Below, piece after piece: positions 1 to 64,000 of a stretch of 64,000 nt of DNA. The stretch is taken from assembly GCA_010405405.1 (NCBI GenBank), contig MU004237.1, forward strand, positions 1,313,345 through 1,377,344. The letters run 5' to 3'. A program made the position numbers and the translations under genes. The notes under the pieces were generated by a model, which ran no database searches, was not told the origin of the DNA, and was given only the letters and a program-made list of their open reading frames with translations. Source of the stretch: Microthyrium microscopicum. Taxonomy: Eukaryota. The stretch's first letter is position 1. Each line of letters opens with the position of its first letter.

Positions 1-409
1 TCAGAACATGTCTGATTGGTTGAGGTGCAACAGCAGAGGCGATGCGTGGATATGTGATAGTAATGGTTGGCACTGTGGTACCCTGTACGGTCTGCCATCT
101 ACTTGGAAAAACTCTCACAATCCTCGTCTTTGTGAGCTCGTTCTCCTATCCACTTTCAGCCAGGAAGAAGTTACGCCAGCAGACATCAATGCGCATCGAC
201 TAAGTCTTCCACTTGATTATCCATCAAGTGATGACTATTACAATGAAATATTCGACACATCTCATTACAAATACACAGACTGCTGGGCTCACAACATTAT
301 ACTTGTTGAATGGAATGGGAATTTGGCGATGCGAGTTGCTGTTGGACAGATTCATGTTGATGCTTGGGTAACTCTAGAAACTTCTACTAAGATGATACCA
401 CTGGTGTGA
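1..409 (+). CDS. 3' end of a gene running in from the left edge; C-terminus resembles that of fungal HET-domain proteins
   Basis: ORF ends ...WAHNIILVEWNGNLAMRVAVGQIHVDAW..., similar to the hydrophobic-EW-x-G-xx-A-x-R-xxx-G-x-I-xxx-AW tail common in HET-domain proteins. The HET domain itself is not in the window. Confidence 0.45.
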   Translation, partial: QNMSDWLRCNSRGDAWICDSNGWHCGTLYGLPSTWKNSHNPRLCELVLLSTFSQEEVTPADINAHRLSLPLDYPSSDDYYNEIFDTSHYKYTDCWAHNIILVEWNGNLAMRVAVGQIHVDAWVTLETSTKMIPLV

Positions 410-517
410 AGGTCTTTCGGGGTGTGCTATCTCACATTGTATCTAGAAAAAAAAAAGGTTGTCCGTGTGCCCATCTAGTGCTTCAATGGGCTTCCTGTAT
501 CAAATCCCTGTATCGAA

Positions 518-1334
518 TTATCTCAGAAGCTCAGCCCCTAAAACTCCTAAAGCCAGATCCTATTATCACGGCACGTAATGAGGCAGATCTGAGTTTTAGG
601 GTCTAAGACTACATCGCGCCTTTTATTAGTAGAAACGCTTTGAAACACAACAACTTTGGCTCATTAACACTTTATCAACAACAACTTATTATTCTTTAAA
701 ATTAAGATGCACAAAAAGCTCTTAAACTTAGCTTCTTAATACTATTTATAGCTTCTTTATTAGCCTATTATTAAGCTTAGAATCCTCCTTAAGAATCTAT
801 GTTTTAATTCTATGTTGCCTAGAACTAGAAAATTAATAATTCTTTAAACTAATATAACTCTACTACCTTTCTAAATTTAAGTTTTTTAGTATTTATTTTA
901 GATTTTTTAGAATAAGGTAAATAATTATAGGCGTAAAAAAAATATTAAAATTTTAGTTATTATAGAGCTTTAGGGAGTTAGTAAATTATAGAATTATAAG
1001 TATTTAGAGTATTTTTTAGCCTTATCTTTAGTAACTTATATAGCTATATAGAGTTAAGTAATAAAAACGAAATTATAATAGTTATAAAGCGACGTTATTA
1101 AAGTATTTTTAGTTAAGCTTAGCTTTTTAAAATAAAGCTTTATTATTAAGATAAACCTATTTAAATATAAAAGCTTATAAGGCTATAAGCGTTCGTTCTA
1201 ATAAATTCCGCGATCTAATCCTAGACTATTAGATCGCGGTAATAAAGGAAGGTTAGTATTAGTCCTAAAAGGGAAGAAGCTAATCTAAATTAGGATACTA
1301 TAAGCGATCATAACAGTCTGGGTTTCTGAGATAA
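518..1334. mobile_element. Non-autonomous, RIP-degraded TIR DNA transposon with 8-bp TSD (hAT-like)
   Basis: 17-bp TIRs: ttatctcagaagctcag (518-534) versus ttatctcagaaacccag, the reverse complement of 1318-1334 (15/17). Identical GTATCGAA flanks both ends (510-517, 1335-1342). Interior is AT-rich, TpA-rich and CpA-poor. Confidence 0.85.
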
Positions 1335-1680
1335 GTATCGAAGCTCACCCCTGCATTAGGATTCAGCATACTTTCCATCAAATCCCACTACACAACCTTT
1401 TATATCAGGCTATGGGTACCCGGTTTAGATCATTCGTATGTCGTCCACTACTTATAGAGGCCCATACTCGATGGCTCACAAGAACAGACATCGTAGTACT
1501 CGTGTGAAATGCTTAGCTACGTGGGACTTGGTATCGAACTTACTATATTCCTTCCCTTCTTCCTTTTCGTAAGTCAAATAGTGAATTTGAGATACTTGTA
1601 CTCACATGAATAGTTCTTTTACACCCTCTTCCGTATTGTTCCAGCATTAGCAGTGGTCATAGAACAGGAGACCCATACTT

Positions 1681-2679
1681 ATGCTCCAGTGTCCCTCACA
1701 GACAGACATCTATAGCAATGATCCATCCCGTCAATCTCCTCAGCCAAACTCCTTCACTCGCGGCCTGAGTCTGTTTTCCACGATCAGCCAGCTTCTATCT
1801 CTTCGCACCAGTTACAATAGCCCCATAGTTCTCGCTCGTGCCGTGCCAACTATCGCAGCACTCACAAACCCAAACGCCACACCTCCTATTCGCATAGATG
1901 TATACACCACTGCGTCTGCTTCCGAGGCCACCGAGCCTGGCTTCTTTGGCGGCGGCATAACTTTGCGACCTATGATATCCCAGATGCTCTCTTTACGCAC
2001 CCGCTTCGACTCTCCACTCACCTTGTTCCGAGGCTTTGGCATATTTGCTTCACTCGCCATCATCGAGCTTACTATCGCGGTCCTTACCATGGCTTTCTTG
2101 CCCATTCCGCTAGCTATAGTGCTGCAGATCATTTTGCCGCTCCCCCTTATTCAATTGTACGCCCTTTGGACTCACACGGTACTTACCGTCCCCTCCAGCC
2201 GCTGGTTCTGGCAATGCATTCAGCCCTTCTTGCCGACCTGGCGCGCAACTGCCCCTGCACTCGCAATCTCGCTGACCTGTCGTACAATCTTCCGTGTCGC
2301 GCTTGTGCAGTCATTCGGCGTCAATGAACACCTTGCTCGGCGTGAAGACGCGCCGCCGCGCAAATGGATGCTTGTATGCGTGATTCTGGCGGCCCTGGCA
2401 GGTGTGCCTGCACACCTGGTGCTAATCCGCATACAAGCTTGTCTGCTGCCGTTAGATGAGACACCGGCGATACCAATTGATGCATCAATTATCATGGTAG
2501 GAAAGGGCGGAGAATCTGAAGCATTAGGCATGAAGGAGGCTTTGACTACATTTGGAGCGAGATCATGGGCACGGCTGGTGCTGCTATATTTGCAGCTGTT
2601 TGCTGTAGTGGTGGTTGGTGGAGCGCCTATATTACTGCTGTTTTTCGTTTTCAATATTCTTTTTGTCCTTTTCAGGTAA
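1681..2679 (+). CDS. Uncharacterised multi-pass membrane protein (332 aa)
   Basis: Intronless ORF with 4-6 hydrophobic segments and an internally duplicated N-terminal motif; no catalytic motif recognised. Confidence 0.7.
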   Translation: MLQCPSQTDIYSNDPSRQSPQPNSFTRGLSLFSTISQLLSLRTSYNSPIVLARAVPTIAALTNPNATPPIRIDVYTTASASEATEPGFFGGGITLRPMISQMLSLRTRFDSPLTLFRGFGIFASLAIIELTIAVLTMAFLPIPLAIVLQIILPLPLIQLYALWTHTVLTVPSSRWFWQCIQPFLPTWRATAPALAISLTCRTIFRVALVQSFGVNEHLARREDAPPRKWMLVCVILAALAGVPAHLVLIRIQACLLPLDETPAIPIDASIIMVGKGGESEALGMKEALTTFGARSWARLVLLYLQLFAVVVVGGAPILLLFFVFNILFVLFR

Positions 2680-3505
2680 TGCAATGAAGCTGGGCCTTGA
2701 GGAACAGAAACTTTGCATCGCACACCATCAGCACAGACATATTCAATGGTTGAATGTCAATGAGACAATCTCTAAAGAAGGAGGAATCCTGGGCGGAATC
2801 TTTGTATAGTAGTCAATTGACATATGGCTCGTGTACTCTGTACTATTGAATCTCACGGACTTGATGACCAATGTGCTTCAGTGCTTCGATTTCACTACTC
2901 TCAAGGGAGAGCCCGCTCAATTTAATTGTATGGACGACTTCTCATCAAGGGATCGGTGACTTTTTCGCTAAGCCGTCAATCATACTCTCTACAAGTCACT
3001 TGTCTTCAGTTTGTCAGTGCAGTGTGAACCTTACTCATGCATGTCACAGGCTGCTTGACAACCACTGTCAGCCAGCTCCTCTGATATTGCATTTCGCTGA
3101 CACTATCTGGATCATGCTCTGCACAAGTTGCTTGTCGTGGATATCTCGGCATCTATACGACTGTTCGTGCGCTTTCCTCATTTCAGAGCTTAGTTCAGTT
3201 ACCTAACAGTTCACTTGCACCGGTCGCCTAATGTTATACTCTGCTATACGTCTTAATTTTACTCTCTTGTCTTTGCGCTATCAGTGCAAGTGATAGTGCG
3301 TACTTAACACATTACTCATGAAATGAGCCTAATCTGTGCTTTGAAGTCTCTGAGGTACATTATATCTCAACGTCTGCGACCACCTAATGCCATTTCTTCA
3401 TCTCACACCTATATCGCTTTCAAAATATTCTGGTGTCAAGGCTTCACACTCGTTCAGTCAGCACTATAGATACCTTCATTGCAACAGCACAGTTTGCAGC
3501 CCATC

Positions 3506-4369
3506 ATGAAGCTCTATACTACTCTGCTGGTTGCGACCTTCCTTACGTTGGTAACGTGCCTTGATGATTCATTTCAACCTCCAGCAGGGCACCTGCTCTG
3601 CGGCAATTGGAACCAAACGGTTTCTCCTACTGTCAAGACCATCGCAAGCCAAGTGCACCAGAAGTTTCTCAAACTCCCAGACCACCGCGAATGGAATGAG
3701 ACAGTCGTCGTTCAGGCGAATCTCAACGTTGTCACCACTCCAGATGGATGGGGTAAAGTCAGCACCGACAATATCATAAAGCAGGTCCAGGCCATCAACA
3801 CAGCCTTTGCACCCATCGGCTTTCGCTTCGATATCCGCACCGCCACGCGCTGGAACAACAGTCAGTGGGGCATTAACAAGAACACTCAGTACATGCAAAG
3901 CAGCTCACGTAAAGGCGGCTACGACACTCTCAACCTATGGTACATCTCTGATATGGGTATACCAAGCGTTGGCGGCGCCTGCACCGGACCTTCTGAAAAC
4001 GGAAACAGTCTGGATGGCTGTATTATTGCAGCTTGGTTGTTGCCCCAAGCTGGAGGATCAGTGCCAAATTACAGCAAAGGCTTTGCGACAGTCCATGAAA
4101 TAGGCCATTGGCTCGGCCTGATGCATGTTTGGGGACATGATGAATCGCCAACTTGCGACAGAGACACAGACAATGTGGCAGACACGCCAGTTCAACTGAC
4201 TCCTTCTTGGGTTTGCGACAAGCCCAAGGACTCTTGTCCAAATCAGCCCGGTTTGGACTCGGTGCATAATTATATGGATTATGTGAACGACGATTGCGCC
4301 AGTGAGTTCACGATTGGACAAGCAAATCTTATGCATGCTACTTTCAAGAGGCTGCGACAGGGAAAGTAG
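3506..4369 (+). CDS. Secreted M43 (pappalysin/MEP1-like) zinc metalloprotease
   Basis: Signal peptide MKLYTTLLVATFLTLVTC from ATG 3506; zinc motif HEIGHWLGLMH; DNVADTP; Met-turn HNYMDY; FTxGQ. Confidence 0.93.
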   Translation: MKLYTTLLVATFLTLVTCLDDSFQPPAGHLLCGNWNQTVSPTVKTIASQVHQKFLKLPDHREWNETVVVQANLNVVTTPDGWGKVSTDNIIKQVQAINTAFAPIGFRFDIRTATRWNNSQWGINKNTQYMQSSSRKGGYDTLNLWYISDMGIPSVGGACTGPSENGNSLDGCIIAAWLLPQAGGSVPNYSKGFATVHEIGHWLGLMHVWGHDESPTCDRDTDNVADTPVQLTPSWVCDKPKDSCPNQPGLDSVHNYMDYVNDDCASEFTIGQANLMHATFKRLRQGK

Positions 4370-4373
4370 CCCA

Positions 4374-4948
4374 CTGTTATGACGGCTCATAACGGCCACC
4401 CTGGCCAGTTTAGCAAAACCAAAAAGTACAAAATCTATGTATTCACAAATCAATTATTTACAATATAAATACTATATTTTTAGACAATCTGAAGAAGCCA
4501 AATTGTAAGTTAAATTTTGCTTGATTTTTTAAAGCTTGAAATCACTAGCTAATTACGGTTGTTTATGTTGAAATTTTAATCTATGAAATCTATGCATCTT
4601 TTTAACGTTTTGGGAGCGCATAAGGAGTTACTAATTTAGGAGCGCTCACTTACTAACTTAGGAGGGGTTCCTTTACTAACTTAGAGGTATCTTGTTAAGC
4701 TCCACTTTTTGCTAAAAAGTAAAAAACATTAATAATTATAAAGTTCTACTACTCGTGTTGAAATACATAAATATAATATTTTGAGATATAGCAAAAATAT
4801 AGAAAAATTTAACTTACTATTTAGCTTTTTTAGAATCCTTAAATTTGGGCTCTTTGTGGTGTAAATAATTGATTTGTAAATACACAGATTTTTGGATTTT
4901 AGATTTTGGTGAAGTGGCCAGGGTGGCCATTATGAGCCGTCATAACTG
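4374..4948. mobile_element. MITE with long (about 160 bp) imperfect TIRs, Tc1/mariner-type ends
   Basis: Left ctgttatgacggctcataacggccaccctggcca... matches the reverse complement of the right end cagttatgacggctcataatggccaccctggcca..., with similarity extending to gtaagttaaatttt. Right flank is TA, left flank CA. AT-rich core with three ttactaa(c/t)ttag repeats (about 4628-4684). Confidence 0.88.
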
Positions 4949-5296
4949 TACCATAATTTGATCCTTTCAGATCTTGAGATTATGACATTTTTGAGCTTGA
5001 ATGTTCTGTCGAAGGTAGACAATATGAATGATTTGTGGCTTGTCAGCCTTCCAGTAGATTAATTGACTATTTGAACCTATTTCAATATCTCCAGAGATTT
5101 TTCGTGTGATGTTGACTGAGTTGGAAGTTGGATTGGTGGTTGAGTTTGTCTCAAGCTTCCATAAATCTTCGCAAGATCTGGGTCAATGACTTCATCAAAC
5201 TAACTCTCCGACGACTCCTCAACCACTTCAATCATCGACACTTCAGATATTTCTATCATGCATTAGCATCTAAACTCGCCCACATAAGCATTCACA

Positions 5297-6319
5297 ATGG
5301 AGAAACTTCCAGCTGCCCCCAAGTCCGAGCAAACTCCTCTTCTCGGCGACGATTATGTCACCATAGACATCCCGAACAAAGAAGACCACCACGGATCCAG
5401 CTTCAATATCTTCGGACAATCAGCGTAAGAATTGCCATCAGAATCTCTTCTAAATCAAGTAATAACTCATCGCAGCGGCTGGGGCGACTGGACAGCAGTC
5501 GACGACCGCGTTCGCGGAGGCAGTTCACAGGTAATTTCCACTCCCATCAACCACCATCCAGCCCCAAACTAACAGTCTCCTCAGTCCCATCTAACCCACT
5601 ACGCAGACAGCAAGTCCGTACTCTTCCACGGCCTTCTCGACATCACCACCCTCGGCGGCGCCGGTTTCGCCAGCCAAGTTTCACAGCGCTCCGACTGGGA
5701 CCTCAGCGGCTACGAAGCCATTCGGATTGGCATTCTGCCTGAGCAATCAGACAGTAAGTCCCATCCCTACCGCGGCTAGCAACAATCAAAAACCAGAGTA
5801 ACAAGCTGACAAAAATACACCGACAGACAAGACATACACCCTCGTCCTAAAAGACGCTCTTCCAGGCCGCCGACCAGACGGCCGACTGGAAGCAAGCACC
5901 TCCTGGGAATGTATGTTCAAAGCACCAAAGCCATCTCAAGGAAAGGTACAGTATGTGACACTTCGGCTCAAGGACTTTAAGGCTACATATCGTGGTCGCA
6001 AGATTGATGACCGCCCGCCGCTGAAAGTGGAGGCGATCAAACAGATTAGCTTGATGATGAGAAGGTACGTCCAAGGAGTTGGTTGAACGGCCATGCTGAA
6101 GAAATTATGAAAATGAAGCTAATGCGGAGGTACAGTAACTTTGGGAAGCAAGAGGGTCATTTTCGACTGGGTATTGCGTCCATGTCGGCTCATACGAAAG
6201 AAGATGTGCCAGCTGAAATGACAGTACTTGTAGAGGCAATCGTGCGGGTGGGACTAACTGCACTTGCCATGTGGATGATATGGTACTCCTGGCAGTCCTT
6301 GGTATTGCCTGAGGAATAA
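5297..6319 (+). CDS. CIA30/NDUFAF1-domain protein with C-terminal hydrophobic anchor (spliced, about 5 exons; mostly missed by the ORF track)
   Basis: Spliced reading gives WTAVDDRVRGGSSQSHL, LDITTLGGAGFASQ, WDLSGY, KTYTLVLKD, FKATYRGR, ISLMMRSNFGKQEGHF. Introns have GT donors, CTAAC-like branch sites and CAG acceptors. Confidence 0.85.
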
Positions 6320-7249
6320 GAAGGCTTCAAGAGAGCCAAGCTTTGTACCAAGCAATTGGAATAAGGAGAGTTCAGATGAAAAGGGAACTCAATTAATCCG
6401 TGGTGGCTATCATCCGGGAGCACTTCTACTCATCAACACCCACAATTAGACCAAAATAGAAAAGTTCAAAGATGTATGCAAACGATTGACCATGATATTG
6501 ATTATCCTAGCGTCTCTGTTTCAAAAAGACCAGCCAAACTCACTTAATCATTACAATACAAGGCATTGAAACAATTATGGTTCTGTCCATCATCAAAAGT
6601 TGAACCCCCAGTCCCAGCACCGACGCAAAATCCAAAAATGAAGCAAACCTTCAATAAATGACATACAAGAAGAGATGTTTTTCAATTAAGGAGTTCAAGG
6701 ACCCTATTCCTTTGCCAAATCCTTCGATCAGAAACAGTAAACGACGGACGGTCTGAAAATTCACACAAACTTTTTGTCGCATAAAATGGTACAACCACCC
6801 TCATCCGTTCGGTCTTGTTTGTAGTTGTATGTGGGCCCTGATTAGAATTCCACCACCTCCCGAGAAGGTCATTATCCGGGAGTTATTAAAGATTATATGA
6901 AATAAGAGGTGACAAAGGAGAAGAACGCCAGGTGTTGTAGACACCTATCCGTGAATAAGGCTCCAGAAGGAGAATGAAGTTGTGTAAGTTGAATAGAAAA
7001 GCAGTAGGCTACGAGAATGTGACACGTCAAGTCGTGAGAGGATATCTTCCCAGGTTCCGATAACGCCTTAAAGTCCCAAGAGTGTTGCTTTGCCAGCGCG
7101 AAAACGTGGCAGCATGGCTATGGAAGGGAAACAAAGTCCCAGATTATTCGTAGTATCGGGTGTTTCTGCGCTGATTATAGCAGCAATACATGAATCGTGT
7201 TCCAATGGTGGAGAGAAAAGTACAGCATAGATGGTAGCAATCTGACAGT

Positions 7250-9149
7250 CTATGGGAAGTGGCCAGTTGATGTGGGCGACGGTGTAGAGCCAGGGTCATT
7301 GGGAAGTCGTGGTGAATGCTGGAATCCAGGCGTATTGAAGCCAAACGTTTGCTGCGTGGGAGGCGCGGAGTAGGGCTGGGCCCATTGTATGTTGCTATAT
7401 GATGGCACGAGGATGACTTGCTGTGATGCTGGATACGTAATGTTGGGTATCATTGTCTGTGTTAAGGGTGCGGAAGGAGGTGGTGTCTGTGAGTCGAAAA
7501 GGTTTTGCGCAAATGCTGCCACAGCAGGGGATCGCTGAGCTGGAGTAGATGGCTTTTGTATCCGGCACGCGTTATTTTGAGACGACTTTATACGTCGTAG
7601 GGCCTGCTCTGGGGTTCCAAGGAAGGGTGATCTTGGTGAAAGTGGCATACCAGCTGTATAAGAGTTGTTTCGGCCCATTGGGTTTTTTGAGCCAAGACCA
7701 AGAGCTGCTGGAGCTGCTTTGCGACGTCTATCAGCAATAGAGGTCAGCGGGGTCCTTGATTTGCCGATGAAGAGGTTGTTCTCTGGTGGAGGCATTTCCA
7801 TCTTTTCCGAGTCTGCAAGATTGGGCAGTGACACTGAGCTAGTGTTATATTTCAAGTCATTCGACTGTTGTGGTGAAAGGAAGGAAGGATCCGAAATGGG
7901 TTGCACTGAAAAGTCCGTCGTGGTAACGGACGGCATGGTAGATCTGGTAGTCGATAGAACAGAAGCTGGCGAGCTATGATGATCAGCGAAACTAGCCATT
8001 GTTGGTGTGCTGGCAACTGAATACTCCAGGCTTCCAAAATCAGAGAAGCATGTCTCGGGCAAAGGTGGATGGTGATAATAATCACACTCAGATGCAGCGA
8101 TTGTTGGTTCAGTAGAAACGTATGTTGTTGTCGGGCGAGGAGCAACGTAAGATCCAAGTATATCAAACGAGTCGGCGAAAGGATGTGGTGACTGCGAGCC
8201 CGAAGATAGTGGTGGAGTATCGTTGCGTGGTTCTTGGGGGTATTGAGCAACATTAGCCAAGCTTTCAACCGAGAAGAGTGTATGATCGGAAGTGGACTCC
8301 ATTGCGCTCACAGGCATTTGAAGGTGATGCATAAAATGATCTTGTGCGCTGAATTGTGATGGCAGAGCATAACGTTGCATTGGTGGATAATTGGTGAAAT
8401 GAGGCAGGAACTCGCTCATATCCGGAGCAGACGTGGGCATCGAAGGGTCATGCTCTTGCTTTGGAGAAGCTTCGTGTGGCAGACTAGATTGAGTTGGGGT
8501 GCTTGAAGACTCGGAGACAGCAGGTTGAGAAGCAGAACCAGAATCGGAAGTGTTTGTGGCTTCTTCCAGAGGTATTTCATCGGTCGACGGGGGAGGTGGA
8601 TCACCTCTTTCGATAGCAGCTTGAGTTTTCTTCTCGTCTTGTCTTGATTTGGCGCGTCGATTTTGAAACCAGTTCTACTCGCAGGTTAGCAATTGAAGCA
8701 TCAATTATGTCAAAAACTTACGTTGATCTTTTCTACCGGCACAGCCATTCTCATGGCGATCTGTTTCTTGGTCGCTGTGGATGGCTTTCGCTCGGCTCTG
8801 AAGTGAGACTCGAGTAGAAACCATTGATCCCGAGTAAGCCTCTGCAGAATAGTTAGACACCAACGAAATCATAAGAAAACAACAGTGTATATACCTGGTT
8901 CGTCTGGGGATGCATGGCGCCCATTGGCAAAGTAGTCATATGAACTGGTATTTGACCATTTTCGTAGTATCCGAATGGCATATTTGGATCCTGGAAGTAG
9001 CCGGGATCGATAAACTGTTCAGGGAATTGCTTGGGAAATTGTTCGGGATAGTGTTCAGCATATTGGCCGATGAACTGCTCAGGGATGTCTCCATATCCCT
9101 CCTGACCCCAGTTTGACCCAATGGGAGGTCCGTCTCTCATTGAAGTCAT
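7250..9149 (-). CDS. Homeobox transcription factor, HbxA/Hbx1/Htf1-like (3 exons)
   Basis: Spliced homeodomain RLTRDQWFLLESHFRAERKPSTATKKQIAMRMAVPVEKIN/NWFQNRRAK. C-terminal motifs IADRRRKAAPAAL, LRRIKS, AQRSP and SAPPTQ resemble this orthogroup. Joins in frame to ORF 7250..8440. Confidence 0.88.
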
Positions 9150-12100
9150 GATTAAGAATTAGTGTAGAGGATTAGAAATAGCGAAGTGGTGACCTAAGGA
9201 GGTCAGATCTTGTGCAACGACTGTGTGATGTTGATGATAGTAGTGCCGATAGCGAATGACGGCAGCAAATATGTTGTAAAAACGAGCAGTATTGAAGAAG
9301 CGGATATTAGATTTTGGAAGGCAACATGGAGAAGCAGACTGGAACAAGGCGGCAAAGCACTCAAAGAGGAACGTGCCTGTAAGATGGTTGGGAAGGAGTT
9401 GGGTCAAAGCAGGCTGAAAAAGCGAAAGATATCAGCCAACTTGACGAAACCGGAGCGACCGTGATTTGGAGAGGGATAATGGAAAGATTTGAAGAAGAAG
9501 AAAGAGAAGAAGAGAAGAGGAAGGGATGGAAGATGATGCGTGAGAGACGGGAAGGATGGGAAGGATGGGGTGGAGGAGGGAAGGCTTCAAGGGGAAAAGA
9601 TCCGACGAACAAGAAGGCGTGGAGCAAGCAGAAAGTGGATCTCTGGGCCCTGCACACTCTCTGAGATTCTCACGGGGGGATGGAGCATCTTGACGGGCTG
9701 GACAGTGACTGGCAGACTCAACACTGGCGTGACTACTGGGTCCAACCGGGTCCAGTCTGGCAAAGGCACCAACTGGCAACTGGCAGCAGCTGGCAGTTGT
9801 TGAGAGCTGGGGCGGCGTAGCGGGTGGGCGGTGCTGGCGTCCAAACATCCATTCAGAGCCAGCGGAAGGGCGCGCGATGAGGCGGAGGATGGCAACACCT
9901 GCAAGACCTGCAAGACCTGTAACATCTTTGGTGCGCTTGCAGACTTGCAGACCACTCTCTACAACTTTTCAGAATCCTACATCATACCCTACACTGTCCC
10001 TCGCGGCTTGGACGTACCTGTGACCACAACTCTAGAATACTACGCTGCGCCTGTGGTATTGCGAACTTGTTGATGTGCAGCAAGATGCAGCTCACGCCTC
10101 TCCCTGCCTGTCCTGATCATGCTCCCTGTAATCTGCAATCGGTTGCGCACGACGGAGCAGCAGAAGCACTGCAAATTTGCTTCTCCGCCCTTGCCAGCTT
10201 CCTACTGCTCTACTCGACTTGAAAGTTTGGTACTCCTTCAGCCTTGAATGGCAGAAAGGCACCAGACAGCGCAAATTTTGAAAGAAATCTTCAAAGTACG
10301 GCTCTGGAGCCGACGATAACGATTAGAGTACGACCGAAACCCAGAACGAGCTGAGGTCTGAAGATTTATTCCGATCTCAGGATGGTCTGAGCATATTCAG
10401 CCTAAGGTCACACGAAACACTGAAGCTTCGTCAACATATTTAGTTGATCTTGATTCGGAAATTTCATAGAGCGTTGAGAAGCAATTCCAAAGTCTGTTCG
10501 TAGGCATGAGCGCATCACCGCGAAATTACAGTGATAGCACTTGTGCATTGGTGCTCATGCCGAGTCAAGACTGAAAGGTAGTTATTTCCCGCAAGCTCAG
10601 ATGGAGAGGCTCATGGACCGGACATTTGCAGATTGTCCACATCCTACAACGGCGACCAAATCCTAGAGTACCAGGTGCAAGGTACGATATCTTAGTACAG
10701 AGTACTAAGCCCATGATCGGGCAAACCACCATCGCCCCAGGAACTTTTTTCGGAGGATGTGAGCTTTGGAAGACCAATCAGTGTCGAGACAAATTCGGGC
10801 CGAATCACAACAGGCCACTGCAAGTCTTACCAAGGCTGTACTGGGTGATGTTCTAGTTTATATTCCTTAATCGGGCGACCTCTTTGGGCACGCCAGAGAG
10901 GCCGGCAGAGGCTCATCCAAACTGTTCATGTCATGGCGTTGGCCCCGGCGGGTGACCCAACGGTCCCAAACTGTCGCATTTGCCAATGTATGAGCTCTCT
11001 AAGGCTGGGACATTCTTGATAGATTCATGGAAATGTCGACAGGCATGCCATGAGGCATATTAGCCACGGGACTGGCTTCCTAGAAACCCAGGTCTCAAGG
11101 GAGAGCAAAGCAGCAAAACCAACAGGTGCGGTAGTGGCAAGGAAAAGCCAAGATAATCATCGCAGTTGTGCAGTGGGTGAGCTGCAGCAAGTCTAAATTT
11201 GGCGCTGGACAGCTGCAGACTGCGGGCAATGCAGGTCTTTGTCAGGGGTCAACATCAGCCGAACCTGTCAAAACTGCTTGTTCTACAACCTGACAGCTGA
11301 TCATCGTGTTGGTTCCAGTTGTTGATGATAAACTCTCTCAAGTACTGGTACGTTGTTCCCCTCCAACATCCACTGATAATGGTCGACTTGTGCGGCCCGC
11401 ATGCGCTGTGTTGCTGTAACTTTTCATTTGTCAACGCCGCGTCAAATCCCATCCCCAAAACTTGCACCAGCAGGCCCAATCTCGGCCCACAGTGACACCA
11501 GTAGTAACCTCTGGTCCTGAATGCGCAAGCTGTTCCCCAAACACTTCTTGCAACTCTCTCGCTCCCGGCGGCTACTTGCATGATGTCTGTACCCATCATA
11601 CCACTCTGCTCTGCTTCAACGTTCACCACAAAGCTCCTTGGACGCCGCCGTCAACGACGGTAGCACGAAGGCGGGAGTGCGACCTCTTTCTTGAATGAGC
11701 CAATGTCGAGGAGAAACGGGGTCTAGTGTAGTTCGCGTTGGTTACGCGCTTCTCTGGAGACTGGCCCGAACGACTCCGCGTATCCCCTCCAGCTTTCCGA
11801 AGTGTCCACCCCACTCGCTAGGCTTGTTCGTACCATCAGACCTTTGATGCTGTGATCTCGGCCCCTGCCTTCAAAAGAGCTGTACAGATTTAATGTTCCG
11901 CAAGCTTTTTGCGCAGAAGGAACAATCTGGTTCGCGTAAGAGCACAGAAAAGGGGTACCCAACACAAAGCCGGCTAATCAGGTGTCTTTGATGAGGAGGA
12001 TTTTTTGTCGCCGAAAAAGCATGATTGACAAAAACACGAGAGAACTTTCCTTGCCGGACCCTTTTTTTTTGTTATCCAGATTTCAGCGTCAAGAGAGTGG

Positions 12101-13348
12101 ATGGTAGAAAAAGCCCCCCGCATCCGAACCTGTCAACGAGCTGTCATCCAAACATAGCCAAGGGGCTACGGTGATCAGTCTTGCATATCACGCTTAATTG
12201 GACTGCTGATGAGGTTTGGTCCACTTGTCGCATATCATTCGTCAAGATATCAAGGGACGATCCGCTACGGTAAGCTTCCCGATGTCAAAGTCAATTGATG
12301 TGCGACAAGACTTGTTGCCAACTTGCCACGCCTGCCACGTCTCTGCATCAACAATGGAGGAGAAAGTATTGAGAACGGCCAAACTGACCAGTCATGCTCT
12401 TTCCAAGTTTCCAGTCTTGAGTTTTCGCAAAACGTTGAACGGTCGTTGGAAATGAACTTGGCGTGATTGATAAGAGGTTAGCCTCCAATATAGAGGCGCG
12501 GAAGGCTAGAATTTGTTGAAGCTTGAATGATATTCGACCCCTGTCATTGGCCAATTTGCCTACCACGTACCTGCGCATCTCCATTTGATGCTCAGTGGAG
12601 CGCGGCTCTTGATCAAAATAATTGATTTATCGAGACTTCTTCGGCGCCACGATCCGACCGTCTTTTCTCTCATTCTTCCAGTCGATATGGCTCTGGCTTG
12701 GTACCAATTGATCTCCGCCCCCAGTTGAAAACTCGCGTCTTTTGTTCAATGGCTTCAGCCCATAATGCAGTAAACAAATGATCTGGCGCATGACCATTAC
12801 CCGGAGTACAAGATATAAAATTATAGCGCGATACATCAAGCACTCAATGGGACCGAAACAGTCCGCCACAAGCACCTCCAGGAAAGTCGGACCAACGGCG
12901 CGTTCAAAAAACGCCCGATATCAAAAACCTTGTTCAGCTCAAGGAGCTTGCGGAGAGATCTTTCTATCCTGGCGAGCTAGAAATCGTGGTCCACCCAAAA
13001 CATCACCCATCTTGACTCGGGACCGGTCGATAGTCGGCCCTTTTCAATCTCGCAATCTCCTAAGTATTACACCATCGGAGTTTCCACAGTGGAGAAAAAG
13101 CCTTCCGCAATCCTGCATAAAAAAGGTCCATATCAATTTCAAATCAACTTACAAGACCAGATTCAACTACATAATTATTCATGCAACTTGCATAACCCAG
13201 AAGCCTGGATTTGACAGCGGCATAACGTATGTTCTAGAGCTAACGCAAAGGGGGCGCCTCGAAGTGAAATTGGCTGGAGAGACACGAGTCTTAGTGGTCC
13301 GTGGTGCGGTAAGGCTGCATGAAGCTTGACAGGACACTATTTAAGCCG

Positions 13349-13396
13349 CGCAGAAAAAAGTTTCCTGAGTCGCGAATCGTTGCACTTTTTTCTGCG
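13349..13396. repeat. Perfect 13-bp inverted repeat with 22-nt spacer
   Basis: cgcagaaaaaagt (13349-13361) and acttttttctgcg (13384-13396). Confidence 0.8.
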
Positions 13397-15272
13397 GGCG
13401 CTCCGCATGACAGCTTACCTTTGATTTTGGCTAGGGCTTTTTATTTAGGACGATGAAGCAGGTACCGAAGAGGCGTTTGCAATATAGCTTGGTAGGCGGA
13501 CGGTAACTGCTGCTGCGCTGAATGTAGTTCATGTACCGTAGTGTACTACTTTACTAAAGACTGGTACAGTGGCGTTTTTTGGTTTATTGTACGGAAGACT
13601 ACAGCCAAGATGACATGATGCCAAGAAGAGTTTTCTCGATACTTTTTGGCATTTGAATATTTTGAACTTGTAGATTTCCATGTTCTGAGGAACGGTTGAT
13701 CGCTGTTGCGTCGATCGCATCATGCCTATTGTCTCTGGACGACGATCGGTATAATCAACCAGTCGATAGTTTTAGAAGAGATATTATCAGATTATGCAAT
13801 GCTCCCTTGTTATATTATGTCTATTGCTTACGAGATCATCCGATTGTAGTCTTTGTTGTTGCGCGGTTGACTTGGCCAATATCTGAAGAGTCTAGAGATA
13901 TGAGGAATCGAGCTGAGTTGCGAGTATCGATATGCCAATTGTAAGAAAAGAAATCGAACTCTCAAGTGCCAATGTATGATGGACAACTTACATAATCGGA
14001 TTTCAATAGCTATTTGGACCCCAAAATGTGTTGTTTGAAAATGCTTCCAATAAAATCATGGCACACCAATATAAAAAGGAACCTGTGCCATCTGTGCCTA
14101 TAGCCTCAAAAGCTCGAGAAGCATAAGCAAGTCAGTCTATTTATTGAAACCAGAATTCACATCTGTTGGCTATTGTCGTCGAGTGCATCTGTTTGTTTAG
14201 AAGATAAAAGTCTTCTCCGCTTTACATATACTTGTTTTCTCGGGCGTCAACAATCAATTATCACTTTTTACAATGCTCTTGGGCTATTTTCCAGACCGAA
14301 TTGTCTGCCTACCTATCGAATTAAGCCGTAAATACACGATAAGTTCTGATGAGTGCTAGCTCAGTTGTTCTACGCATGGTCGCATCATTGCAGTATTGCT
14401 TTGACAGCTGTATACTTCTCGACTCTATGATGTCAGCTCGAATTGAGACGTCTGATCTGTTCCATAATCCGTCTAAAGGCATATCGCATACGACTTCCGG
14501 TATCCATTACTGGCTCAATCATTCCAAAGCAGGCTTGCAAACGTAATCAAGAACCCATTTCAAAACACTCGATTCCGTCAAGTTTTCGCAAAATGTAATG
14601 TTGTGCGAGAAATGCCGACAGCATACCACAACAGCCTAATATCGTCCATGGCTCAATTTAGTTCTGTGTACATATCTCGCAGAGTATTACAGTGCCTATA
14701 CCGTGTTCAAGTGCGATTATACGTCGTTTACTATGACTACGAGGTCGTGATGTTACAGTGACGTTTCGATATTTTTTTAGCATGGATTGTGAATTTTGAA
14801 CATGCAAACTTGCACTGCTTAGCGCTCTGCTACTGAAAATATATGATCTATAGAGTACAGTAGAATGGAAGATATGACCCAAGTAAATGATGCACTTATG
14901 CTCTGTATATGTTGTGCTTCCATTATCATTATACACAGTCTCTTCACACAGATTTTGCCTACTTGTTTAAACACGAACTTTCATATAATAACTGCAGACC
15001 CATATTTTGTGGGTAGAAATCTAAGCCAGAGCTCATGACTGTTCTTTTAGCATTGCCGAACTTTATATGGACTTGATACGTCGATCTTTGTGTGCTTCCC
15101 AGCAGATATGATGCTCATACATTAAACAGGTTGATCTATCATTCTATCCGAATACTCTCCTTTTACGTCCATCACACTAAGTACGGTCTCATTGAGCACA
15201 CAGCCCGCAAGAGCCTTTCCTGTCTACCAGTCTCCGTATATCAATTATCTTCCGAACACTCAGTTATCCCCA

Positions 15273-16181
15273 TCACCGCACCAACGCATCCCGAATCTCA
15301 ACCCTCGCCTTCCCATCCCGACATCCCAAAAACCGCACACTACTCAAATCCCTAACAACCCAATCCGCACCAGCACCAACAACCTCACCCACCGCATGAC
15401 TAGTCGCCAAACCCAGCACCTTACACCCCGCCGCCCGTCCAGCTCTGATACCCGCCGGCGCATCTTCCACCACCAACACTGACCCCTCTAAGCCCTGATC
15501 GTTCCCTGATCCTTCCATGCCGATCTTCTTTAGACCAAGTTGATAGCAAGAGGGATCGGGCTTCCCGTTCAACACATCCTGCGCACAAACTAAATGCTCC
15601 GGCCTAGTTAACCCCAACACTTCCAACCATCCACTGACCAACGCACGCGTGCCGGACGTGACGATGGCCCAGGGAGCGGAGGCTGATGAGAGGGTGGCGA
15701 GGAGGGTGCGGGCGCCCGGGATTTCGACGGCGGAGGAGGCGTAGCGTTTTGGAATTACTGCTTCTAGGCTGTTGACATCTAGTGGCTTGTCAGTGAACGG
15801 GAACTTGGTGATCAGGGAACAGAGAAAGGGGAGGTAACATACATTCCCAATTCGCCTTTGACGGATCATGTACAGCCAACACATCAATTGAGCGTCTACC
15901 ATGTGAAGTGGCGAGGATGACAGCGGGATCGATGTTGAGTTCGCTGGCGATTTGTGTCCAGTGTTGGATGATTGCTTCCGTAGAGTCTATTATGGTACCG
16001 TCCATGTCGAAAAGCTAAACATCATTACTATCAAAACACTGAATATAGGTAGCTTATGCAAGAAACATACGAAGCCAGAGAATTCTAGAATTTCAGGCGG
16101 AGCAGAAAAGTCTGCTTGTTCTAATTCTTGAGCATTATGTAGTCGGATTTGTTCTTCCTCGCTCTTGCTAGTCGTCGACAT
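15273..16181 (-). CDS. GPP1: HAD-family glycerol-3-phosphatase / 2-deoxyglucose-6-phosphatase-like (3 exons)
   Basis: Spliced LFDMDGTIIDS (motif I), SHGRRSID, WAIVTSGT, GKPDP, VVEDAPAGIRAGRAAG. Confidence 0.88.
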
Positions 16182-17227
16182 AGTTGTGGGTCAAGTGTAT
16201 TAGTTACAAATCCAGAAGGGACCTATGATGTTAAAGAATGTAGTCGGAAGGAAGCAAGAAGTTGCAAACGACTAGGATAGCTCCGGAAACTTTTTATATC
16301 CACGTTGACCACGTGTGAAGGACTCAATAAATGTAAGCGCTTATGCAGGTTCAGTTAGCATCGTGGATCCAGGGCGGAAATAAACTATTGCACGTTGAAC
16401 CTGGGAAGTGAAGAGTAGAAAAATTCTCAGCCTCGCGCCCTATTTCAAATTGTCGTTAACAGCAATAATGAAGGTCGCATTATGAACAAGGATCACAATA
16501 TCAAGTTAAGTAGAGGCAAGTATTTAAACGAAAAGCAGGTCCATTAATTATTATTTTCCATGCAACTTCAGCTAGCTATGAGCCTCAATGGCCGCTTGTA
16601 CAACAACCCAATAAGGCAGAGTACGCAAGGGTATATCAAGGGTATTGTTGAGTTTTGGGTATTCGCAGAGAAAAACCAAAGAGTAAAATAAGACGCGTAA
16701 AGCAAAAAACAAAAACAAGACATACAAATGATAAGAAGAGATACAAGTCAAAACATGAGCACCAAGCACACATGGTTTTCAACTCAAATCTACTTCCGTT
16801 CTTTGCAATATTCCACCCGTTCATCCACCTTCCAACAACCACTAGAGAAGATCATCAAGCGGCAATGCAATTCGCAGGAACAAAAGCAAGTGGTATCAGT
16901 CTAGCCTAACAAAAACAAGAGAAAACAGGGTATATCCAATGAGACGCCGTATCCTGATGGAGACGACGGGTATGTGGGTTATGCTAAGAGCATACTTTTG
17001 GTGCCTTTTGTGGCATTTTTTGGTGCGTTGAAAACAAAATTGGGGAATCATGGGTATTTGTACTTGTAAAAGCAACATGATAGCTTTGCGTGATGCTTGT
17101 TAGCAAATGCAAAAAATCATTCGTTCTGAGGCGCGTTACAAAAGCGGCGGACCACGAAGTGAAGAGCTTTCTAGATGTTAGTCCAAGCAGAGACGAAAAA
17201 GGCAAGCGAAACTCACCCACTAGCTTT

Positions 17228-19389
17228 CTAAGCGGTGGCCGAAACAGTGGCAGATGCTGGAGGAGCAGTGCCAACATTCACAGCCTCAGGAACGACATCA
17301 CCAATGGACTTTGGAGCTTCCTCGGTCTTGGGCTCAGCCTCCTTAGTGGCCTCTGGGGCAGCTTCAGTTGGCTTGACATCCTCGGCCTTCTCATCGATCT
17401 TTGGGGCCTCCTCGACGGTCTTCTCGGTAGGCTTGACCTTCTTGGGTTCCTTGTGGCGGAAAGCCTTGCTAATGCTTCGACCAAGTCCCCCAAGAATCTT
17501 GTTCTCCTTGCCAGCAGGCTTAGCCTCCTTATCGGTGGTGGCAGCAGTCTCTTCGGCAGGAGTTTCGGTGGCAGCGGCAGGGGTCTCGGTGGTGGCAGCA
17601 ACAGGCTCCTCGACTGGCTTGGCAACCTCCTCGACAGGCTTCGTGTCTTCCTTGACGGCTTCTTCAGTCTTGGTCTCCTCAGATGGCTTCACCTCTTCCT
17701 TGAGATCCTTTGGCTTCTTGTCACCCTTGCGGAACTGACCACTGATGGTGTCGAAGAAAGAGCTTCGGCGTTTGTTGTCCTTTAGAGCTGTGGGTGCGCT
17801 GATTGTTGGCTCTTCAGCCTTGGTCTCGGCGCCGTTGGTAGCAGCAATGATGGCAGCTGGCTCAGCGGAAGTACCAGCAATCTCGGTGGATGGCTCCTCA
17901 ATCTTGGGAGGCTCAGCAGAGATTGGCTCAACAGCTGGGGCAGCTTCTTCGGCCTTGGTCTCGGTCTCAGAGGCGGCGATGGGAAGCTCGGGCTTCTTCT
18001 CGCTGGTTGGGCTACGAGCACCCTTGACGAAGTCAAAGAACTTGGAGCTACGACGAGTCTTGTTATCGGGCTTCTTGATCTCATCAACAGCCTTGGTCTC
18101 TTCAAGAGGCTTGGTCTCAGTGGCCTCAGCAGCAGCGATTGGCAGAGCTGGGGTCTCTGGAGCCTCAACGGCTTCAGTGGCTTCAGTGGCTGCAGTTGTT
18201 AGCATATAATTACATACATAGGCTTAATCAAATTGAACTTACCAGCTGGTTCGGTCACGGCTTCGGTGGTCTCTTCAGCCTTTGGTGTCTCAGGAGCAAC
18301 TTCAGTATCCTTCTTTCCCTGGAGACGGTCGAGGAACTTCTTGCTGCGAGATTGAGAGCGGTCCTTGATAGCGCGCTTCTTGTCAGTGGTTTCTGGGGCA
18401 CGAGCACGCTCATCAGTGCTCTTCTTTGGTGAAGAACCAGTAGCAGCTGCTGCAAGGCCACCTGCAACTACAGCTGGTTTGCCTGCATCGACGGTTAGAA
18501 TGGATGCGGACTAACGCGCCATGACGTTCCAGGAAAAGCAATTTTCAGGAAAATTGATCTGCTGGAGCTTTGACCTCGCGAAATAGTATGGATAGGGTTA
18601 ACATACTGAGCTTCTCAAGAGACTCTTTATAGCCTTCGGAGCCATGGACTTCCTCCTTCTTGGCCTTGGCCTCCTCGATCTTCTCCTTGATGGCGACGAG
18701 CCAGCTATCACGGGTAGCGGCAAGATCAGCAACGAGAGAGTGCTGCTTTCCATGAGCCTTGAAGCTGATTTCAGTTGGGCCAATTGGCTTCAAGTCATCA
18801 ACTTGGGCCTTGTACTCGTTAGCGGAAATTCCTATTCTCGATTCTAGGAATCTTACCAGATTGATAACACCCTTGGGGGTATCTTTGGTGTCGTGCTTAG
18901 AGTAGAAAAGCAGACCCTTTCCAGTTTGTCCAGCCCAAGCAATGTTCTCCTTGATATCAGTCTTGGTGGGCTTGATCAAATGCTGAAGCTTTTCGTGTGC
19001 AATGGCATCAGAGCCAAAGTAAAAGTGGAATTTATCCTTCAAGCCAATAAGAGACCTGTAGAGAAATCGATATTAGCACGTGTTTGCATTGATATTATCT
19101 TGAGCGTATAGGGCTGGACATACTTGATTGAGTTTCCACCAGCATAAGCTAGAGTTCCCTCATAGATTGGCTTGGCCTCCTCCTTGACTGGTTCAGCCTC
19201 TTTGACTTCTTCGGTGGGCTTTGCAGCCTCTTCGGTCTTGGCAGCTTCTTCAGTAGCAACAGCTGGTGTCTCAGTAGAGGGAGCGGCCTCAGTGGCAGCT
19301 GGAGTAGCCTCAGCGGCGGGTGTTGGCTCAACAGCTGGAACTGTTGGCTCGAGAAGAGGGACAACGGTAGGTTTCTGTTCTTCGGACAT
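17228..19389 (-). CDS. Meu6-like PH-domain protein with long Glu/Ala/Lys/Pro/Thr-rich disordered regions (about 5 exons)
   Basis: PH-like core (AWAGQTGKGLLFYSK, PKGVINL, RDSWLVAIK), KRRSSFF motifs, LGRSISKAFR, terminal IGDVVPEAVNVG. Canonical introns link ORFs 19039-19389, 18545-19042 and 17228-18205. Confidence 0.8.
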
Positions 19390-22300
19390 GGCGAAGGATG
19401 TGATAAACAGATAGGTCGAAAAAAGGGATTAGGAGAGAGTAAGGAAGGAATTAAAAAGTGATAAGGCTCGCGATTAGATGGCACGCGTGCTCGTGAAGGA
19501 GAGATGAGAATGGACAGGAACAAGGGAGATGGATGACCCGATGTGTAACTTTGATGAAGAAAGTTGATGAGAGAAAGCAAGAAGAAGAGGAGAAGCAGGA
19601 TTCGGGAAGCAAGATAAAGTGAATTAGTGGAAATGGGGAGCGTGGTGCACAGATCAGTCGTGGTCGCTAGAGCAGCAAGAGGCAAGAGCAGTCTGAGCAA
19701 AAGAGAAAGAGCGACATCAACCAAAGGCAAGAACCATCAGCGCCTCTGGAGTCAGCAACGACCAGCCCGGGGCCACTCCTTCCTAACAAGCCAATAGACG
19801 GGAAGGAACGTCCACCACAGGCCGTCCAGGCAAAGGTACGGAGCGCTGGCTGAACAAGGGGGAGCAAGAGCTATCTCCCTAATAATTACTCTCCCGGCTC
19901 AAATCACAAGGGTTTTACACGAATCCTCAGGACTTGAGGAGTTGAGATCACATCTTCGGTATTATTCATGTCGGCTACATTGAAGATGCATTGAAACTCC
20001 ATGAGTTTATTGACAGTTCATGCACCCCATCATGCAAACTCAGCATTGCTTCTTCGTCCTGACTCTGGCCACGGTAAAATGGTGATACGCGAAACTATTT
20101 TCTGCCTCGCACCAAAAAAACTCGCGACGAGAAGAGCAGCTTCAACGCCAGGGTCTTCAAGCGCGCCGAACGGGAACCCTCGTTGCCAGGGATCAGGGCT
20201 CGTCGCAACTTGATGCTACACCTTTTTAGGATACGCCAGGCTGAACGAAAGCCAATCAGGTCTATCCGCGCTGTGCTCATGGCCTCGCACGTGCCTCGTG
20301 TCGTGCCTTCCACTTGGGAAATTATCATGAGCTTTTCTTGTTCCATCCAGCAATTACCGTCGAGTTGCTCCTTCTTCAACGCCTGTTTGGTAGATATCAA
20401 GATGCAATCTGCTCTTCTTTCCACATTTCCTCTCATCTTCTTACACTCATCTCTTCTGGCGCCTGCATAATATCACTCTTTCGCTTGTTGACACTTCATG
20501 CAGATTGACATCAAAATGGCCAAAATTATGCCACAACCCGCTGTAGCAAATCTCCGACCACGCTATCATTTGCCAACCTGCCGCCCCTACTATTTAGTAC
20601 TAGTTCTTCCTACGGCATTTAAACAATGCCCATCAAACTACAGTTCTATTACCCACAAACACTACAAATACTAAACATCTTCAGGTAGATAGATTAACAC
20701 ACATCCTATTCCTATGTTCTATATTGCTATTACCGCACACCCACAATATCTATTCATATAGAAAACAACCAGTCCCCTCACATTAGCTCTATCGGCCATC
20801 TAATTATTCTTGCAATCAATCCTGGCTGCTCCACCTGTGCCGATCTCTGCAGCTCGAGCCGTTTGAGGCCTGCAACTCAAACTCAACCTCAGCCATTTTC
20901 CATTCAATCGTTGCACAAATTGATAATGCAGGCCCTCCCCTCCATCAAAACCCTGCCTCGCATTGATGATAAGACTGCCTTGGCCATTCTTCAACAACAT
21001 TTGGTTCTTTTGTCAACAACTCTAAACATACCCAGCACCTCGATCTAGCCTCATCCGCCTACAAAGATACCTGGAAGTCTCCCTAGCGCCATTTGACAGA
21101 GTGTGTAGATCTCGCCCAGCGAATTTTCATACACATCATCTGCCCTAGCAAAGAAAATATGGGCCGCTTTCAGTCAAAGGCATCTCAAGTCCCGTTTGGC
21201 CAAGACTATACAAAGGCTCATGATTGCGGAATAGACTTGCTTTCAGCCTGTTAGTTGACTGGTTTGATGCAGGCCAAATGCACGTCGCCATGATCTTGTC
21301 CAACAACAGCTGCAGTTGTGGTTACATGGGCCTGCTTTAACCAATCACTTGCGTGAAACATGCCGATTGTCCATGAACCTGTGACACTCCCCATCAGGCC
21401 CGTTTTCGAATTGTTAATGCTTCGCCACTTTTTTATACAAGAGAAGAATGAACATGCGAGATATTGACCGGTTTGAACCTTCCAAGTTGATATCGACACA
21501 GTACTGACCAAAGACATGAACATTACTACTCCATGAAACAATGTCAGATCAAAACGTTTGATTCTGAAGTGACAGATGACAGGAAACGAAAATGTTTTGA
21601 TAAGAGTAACAAATCAAACTAACGATCTCAAATCCGTCCATCCCACCATCAAATCCAACTTCAATCCACGATCTCCAAAGCATCCCACATGACCAACCTG
21701 TGTATCAGGAACATAAAAAACCCACCCCAACATGAATCGTCCCCCAAAAGTCAAAACTGATGTGCAAATAGTGCAATACGCAACCCCAATCCCGCAAGAT
21801 ACCGCCAGCTTGCGTAGTAGATACATGCAACCCACTGCACTGGAATGTAATGTCGTCGCATGACACACACCATCTCATGGATAACTGCAGCGGATCCTCG
21901 TCCAGACAACCATCCTGATATCTCGGCCATTAACCAAACATCTAGTGTTCACAAATCGCACACCTGCACACCGACACTGCTCAATCCTGGATCGATCTAG
22001 ATTATCTAGCCTGATGAAGCTGGAAATCTGATTATCTGAGAAGCCTTCTGGCCAGTGGTTTGTAGCTCGCTCAGCTCACCTTGCTAAAGAGACCAGCTTC
22101 CCTACCTACCACCCTGCCTGTAGGTAACCCAGCAATCTCCAGGTAACTCACCGTACATCTAACGTCATATACCTCCCATTTGCCGCTATCTACGAATCCA
22201 CATACCACACTGTTATCCATCGCACAAGACATACCATCCATATCGTGAATTCCAAGCAGTAGATTTCCTTGAGCACGTGAGCAACAGATATCCAGAATTC

Positions 22301-23314
22301 AGGGGTTGTTGTCCATGTTTGCACAACGCCCATTTCTTTCGTTGTCGCGTCAGGCGCATCTAATTTGCCGCTACGTAAACGCCACTGAAATGACTTTTTT
22401 CCATTTTCTTTTTCGTTCTGCGCCTGCCGCCTGAGGCTCTGAACGCCAGAAACTTTTACCGCTTTGACAGCTGTGTGTAGCGGGACTAGCTGGGACTAGT
22501 GGTAGTGGTAATGTTCACTGTTGGTTCCCTGCGGTGAGATCGGATCGTGATGCTCCTTTCAAGATTAGCTTTTGTTTTATGGAGTCAGGGTCCAGGAGGG
22601 AGTTTGGATTCTTTCTGTACAGATCTGAATTGGAAGTTGGGAGGCTCAGAGAGCTTCTGTTTTTCGATCGCAATTGCAAAAATCTGCCGTTCAGGAGAGT
22701 TTGACTTTGGAAGTGCAATTGTGATAATGAAGCACTCTATTTTAATGCTGTTTGGGTCTCACTCAAGGACGATATTGAGTAAGATTCATACCTACTGCGT
22801 CCGGTGTACAAAGTCTGAGCGTTTCTCAAGCGTCTCCAAATTCCTTCTGTCCTCTCGTTCTGTATCGATGAAATGAACGAATCGATATCTACGAATGCAG
22901 ATCAATCTGAGCATTCTTGTCCACATCAGCAACTGTCTTGATGAGCCTAGAACTCCTTCTCATCTTAGCAAGTTGAAAAAGTTGGAAATAAAAAACAAAG
23001 AATCTCTCCGCTTCAAACAGCTGCGAGGGTTCCTGCATTTAAGGAGAGGCTCAAGTTGGTAGCGAAACGGCGCGCCAAGATGAGATAAGCGCGCGTCCTA
23101 ATCTAAATGCCACTGACGAGTGGCACTTGAAACCTCATGCCTTCAAGAAATTTATATTCACTGGTACCACTCAATAGATGAATAGCGATACTTGGGTCTT
23201 GGCTGTTCCCTCTTGAGCATTGGATATATCTTGTTCTGAGACCTGGAATATCCTCCCTGCTGTGCTCATCTCCTTGCTCAGTCTCAACCTATATCCCCTA
23301 AGCAGACCTTCACA

Positions 23315-24872
23315 ATGTGAGAACGCCACCAACGCTGTTCTTGCTCCGCTAATATTCGCAGGACGGATTCAGTACCAAACACCGAAGACACACAGAAGGA
23401 AGAGGAGGCTGCAAGTCCTGGCTCAGACTTCTCCAATGAGTCGCTCTACGAAGAACTACTCGGCATGGGAACAGGCGCAGAGGAAGGCACAGACTTTGCA
23501 TTCGCAGCAGGTAACGCACCCATTGCGCTATGATATCTTCAACACCTTTACACTCCAATCTAACACTATGTCCACAGGAAGCGATCCCAATGTTTGTACC
23601 GCCGATGAAGCCCTTCACCTACGCCGCCGCCTTCGCGACGTTGGCGCCGAAGAATGGATCGCAGAGACCTACGGCAGCGGGAAATACACCGCCATAAAAC
23701 TCCTCTCCGTCTTCAAAGTCGCGCGCCCCGACTTCATCACCGACGAAGAACACTGCCTCGAACTTCTAGGCATATGCATGTACCGTGAAATGAACCGACG
23801 CCACCGACTAGACGCCTACTCCACCATCGAAGACGTAGTCGAACTCCTCCTAACCCGCAAAAACATCCTCGTAATCACAGGCGCCGGCATAAGCACATCC
23901 CTAGGCATCCCCGACTTCCGATCCAAACACACCGGCTTTTGGTCCAAACTGCACGAACAAGGCTTCACGGACCCAGAATCCCTCTTCACGCTCGAAGAAT
24001 TCGACGCAAATCCACAAGCATTCTACAATCTCGCCGCCGAACTACTCCCGCCCAGCAAGAAATGGACGCCAACGCACCAGTTTATACGCACACTACAAGA
24101 CCAAGGCAAACTCCTACGCAACTACACCCAAAACATCGACGGCGTCGAAGAAACAGCCGGCATCCTCCCTTCCAAAACCCTCCACTGCCACGGCTCCTGG
24201 AACACAGCGAGCTGTCGAAAATGCCGCGCCACTGTGCCTGGCTCCACAATCTTTCCATATCTCGAGCGCCGTGAAATCGCATACTGCCAATCTTGCCCGC
24301 TTCCCGCGCCAGGTGGTGCTCCAGGCATGAAGCGCAAACGCAGCAGCAATAGCACGCACAAATCCCGCAAAGACCACTCCTTTGACGACTCTGATTCCGA
24401 TGTCGACGATGATATACCGAGCCCAGGCGTAATGAAGCCTGATATTACCTTCTTTGGCGAATCTCTGCCTGATACCTTCTACGATAATCTCAACACGCAT
24501 GACCGCGCTGCCGTTGATCTCGTGATAGTGCTAGGTACGAGCATGACGGTTGCGCCGGTGGCGGATATACCGGCGCATTTACCGAGGGATGTGCCGCATG
24601 TGTATGTAAGTCGCGAGGCGTGTAAACATATTGAGTTTGATGTGAGCTTGTTGGGCGAATGTGATACGGTGGTGCAGGAGTTGTGTAGACGGGTAGGGTG
24701 GAAGTTGGGGGAGGGTATGGATGGGAGTAGGGCGGATGGTGGTGGAGAGAGTGTGAGGAAGGGAGCGGGAGAGGGTGAGTGGTGGGTTGGGACGGTTAAG
24801 GGCGAGGAGGAGGTTTTGAAGAAACAGAAGGTCTTGGGAGAAGTCAAGGCTGAAGATGGGGTGTTGGCGTAA
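23315..24872 (+). CDS. SIR2: Class I sirtuin (Sir2/Hst1-like NAD-dependent deacetylase)
   Basis: GAGISTSLGIPDFRS, NYTQNID, HCHGS, CxxC...CxxC, KPDITFFGE, LGTSM. Predicted introns 23317-23361 and 23511-23577 give N-terminus MTDSVPNTED...ESLYEELL. Confidence 0.93.
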
Positions 24873-25369
24873 AATGCTGGGTATGGTTTGCATGTTGTAT
24901 GTGTGTATGATGGGCATTTTCGAGGTGTTTTGTCTGGGTTGTGCATGATTTGCTGATGCATTGCACTGGAGCATAGCATAGTATGGCGTTCTGGGACATT
25001 GCCTATGCAAACATTGTGTCTTATGTAGAGATCAATGGAACGGGTCTGATTTGATGTCGTGTTTATTCACTATCGTAAAAATGCTAGGTAACCTTGATAT
25101 CCTTTCCCCCGAAAACTCCAATCCGAACCGATTTTGATGCGCCATAGAATAGACTCATGAGCATAAGGCACTTTTGGTCATGTCGCTTCGATCCCATAGA
25201 AAATATGCCGGTGATATGTACAGACGCAACGCAACGAATTCTCTCGTACTCTATTCTTCTCGTGATGCCTGATCGTCCTCAGACATTGGCCCATCTCTTG
25301 GGACGGCCAACGCGAATTACACTCGGGTCTTCGTCAAGCTGAGAATCTCTTACGAGGCGATAGCGTTGC

Positions 25370-26991
<1,622 letters not shown>

Positions 26992-27428
26992 CTAGTAAGA
27001 AAGCACGGAGTATTTGTAGTTGTGAGTGTTTGAAAGGGTGGGTTCTCAAAGGATGAGTGTGCTTGTGTCGTAGCTCTGGGAAAATTTCTTGAAAAAAATG
27101 ATGAAAGTGTGCTTGTGGACAGGGCTGGATCTGCATTCCAACCTGCCCTTTTGCCGTACCCCACAATCCCACTGCATACTCTTGGTCCGATTTTCGGATA
27201 CCTACCCCACCAATGGGAAATAGGCCAATGCCGATGTTATTTTCATTACATTCGCTTATTTGCTGAATGTTTCATGCCTCATTTTGCCTGTCGTAACCGT
27301 CTGTATGATGCCCCGGATTCACTTTTGATGCTATACAAAAACCGGATTTGGTGTTGAGGTTTGTACATGCTGTCATTGCTCGTCGTAGCTGCCATTATTT
27401 TCTGTATGCCATGCGGAAGTGTCTGGCT

Positions 27429-28655
27429 TCATCCTTCCATCTCTTCATCACCACTGCCACTTTCTTCATCAGACGTATCGATGCCTTCCCATTCATCCTC
27501 AGCTCCAGAGTCCACATCAAGCTCATTTTCATCCGGCTCACCGAGAACCTCATTGAGCGAAGCAATAAGCTCTTCCGCATGCTCCTGTAACTTTTCATCC
27601 TCATACTCCAACGTCTCAAAGATCTTCAAGCACCGCAATAACCACCTCCTCGCCCGTTTCTGTAGTTCCTGTTGCTCCGTAGTATTCACCGCCGCCTTGC
27701 CATTGCTCGCTCCATTCGCAGCAGGCTTTTGCTTCTCAGCAAGTAGATGTAGACACCAACCACCAAGATACCATGCCTCCACACTGTGATCATCTTCCTG
27801 AATAAGCCTCTCCACAACCTCCAACGCTTGCTCCTCCATCTCCGCCTCCATCAACAGCCGCGCAAGACTAATCCGCACCGGAAAATCAGGAACCTGCGGA
27901 CTATCCTCCGGCAAATCCATCCATAGATCCAAGCTCTTTTGTAAATAAGCCTTCGCCTCATCAACCTTCAACTGTGAAATCCGCACCGAAGCTACCGTCT
28001 GCAAAATCTCTGGATTATTCGGTGATATCTCAAGCGCTTCTTTGACCACGCGATCGCAGACTTCCTCCGCCGTCTTGTCGTCCCAGGACAGATCGGTCAT
28101 GTAGACTTCCGCGATGGCGCAAAGAGCGTTAGAGAGTTTACTCTTCTTCTCTTCCAGCAGTAATGCCTGTGTATCCTGATCCATACCCTCCTCTATCGCC
28201 GCCGTGATCTGTCTGCGTAGCACAGCAGCGCCCTTTTCAAACCACATAACACTATCCTTTCCACCCTCCTCACTCAATTGCGCCAACCATAGAAACTTAT
28301 CTGCCCCGCCGCCCGCTTGCTCAGGTAAATCTCCGTCCTCATCAATCTGCGCCGCCTGCCCAAAATAGTCTCTCGCCGCATCAATGTCGCCCAGCTCCAC
28401 GTTGATCTCGCCGAGCAGGCTCAAAGCTGGCAGACAATTGAAGACATCTTGTTCAGTTTTAAGCGTTTTCTTAAGTTGTTGGAGAGCGGAGGTGGCAAGT
28501 TGCAAGGCGGACTCGACGTCGGATTGTTGGAGATGTATTGCTGCCTGTGCGAGGAGTTGGGAGGGTGCTTGGGCAGCTTTGCGTTTTGCGTCGGCGGTTT
28601 GTTTTTTCTGCTTTTTGGCTAACTTCGAGCGCTCAGGAGGTCTTGTTTTGCCCAT
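27429..28655 (-). CDS. ACL4: TPR protein, assembly chaperone of Rpl4 (Acl4-like)
   Basis: KFLWLAQLSEEGGKDSVMWFEKG, AEVYMTDLSW, LQTVASVRISQ, VEAWYLGGW; acidic tail. Confidence 0.85.
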   Translation of the reverse strand: MGKTRPPERSKLAKKQKKQTADAKRKAAQAPSQLLAQAAIHLQQSDVESALQLATSALQQLKKTLKTEQDVFNCLPALSLLGEINVELGDIDAARDYFGQAAQIDEDGDLPEQAGGGADKFLWLAQLSEEGGKDSVMWFEKGAAVLRRQITAAIEEGMDQDTQALLLEEKKSKLSNALCAIAEVYMTDLSWDDKTAEEVCDRVVKEALEISPNNPEILQTVASVRISQLKVDEAKAYLQKSLDLWMDLPEDSPQVPDFPVRISLARLLMEAEMEEQALEVVERLIQEDDHSVEAWYLGGWCLHLLAEKQKPAANGASNGKAAVNTTEQQELQKRARRWLLRCLKIFETLEYEDEKLQEHAEELIASLNEVLGEPDENELDVDSGAEDEWEGIDTSDEESGSGDEEMEG

Positions 28656-29010
28656 TGTGAGAAATTGGTAGGATTGGAGTTGTGGGGCGGGAATGGTGTT
28701 GGCGGGATGGTTGTTGAAGCTGCATTTGATGCATGGGTCGAAATTTTGGGAAATTTATTTTGGTGGCTGATCGAATCGGGAAGGTGCATGCGGGCTCTTG
28801 ACTTCATTTCTCAATTTCTATTGATCAATTGGAACCTTGGAGCTGTTACTATCATGAGAGCTTGTCTAAAGAAGTCGGAGATGTCTGATATACAAGTTCT
28901 AAGCTCCTTTGTTCACATCGTTATTGGGGTTGATTCTTTCGCGGGCTCTACCCTCATGTGAACTTATTGTAGTCTTGTTGTCACAGTCTGTTCTATTCTC
29001 TCAACCTCTC

Positions 29011-29894
29011 ATGGGTAAACGAAAAGCGCCCCACGAATTCTCTGAAAATCCCAGTATTCTGAAAGAACGTTGGCGCCTAGCAAGTCTGTCTGGCCAAAGA
29101 GAACTGTATGAAGCATGGAAAAGAGCTGACGCGCATGTGATATTACGTCGCATCGACAAGGAGAAGAAGACCGTGCCGTATCAGAGTGCTTCTGATGGGC
29201 GACGCAAATTGATAATCGATCGCATCAAAGAGCAATTTAGTCAGGAACTCTATTTGTCAAAGATGAGTTTATCTTTCATACTTACGTGTTGCCAACAAAG
29301 AGTGTGGACGCTGGCAAACATCATTCTCTTATAGACTACACTCCTCCAGAGTCTCATCGCTTCCGCTCTTCGGGACCTCGTCCTGCTACGATTTCTGTTC
29401 CTGAACAAGTTGATTGGTCAACGCAAACGGATCCCTTGCAGATAGCAGTGGCTGATGCGGCAGATTCTGGGATAGATCTGAACACCAATGGAGGTGTCTA
29501 TGATGCATCAATCAGCTATCCTAGCGCAGAGTCCAATGATCAGGATATCGATGACTTCAATGATAACCCGAATCATGGCGCCATGGATAGCTACGGCGAT
29601 GGTCCTGAGGATAGCAATCACAATCTCTGCCAAGCTGATGAGTCAAGGCGTGAAGCCTCTTCACCTCAAGAGCCTAATATCGACGCGCCTAGTCGGGTAC
29701 ATCCTCTGATTTCGGTGGATGACTTGCTACCTGGTACCTTGGAAAGGTGGAAAGAGCTTGCGCGTGCCACAATTGCATAGGAACTCGAGCGTGTACGTGA
29801 TGAGATGGAAGACATGCGCCTGGAAAGACTCAAATGAAAGGAGAAAGAGCTCCAAGAACGATTGCAATCGTTGGATAGGCCCTGTTCGGCTTGA
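29011..29894 (+). pseudogene. Probable pseudogene of an orphan protein with basic N-terminus and C-terminal coiled coil
   Basis: Starts MGKRKAPHEF. The frame change at about 29263-29300 fits an intron with a damaged donor (ATGAGT). The coiled coil ELARATIA*ELERVRDEMEDMRLERLK*KEKELQERL is interrupted by TAG 29778-80 and TGA 29835-37. Confidence 0.55.
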
Positions 29895-30511
29895 CTTGCC
29901 ATTTGGCCAGATTAAAAAAAAAACTGGCACCTTGATCCAGCGAGGTAGGTATACCTATAAGGGTATTTCTCCTCTGTGGAGTTGGTTACTTGGAGCAACC
30001 TCGAAATTCCACGTTATATATACTACCCTTACCTTCGAGATCTCTCCCAAGGTGCTCGAACAAAAGGACAAAGAGCTCGGAAAGTGATTATAGTTATTCG
30101 ATAATCCGGAAAGTCTCTTTTCATCAGAGTCAAATTATCGAGGTAGAGATAGCCATAAGGCTACCTTCGTACATGGTTAAGGCGGCTTCGATCTACCTCA
30201 AATTCCACCTCTTCCTTATACGCCTAGACTCTTCTTGCTTTCAAGGTTTTTGCCTGGATTCTCATCGGTTTGTTGATGTGCCCATGCTGCTCTGCTATAA
30301 AACCAAAGGAATCTCTTCGCAACTCCACCACCCAGCACTTCGATAGCACTCCTTCGACAACTCTTCTACTCCAACCAACATCGCAAGCTCTATACCCCAA
30401 TCAGCATCGCATCCTCATCGCCTATATTCTGCCAATAGCACTTTACTCGCGAAGTTTCACGTAACATCAAGCCGATTTCCAAATACCTCACGTTCTTAAT
30501 CCATCATCGAA

Positions 30512-31898
30512 ATGTCTAAACGATCATTCGCCGACACTGTGGAGTCGTCCGACCGCGCCGATGATTATCGTGTGCGTCGCGACCGTCATCATGATCTGCG
30601 CCGCGATCGTCACCGTGACCTGAGCAGCGAACGCCGCTATTATGAGCAGCGAAGCGACCGTTACGACGACATGCGCCGCGGCCATTACGAAGATGTGCGC
30701 AGCGACCATCACCATGACCTGCGTCACCGTTCACGCAATGATCACTACGAAAACCATATCACATCGGTCGAACAAGTCTATCAAGGACATGCCAGTCCAG
30801 AAGTGTAAGTTTTCACGCATTAAATCACATTTTCTCCATAGCTAACTTTATGCTAGTACGGGCACAGAAGAACAATCTGGAGAGTGGTCTACACCTGAGC
30901 TCTATCCATATCCCGTCCTTAGTGCTGAACTGCAACAACAACTGGCGGCGTTTTCACCACCTGATCTTGCCTCGGGGTCATCCACTATCAACACCTCTCC
31001 AAATCCATTCTTCGAGAATTCCAGTCTGCAAGTCTCAAGCCTTACACCACCAGCAGAATCTCAACAGACCGACAATCAAACTCTCAATCAGTCGAATGCC
31101 GAATTGCTTGCTGCGCTGTTAAACGAGCCGCCGCCTGATTTTGGCGCTGAAATCGAGTCCTTATTTGATTCCTTCAATGAAACATTCAATGATTCTGAGC
31201 ATGAAGATGAGCATGAGTATGATTCTGACCAGACTGCGGTTGAGGAAGCTTCCGAGGAAGAGTCTGAAGAAGAGTCTGAATTGGAGGATAGATTGAACTT
31301 AACAAGCGATCCCAATCATGGCCAAGAACAGATGATCCAGCAAATAATCCAGCATGCTAGTCAGGAAGAGTTTACAAATTTTCTAAACACTCTTTCTGAC
31401 TACGATCCGAGCACGTGGACTCCCCAAGTGCCTCCCCCTCCATCTGTCAGCCAGACAAATGTTCAGCTTCAACCCGAATTTCTACCTCCGACGTATATTC
31501 AACCACAGGCAGGTGTTCAGGCACAGACGAATCAGACAAACGTGCTATCGGCGATTACACACTCCCCACTCTTCATCGTCGAAAACAGCATTTACGACAT
31601 GCAGAAAGAACAAATGGAAGAGCTCGAACGGCAGGAAAGTGAGCTGGAACAAAATACGGCGTCAAGTGAGCTTACGCGTATTCGCGAAGAACTTTACGCC
31701 CTGCAAGTAGCGCACCTCGACTTTCTCAAGCAAAAAGAGGCCCAATATATGGTGTACTTGAATACGCCTATAGCGGACGGTTCTGAACACGACGGTATTG
31801 CAAAAGCGATGCTTACAAAGTCACGTCTGGAAATGTACAATTTGCGGACCGCCATGCTTAAACACCTAAATCGCTTGAGGGAAGAGCTTCAAGGATGA
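30512..31898 (+). CDS. Orphan protein, paralog A (Arg/Asp/His repeats, acidic tract, C-terminal coiled coil)
   Basis: Exon 1 MSKRSFADT...; intron 30805-30856 (GTAAGT..GCTAAC..TAG) joins in frame to ORF 31104..31898; TATAAAA at 30296. Confidence 0.8.
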
Positions 31899-33330
31899 AC
31901 AAGACAATGATTCCCTGAACGTATTTACAGTGCTCGGCGTGCTGGAGGCGGTGTGCAAGACTTGTGAGCCAGTCTGTATTGAAGCCGCAAAGAAAGCGAG
32001 AGCGAGCTTCTGAAGGGCTCGGCTACACAGATATCGGATGAGTCGGAAGTAAGCATACTGCGAAGCTAAAGAGCTTGAAGGGACGCCTCGTTCGATGTAC
32101 TGTTTGCGTAGGTAAATGTTCAATGGCCTCAAGCGATCGAAGGAGCGGCTATAGGGTTCAATGGACGTAACGGACGGCGGCTGTGGAAACTGAGTACTGG
32201 GAAATGAGGTACTGCGAAGTGAAGAGAATGAGCTCACGGTGATTTGTATATTGATACGTAGCTCGTCATTACACCTTATTATGAATGCGACGAGCGACGA
32301 TTAATGAAGTGGCTGACATTGAGGACGCTTGTCAAAAATCGACAACAAATGTGGGCGCATGAGGCCGAAGTCAATATTTCATAGCATCCATATATGAAAA
32401 CATTTCTAGATATGCACTCCGACAGAATCTTGAGTGCCCTGCTTCGAGGCTTATCGGACTAAAGTAGTGGCCTCAGCAAAGGAGCACAACGCACTAGAGT
32501 ATAGACAACCAGACAGCCTTGACTGCATATCCGACAGTAAACGACCAGATGATGCTTCAGCGCGCAATTCTGTCCTAGGCTTCTTTGTTACTAACGATCG
32601 ATATAGCCAGCGTGGAGACTTTAGAACTTTATTTTCCATATACTGCTCTCTGACGGATCTCATTCGCGTCGCTCCTCCTACCACAACATCACTTCTGAGC
32701 AAATCAAGCGGTCTGAGCAGATATCTTCGTAAGTCTGCAAGCTTAAGCAATGGGAGAAAAACTCAAAGAAATGTTCACGTATGCAACGTTGAAATAATCT
32801 TCAACTGGCAAGGCTGACTTTTGATGCCCGTCTATTGGTTCAAATATATAGCGCTAGCCTCAATATAGTGAGGCGTTGTGTAGTCTATAAGGCTACCTCC
32901 CGCCGTCTGAGGTGGCTGAATTCCACCTTATACTCCTGTATTCGAGACTTCTTCCTGGAAATTCAAACGAAAGGAGAGACAGCGATTATGATTGTCCAAC
33001 ACTGCCTGACCCGCGTTGTTGGCTAAGATGGTCTAGCGGTATTTATGAAGCTACCTCTAAACCATGGTTGAGGTCAACTCGACCTACCACAAATTCTACC
33101 AACTTGTATAAAATGATCTTGACTCCGGGTCATCTGCCTAAACTTTTACCGGCTGTTCTCCTGCTATAAAATCAAAGAAATCTGCTAACAATTCCACCAC
33201 TCAGCACTCCCTCAACTACTCGCTACTCCACCCAGCATCCTAAACCCACCATCCACTAATAGATTGTACTTGCAAGTTCTATCAAACTTATCAAGCTGAT
33301 ATCCGGAAAACTCTTTTCAATCTATGAACC

Positions 33331-34866
33331 ATGTCTAAAAGAAGCTTCGCCGACATTGCAGAGTGGTCCACCAATGCAGACAACTATCGCCTGCGTCGCG
33401 ACCATCATCGGCGCCGTCAACAATACGAGGAGCGCCCTCTAAATCCTGTATCCTACAGACCCGTCTACCAAGGGCGAGCTAGTTCTAGAGGGTAAGTTTT
33501 GGGCATTCGTTATCATCGTCACAATAGCTAACTTTATATTAGGACTGGCGGCGAAGAACAACTGGCAGAGTGGCCCACGCTTAGCGTCCATTCTGAACCA
33601 TATCCTGCTCTCAGCGCCAACCAACATCAACAAATGACGATCTGGCCTAGGACCAGCTTCGCGCAAGCATCATTCACTACCGCCGGGGCTCAACAACCAC
33701 TATCATCTGCTTACCCGCCTTACTTAGGTTCAGAACCATCCACTATCTTCAACTCTCCTTATCCAACAGTCCAGGGGCCTCCGTTTCAACAAGAAATATC
33801 CAATATACCACAATTAGAAGCTTCTCTCAATGAGTCGGACACTGCATTGCTTGCCGCTCTAAGATATGCAATTGAGATCGAAACTGATTCTGAGGCTGAG
33901 CTCTTCAATGACTCTGTCAATTCGAATTATTCAGTCAATTCATTATCCGATGGATCTGAGGATGAGCCTGAGGATGAGGATGAAGCTATGCTCTTCAATT
34001 ACTCTGTCGGTTCATCGTTCGATGGATCCGGGAATGAGCTTGAGAACGAGGCCGAAGTAGAGTCTGAGGACATTTACGAGGATGAAGGTAGGGAAAATAC
34101 TGAAAACGACGATTCCGAGGACGAGGCTGAGAATGAGTCTGAGGACCATTCTGAAGGTGATGCCGATATTGAATCTGATGATGAGTCTGAGGATGATTCG
34201 AGCTCTGGAAGCTCTTTCCATCAATTTCAAGAAGAGCCACATCAGGAGTGGATTCAGCCTGCATCTGGCTTTGTCATCGAGCATTCTGGTCAGCAAGAAG
34301 TGGAAGACGCTCTTTCTGGAGAATACGATCCGAGCACATGGACCCCCCGGGTGTCTCCTCAAAACTCTGTCAGTCAGACAACTACTCCACCCCAAACGAC
34401 TATTCCAACTCAGACATGCTTTCAATCTCAGACGGCGAATCAAACGACTCATCAACCGGCGAGTAACGACACACAGCTCGAAGGCATCTGCGATACGATC
34501 TATGCCATGCAGCGAGAACAAATCGAAGAACTTCAGCGACAGGAAGGCGAGTTAGAGGGACAGATTTTTCCGGCCGGGTCTGAATGTACTAGCGAGGCAG
34601 AAGCTCTTAACAATGCGATGTTGAGTGAGCTTGAGTGTATCCGTGGAGAGATATACGATCTGCAAGTAGATCAGCACAGCTGTCTCAAACGAAAAGTGGC
34701 CGAGATCTTGGTGCACCTCAACTCTCATTCAGCGAACGATTCTCAATTCTGTGTAGCGGCAACGGAGCTTGCAGATACCCATCTAGAGATGCGTCGAGAG
34801 ATGTATAATCTTCGGACTAGCATGCTCAAGCACCTCAAGCGCTTGAAGACAGAGCTTCATGGATAA
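33331..34866 (+). CDS. Orphan protein, paralog B (long acidic tract, C-terminal coiled coil)
   Basis: Exon 1 MSKRSFADI...; intron 33492-33542 at the homologous position. Shares YDPSTWTP and EMYNLRTxMLKHLxRL with paralog A; TATAAAA at 33165. Confidence 0.8.
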
Positions 34867-35089
34867 TCAAGATCACCAGGCAGTGTTTAATGAATGGATA
34901 GGAGTGGGAAGAGTATCGCCAATAGAAGGCTACACGAAAACAGTTAGTTAAGAGCATCAATTCAAATGACATGGCGCGCGTCCTGGTCCAGAGTCATTTC
35001 TAAATACCCAGTTCTATGCCTATTCTTTCATTTACCGAAAGCTACGATTCCTGTAAGACAAACTGAAATAACATTGACTCTTTTTACGT

Positions 35090-36531
35090 TTATATAGACA
35101 AGCTATCTTCAGCTTGATTACTTGCACCTAGACGCTTCAAATAATCTTTGATGATGACCCTTTCGCCCTGAAAAATGTTGAAATCTCCCAGTTTGCACAG
35201 TTCCGCTTCGGATCGCAGAGCGCAGAACAGACTTTGGATCGCCGATGTAGGATTTCCTAAGAAATACTGAGCACTTCCAAGGTGGAACCAACCTCGAGTC
35301 AAGTTGTAAAACCGTATCCATTTGTCTTCCAAGATCATTTCGGCTCTCCGGATGAATGCCAATGCCTCAGCCTCAGCTTGTATGCATAAACCCCTTTGAT
35401 TCAGTGTTTCAACACGAAGACACATCACGTCCAGTGAGCGCCGATCTAAAGGGCCGTAAAGAGCATCAAGATAGTGAAGTTTTGGTAAGCATTCGTCGAA
35501 TGTTGCCCATATATCATGAAGTAGTCTTCTTCTTGCAGCATTCATCATCATGACGAAGGAATTATAACAAGATGAGCCAAGGTATTGCTCGAAGAGCTTG
35601 TGGTAGTTGCTCATAACTCTGGTTTCGATATCTGGCATATGTGTCATATCTAAATCTCCCAGTGCTTGATATATTGCCGATGTTGATGTGTTAGGTCCCT
35701 GCAGTATCTTGCTGCAATGGAAGATTTGTTGTTTCAAGAATTCAGCAAGCTTTCCGTGTCCTTCGCGAGCTAGATCATTGATCTTCTGGAGTAAGTTCGG
35801 AATGATGTCGTGGTACTGCCCCTGTACAACAGTCTCCAAGGTTAGAAATGCTTTTCGCCAGCTTTCGCCAGCTAGTTCGTAGTCCTCTGATATCGCAGCC
35901 GTGCTGCCTACGTTGAGGTGACTAAGAAATGTGTGCAAGTGACTGACTTCTACTTCTTGCCCAGCTGTGCTACTGATGATAGAGTCATTGCCGTTAAAGC
36001 TCCAGCAGCCTCTTTCGAAAGATCCTTTGATTAGCACATCGACCTCCCACAGCAGCTTCTCTGGGGCACGATAGTGCTGCAACGTGAGCACCACTACTGG
36101 TGCTTGGAATGGCTGGTTTGCACCCGCCGCTTGATTTCCCCTATTCAGAACTTTGTCGATTCTGGCTTTACCTGGAGCCTTAGCCATGCCTTCTCTTTTG
36201 CGATGGTTTTCGATTCTTTTCAGGTCTACTGGTCTGTCGCGGAGAGAAAATGACATGTCTCTGTCGGTGGCTTCATCGTGAGACAGCAGACTCAGAATTG
36301 TTCTAACATCACTTCGGAGAACGTTTTTCTGAAATCCCCATTTCCTAATCTTGGTCTTCAGAACTTGGGGACTATATCACCTCGTAAGTCCAATGCTGTT
36401 GCCTTGAAAGAGAGCAGTCTAACTTACGATGGATTGATATTGTGGTCTCGCTTCAGGCTAGTAATTACATCTTTCAAGGTCTTCTTTTGGACGATATAGA
36501 GTTGGAAGATTTCGCCTTTGTACTTTTCCAT
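35090..36531 (-). CDS. Clr5-domain protein with helical/TPR-like C-terminus (2 exons)
   Basis: Exon 1 MEKYKGEIFQLYIVQKKTLKDVITSLKRDHNINPS, intron 36372-36427, then PQVLKTKIRKWGFQKN, matching the Clr5 pattern. Continues in frame into ORF 35090..36256. Confidence 0.82.
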
Positions 36532-37226
36532 TGCATGAAGAAATCAATGAACAGAGTAACAAACTCGATGGGGGATGAATACGGATCTCGTTATATGCTT
36601 TGTGCGTGTAATCAGACCTTACGCCTCAGCAAGAAAATCTGCTTTTCACTGACCATGTCTTGCACCCTTTGATGCGAAGAGGGAGATGACTTACAGCCGG
36701 GTGAGCTGTGAGATGCCATGGCGTTTCGACTTGCAGCTGCCCTTCGAGTACTTGTTCTCAAGTAACGAATGAGATTCAATTAAAGCATTGAATGTTGGCC
36801 AGGACCTCTTAATTCAAAAACGCCAATAAGCAGTGCGCATGCAGGAATCCATTGGCCCTCCTTGAAAGTTTTCATGTGCATACTGGTGGCGTCCAAACAG
36901 ATGCCATGGAAAGTATCTATCTCCAATAGACAGCAAGTGACTCTCACCGAGCCAATGCAGTCGACCGCTTGCGGCCAGCCAAGACTATCAAGATTCAAGA
37001 ATATGCGATATCAGGCTGAGCGACGGCCACAGAAAGTCACCATTGATATGATGAACGCTGAAAGCTGAGCCTGACAAACATATAAAGCTGACGTTGACTT
37101 TGTGCTTGCAGTTTCTCTCTGCTCATCACTTTTCCTACACTTAACAAAGCTCCTTATTCTCTTACACCTTTCGTATCTCATCAAACCTGACTACAATATC
37201 ATCAATTTATAGCCTTCATTGTTAAA

Positions 37227-37517
37227 ATGGGTAGTAACTCTTCAAAATACGACGTCAGTTCGGCCGAATATGCGCGAAACAATGAATGGAACAATGGCAA
37301 CAGCGGATTTTGGGGATCTGTCTGGGAAGGCGCCAAGCAAGGCGGGAGAGACTTCAAGAAGAATCCAAGTGAGTAAAGCTCTTACAGTGATAGTGGTATG
37401 CGGAATGTGCTTACTGAAAATACCTTAGTCACTATCACTGCCCAAGCGGCCAGTGGATTCCATGATGCTGGAGAAGTTAGTGATGCTTATTCAAAGAGCA
37501 GCTATAGTAAGAAGTAA
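37227..37517 (+). CDS. 76-aa small protein with N-myristoylation motif (not in the ORF track)
   Basis: TATAAA at 37081; AAAATGG start context; intron 37369-37428 (GTGAGT...TAG). Product MGSNSSKYDVSSAEYARNNEWNNGNSGFWGSVWEGAKQGGRDFKKNPITITAQAASGFHDAGEVSDAYSKSSYSKK. Confidence 0.7.
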
Positions 37518-38020
37518 TGGGGAAGCCAGGAACTTCACAGGTGGAGAACGAATCCTGCTTTGTGACTTAAAAACTATGGATTGGAGCATGACTTGAAACG
37601 TTTATATATGCTCGTGCCTGCTTCAACAACTGTTTACACTCGGAGTGTTGCCATTATTTAAATCGATTTTTAAGCTTGCCTATAACCTCCTATCCACAAG
37701 TGAAAGGGAATTGCCTTTGGACGATTCAACTGGCAAATAAGCAGCATCAGAATAACCATAGAGCGGACAATCACACAGAGGATGATTTTGGAGGCAAAGA
37801 AATGTAATACATGACGCCCTTCGCGCAAGGAGAAAGATCACTAGACTTGACCATGTTTACGCAATGATGTCTAGCTAGTAAAGAGCCTTAAACTTTCAAA
37901 ATATGCTCGTTGATTATAATTGGATTAGCTATGATGTAACGGACTGCATGATGCCTCGTCAGTCCAAGTCTCATGATAGTTATGCGATGTACGTCCACGC
38001 TACTAACAGGTACCATAACT

Positions 38021-39768
38021 TTACAGCATGTATCGGAATGTGACCGCACGATCTCCCTGCTCACTGAGCTCCTGTTCCGTGTACTTGATGTGTTCTCCAT
38101 TGGCCATCTGTCGATCTCGCTTCTTATTGATCTTATCATAAGTATACGCCATGATACTGACAGTCACCAAGCCCAAAGCTACAAATCCAATCTCCAAAGC
38201 ATGTCCCAGGATATATCGTGGTCCATCTTTTGCTCTGTAGAAGTTTGCCGCCATTGCTACAAACAAGTCAGCATATATCTCACAACATTACACCTTGAAC
38301 TTACCGCCAGCCAAATTCCCACCAGCAAAATGAATCCCCGTTCCAGCCGCCCGCTTCGAATTCGGCGCCAAGTTATTACTTATCAGCGAAATGTTGCCTG
38401 GATGTGCTCCATATACACCAGCAGCCGCAAGGAAGATACCCGTATACACCACCGCCGGCTGAGCCGTCGAAATACACATGATGAAGCCTACCAGAATGGC
38501 AACATGGCTACCAGCGATGAGTGGTGTCCGCTTCTTGATTCGGTCGGCACTCCAAGCGACCACAATGCCGACCGTAGCGGCAAATATGTAAACTGGCACA
38601 GTCATCAGCTGTGCCGTCGTCTTCTTGAATCCTAAATCATTGATAATTGTCGGGAGAAAAAGACTGATGCCGTAGAGCGGTGCCACACAACTCCAAAACA
38701 GAACCACACCCATCCAGACTTGCCAATCACAAAAAGCCGCCCTAATCGCAGGCCATGAGAAATCGTCGTTGGCTTCTACGCCCTTATTCTGGCCATTTGG
38801 ATTCTCCTTGATGACATTCTGATACTTCAATCTCTCAATCGTAAACGCCCTCTCTTCCTCAGTCAAGAACGTAGCTTTCTCAGGATAGTCAGAGACGCCC
38901 CAGAAGGCGAGGAGAGCAACGAGGACAGTCAAAATGCCTTCGAGGATGAAGATCCAGCGCCAGCCTTCCAGTCCGCGCGTGCCGTGCATGAAGCTGATGG
39001 CGTAGGCGAGAAGACCGCTGAAAGCACCGGCGGCGCCGGCGGCGGAGAAGAAGAGACCGACGCGGAATTGGAGTTCGCTGCGGCGGTACCAGCGGGAGAG
39101 GTAGTATATTACGCCTATAGCACGGTTAGTTTGGATGTGGATGTGGGAAGGGTGGGTGGACGGACCGGGCTTGAGGCCGGCTTCTGCGACACCGAGGAAG
39201 AAACGGGCGGCGATGAGACCGCTGTAGTTTTGGACGAAACCCATGGATATCATGACGATGCCCCAAGCAACCTAGAAAAGGTTAGATGCCTCTGTGGTGT
39301 GCTGGGATAGAAGAACATACCATCGTGCCTGGTAGCCAGATGGATGGTTTCATCTTCTTAAGGATGATATTGCATGGAATTTCGAATAGAGAGTAAGTGA
39401 AGAAGAACACAGTCAAACACCAGTTATACTGTGCTGGCGTCAAGTTCAACGACTTGTCGAGGCCTTCGATTTTGGCATTTCCCTGGCCTGTTAGTATCTG
39501 CGAACAAGCTGCAAAAACGCCAAATCAAACTTACAATATTTGCTCGATCGATGAACGAGAGTAGATACAACAGCGTAAGAATCGGTATAATATGCCAGTC
39601 GATCTTCCTCAGTAACTTCTTCTCATCGATGCCAGGAAACGGATTATCCTTCTCTTTGACTGTCTCATCAGCCTCTTGCTTGATGACAGTGACTTCAGTG
39701 ATTCCGGAAGAATCCTCTTTACTCGAGGTCTTCGCCTCCTCTTGATCCGTCTCTACAGAGCGAGCCAT
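38021..39768 (-). CDS. MFS transporter, anion:cation symporter (Tna1/Dal5-like) family, multi-exon
   Basis: KLLRKIDWHIIP, LSFIDRANI, RFFLGVAEAG, GWRWIFILEG, NNLAPNSKRA, terminal FRYML. An upstream in-frame ATG at 39888 is an alternative start. Confidence 0.9.
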
Positions 39769-40576
39769 CTTGGGAGCAGAGCGACCAGTGACGTTATCAG
39801 TATGAGCAGGCTGGGAAGTTTTGGTAGCAGTATTGGCCCAGTGACGATTCCTTGATGCTGTCGTGCCGGCTGATAACATTACAGACATGATGAAAATATA
39901 TTTTCAGGCGCTGACGTGCTCCGATGACGGGAACCACCGAACCAAACTATTTATGTCTCCCCCAAAAGCATATGAGTAATTTCTACCTGAACCCTTGTGG
40001 GTGGTTGGCGAGTCTATGGTGGACCACTGTTGCGACTTGGATGCCTGATATATGGCGCTTGGAACTACTATGAATGTCACGAACTTCTTCTAGTGCCTTG
40101 AATAAGGAGTAGAGACTGTTGGAAGTGAGATCTTTCCAACTAGCTGGAAAACTGATCGTTGTATCTTTTTAGACATCCCATTACATGTTTCGACCTCGTA
40201 CAAACGACCTTGAGAGGGCCAAAATTCACGTTCGGTGGCGAGGCTGTTCATACATACTAAAAATTATGCCAAGACATATAAGTTGTATAGAGCGGCTTGT
40301 AGCTGCTCGGCATAGAATATCTGGGGCATTTATAGAGATAATCTGGTACAGTGACGTTAGCAAGATCTTGCATATATCGATAAAGTGAAAAGACCACGAA
40401 CCTTTCGACCCACATGAAGCAGTGAGAGAAACCAAATCCTAGATCAAATACGCAAAATTGAAGAAACGGTTTCAAATCTTCCCTACTCTGAAACTACTAT
40501 AAATAATCTCAGAAAAGCTCAGTGACGTACTTTTACCGGCCAGTGACCTGTTCAATCTTTGATATATACCCATCTC

Positions 40577-43078
40577 TCAAGCACCCAGCGCAACAGCAAT
40601 CTCCCCAATAATCCCTCCAATCTCCGCATCGCCATTCCTAACCGCACCCTCCAACGTCGCCGCTAACGCACTCACCCTCCTCACACCATCCGCCGCCCTC
40701 CTCCCAGCACTTCCCTCCGCACAAACACAATTCCGTACCGCTACTGCAGCCCTGAGTCTGACTTCCGCACTCTCATCGCCCACCGCACCAACTAGTCTCT
40801 CCATACCTTTATCTATACCAATCAGGGATTCGACCACTTCGCCATACTCGCTCACCATCGCCAATGCACCCGCCGCAGCCCGTCTCGTCGCCATATCTTC
40901 CGCATCAGTAAGCGCTAGCATAAGCTGTAGACGTGCAGGTCCACGCGCGCCAGTGAATTGTGCGGCACCCGCAGGCGCAGAGCATAAATTACACAGCAAT
41001 TCAGTGGCGGCGCGTTGGACGAGGGTGTTGGTACTGAGCATCAAGTCGTCGAGGGCTGTCATGGCGAGGCGGGTGATGGCTGTGCAGATTGGCTCGGAGA
41101 CGGAGGCGAGGTTCGTGAGGGCGAGGAGTGCTTCGAAGGTTGGGAGGAGGGTTCGTGGTGGCTCTGCGTTGGATGATGATTCTGTGAAGGAAGTCGGCGA
41201 GTCAGGAGTGAGGAGGGAAGTTAGGGGTCTGATGGTGGATGATATTGATGGGGAGGCAGAAGTGAATGCGTGCAATGGGTTGACGGATATGAGAATGCGG
41301 GCGATGGCATGGGATGCAGTGAGGGCAACGGTGGTAGCGTTAGGTGGTGGGGAAGGAGTTGATGTGAGGCGATCATGGGCTTGGAGGAGGAATTTGAGCG
41401 CCCCTTGTTGGGCGAGGGTGCCGCGGTGTGTTTTTTCTTTGGCGAGAGAGTTTAAGATCTGGATGGCGAGGAGGAGGGTGGAGTTGGTGAGGGTCTTGGA
41501 ATGGGTGTTGAAAAGAGGTACGATGCCGGCTTTGAGAACTTGGATACAGCGAGTTGAGACCTTTGCATCGTCATCTAGAGGATCCAATGCAGAGGGTTTT
41601 GCGCTGTTGGCATATGCTTTTAATTCACTGAGCTTCTTTTGCTCTTCTGAAAGTACAGGACGATACGTGGTGAGGTTTGCCACAATCGTGAGTCCACCAA
41701 ATAATGCTGACGATGAGTATGTTTTGTCATCCATGACTGCTACCAAGCTCTTTAAGAATGTAGGATCTCCAGCGAGCTTATCTTTTGCCCAGGGTTTCAT
41801 GGAAGCATATGCTAGTCCTTCTAGTGCTGAGGATTTTGAGCTACTATCGCTCTTGAAATCGGCGATTATTTCTCGGAATCTGTCCATGCGATCTTCTTGA
41901 GCACTTATATCCTCAATTGCATTGGGGTTGGGTTTATTCTCACCCTCTGATTTAGCATCCTTGATCTTCTCCAACACCAAGTTCGCAGTAGTCACTTGAG
42001 ACATTCGTCGTGGATCCGTATTAGTTCCAGCAGTCTTCATCTTCTCAAGCCATTCTGGGCAGTATTTCGTAATGGCTTCTCGACAACGAGCATCCATACA
42101 TGCAGCATTGAGGAGTTCGAGAGCAGCTTGTTCCACACGATACGACTTCCACTTGTTGATCAGCTTAAGAAAGTTGGGTAGAAATCCAGCCGTGAGGAAC
42201 AATTCGGCAGCGGCATCTGGAGCCATTGGGAACACGGCAGCGGCTGCTGAGAATGATTGAATCATCTTGTCGTGGGTTGGTTTCTCAACTCTTTGAACGA
42301 CATATTGAGCAATAAGCTGTTTTGCCGTATCAGGCGACAGTTCCAGTAACTTGACGCAGGCCAAAGTGGCGAAACCACGCAGCGTTTGGGGTAGTCTAAT
42401 GTCAAAGTTGGAACAAATGACATCGAAACCGTCAGCGTCGATAAGGCCATTGAGATTTTTTGCTTCAGCGCCTAGAAGCCGAGAGAGAGCTTTCATAGCA
42501 CGCTCTGGAAAGTCTTGACCAGCTTTCATGAGTTGAGCTAAGCAGAGTTGAAAGACGTCTCGCTCGGCAGCAATGCGATCTTTCTCAGTGGGCCAGGATT
42601 TAGGATCGAGAAGCATATCTGTTTGACCATCGGAAGAGTCATCGCCGCGCTCGAATATGGTGTTGAATGTTACAGTTGGCGTCTTGATTAGAGCTGCAGC
42701 TAGAACATCTCGGGCTCCAGATGTCTTCAAGAGAGCGCCAGTAGTTTCATCAGCAATATCTTCATCGCCAGTATATTTCATGAGAATTTCCATGGTCTTT
42801 GAGAGATTCTCCTGTGTAGCAGATGGATGTTTGACGAGATAGTCATTGAGAGCGTATCCATCGGTATCGTCTCCGGAGGCTAGGAACTTCTGAGCAAGAG
42901 CTGGCAAGGCGGGGCCATCATCTTCTTTGCGGAGCTTCTCCCAGGCTTCTTTGACGGTTGTGTTGGATTCATCGATGGAAGAAGCTTCGCGAAGCTTGCG
43001 GGATGCAGCTTCGAGTTGCCCTTCATCGATTAGTGCGATGGCCTCTTTGGCGCGGGATTCAGCCTCTTGAGATGCCAT
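40577..43078 (-). CDS. SHE4: UCS-domain myosin co-chaperone (She4/CRO1/Rng3; UNC-45-like)
   Basis: LEGLAYAS, RGTLAQQGA, AIARILISVNP, FEALLALTNLAS, VQRAATELLCNL, TRRAAAGALAM. Confidence 0.92.
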   Translation of the reverse strand: MASQEAESRAKEAIALIDEGQLEAASRKLREASSIDESNTTVKEAWEKLRKEDDGPALPALAQKFLASGDDTDGYALNDYLVKHPSATQENLSKTMEILMKYTGDEDIADETTGALLKTSGARDVLAAALIKTPTVTFNTIFERGDDSSDGQTDMLLDPKSWPTEKDRIAAERDVFQLCLAQLMKAGQDFPERAMKALSRLLGAEAKNLNGLIDADGFDVICSNFDIRLPQTLRGFATLACVKLLELSPDTAKQLIAQYVVQRVEKPTHDKMIQSFSAAAAVFPMAPDAAAELFLTAGFLPNFLKLINKWKSYRVEQAALELLNAACMDARCREAITKYCPEWLEKMKTAGTNTDPRRMSQVTTANLVLEKIKDAKSEGENKPNPNAIEDISAQEDRMDRFREIIADFKSDSSSKSSALEGLAYASMKPWAKDKLAGDPTFLKSLVAVMDDKTYSSSALFGGLTIVANLTTYRPVLSEEQKKLSELKAYANSAKPSALDPLDDDAKVSTRCIQVLKAGIVPLFNTHSKTLTNSTLLLAIQILNSLAKEKTHRGTLAQQGALKFLLQAHDRLTSTPSPPPNATTVALTASHAIARILISVNPLHAFTSASPSISSTIRPLTSLLTPDSPTSFTESSSNAEPPRTLLPTFEALLALTNLASVSEPICTAITRLAMTALDDLMLSTNTLVQRAATELLCNLCSAPAGAAQFTGARGPARLQLMLALTDAEDMATRRAAAGALAMVSEYGEVVESLIGIDKGMERLVGAVGDESAEVRLRAAVAVRNCVCAEGSAGRRAADGVRRVSALAATLEGAVRNGDAEIGGIIGEIAVALGA

Positions 43079-43842
43079 GGTGGGTTGTTGAATTGTTATG
43101 GGTTGACTGGACCGGAAGTTTAGAATAGCATGGTTAATTTCGCCCTTTGCAAGAGCTACCGGATTTGTGTTACAGGCAATCAGTAGGTAGATCCTGTCAA
43201 CCTGTCAGGCGAAGGAGCAATCAAGATCAAGATGTTGATGGATGCTCTGTGTGGGATGGGGCTTCTAGATGTAGTTGAGAGGCCATCGGATGCCCTTGTC
43301 CATGCTCCAGGTCAGTTTAAGATGGCACAAATTGGCGCGTCACGAGGCGAGCTGCAGCGGTGCATGCACAGTTTGGGGTACAGGAAACGTCAAATCATTA
43401 ATGATATAGTCTACAAATTGCCATCTGCAGAAAATGTGGACTTCAAGCGGTGTAGATGCTTAGCAAATCATGCATTATTGTGTGCACAAAGACATAATTT
43501 GAACTTATTGCCAGATGGAGTTGAGACGCAAGCGATGCTGACCCCACACCCCACTCTGCATCTCCATCAGCCCAGGCCAAGAGTGATATACAGCTCATAT
43601 GCCTCCCATAGGCCCTGTAGCTTTGTAGCCATTTTCAGATGACGGAGGGCCCCGAGATGCTAGGAGAGGATGCTAACTCGGCATCTCTCAGTGAAGCCAG
43701 TTCCTCTGTTATGGCATCTTGGTTGACAAGAGTGTCCCTTCGAGCCATCAGATCTTTCCATGCCATCAAGTCGATTTGTCAATGCCAATATCACATCGCC
43801 CGGGGCGTAGTTCAAGATGTAGATCTTCAACGCAGTGTAACA

Positions 43843-44576
43843 TCAGCCTCGAAGCGCCTCCAGCCGGTTCCTCATATCTGCCATGGACTCCTCTTGCTCC
43901 ACATCTTCCTCAACAGCAACAGGTGCCGATGGCAAATCGTGTTCTTCTTGTGCCACTTGAGGTGTTTTGTCCTTGAGAATCTCTCCAAGAACCTTCTCGA
44001 CCTCCTCCTCTGTTTCATCATAGTCATCTTCCATCAATTCGTCGCCTGGTAGCATATCGCCCACCATTTCTTCAACAATCCCAGCCTTTACCAGCTCTTG
44101 GCTAAGCTCTCTCATTGTGCCCATGAGTTCTGGCAGTCGCACTAGACTGTTGACTTCCTTCATTATGCCGGTTGACGTTCTGATGCTGCCTTCAATCTTT
44201 CGTACTGCGAAAGCCTCATTGACCTGCATCTTGACGCTTTCCAGTTGTGCTTTGCTGGTATGTAATCGGTTGTTCTGCTTCCGGACTTTTATGAGTTCTC
44301 GGGCGAATAGCTTGGTTTCTTTTATGGCTTGTGTCTTCTGTGAGGGATTTCGTTGGGCGCGTTTAGAGGCTTGTATGATAAGGTTTCTAGTTTTGAATTC
44401 GGTCTGCTTGAGATTCGCGATGTCTCGGTCTAACAGGCGGGTATTCTTCCGGATCAGAGCATTGCATTTCTGCTTCTGTTGACTGGCTGTTAGTAGAAGC
44501 AAGCAACGTATGGGAATGGAGGTATTACCTGCTCTTGAGGCGTCGGCCCAAAAAAGAATGACCGGACTTGCTGCAT
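43843..44576 (-). CDS. VPS24: ESCRT-III subunit Vps24/CHMP3 (2 exons)
   Basis: Exon 1 MQQVRSFFFGPTPQEQ; then KCNALIRKNTRLLDRDI, SKAQLESVKMQVNEAF, ELVKAGIVEEM and C-terminal MIM MRNRLEALRG. Confidence 0.93.
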
Positions 44577-45358
44577 GTTGCAAGTTTGAAATGCGTTTTG
44601 CGCGCACCCGGTGGAGATGTGGTGAGAGAGATATGCCGGAAAAGTTGAGGACAGTAGAGTGTTGTAGTCTTTGGAGGGATATGCGCGCAGGTGACTTTCG
44701 ACGTAGACTTGCAGGGTGACGCTAGACAGTGAAGAGTAACCCGATATGCTGGTAGCTGGGAAGGAGGGGAGATGTGTTGCTGCTATGTGCTGTGTAATGT
44801 GTAGGTTCAAACGTTGTCTGCCTGAACTGGATGGTCAATACGGAACTACGTAGGGAGCGTTGCCGCTGAGGAACAGAACTGGCGGCTACGCGACTAAGAA
44901 TAACCGCGGGGAGTAGCTTGGCTGATTATGGTTAAATTAGGTCATCAATTCTAGCTCGGTGATTGGCTGCATTCAAAATCCCCCACATCGTCTCTTTTCG
45001 CTTCTCTCTCTTCCCACTTGGAGTTAGAATCATCAATCAAGACACAAATACATACACACCCTCCCATTGCTTCTTTTGTTCCTGACAATTATTTGTCCCA
45101 CAATACCAGCAACGGGAACTTACCTCTCTCTTTCAGCCTTGTGAAAGTGCAATTGCCCAAGATTGCATCTGCAGGAAAGGGCGCATCCAAGCTTCAAGAG
45201 GCCAGCATCGTGACTTCTACCACGTTCCATTAAATTCCCAGCCTCGCCAACGTCATTAAACTACAAAACTTTTCCATTTCCCATACCACTCCCCTATCAA
45301 ACTCGCTCCGCCCACGAGTCTTTCCCGCTACACATAACCAACATTAACACAACTCATC

Positions 45359-46120
45359 ATGGCCAGCTCTGTCCATCCTGAAGGTTAGTTGGTTGCCTGC
45401 TGCGAGAGCTGCGCAAATCTCAAAATTTCCATATCTCGAAATGCTAATAACAACCAGTTCTCTGGGCCCAGCGCTCATCCACCTCCGACCCCGAGAAGAA
45501 CTACGTCTACTTGACAATTACCGCTCCCGATGTTCCCAAGTCAGACCTTAAACTCGATATCGAGGGCGCCAAGCTCAGCTTCTCTGGAAAATCCAAGACC
45601 AAAGGTCTCACCTATGCTATCGATATCGAATTCTTTGACGAAGTCGATCCCGCCGAGAGCAAAATCAACCATACCGATAAGAACATCGAAATGGTACTAA
45701 GGAAGAAGGATCTCAAGGAGGAATTCTGGCCACGACTTTTGAAGGATAAGGCCAAGGTTCACTGGCTCAAAACTGATTTCGACAAGGTCCGTCCCTTTTG
45801 ATTATTTATATATAATGTTTCCCATACTAACATCTATCTAGTGGGTTGATGAGGATGAACAAGATCCCGAGCAAGACGAAGATTACATGCAAAAGGCTGG
45901 TGGTCTTGGCGGTGACGGCGGATTTGAAGGAATAGACTTCAGCAAATTCGGCGCCGGTCCAGGCGGTCCAGGAGGAATGCCCGGCATGGAAGGCATGGAA
46001 GGCCTAGAAGGCATGGGAGACGAGGAAGATGAGGACGACGACGATGATGATGAGATGCCCGCACTGGAGGGTGAGGAAACCGCCGGCAAGGCGCATCCCG
46101 GCATCGAAGAGGTTGAATAA
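45359..46120 (+). CDS. SBA1: Hsp90 co-chaperone p23 (Sba1/Wos2), 3 exons
   Basis: MASSVHPE/VLWAQRS, EFWPRLLK, WLKTDFDK/WVDEDEQ, GM-rich and acidic tail. Confidence 0.93.
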
Positions 46121-46344
46121 ATCATGAGAACACCGAGTGCGCGAACGAGCTTATATCCCAAACTTAACGAGAGCACGGTGTTGGAACATGTGCCATACAA
46201 TACGTTGGCATTGCACAAACCCCGAGACTATACCTGGTCGATCCGATATAAAAATTCAAAGTTTACGGTCTCAATTGTAAATGTCAAGTTCTATATGGGT
46301 ATCATGATGCTGCGCTGTAAATGCTGTAACCAAGAACATCATCC

Positions 46345-47244
46345 TCAACGGTTCTGGTTGAAATTCATGTTATACCCGCCCGTATTCTCATCCTTGACCA
46401 TATTGAAGTTATCCGTCGACAACCCAAATGGCTTCAACAGTCCATTGCCCAGCTGCTTCAATTTGCCCATCATCTCGCCCATCTCCTTCTGCTTCGCCTC
46501 GTCCAGTTTCTGCGGCAAACTTCGCAGCGCCGTCTGTACTGTCTTGCGATCCGCTGGCGCCAGTATCGAATAGCCATCCAGCGTCTTGTAATCTACAATC
46601 CCACCATCAGCAAACACATTACCAGAAGTTGAGAACAACAGACCTTCCTGCGCACCCGCCAACGCCGCCCACCCACCCTCCTCCGTCCGCGCCTTGGCCC
46701 TTCGAAGCAACAACTTCATGCGTATCCTCAGCACATCTTGCTCAGTGTACTTCATATCCGCCATCTTAGCTTCCTGCTCATCACTAACCTCCACTACCCT
46801 CTCTTCCCCATTGCCACCTTTACCACCCTCCCCTCTCCCCTTACCATCCCCATCTTTCCCTCCCCCCTCTTTACCACCGAGCCCGTATTCCACCTCATAG
46901 TCCCCCAACCGTTCCAATCCCTTATCAGCCTCCTCCACCGCCCTCTTCCACTCGCCCATACGTACCAGACACGCTGCCATATTACTCCTCAGCACGGCAT
47001 GTTCGTAGTGTGTATACGAAGGTAGTTCTGCTAGCGAGCGTTCGTAGGTGTTTAGGGCGGCGTCGTAGTCGCTTATGGTGAAGAGGGAGTTTGCTTGGGC
47101 TTTTAGGAGGGTTGAGGATGCGAGCATGGTGGTTTCGGTTGAGGGTGGGAAGCGTTCGATTGCGGGTGGGAGATTTGGCGGTGGTGGCGGTGGTGGGGGA
47201 GAAGGTGGCGAGGAAGGATCTTTGGGGTCTGTTGGGGTAGACAT
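46345..47244 (-). CDS. TTC1-like tetratricopeptide repeat protein
   Basis: TPR motifs; C-terminal EMMGKLKQLGNGLLKPFGLSTDNFNMVKDENTGGYNMNF typical of TTC1; probable in-frame intron at about 46593-46643. Confidence 0.88.
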   Translation of the reverse strand: MSTPTDPKDPSSPPSPPPPPPPPNLPPAIERFPPSTETTMLASSTLLKAQANSLFTISDYDAALNTYERSLAELPSYTHYEHAVLRSNMAACLVRMGEWKRAVEEADKGLERLGDYEVEYGLGGKEGGGKDGDGKGRGEGGKGGNGEERVVEVSDEQEAKMADMKYTEQDVLRIRMKLLLRRAKARTEEGGWAALAGAQEGLLFSTSGNVFADGGIVDYKTLDGYSILAPADRKTVQTALRSLPQKLDEAKQKEMGEMMGKLKQLGNGLLKPFGLSTDNFNMVKDENTGGYNMNFNQNR

Positions 47245-47685
47245 TTTATATTGTCTATGTTTTGGTGTGGTTTATGTCGCGGGTCTGGAGAGGGGGGATT
47301 GCTGCTTGATGTTGGGAGAGGTGTGGTCAGGTTTTGGTGGTGGGGAGAGGTTTGGAGATGTTGTTGTAGAGTACTCTATGGAAGGGCATAAAATATTCTA
47401 GAGTAGCATTTGATCGCAGCAATTTATATAGGGATATTATTATTCTTTTCGCCTCAAAAAGATAATTCTCTGACTTATTATCTATTGGTTTGCAAAAGAA
47501 TCATTGATATTTAAACTGTTGAAAAAACTTTTATTGCATTACTACCTCCAGATGCAGTATTTACTGCATGTAACGCTTGGGTATTTAACTAAGATTAAAC
47601 AGTAGCCGAGAAGGACTTTCTCGCTTCTCCAGAGATCCTCACCTTTATGTTCTAGTTTGATGTAGTACATGTGTATCCTATCCTA

Positions 47686-49490
47686 TCATACTGCAACAAT
47701 CGACCCAACTCTTCGCGCAACATCAACGGCGCCTTCTTCCAGAATAGGTCCTCTATACTCCCGTCTGCCAGCAATAAAGTACCAAATGACACTGAAGATC
47801 AAGACACCACCCGTAACAACAACTGAGTAGTTCATCGTGTTCGCAGTGACAGGTGTCTCTGGTGGCCAGACCGACCAAAAGATGACAAAGACCATATATG
47901 TACACGCATAAGCGTTGTTGATTATACCTAAGATGCCAGGAATCTTCCAAGGACCCCAGATGAGCCTCATGCTAAAGTCCTGGGCGGCCATGGGGACGGC
48001 TTCTGTCACGACCTTTTCGTTGTCGCCGATGGGAAGGTCTTCGGGCTCGCTTTCCTCGAGCATACCTTGGTACGGGGCAATGTTTCCTTTGACTCGATGA
48101 TAGAGTAGCAACGCGCAAGGGACGAGATAGGAACCATAGAAGCCAGTGATTGTCAAGGAGATGACATCGTTAAACGCAGTCGGAGATCCAATGTAGATGA
48201 GAGCGAGCAGGGCGGCCAAAATGGCTACGAAGCCGACAGCCCAAACGGGGATTCGAGTGTTGTTGGTAACTCGGCTGAGATGACGGTGACCCGGCATTCC
48301 CTTATCACGTGCGAAAGACCAGGTCATTCGGCTTGCTGTTGTGGTGATTCCGTTCGCGCATGCCCAAGTGAGAACTAGGACGATAGCACCCATTGCGATA
48401 GCGCCTGATTGGTTCTTGACGCTGTTGTAGAAAATCTGCATGAAAGGAAACGCAGTTTTGGTGGCGAGGACACTCGCTGGGTCACCCAGACAGAAGAGTA
48501 TGGTGATCATCATGCCGAACCCAATCAGACCGTTGACAATCATGCCTGCAACGATAGCTCGGGGGATGTTGATGTTTGCATTCGATGTCTCCTCTGCCAT
48601 ATGAACAGACGCATCGGCACCGACAAACGTAGCAACGTTTCCAAGAAATCCAACGCAGTATGATAGTCCTTGCGTAGGCCAGCCTCCCGTGTTCAGCGTC
48701 GATGTGAAAACAGAAGCCGCAGAGCCGATGTCTGAGGTCTTTAGCAAAGCGGCCATGATTGCAATGAAGCCAGCTAGGTGAAGAATCATCATGGCGACTT
48801 GAAATTTTGGTAGCAGCGCTGGGATGAGAGTGTTGATCGAGACATTGACGACGATGACCAACCAGGTAAGGAGGGTACCTTGCCATTCCGTGGAGACATA
48901 GTTGGGATAGTTGAGAATCAGGAGTCCTTGGATCATGGTACCCGCGAAAAGACTTTCTGTTGCAACAGTTGCGACCCAAGCCAAAGATGTCAACCAGCCG
49001 ATCATGTAACTGGATATTTTCTTATATTTCGCTGGCGCAAGCATATATCTGAGTGTATTAGCTACTAGCATATAGCATATAGATTGTAAGGCTGACTTGA
49101 TCCAGTCGTATACTTACACCCAAAAATATTGCCCACATGCAATAGGAGCCATAGATGCTAATTCAGATATGCATATGTACACCGATCTATTCACAAGTAA
49201 GCCAGACACATCTTCACAAAGCATCAAGGTTGCACCAACAGGGTAGAAAGCCATGCAATCAAGAAACCATACACCAACGCTGCAGGACCACCATTGTTGA
49301 ATCCCTGACTGAACAAAGCCAGAACAGTCTCCCAGGTAATGAGCTCGCAGACAGCAAATGCAAAGAGCGACCAGAAGCCAAATCGACGTTTGAGAGTCTG
49401 CTTCTTACCCAGCAAGGCCAAGGTATCACTATCTGTCGACACTCTACTTCCCCGTCGGCCCGTCCCAGGGGCTACCGAGAGTTTGGTCAT
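47686..49490 (-). CDS. Amino-acid/choline/GABA permease (APC superfamily), multi-exon; start uncertain
   Basis: LALLGKKQTLKRRFG, NGGPAALVYG, GADASVHMAEE, SRMTWSFARDKG, MNYSVV; about 12 hydrophobic segments. Confidence 0.9.
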
Positions 49491-50057
49491 TCGCTTTTGG
49501 TCGACGATTTGACTGGTTCAAAGCGTTTTGGTGAAGAGGGAGTTTTTACTGGACCCGAAACAGGTCTAGATGTGACGGTTTCAAGGGCAAATCCGGAGCG
49601 GAACCATCCACTGTAATGTGGCAAGCTGGAACACTACCGACAACGCGTGTAATGTACCTATCAGGCCTGGTTGATAGGCACGTGGAAAATTATGCTGATT
49701 TCTGGGGATTTGCTAGATAAAGAGGAAGTACAGTGGAGATACTTAAAGACCAGGGATTTGATTGATTTTGCAAGGCTGGATTGAATTGTTATTCCCGACG
49801 TCGGACACAAAGGGACAAGAGGGGGACGTAAAAATTTGAGGGTATGCATGACTCGAGAACCAGATTCTTGATTTCTTCAAGCTACTCGCTAGTACACTTT
49901 GGCTAATAAATTAATGATAATTGTACGATATGACAATGTTGTCAAGATTTGAAGAGCTTGACAATCATACTGGAAGATATCACATCAGAATCAAACTTTC
50001 AAGACACCCGACGCGTGACGAGATTGATGAGGTTGAAGGTAACAGGTACCTAAGTAT

Positions 50058-52532
50058 TTACCCATACCTTCTGTCTCTCTGGACGATTCCTCCTCCATCT
50101 TCGTTTCCGAAAACCATTTGCAGGTGATTGCCCTGTGCAATGATACTAACCTTATTTTCGAACACGGAGACGGTACTGATTCCAGCTCCAGTGTTGCGCA
50201 ACTCATCCGCTCGGTCAGAATTTACCGCCAGCGCAGCAATTTCCGCGGGCTTACCCCAACTAGGCGTGGTGGGTGATTTTGTGCAAAGTAGATAAATCAC
50301 GTACGCTATAACAGTAGAAGAATACAAAAATAGCACCGTGATTGCGGCCTTTTGAGTTGCTCCATCAGTGGCATACGCATATCCATTGACAGTCGCTTCC
50401 AGCTGGAATTTTGTAGCTTGCGCCTGTTCGGCTGCGGTGACCACAAAAGCGTTGCCACCAAAGTCGATTCCTCCATTCTTTGAGAGAAGCTGCCTCCCAA
50501 AGTCGTTCGCTTGATTTCCAGCTAGTGAAAAGTTATAGTTGAGCCTGCCAATGCCGTTGGCAAGCAGAGCGGCGAGCATTTGTTCTAGAGCTGGTTCTGT
50601 ATTCTCAAGAAACTCTTGCGGTAGTGATTCGTTTGACCAAAGTCCTGCAGTTGCTGCCATTGTTTCGAAAATAGACGCATTCGTGCCTGAGATGATTGGA
50701 TTGAGGTACTTCGACCATGCTGCAGAAGGATATACCTTTGGAAGGTTCGTGCCGATAGTCCCAGCCCCTGTGTACTCCGTTGATTGAGCTACTTTGATAG
50801 CTGTTCTAAGAGTGTAAACAGTGGCATTGATGAATCTACTGTCCATACTACAGCAGTAGAGAGAATCCGATATGGAACCGGCAGCTGGGATAAATGCAGC
50901 AATGGCAAGAGTAGCATCAGCAGCTTGAAGCAACTTTGGATCATCTATCCAATATAGATTAGGCTTCGGAGCTGGGGAGGCTAATGCTTGCTGTATAAAG
51001 TTGGTAACGTTATGTGCAAGGCCATTAGAGGTATCGGAAACATTTCTGTTGAGGACGCCTAGCGCAGCATCTGGTTGAGTTCCGCCAGCGAGAGAAATAC
51101 TTCCTAAGACAGGAAAGGCGATGGTTGTTTGGTTTGAAGCAACGGGAATTCTAGTACAACGTGCGACTACCATGGGCTGAGGTGCGTTTACCGAGTGTGT
51201 GACATCCAAGAAAAATTTAAGATGCGAGGTTGAGTTCAAGGAAGCAAGATACCATCCCTTGGCTAACTCAGTCAGAGTGTCAGCAATAAATGATACTGGT
51301 ACAGTTGCAACTGTGTACGCATTCCGAAAGATGGTGTTGTTATTGCTTCGCGTAGAGCTACGAAGATCGCGAGTTGATTGTAAGGATTCGACTCGAACTG
51401 TTTCTGGAACCATGGCATCATTGAGCATACGAGGCCAAAACGATACGAGATTTTGGTTGATTGTTTCCCATGCTTCAGAAGGACAAGACGCATGGTAACC
51501 AGCAGTAATGCATCCTGTGAGGTTCTCGCTGTCGCTTATAACACTTGGAAATAATAACGATTCTGTTCCTCGAATCCAAAACGGGGTTCCACCTGCTCTC
51601 CAGTCCTGTAGGCGTGGCCGCATAAGTATAGCTGATGAAGGTCCCACAGATAATCCGAGAAGGGCAAAGATTATTATGCAGAAAATAATGCTGTTCACCT
51701 TTCGACGTGGCTTTTCGGCCTTTTTCGAGTACTTGATGGTTCCCCAGAACTCTGGAGACCAAAGAATGTCGATCGACTGGATTTGTTGTGGGCTAAAGAT
51801 CGCTCCAAATGGTAATCCACCATCCTTGACAGTGAGCTCCAGTCTGATTATGGTAACGAGTATAGACACAAGCGATGCTATCATTAGCAACTCGTGTAGC
51901 TTAGCTGCAAACTGTAAAGCAGCAAGCTTTTGAGGATCTTCTCCTTCGGCTCCAGATAGTTCACCTCCAATATAATAGTTGCCAAGGTTGAAAGCTAGAA
52001 GAACTATACATGCAAAGACAGGAACGAGATAGAATATACATCGTACTAGTCGGTGCTTCCAGGAGGTACCAATAACCAGCTTTTTCTCTTCTTTGATTTG
52101 CCATTTGCATATTTTAGCGATTATGTTGTAAACAATGGCTAGACCAATGGATTCGAATACGGCCGAAGTGTACCTCTGTCCTCTCGATTGAGAGCTTGAG
52201 CCGGTATCTGCTAGTGACTCGAGATCGGTGTGCCTTGAATTGGCCGTAAAATGCGATTTCTCTTCCTGGCTATCTTTACTAGCATTACGAGTTAAATCAT
52301 AATGCTCTAGTTGTGTGGCTTTGATGAAAGCTTACTCGCTAAGACTATCGTGTCTTTGACTGTCCATACCATGAAGAGTGTTCTGGATTGAGTCCGTTAA
52401 GCCAGTTTTGTCTTCAGCCTCCTGCATGTTGCCGGCCGTCTCTGTCGGGTTCGAACTTTGAGGTCCGTTGACTACCGAGTCATCCCTTGTGGTATCGATT
52501 GTGAGTTCACTGCTCTGGGTTGGAGTTGCCAT
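50058..52532 (-). CDS. Uncharacterised large fungal membrane glycoprotein (about 800 aa, 2 exons)
   Basis: Intron 52279-52335 joins ORF 52332..52532 to a frame reading LQFAAKLHELLMIASL, GLPFGA, VGPSSAILMRP. Several TM segments, many N-x-S/T sites and a C-terminal TM. Confidence 0.75.
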
Positions 52533-53708
52533 ATTGTAAAATCCGGTTAGGTTTGATGATTACATGTTTCCTTTCACAGGCAGAAAATAAGAAGAGATCA
52601 AATCAGTGTTCTACCCCGGCACAGGACCCAGGCTGCATTGTTCTAAACAGCAGTCTTCATGCGACGGACCCGACTGATAGCCGCCGTATCAGCAGAAGAG
52701 CCTCTGTTTCTTTCCTTGAACTTCATTGGACAACTCTGGCGAAGGACTTTGAATAGGCCGGTAATCTGATCAATATCGTTTCGATTCAGGAATGGTTCAC
52801 GGACTTACTCTTCGCTATTGTATTTTATGATTAACTCAACTGAGAGACAGGCTGTGTCTGTCTTGAATACACTGCATTATGAGGGATTGCCCGCAAAGAA
52901 AGCCATGAACAATGCCGGGCTCTTACAGGATGCGATCGGCTCGAGACTTGGGCATGGCAGCTCTGCCTCCCCAGGAAACAGAAAAGCATGGTTCAATAGC
53001 TGTCTTGAAACTGCACTCCTTACCCTCTCCAACGTGAAGAGAAGAGAGGAAAGAGGATCTAGGAACATGAGATAAGCAGGGATAGGTCTCGCCGCAATAC
53101 TTCAACTTTTTGAAACTGCAAGTGAATTGATAAGCTTTAGCCAATTGGAGAAGTGATTAAGACAGGCATCGCTAACGCCGTTGGTATCGTGGTGATATTT
53201 GACTGTCGACAGGCCTTCCGGTACAAATCCTAATTGGCCATGGACAGGAAACTGCGGCGCCCAATGCCTGGCGCGTCGCTGTTGTGAACTTGTGACGGCG
53301 GCAATTGCGGCGTGGCAGTCTAGAAATTCTCCGGCCACCTCTTCAGCAATTGAAGGCTATTGAGTGCGCTCATAGCAACATAAAGAAAAGGTAGGGGACA
53401 GAACAAAACTAGAAGATATGTCGTCGTAAAGGTGATGTTTGTTTCTTGTTAAGTTGTTACAACTTACGCGACCAGTAGTTGATTTTAAGCGCGCAAGCGC
53501 TGGCGCGTCGCGGCCCGGTCCTGATTTAGTGCAAAGCCAAGACTTTGACTGCCAACCAGCGTCGCTGTATGATGTTCAGGAGTTATCGCGATTCACATGC
53601 ACTCCGCCCTCTCAAAGCTGCCTAGCTCATACATTTAATGTTGCCTATGTATCTACAATAACCCTCTTCGATTGTCCATAGCACATATGTATTATATCTG
53701 ACGACCCT

Positions 53709-55143
53709 ATGCTTGGAAGGAGACCTCCCGCTGTTCTCGCGCTGGGAGTCACAGTGGCGATACTGCTCGCGATCGCTTTCTATGGACATTTCAACTTCTA
53801 TCGCGATCCAGGGAGCATCTTCTTCAATCCCAACCGTGCTTTGGAAAGAAAATACAGCATACAAAGAGAGCAAGAAGCCGTAGCATTCGAGGCTCAAGCT
53901 CATGCACTCCTCGACGGGAATGAGAACGCTGATGGAGTGTTTCCGAAAGCTGGTAGAGATCCGTTGATATGCGGAGTCTTTGTAACTATGGGCAGAGAGA
54001 CGCAAGGAGGCGTTCATCCACTCGAAGTAGAACTCCAGAAACCGCTTCCAATCCTCTGATGCTAATACAATGATAATAGCTAGCGGTGGCTAGTTCGCTG
54101 ACTGGTCTCGTCGAACCCGAACGATCCGACATCGATTTACAAGTTTACTTCGCCAATACCAATGCCTCTGAGCATCCTTTGTGGAATTCTTGGCTGCTCA
54201 AACTCGTAGATGGCTTCACCTCAGCACGACAGCTAGTAAGCGATTCGGAATTCAAGAATTTGGTCAAGCTGGAGAATGGAAAAGAGTTCTTCACAAAGTC
54301 TGCGTTCGATTTTCGCAACGCGATTCGCCATTGCTACAATGTCTCTTCGGCACCTTATATTGCTTTGCTTGAAGGAGACATTTTGCTCGCAGACGGCTGG
54401 TTCTCTCGATCAAAGCTAGCTTTACAGGACATTGTTGCACAAACCAAATCCATGGACCGCTGGTTAGATATGCGCCTGTTCAATGATGAGAAAGGAATTG
54501 GATATGATTCGACTACGCTATTTGGGAACAACGTGCCCATAATAATTCTTGGAGTTTCGATCACGTTATTCACTATTTTACAAGGTATTTCATTATATAA
54601 ATCTTTTATAGTCCTAGCTAACGATTTCCAGCGACCCGGGTGTATAGCGCAACCGGCAAGGCTTTTATCAGCAATGCTTTCATCTCAGTCATATGTTGTG
54701 TTACTGTCCCCCTGTTTGTAATCATGTTTTTCCAAACAGGAAAGAGCTCAGTATTTACCCCTGCGCCTGGAGTATCTGTCCAAAACTGGGGATGCTGCTC
54801 TCAAGCTATCATCATGCCTCGCGAGAGAGCAATAGGATTGGCAGAGCTGATTGCTGAACAAGCTGGGGGCCCACCAGACATGTCGATCAACGATTACGCT
54901 TCTCGAAATGAGCTAAAGAGGTTTGTACTCAATCCAGTACAGGTGCAACACATAGGTGAGAGCCATCTTTCTCCACCTAGAGTCAATTTGCTAATCATAT
55001 TTCTAGGGTTCCGGTCTCTACTCACGCCAGAGAGATTAAAAACAGAATCTGTCTGGAGTGTTGCATTCGAGGATCTGGACCCTGGAAAGCTAGCAAACGA
55101 ACACAAAAAGATGGCAGAGCAACTGTACGGTCCCTTGAGTTGA
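53709..55143 (+). CDS. Type II membrane glycosyltransferase-like protein (PGAP4/MGAT4-like architecture), 4 exons
   Basis: N-terminal TM plus FYRDPGSIFF; YIALLEGDILLADGW (DxD-like); WLDMRLF; internal TM hairpin; CCSQA; VQHIG. Confidence 0.7.
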
Positions 55144-56622
55144 GAAAGCAGACAAGAACCATTCGCGGGTTGAACGATATACGGCGATTGCTATGATCGT
55201 CTTCGAGATCTGTGATCCACTCGTCCCCAATCCAGACTCAATGCGAGGCATAGCTTATGCACTTCAGAGGTCTGTAGAAGTTTGCCCCTTGTTCATGCAG
55301 ACATTTCTGTGACCAATGGTACCTCCGCCTGCCAACCCATGAGAGCTCATGTTCTTTCCACCTAGACTCAGAACTATATAATGGACACAACAGCGCTGAC
55401 TTCGGGAGAGACTCGGAGACCTCTCGTCAGAAGGCTACAGCATGCTCGTGGAAATCATGATTCAAGGCATGGATTTCCAACACGGTCAAATGGTGGAAGA
55501 TGTGAGAAGCTTTTCCATCAGCAGACACTTCTCACGTAGTTTCAGGATGTACACTCAACTTGACCTTTCGTCAATTCGGAGTTCTCGTTCTACCAGCTGT
55601 TTTTCTCAGCCATGTCATTGTTACTGGCTTGCTATACATCTTCATTAATATACGCATCACGGCTCTTAAGGACATCAATACAATGGACATAATTCCCATG
55701 TATAGTCAATGCCTAAGGCTTTCACAATGCCACACATTGTATAAAATAGAACTACTCAATTTGCAAAGTTCAACTAAGGACATCATCAATACCAAGAAGA
55801 TAACATCTCTTCATACAAGTACTTTGCCCTAGGAGCTCGGACTGGATTCAACTGGTTCAGCCTGAATGCGGAAGAAGGGTCCAGCTTTTGGAGACCGTTA
55901 TGGCAGCATATACATCCCACAACTGTGTCGGCGAGACACTTGATCAATCCAGTCTGAACATTGCTAAAACAACGAGAGACTCTTATCATTTTTCATTCCC
56001 CTTTCAATGTTATTGTTTGCTCCTGGACAATTCTAGATTCCTAGCATCCTCATGTTATGACCACGCGAATCGACATTTCTGTTATGATACTTGGAAAGAG
56101 CTATATTTCGGGTTGCATTTAAGGTTTCCCTTGCAAGCATTTGCCAACACGAACAGCCGCATCTTGGCATAAAACTCGCCGCATCTTTAAGGGGTTCTAT
56201 TCAATGTCATTGGTTCGTAACACCACAAATCGTTCTGTCCTTGAACAAGGCTGTCTTGTGTTCGGGTATTTAACGCCACACCGTAAATTTCTCCTTGATG
56301 CCAAGCTATAGACTTTGTACTTTTAGCCAATGGCTCAGCAGGCGTGACTGTAATTACATATGTACTGTATAAACAATGCGAAATACGAGTGTATGGGTTG
56401 TCTTTGACCGGACGGCACGACGGTATTGTAGAGAATATGGGGCTGATATTGAAATCCTATGACAGCCACCAAGGGATCGTGGTACAGACTGAGCTTGCCA
56501 CCAGAAAGCCGCTCTCTCGTGCCGTGAAAGGTAAGAGGAATATGACTGTATAAATCATGTTGTGCTCCCTGCGTGGTGCGCAGGTTTTAGCAGTCAATCG
56601 CTAACAGTCATTCGTTTTTGGT

Positions 56623-58223
56623 ATGAAGTCATTCGTTTTTCTAGCCGTCGCAGCTGGTGAGTCTCCCATACATCATAGAGATATCTGCATACTACCGTGA
56701 TGACTGACATGACTTGATAGGTGTCGCTATCGCATCTCCAGCTGCGCAGACCAACAAGTGCAAAAGTTGGTGTGACAACACTGATTATCCCGAGCAATGT
56801 GTTTCTGAGTCAAACAACCTCGCTGGGCCCTGTTGTGAATGTGGCCCATATAAAACTATCACAAGCATGAAGTTATGCGATGGGCTATGTGCCGACACGA
56901 GCTCAGATGTGAAAAACTGTGGCTCTTGCGATAACTGGGTTTGTCTGACTGTTTGAGAAGACTTCAAGAAGGCTTGCTGATGCAGACCAGTGTAATTCGA
57001 ATCAGGTTTGCAGCAGTGGCAAATGCGTCAAGAAGACCGCTTCCTCTGCGAAACCTTCAAGTACATCTAGTGTCATCAAATTTGCGTCTGCTTCCTCGCC
57101 AGCAACTTTGTCAACTTCTTTGGCCTCATCTAAGCCGTTGAGCTCGGCACTTCCATCGTCAGTTAAAGCTTCGAGCTCAGTGATGATTAGCAAATCGTCT
57201 TCTGTGTCGCTGCAAGTATCGTCGTCCGCGAAACTATCAACTTCGACAAAATCTTCCACGATCTCGAGCCAGCTTCCCTCTTCAACAAAGCCAACGAGCT
57301 CTTCAGCAACCAGCAAGTCGTCAGCCGTACCCACGAGCTCCTCGCTGTCACCAGCACAATCCTCAAGCTCCACCAGCTCCACCAACTCCAAGTCATCTTC
57401 ATCTACCACCGTATCCTCATCCTCCCCCCAACCAACATCCATATGCACCCCAGCTCCCGCTCCCCCCGTAACCTTCACCCAAGTTGGCAGCGGCGGCCAA
57501 GGATGTAACTACAACGACGCATCCCGCTACCGACAATTCAGCGGAGTTCTCAAATCAATCCAAACCCTCAACGACATCTGCGCCGCCGACCGCATATGCA
57601 GAGGCTGGGCCGAAACAGCCTACCTAGGAACATCCAACGGCAACGTGCCCATGCACACCGACGTCTGGCTATTCCTCGGCCCCTACAACGCATCTGAGTT
57701 CATCTGCTCCGACGACCCTGCCCCAGATCCATACATGTCGACTTCGGAGTACTTTATCGACGACTACACACCGCCGACGGTGTATGATGATAACGGCAGT
57801 TTTGAAACGGGGTGTTTTGCGCATTGGACTGATAGCTCGTATTCTGTATCGAACGGGAGTGTGGTTGCGTGTAATAAAGGTTTGTCGGGAGATTGTGTTG
57901 ATGGGAATAATTACTATGAGATCAAGGGCGATGGGTCGAGTTTTGTGAATAATCAGTTTGCGTGGCCGGCTACTGTTAGTTATTTGCCGGCGATTCCGGA
58001 CTCGGGGAGCTATAAGTTTTCGTTCTGGGTAAAGGGGACAAGTGGGAAGTTCCAGGTTGCATATGGAGCTGCTACTACGTTCGTGACTGGTATGGCTACG
58101 GGGCAGTGGGTGAAGAAGGAGATTACTTGGACGGGGTATCCAGGGAAGCCGATTTATTTTGAGTTTAATGCGCCGGGTGTTTTTGACTGGAAGGTGGATG
58201 GGTTGACGATCGTGAAGGTTTAG
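56623..58223 (+). CDS. Secreted protein: Cys-rich (Stig1-like) N-domain, Ser/Thr stalk, C-terminal CBM-like beta-sandwich (3 exons)
   Basis: Signal peptide MKSFVFLAVAAGVAIA; introns 56657-56720 and 56939-56990; LCDGLCADTSSDVKNCGSCDNW/CNSNQVCSSGKC; NGSFETG...YKFSFWVKG...WKVDGLTIVKV. Confidence 0.8.
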
Positions 58224-59269
58224 ATCAAGGTCTAAGGTCTAGATTGCTTCCGAATTAAGGTATGGAGTGCTGAAATATCGCAAGAGCGCATACATTTTGT
58301 CACAACGCCAAAAGCGGTATTGGCAATGGGATCATGGATGCAGGATTTGGTCCGTCAAGAGCAAAGAGCTGTTGGAATATGGTTGCAGACTAAGCAGTTT
58401 TATGGAAGGAATCCCAGGGTCGTTGTTTACATCTTGATCGCGACTTCCAACTTCACATGATGGTTGCCACGCGAGTGTTGATGGTCTTTCAACGACAAGA
58501 CTACATCGATTGTGAACATACCTGTGTCTACGAGGAGTGAATGCTTCTGATGCAGCAGCTATATTGCTGTTTACATATTATCCAATTTTGAGCAGTTCTT
58601 GCTTCTCGTGAACGAACCTTTCTCCCGTCGGCAATGCTTGCCATCGTCTTCGGGTATATAGCAACAGCTTTACATATCTGCGGTATGAAAGAAGAGATCG
58701 TGCGATGTAAGAAGATATCAAGGAAGCTCGCAACAGTTCACGATGGGAGGTTAGGTTGGTTGTCAAAGGAAATGAGTTTCCGCATGAGATGGAGTAAAGT
58801 TCCCCTTGAGTCTGGCGTTGACTCACACTTGTGACCAACAGCTTCATTTGGCGGGTTGGCTCCCGGGTTGGATCCCATTCAAGAAATCCGCTGTGGCGAT
58901 GACGAAAGAGGCTAAATATTTAGGAGTTTTCCAAACGCGTGGTCTTTGCTTGGAAATAAACTGAAAAGTAGGCGCCGGTCACGGGTGTTCTTACTCGTCC
59001 GCTTAATGGTTTTCTTCACGCCACCAATTTCTTATTGCTTTCGGTTTGGTCAGAACAGCGAGTCGTAAAAGTGGCGGTTGATGCCGCCAAACTGGCAAAG
59101 ATTTGGTCATTATTTACCTTACATTTCCCATCTCATGGTGGCAGGGTTCACACCGTGCCGCCAAGGCGCAAATTTGCGTCTTGGCGCGAATTACCTATTC
59201 GGGTTAGTTCATGCAGATATCTAGAAATCTAATGCCGCCAAGACTTTTTAAAACGGCAGGCGCTAGTCT

Positions 59270-60063
59270 AGAATAGGAAGGAATACCCTGTATTATTATT
59301 ATAAATTACTAAGAATAGAAATAGCAAACCACTAGAACTCCCTATCTACTACCCAAATTAGAAGCTACTCTTTATCCGTCTCTCTATCTACATCTATCTC
59401 TAAGTTCTACCCTTTCTATTTAGGTAGAGTTATACCCTCCCTACGTGCCTATTATACCCCCTTAATCTAGGCCTCCTCCTCTACGACTTTCTTTACATCT
59501 TATTTAGTAGCAGTCCTCTTAGTTTTAGGCTTCTTCTCCTTCCTATTTAGGACACGCTTATTAATATAAATTACCTAAAGCTTGCTTATTTTAGCTACAT
59601 TTAGGCGGTTACGTAAAGTATTATAAATTAGATTCTAAATTAAGAAGGCGCGCTTAGAGGGATAGGAAGTAGCTAGGGTAACCATTAGGCAGTAGGCTAC
59701 TTTCGCAATTAGTACCTAGTAGAGAGCTTTAGCTATAGTAAGCTAGAATAGCTTATTATTATAGGCTTAATTCTTCTAAAAGGAGGAGTTGCAAATTTAG
59801 GGTCCTACTTAGCAATAGAAGAGATCTATTTAAAGAAGGCCCTCCTTAGCAGATATTCCCTACCCTTCCTAGAAGTTACTAATAAGCACTTATACTTCTA
59901 TAGTATTATAGGTAGGAATCTCTCTCTTAACCTAATATAAGTCTAAACGAAGTAAGTACGCTACTATATACTTAATAGTAACCTACTCTTTATAGCAAGT
60001 ATTAAAGATAGCGCTTACCTAATTAAGTAAGAGCTAGTTAGGGTGTTTTTATAAGAAGGCTAC
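59270..60063. mobile_element. RIP-degraded repeat remnant, family unresolved
   Basis: Abrupt loss of ORFs and of CpA/TpG with TpA excess from about 59270; more GC-rich than the adjacent element. Confidence 0.6.
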
Positions 60064-63000
60064 TGTAAGGAATCCTTACAGGTTTAGTGTTATAGTGTTT
60101 AGATACAGAGATCTAATCTTGTAGATAAGATCTCTTTATCTTGTTTAGAGTTAGTGTATCTAAGGATTCCTTAGGCCCTATATCTTTGTATCTATAGTTA
60201 TATCTCTAGATCTCTTCTCTTTATACTTAGATCCTATAATACTAGCTACTTTTTGCTTGCTTATCGCGCCTATTAGCTCTTTATATAATCTAAGTACCTC
60301 TATATTAAATTTTATACTCTACGTATATTTTATATATTATTAATAAATGTGTAGAGGCGTTTAATGATTCCTATTAGATTACTATAGTTATGCTATAGAT
60401 CTAACTAATTAATATTTAGCAATACTACCCTTAATTAGAATTAGTATTATTAAAGGTACTAGCAAATTTGTAAATACTAACTAGAGTAATGTAAATTTAG
60501 CGTTATTTATTAGAATAAAGACTACTTAGAGGCCTAAGCTTTGCCTTGTAGTATTCTTCTTAAATCTATAGAGGCGTTTATACTACTTCCTTTTTATTAA
60601 CTAAAAAATATACTTACCTTATTCCTTATTAAATCTATATCTATTAATTTATTAAATTAGTTTTAATTTATTAAGAAATACTATATTATTTAGCTACGTA
60701 TTACTATAAGTAAGGCGCTACTTATTTTTAGTCTTAAACTAGCATCCTTAAGTAACTCTTATATTACTTATAAGCGTAGTAGCGTTAGTATTTAAAGTTA
60801 CTTAGTTTTACTCTATTATAGTAGAGATAGCTATTTTGCTAAAAAGCTAGTTATTCTAAATATAAGAACTAATTAATAGTTTATTATTATATTAACGCTA
60901 TAGTAAAAGAGTATCCTAATAGTTAAATCTATTAAAAAGTTACCTCTATTACTTAAAGTAGCTTTAGATAATAAAGATAAAGAATTTCTTTATTAAAATA
61001 CTTAAGTTAGTATTAATATTTAATAACTTTATAAGATCGTTACTAGACTATTAACTATAATATCTATTACGCTAGTAAGCGTAATAAAAAAGCTAGGATT
61101 AAAAAGTAAAGAGGTATTAACCTTTAGTGCTATTATTAGTAGTCTACTAAATAAAGGCACGTTAAAAGTAAGATTACTTATTAATGTCTACTAGTATTAG
61201 CTAGAATTATTAGTATATAAAAAAGAACCTTATAACGTTTCTATATTATTTCTATTCTATCTACCTTTAGAACTAGTAGACCTTAATAGTAAAGTTATAT
61301 TACTTACTAGCATAAAGCCTTTATTTATATAGGTATTATATAGAGTTAAACTAAAGGTAAAAAAATAGATATTAGTAGTTCTTTAAGATAATCTTAATAA
61401 TTTTACTACTCTCTAGAAATATTATATATTAATATCTAATAGTAAGTATCTAGACTAATATATTAAGTTTATAGAAAAAGATTAATTCTTTAAATAACTA
61501 TATATTACGTTAGTAATTAATTAAACTATAGCATTATATTACTAGTTTACTTAAAAACTTTAAGATTAGCTAATAGAAGAACTTATAAACGCTAACGTAG
61601 AAGTAGGTTAATTAGGTAAATTAGTAGATATACTATAGGAAGAGGTAGCTATCTATTAGTAGATAATAATAAATCTTAAAGCGCTTACTAGCTAAATTTA
61701 TTATAATTATAAGCTAGTACTAACTATTATTTGTTTAAATAAATAAGCTACTCTTACTAAATTAGTAAAGAAGCATAATACTAATTTATAATATTATAAG
61801 TTAGTTATTAATCTTTACTACTAAATCTAAGAACTTAAGAATAGACTTTAGATAAATTTAAACTAAGCCTATATTAACCTAGATAATTTAGAAAATAATA
61901 TCTTTTTAGGTTACTTTATATTATAAGTAGTATATTTAGTAGTTTTATACTTATAGCTTTAAGCTTAAGGAATATGCTATATTTTACTATTATTAGTAGC
62001 TAATAGTAGCTCTCTAGTAATACTTATAAAGTTTAAAAAACTTAGTAATTTTAAAGGTAAACCTATATACTATAAATAGTAGAAGGAGAAGATATTAGAT
62101 ATACTTCTTAATAAGAATATATACCTTTATGTTCCTATTAAAAAGAAGAAGATTAAGTTTATTTATATCTATTATATTAGCTTTACTTATAGTATTATAA
62201 TTATATATAGAGGTTATAAGTTAAAGGATCCTTATAGTACTATAGAAGAGATATAGGTAGACCTAGATAGATATTATTACTCTAAGAACGCTTTTAAAGA
62301 TACTAAGGTATAGCTAAAGTCCTTAAATACTAAAATAAAAGATATAGAAAGTCTTTAAGCCTTTATTAGCTACTTCTTAATAAATTTAGTAGATATAGAA
62401 CTATCTAAGCGTAAGAAGATTATTAAATTATAAAATCTTATTAATTATAAGTTTATAGACTTACTAGTAAACTAGTATTTTAGTAGCTTTACTATATTTT
62501 ATGCTTAACTTTACTTAGTTATATGCTAAATTAACTATAAGCTTATAGCTATAAATAATAACTTTTATAGCTATAATAATAATTAGTCTACTAATAAAGA
62601 GGCCTAAAATAATAAAACTAGTAACGTTAACTATTTTATAGACGTCTTTAATGCCTTAAAAATAAATAAATATTATATTTATTATAGTTAAAAGGGTTAT
62701 TACTACTTTAATAAGACTACTCTATATAAAGATTAGGAACCTTTATCTAATAATAAGATTAAAGCTTTAGTTATACCTTTAATAATAATATTTATAAAAG
62801 TTTAAAAAGAATAGTAACCCTTTATAGAAGATACTACTAAGGATAATAATTATTAGTCTTTAAATTAGATGCTTCTTTATTAAGTTATAAGGAGGAGCTA
62901 AATAAGACTAAAGCGTATAATAAAAGAAAGAAATATACCTTTAATATTAATACTAAGTACGTAAAGGATATATTTTGTTATTATAATAAAGAGTAGTATT

Positions 63001-64000
63001 AAAATACTAAGAAAGCTAAAGAAATATTCTATTAGGTAAAGAAAGACTATAAAAATATTAAAGAAAAGATATAAAAAAAAACTAAAAAGATACTTAGTTA
63101 CTTTTATTAGTATATTTAGCGCCTTAAGTATAAAGATACTATTTATAAAGAATAAGTCTTATTAGTATACTTATACGCTATCTATATCTTACTAGCTTTT
63201 ATTATATTAGTAGTATAGCCTTAAGATATTAAAAAGAAAGATCCTATTATTAGATTATAATAAACTATTATTAGCTTAGTATTTATACTATAGCGTTTAA
63301 CCTACTCTAATGTTAGTATTTTAATTAATACTAGTAGTAGCGTAATAGAAATTATTAACCCTTATTATCTTTAGTAATATAATATTTCTACTTTTTAATT
63401 AGCTTATTTATACTTAGTAATACTTACTAATAGCAAGTTAGTATCTATAGTTAATAAAGCTACTATCCTTAACTTATATATTAAATACTACGTTAAGTAG
63501 ATTAGCTATTTTATTATAAAAGTAGCCTCTTATAATCTAATCCTAAGAGTACTCTAGCTAGATTAATATAAAGTTAACTTATATAGAGGATTAAGAATAT
63601 TAACCTTCTATAATATAAGATATATTATAAATTATATTATATTATAACGCTTTATTACTATAAACCTAAAAGGATAATTTATAAACTTAGAATTACTTAA
63701 AGAATTAGATATCGCTTTTATATTAATAGTAGCGTTTAAGAAACTAATAAAGCGTAAAGATGCTATAGTTAATATATTCTAACCTAAAGATTTTAATAAT
63801 AAAAAAGAAAAGAAACCTCCTAATAGCGACAAAAATAATAATAATAGATTTACTATAAACCTTACTATATATGCTATATTAGAGGAAGATTATTTTAAAT
63901 AGTAAAATAAGTAAGATTACTCTTATCTTTTAAAAGAGAAAATCTTAAAACTTATTTTAGAATATTTCTATTAATATTTTAAAGTCTTTAATCTAAAGTG
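60064..64000 (+). mobile_element. RIP-inactivated Ty3/Gypsy LTR retrotransposon (5' part; runs off the window)
   Basis: LTR-like start TGTAAGG at 60064. Reversing C>T/G>A changes restores a Gag zinc knuckle CIYCGQKGH (about 62674-62700), protease ILIDTG (63318-63335) and, in the same frame, YDLILGVPWL (about 63531-63560). Confidence 0.82.

Follow-up and report, generated by a model that had tools for sequence, protein, structure and literature searches.

Does the strand composition of this locus switch at fixed sites that ignore the genes, or is the switching tied to the genes themselves? The window is a stretch of 64,000 nt from Microthyrium microscopicum (assembly GCA_010405405.1, contig MU004237.1, positions 1,313,345..1,377,344, forward strand), and the first-pass annotation had marked nine centres in it where C/A-rich DNA on the + strand turns into G/T-rich DNA. 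The strand skew is a real pattern. In the affected genes, A/C-ending codons in the first part change abruptly to G/T-ending codons in the last part. Each such gene carries a single domain of 1.0–1.4 kb with two mirror-image blocks, the coding strand being A/C-rich on the 5′ side and G/T-rich on the 3′ side, and the junction between them is ca. 0–400 nt wide. The window sequence was confirmed by an independent RNA assembly (unstranded contigs from the same strain).

GC-skew contrast, computed with 300-nt arms, peaked at 15647 (0.79), 24522 (0.86), 25581 (0.67), 28472 (0.86), 40973 (0.95), 46999 (1.30) and 57746 (0.69). When 100-bp blocks were permuted (100 times), the contrast reached 0.95 at most, and peaks of at least 0.6 averaged 3.8, compared with 10 observed. 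Against a background of 483,846 positions from 72 other fungal loci (527 kb), five of the nine centres exceeded all background positions, those at 25620 and 57785 lay at about the 99.9th percentile, and those at 5950 (contrast 0.51) and 38900 (0.50) reached only about the 99th. Seven of the proposed centres thus stand well above both chance expectation and the other fungal loci, and those at 5950 and 38900 are weak. A contrast of 0.8 was reached at four sites in the window and at none of the 72 other loci; the two-block pattern was absent from most of these loci. Shuffling of synonymous codons (1000 times), one of the checks proposed at the outset, gave p ≤ 0.002 in nine of 19 ORF pieces, corresponding to eight of 18 genes (GPP/HAD, Sir2, HCS, Acl4, MFS, She4, TTC1 and a secreted protein), whereas three further pieces gave p values of 0.025–0.031 and seven were not significant. 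Conserved domains were found in seven of the eight patterned genes but in only two of seven unpatterned genes (Fisher p = 0.04). As had been claimed, the switch is sharp and local rather than a uniform gradient: a step model was preferred over a linear gradient in all eight fitted pieces (dAIC 3.7–42.3; 10–90% width 0–403 nt), with a junction width of 0–130 nt in five. HMM segmentation found six M|K junctions in the 64 kb, with arms of 186–986 nt ending at gene ends. The AT component was small over the whole sequence (dTA −0.01 to +0.32) and strong only at silent sites.

The strongest case was the TTC1-like TPR gene (46375..47387, − strand; contrast 1.30), whose 5′ A/C block (46996–47387; a 143 nt leader and 82 codons) meets the 3′ G/T block (46375–46995) in a step at 47002 with a width of ca. 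0 (shuffle p = 0.001). The step at 41006 in the She4/UNC45-like gene (− strand) likewise had a width of ca. 0 (shuffle p = 0.001); the domain occupies only the last ca. 1 kb of this gene (40569..41558; A/C block 41004–41558, G/T block 40569–41003), and the first 1.6 kb is only mildly C-biased. In Sir2 (23687..24995, + strand; shuffle p = 0.001), the 5′ A/C block (23687–24512) and the 3′ G/T block (24513–24995) join within the SIR2 Pfam domain, and the G/T block extends 123 nt beyond the stop codon at 24872. Third positions in this gene pass from A12 C27 G0 T1 to A5 C0 G24 T11, exactly the kind of change first seen there by eye, and an RNA contig from another data set spans 23575–24988 through the junction with 0 differences. 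The Acl4-like TPR gene (27427..28794, − strand) has a 5′ A/C block at 28413–28794, including a leader of ca. 139 nt, and a 3′ G/T block at 27427–28412 (step midpoint 28444, width ca. 129 nt; shuffle p = 0.001). The domain of the HAD/GPP gene (15136..15834, − strand; HAD domain found) consists of a 3′ G/T block at 15136–15648 and a 5′ A/C block at 15649–15834, which read on the + strand as C/A-rich and G/T-rich, respectively (shuffle p = 0.001; K3 fraction 0.98 over the last 50 codons). Homocitrate synthase (HCS; 25370..27133, − strand; Pfam HMGL-like and HCS_D2) is C-rich on the coding strand from the 5′ leader (26790–27133) to ca. 25650, and its last ca. 75 codons (25370–25600) are G/T-ending (step midpoint 25622; shuffle p = 0.001 and 0.002). 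In the secreted-protein-like gene (57226..58269, + strand; 5′ A/C block 57226–57778, 3′ G/T block 57779–58269), the K3 fraction rises from 0.12 to 0.86 with a midpoint at 57745 (shuffle z = 11.1).

Weaker switches were found at ca. 38960 in the MFS transporter exon (38306..39113, − strand; contrast 0.50, step 0.04 to 0.68, shuffle p = 0.001) and at ca. 5880–6050 in the CIA30 gene (5538..6400, + strand; CIA30 domain at 5802–6083), the HMM placing the 5′ A/C block of the latter at 5538–5875. A membrane-protein-like ORF outside the range of the first-pass annotation (1672..2679, + strand) has an A/C block at 1672–2293 (HMM) followed by a weak G/T tail, with third-position GC skew moving from −0.76 to +0.78 (shuffle p = 0.031). 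The sole long direct G/T-to-C/A juxtaposition is the divergent promoter between the Snf7 gene (− strand) and the CS-domain gene (+ strand) at 44610..45378 (HMM blocks 44610–44969 K and 44970–45378 M; Pfam Snf7, CS), where two 5′ leaders are each A/C-rich in their own sense. The pattern is independent of gene orientation, but this follows automatically: because of reverse-complement symmetry, a gene with a 5′ A/C and a 3′ G/T block shows the C/A-to-G/T order on the + strand in either orientation.

Silent sites carry most of the bias. Fourfold sites, where a check of the skew had also been proposed, changed from A.24 C.59 G.07 T.11 on the 5′ side of the switch to A.13 C.10 G.49 T.28 on its 3′ side, compared with A.28 C.22 G.20 T.29 in control genes. 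The effect there is nearly absolute, and the two blocks are exact complements, T accompanying G and A accompanying C. At twofold sites, C (78%) in the 5′ block was opposed to T (79%) in the 3′ block, and A (79%) to G (76%); together with the fourfold figures, these values imply that the transition ratio is strand-asymmetric by a factor of ca. 13. The exact complementarity of the arms suggests a single strand-asymmetric process acting with the strands swapped, which agrees with the original proposal of one such process. In vertebrate mtDNA, single-strand deamination leaves a composition like that of the silent sites in the window. However, fourfold GC was raised in both blocks (0.59–0.66 vs 0.42 in control genes), so deamination alone is insufficient, and the dinucleotide contexts in the blocks matched no known deaminase, which counts against deamination.

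The domains are tied to genes. All eight gene-region junctions fell in coding sequence, as did the weaker ones at 5950 (CIA30) and 38900 (MFS), whereas all seven reversals lay outside it, between genes or at gene ends; with a coding fraction of 0.55–0.65, the chance of such placement is ca. 0.003–0.014 for the junctions and ca. 0.0006–0.004 for the reversals. Block edges lay 8–143 nt outside the start or stop codons, and each affected gene had a single domain. The leaders were skewed (HCS −0.75, TTC1 −0.71, Acl4 −0.59) and became neutral again by −151..−300 (−0.10 in HCS and 0.00 in TTC1). The 3′ flanks were skewed in GPP (+0.42), Sir2 (+0.39) and She4 (+0.31), but spill into the 3′ UTR was clear in only these three of the seven strongly patterned genes and weak in TTC1, Acl4 and HCS. 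Among 13 introns examined, four in 5′ blocks had C14–23 vs G2–5 and one in a 3′ zone had C3 G11; they include the HCS intron at 25778–25831 (C23 G2) and the MFS introns at 39114–39164 (C20 G2) and 38257–38304 (C3 G11). The reported spill into non-coding DNA therefore holds in the 3′ flank of Sir2 and the 5′ leader of TTC1 and extends to introns. Since introns, which follow the local block, and some UTRs share the bias, translation and protein sequence are not the driver, again as first proposed, and the data support a bias acting at the DNA or pre-mRNA level. The strong A/C block begins ca. 1.6 kb into She4 and ca. 0.5 kb into Sir2, far from the transcription start, and thus a simple distance-from-promoter rule fails.

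The compositional pressure also reaches the proteins. From the 5′ to the 3′ block, P, T and S fall and G, E and V rise 2.3–2.6-fold. In TTC1, the residue-implied (G–C) value at codon positions 1–2 was −0.58 vs −0.21 in 22 orthologues (p = 0.0011), and a second comparison gave +0.36 vs +0.12 (p = 3.8e-5); the residue shifts lay outside the range of these orthologues. The pressure is thus strong enough to alter protein sequence, whereas in the highly conserved HCS the amino-acid replacements (36 and 4 sites) had no directional bias.

McLean and Tirosh (2011, BMC Genomics 12:638, PMC3315797) described a gene-polar GC skew in fungi that has opposite signs at the two ends of genes. The pattern in the window is this skew in an extreme, step-like variant with the AT skew co-switching. 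In both, the coding strand favours C towards the 5′ end of the gene and G towards its 3′ end, the skew reaches leaders and some 3′ UTRs, fourfold sites are affected and amino-acid usage is shifted. Their skew, however, is an average ramp over all genes with an intermediate plateau, a flat AT skew and A going with G, whereas that in the window is a step, near-absolute at silent sites, confined to a 1.0–1.4 kb domain, with T going with G and A with C. Full-text searches and a survey of papers citing McLean and Tirosh (2011) found no later study of the mechanism of this polarity. A C>G skew around transcription start sites is also described for plants and fungi (Fujimori et al. 2005; Tatarinova et al. 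2003, as summarised in PMC3315797) and resembles the C-rich, G-poor coding strand of leaders and first parts of genes in the window; it forms a peak of ca. 100–200 bp, whereas the window blocks run 0.4–0.9 kb into the coding sequence and are followed by an opposite block. An R-loop-type GC skew is described in mammals (Ginno et al. 2013, PMC3787257), where G-skew at 3′ ends is associated with R-loops and with termination. The mammalian asymmetry shares with the 3′ block an excess of G and T on the non-template strand, but the mammalian skews amount to a few percent and are positive at both gene ends, whereas that in the window is roughly tenfold stronger and has a negative sign at the 5′ end. 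Green and colleagues are said to have reported a transcription-associated mutational asymmetry in mammals in 2003. In its classical form, such asymmetry makes the coding strand G/T-rich throughout; the 5′ A/C block consequently needs an extra assumption. Vertebrate mtDNA and bacterial replication origins owe their strand asymmetry to single-strand deamination and have in common with the window the signature of C to T together with A to G changes on a single strand, a similar strength at fourfold sites and an origin-type sign, but they follow replication over kilobases to megabases, whereas the window pattern follows single nuclear genes.

On these grounds, the cause is probably a deamination-type transition bias that is strand-asymmetric and linked to transcription. 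We infer that transcription would be the driver, deamination the chemistry and R-loops with antisense RNA the means. C to T and A to G changes would arise on whichever strand stays single-stranded; within the 5′ block this would be the template strand, and within the 3′ block the coding strand. R-loops formed by antisense RNA might displace the template strand over the 5′ block, and those formed by sense RNA might displace the coding strand over the 3′ block. Antisense R-loops around the transcription start and sense R-loops in gene bodies are described in plants (PMC8327920). Deamination of an exposed strand would make it more G/T-rich and hence more R-loop-prone, and this state would reinforce itself; because a G-rich displaced strand favours R-loops, such reinforcement could account for the purity of the blocks and the sharpness of the junction. 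In its most specific form the proposal is doubtful: a self-reinforcing R-loop switch might split each expressed gene into two mirror-image mutational domains, bistable and with mitochondrion-strength asymmetry, the domain wall lying in the coding sequence.

Double-strand breaks had been suggested at the switch points, but the polarity observed there is opposite to that of 3′-tail deamination at a central break. Break-centred clusters of resection-tail deamination leave the top strand G/T-enriched to the left of the break and A/C-enriched to the right, an order reversed at the junctions that fits only breaks at gene ends. We considered it unlikely that meiotic breaks in nucleosome-free gaps at both gene ends expose resected 3′ tails (a few hundred nt to 1 kb) to deamination, so that each break would have G/T-rich DNA on its upstream side and A/C-rich DNA on its downstream side, with GC-biased conversion lifting GC and tracts meeting sharply in short genes. 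Reasoning from 5′-to-3′ resection, the polarity is right and would be identical for either gene orientation, the block lengths of 186–986 nt resemble those of yeast resection, and the mirror-image arms and raised fourfold GC fit as well. Yet skew on one side of an intergenic gap is often not matched on the other, contrary to what a gene-blind bidirectional process would produce: blocks were missing from the AAP side of the gap at the TTC1 promoter and from the g29 side of that at the Acl4 promoter, as well as to the left of 15136 and of 57226 and to the right of 58270. Furthermore, the blocks of She4 (41004–41558) and Sir2 (from 23687) adjoin no intergenic gap, although break-adjacent DNA is always resected, and the skew stops near gene ends, short of any central break point. 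Another candidate is selection on DNA or pre-mRNA composition. In its favour, blocks stop near gene ends in a constant order along the transcript, and introns are biased too, as selection on pre-mRNA allows. It might keep the 5′ part free of G-rich, R-loop-prone RNA and the 3′ part G-rich for pausing or termination in a compact genome, in line with the reported link of human 3′-end G-skew to R-loops and termination (PMC3787257), or act through the polymerase-pacing (CTP-limitation) idea in the adaptive model of McLean and Tirosh (PMC3315797). This explanation also seems improbable: selection would be needed at nearly every silent site over 1 kb and would have to override amino-acid choice, neither C-avoidance nor G-richness predicts mirror symmetry of A/T as well as G/C, and the pattern is absent from seven of 18 genes and most other fungal loci.

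The gene-independent fixed sites of the first-pass annotation, whether replication origins, hotspots of central breaks that are repaired by error-prone synthesis, or divergent promoters inside genes, conflict with the placement of junctions and reversals, and we give them very little credence. The origin-type sign, with C/A followed by G/T whichever strand is read, the symmetric arms, the sharp centre and the position of the purest sequence in She4 and Sir2, which flanks the junction and not the gene ends, would fit a bidirectional process started within genes. Nevertheless, six to eight such sites in ca. 58 kb would each be confined to one gene, with none intergenic and none spanning two genes, which is not credible for replication starts; their outer edges coincide with gene ends, with no replicon-scale extent independent of gene borders, and arm lengths are unequal. 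A central break would give the wrong polarity, and the RNA contig crossing the Sir2 junction gave no sign of an internal start. The other alternative offered at the outset, selection for mRNA fold-back, which would pair the 5′ A/C arm with the 3′ G/U arm, is highly improbable, as is a variant in which selection favours transcripts free of local structure. Arm composition alone allows duplexes of ca. −130 to −180 kcal/mol (260–280-nt arms), but in five genes the real arms paired no better than internally shuffled ones (z −1.29 to +0.61; 4–29 of 40 shuffles as low or lower). Inverted matches were short (14–35 nt) and out of register, unlike the in-register arms of a long inverted repeat or hairpin, and the bias is present in introns, which are absent from mature mRNA.

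With a near-saturated effect and sharp, mappable junctions, what was a faint statistical trend becomes testable gene by gene. The bias bears on gene calling, codon-usage models and phylogenetics in such fungi, and it creates long spurious antisense ORFs of up to 445 codons. RIP, which changes C to T at CpA and leaves AT-rich, TpA-rich DNA, was rejected as a source of the blocks because their GC content is 0.52–0.58 and their CpA rho (1.09) and TpG rho (1.16) are the same as in neutral DNA. True RIP-type blocks are present elsewhere in the window.

The recurrent switches from C/A-rich to G/T-rich DNA that the first-pass annotation had marked by eye at nine points on the + strand (5950, 15600, 24500, 25620, 28420, 38900, 40980, 47020 and 57785) proved to be real and striking. 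At the named centres, sliding GC skew lay at about -0.3 to -0.6 before the switch and at +0.4 to +0.68 a few hundred bases later, and the contrast, i.e., the GC-skew difference between 300-nt arms, peaked at 15647 (0.79), 24522 (0.86), 25581 (0.67), 28472 (0.86), 40973 (0.95), 46999 (1.30) and 57746 (0.69). When 100-bp blocks were permuted, a control that is conservative because it retains local skew, the maximum contrast was 0.95, and peaks of at least 0.6 averaged 3.8 versus 10 in the observed sequence. Of the nine centres, five lay above all 483,846 background positions from 72 other fungal loci and two near the 99.9th percentile, whereas 5950 (CIA30) and 38900 (MFS) lay only near the 99th.

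The change at third codon positions was nearly absolute. In 40-codon windows of Sir2, it ran from A12 C27 G0 T1 to A5 C0 G24 T11, and third-position letter strings consisted of long A/C runs followed by long G/T runs. Shuffling synonymous codons 1000 times within each ORF (19 pieces representing 18 genes) gave p ≤ 0.002 in nine pieces (eight genes) and p = 0.025-0.031 in three; the shuffle was not significant in the remaining seven, namely the homeobox exon, the PH-gene exon, Snf7 and genes g31, g34, g35 and g50, among which g34 had almost no RNA-contig cover, a lack that carries no weight as evidence. A significant opposite step occurred near the 5' start of the metalloprotease and secreted-protein pieces, that of the latter being a neutral-to-A/C transition. 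A step model outperformed a linear gradient in all eight pieces fitted (dAIC 3.7-42.3), the 10-90% width being 0-130 nt in five of them and reaching roughly 400 nt in Sir2. Neither a lack of significance at synonymous sites nor a uniform gradient, the two outcomes that the annotation had named, as worded, as contrary to its observation, was therefore found.

Each affected gene thus has a 5' block in which the coding strand is A/C-rich, a 3' block in which it is G/T-rich, and a junction between them. Silent-site composition was pooled over seven such genes after removal of 45 nt on each side of every junction. Fourfold sites comprised A.24 C.59 G.07 T.11 in the 5' block (n = 482) and A.13 C.10 G.49 T.28 in the 3' block (n = 487), versus A.28 C.22 G.20 T.29 in seven control pieces (n = 1398). 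Twofold pyrimidine sites were 78% C in the 5' block and 79% T in the 3' block (controls 50/50), and twofold purine sites were 79% A and 76% G, respectively (controls 51/49). By these frequencies the 5' and 3' blocks are exactly complementary, and the two look like a single process with the strands swapped.

As had been proposed, the bias was not confined to coding DNA. Run X5, made up of spliced RNA contigs from the same strain, served for introns and sequence confirmation; the depth of these contigs cannot rank genes, and their ends are not transcript ends. Of 13 introns defined by RNA joints, four within 5' blocks had C14-23 versus G2-5, and the sole intron in a 3' zone had C3 G11 T16 A9; among the other eight, five had C about equal to G and three leaned to C (C/G 13/6, 9/6 and 11/3). 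Leaders were markedly C-rich and G-poor in the homocitrate synthase gene HCS (skew -0.75) and the TPR genes TTC1 (-0.71) and Acl4 (-0.59), becoming neutral by 150-300 nt upstream, and 3' flanks were G-rich at the HAD/GPP gene GPP, Sir2 and the UNC45-like gene She4 and weakly so at TTC1, Acl4 and HCS. Because introns and flanks share the bias, translation, protein sequence and mature mRNA are excluded as drivers. Dinucleotide context revealed no CpG, CpA or TpC signature, so the bias is due neither to RIP nor to CpG decay nor to a deaminase with a preferred motif. Classical RIP indices were found elsewhere in the window, in the two larger of three AT-rich blocks (663-1180 and 59876-64000; the third is 4421-4907; all ~20-26% GC), where TpA/ApT was 1.61 and 1.68 and (CpA+TpG)/(ApC+GpT) was 0.29 and 0.13, indicating that the genome has or had active RIP.

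The features followed genes closely. Junctions lay in coding sequence at all eight gene-region contrast peaks and at both weaker ones, and two extra peaks (883 and 59584) coincided with RIP-type blocks. All seven reversals, i.e., G/T-to-C/A changes on the + strand (5156, 19712, 24996, 27125, 40393, 44970 and 47441), fell in intergenic DNA, in leaders or just beyond a stop codon. A four-state HMM called six direct A/C-to-G/T junctions, and its only long direct reverse junction was 44970, a divergent promoter at which the leaders of two genes meet. Block edges lay 8-143 nt outside the start or stop codon; in Sir2 the 3' block extends to 24995 and the RNA contig over the gene to 24988, only a weak hint, since contigs do not mark transcript ends. 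Each gene had a single domain of 1.0-1.4 kb, spanning the entire gene and leader in the short genes TTC1, Acl4, secreted protein and GPP and lying at the 3' end in long ones (final 1.3 kb in Sir2, final 1.0 kb in She4). Junctions were within conserved domains (SIR2, TPR) and not on their borders, and conserved domains were present in 7 of 8 patterned genes versus 2 of 7 others (p = 0.04). The proposed independence of gene orientation holds literally, as A/C-then-G/T is unchanged under reverse complementation and reads C/A-to-G/T on the + strand for genes of either strand; its implication of gene-blind fixed sites is not supported, given one domain per gene, coding junctions and non-coding reversals.

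A milder polarity is known from fungi. McLean and Tirosh (2011, PMC3315797) described the same 5'-C/3'-G polarity as an average over genes in most of 64 fungi, with spill into UTRs, effects at fourfold sites and on amino acids, and no established cause; AT skew was flat, with A following G, which they used as an argument against deamination. Relative to that account, the skew here is far stronger and takes the form of a step instead of a ramp, and AT skew also switches, with T accompanying G. The feature represents an extreme keto/amino form, step-like in shape, of a polarity already known from fungal genes. The 72 comparison loci (527 kb, around homocitrate synthase genes, from metagenomes) contained no site with contrast of at least 0.8 (maximum 0.78) versus four in the window, and the HMM assigned 6% of their bases to skewed states (12 forward and 11 reverse junctions) versus 20% in the window (6 and 2). 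A few of them had alternating blocks within genes, making the extreme form uncommon though not unique; in one (L018, 3647-7010), A/C and G/T blocks alternated through HCS and a neighbouring 561-codon ORF. The metagenome scan with HCS yielded 80 fungal loci, the two closest of which (93% and 89% protein identity) were ~1.1 kb and ended before the 3' block. HCS orthologues mostly shared a mild trend, with C-rich third positions moving G-ward in the last bins. The shape of HCS third-position GC skew was also common to distant fungi, rising G-ward at residues 121-240 in many loci, dipping C-ward after that and ending in a G-ward tail.

As both transitions run in the same direction on a given strand, they are most simply explained by chemistry of the deamination type (C to T, A to G), whose target would be the template strand within the 5' block and the coding strand within the 3' block. 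Twofold-site ratios imply a strand difference of ~13-fold. This is of mitochondrial strength. In comparison with 22 orthologues, the first 80 residues of TTC1 were the most C-coded and the remainder the most G-coded of all, so the pressure reaches proteins; amino-acid replacements in the highly constrained HCS showed no directional bias relative to orthologues. Since blocks are tied to genes and patterned genes mostly encode conserved domains, we lean towards a transcription-linked cause. A specific form of it, in which sense R-loops would form on the 3' block and antisense R-loops on the 5' block, is put forward tentatively and is itself rather doubtful. R-loops of either sense would lay bare the G/T-rich strand, making each state self-reinforcing, and a study in plants (PMC8327920) describes antisense R-loops clustered around start sites and sense R-loops in gene bodies; however, in long genes the strong 5' block sets in a long way downstream of the promoter, and GC is elevated in both blocks.

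Breaks in nucleosome-free gaps at gene ends, followed by deamination of the exposed tails, would give the right polarity and block lengths, but the two flanks of a single gap are often unequal and some blocks adjoin no gap, making this unlikely. Selection on pre-mRNA or DNA composition is possible at a similarly low level; it would have to prevail over the choice of amino acids, and mirror symmetry is not among its predictions. The fixed intragenic origins or hotspots first suggested fit the sign of the switch, yet their density, the confinement to genes and the block edges do not fit, and a central break with tail deamination predicts the opposite order; we consider them quite improbable. Fold-back of mRNA is the least plausible, being hardly credible when the arms lack specific complementarity and introns are also biased; inverted repeats and arm-to-arm duplex energy gave nothing above composition. 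Conversion of 3' ends via cDNA, favoured by the intronless domains of Sir2, She4, TTC1 and Acl4, cannot be the general cause, since in HCS and MFS there are introns within blocks and these carry the bias too. Overlapping antisense genes were likewise rejected, as none of nine ORFs running antisense or in another frame within the blocks had a Pfam match. Long antisense ORFs of up to 445 codons lie opposite skewed blocks at 40563-41900 (+), 24479-25066 (-), 57669-58238 (-) and 47069-47401 (+); they are by-products of composition and a trap for gene callers.

The window is otherwise fungal DNA densely packed with genes, whose short GT..AG introns the spliced RNA contigs confirm, and Pfam matches bore out the gene names given earlier (SIR2, HMGL-like + HCS_D2, HAD, TPR for the Acl4-like and TTC1-like genes, MFS_1, UNC45-central, Snf7, CS, AA_permease, Peptidase_M43 and CIA30). 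The homeobox-gene exon (7207-8599), which encodes a Ser/Thr/Pro-rich protein, was flagged by the HMM, but its bias lay at codon positions 1 and 2, not the third, and its cause is unlike that of the two-block genes. Two A+G tracts on the + strand (9162-9892 and 19265-19647), C/T-rich on the - strand, lie directly upstream of the - strand homeobox and PH-domain genes, respectively, and are probably their leaders. The + strand neighbours 30846-31898 and 33634-34866 are paralogues (32% identity, E = 4e-34), both acidic and without a Pfam family or two-block bias. Runs X6 and X7, labelled as a different organism, contained fragments identical to the window at depth 2-5 (compared with 23001-43000) alongside unrelated contigs at high depth and included no diverged relative, reflecting either carry-over or the fungus being a minor member of that sample. 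In She4, an RNA contig removes 64 nt (41880-41943, GT..AG on the - strand) from within a continuous 875-codon ORF, which would shift the reading frame; this splice is either unproductive or regulatory, or else one ORF is too simple a model of the gene. A further spliced intron on the - strand, at 40343-40401, separates the stop codon of She4 from the start codon of MFS and probably belongs to the MFS 5' leader; the She4 and MFS transcripts may therefore nearly abut.
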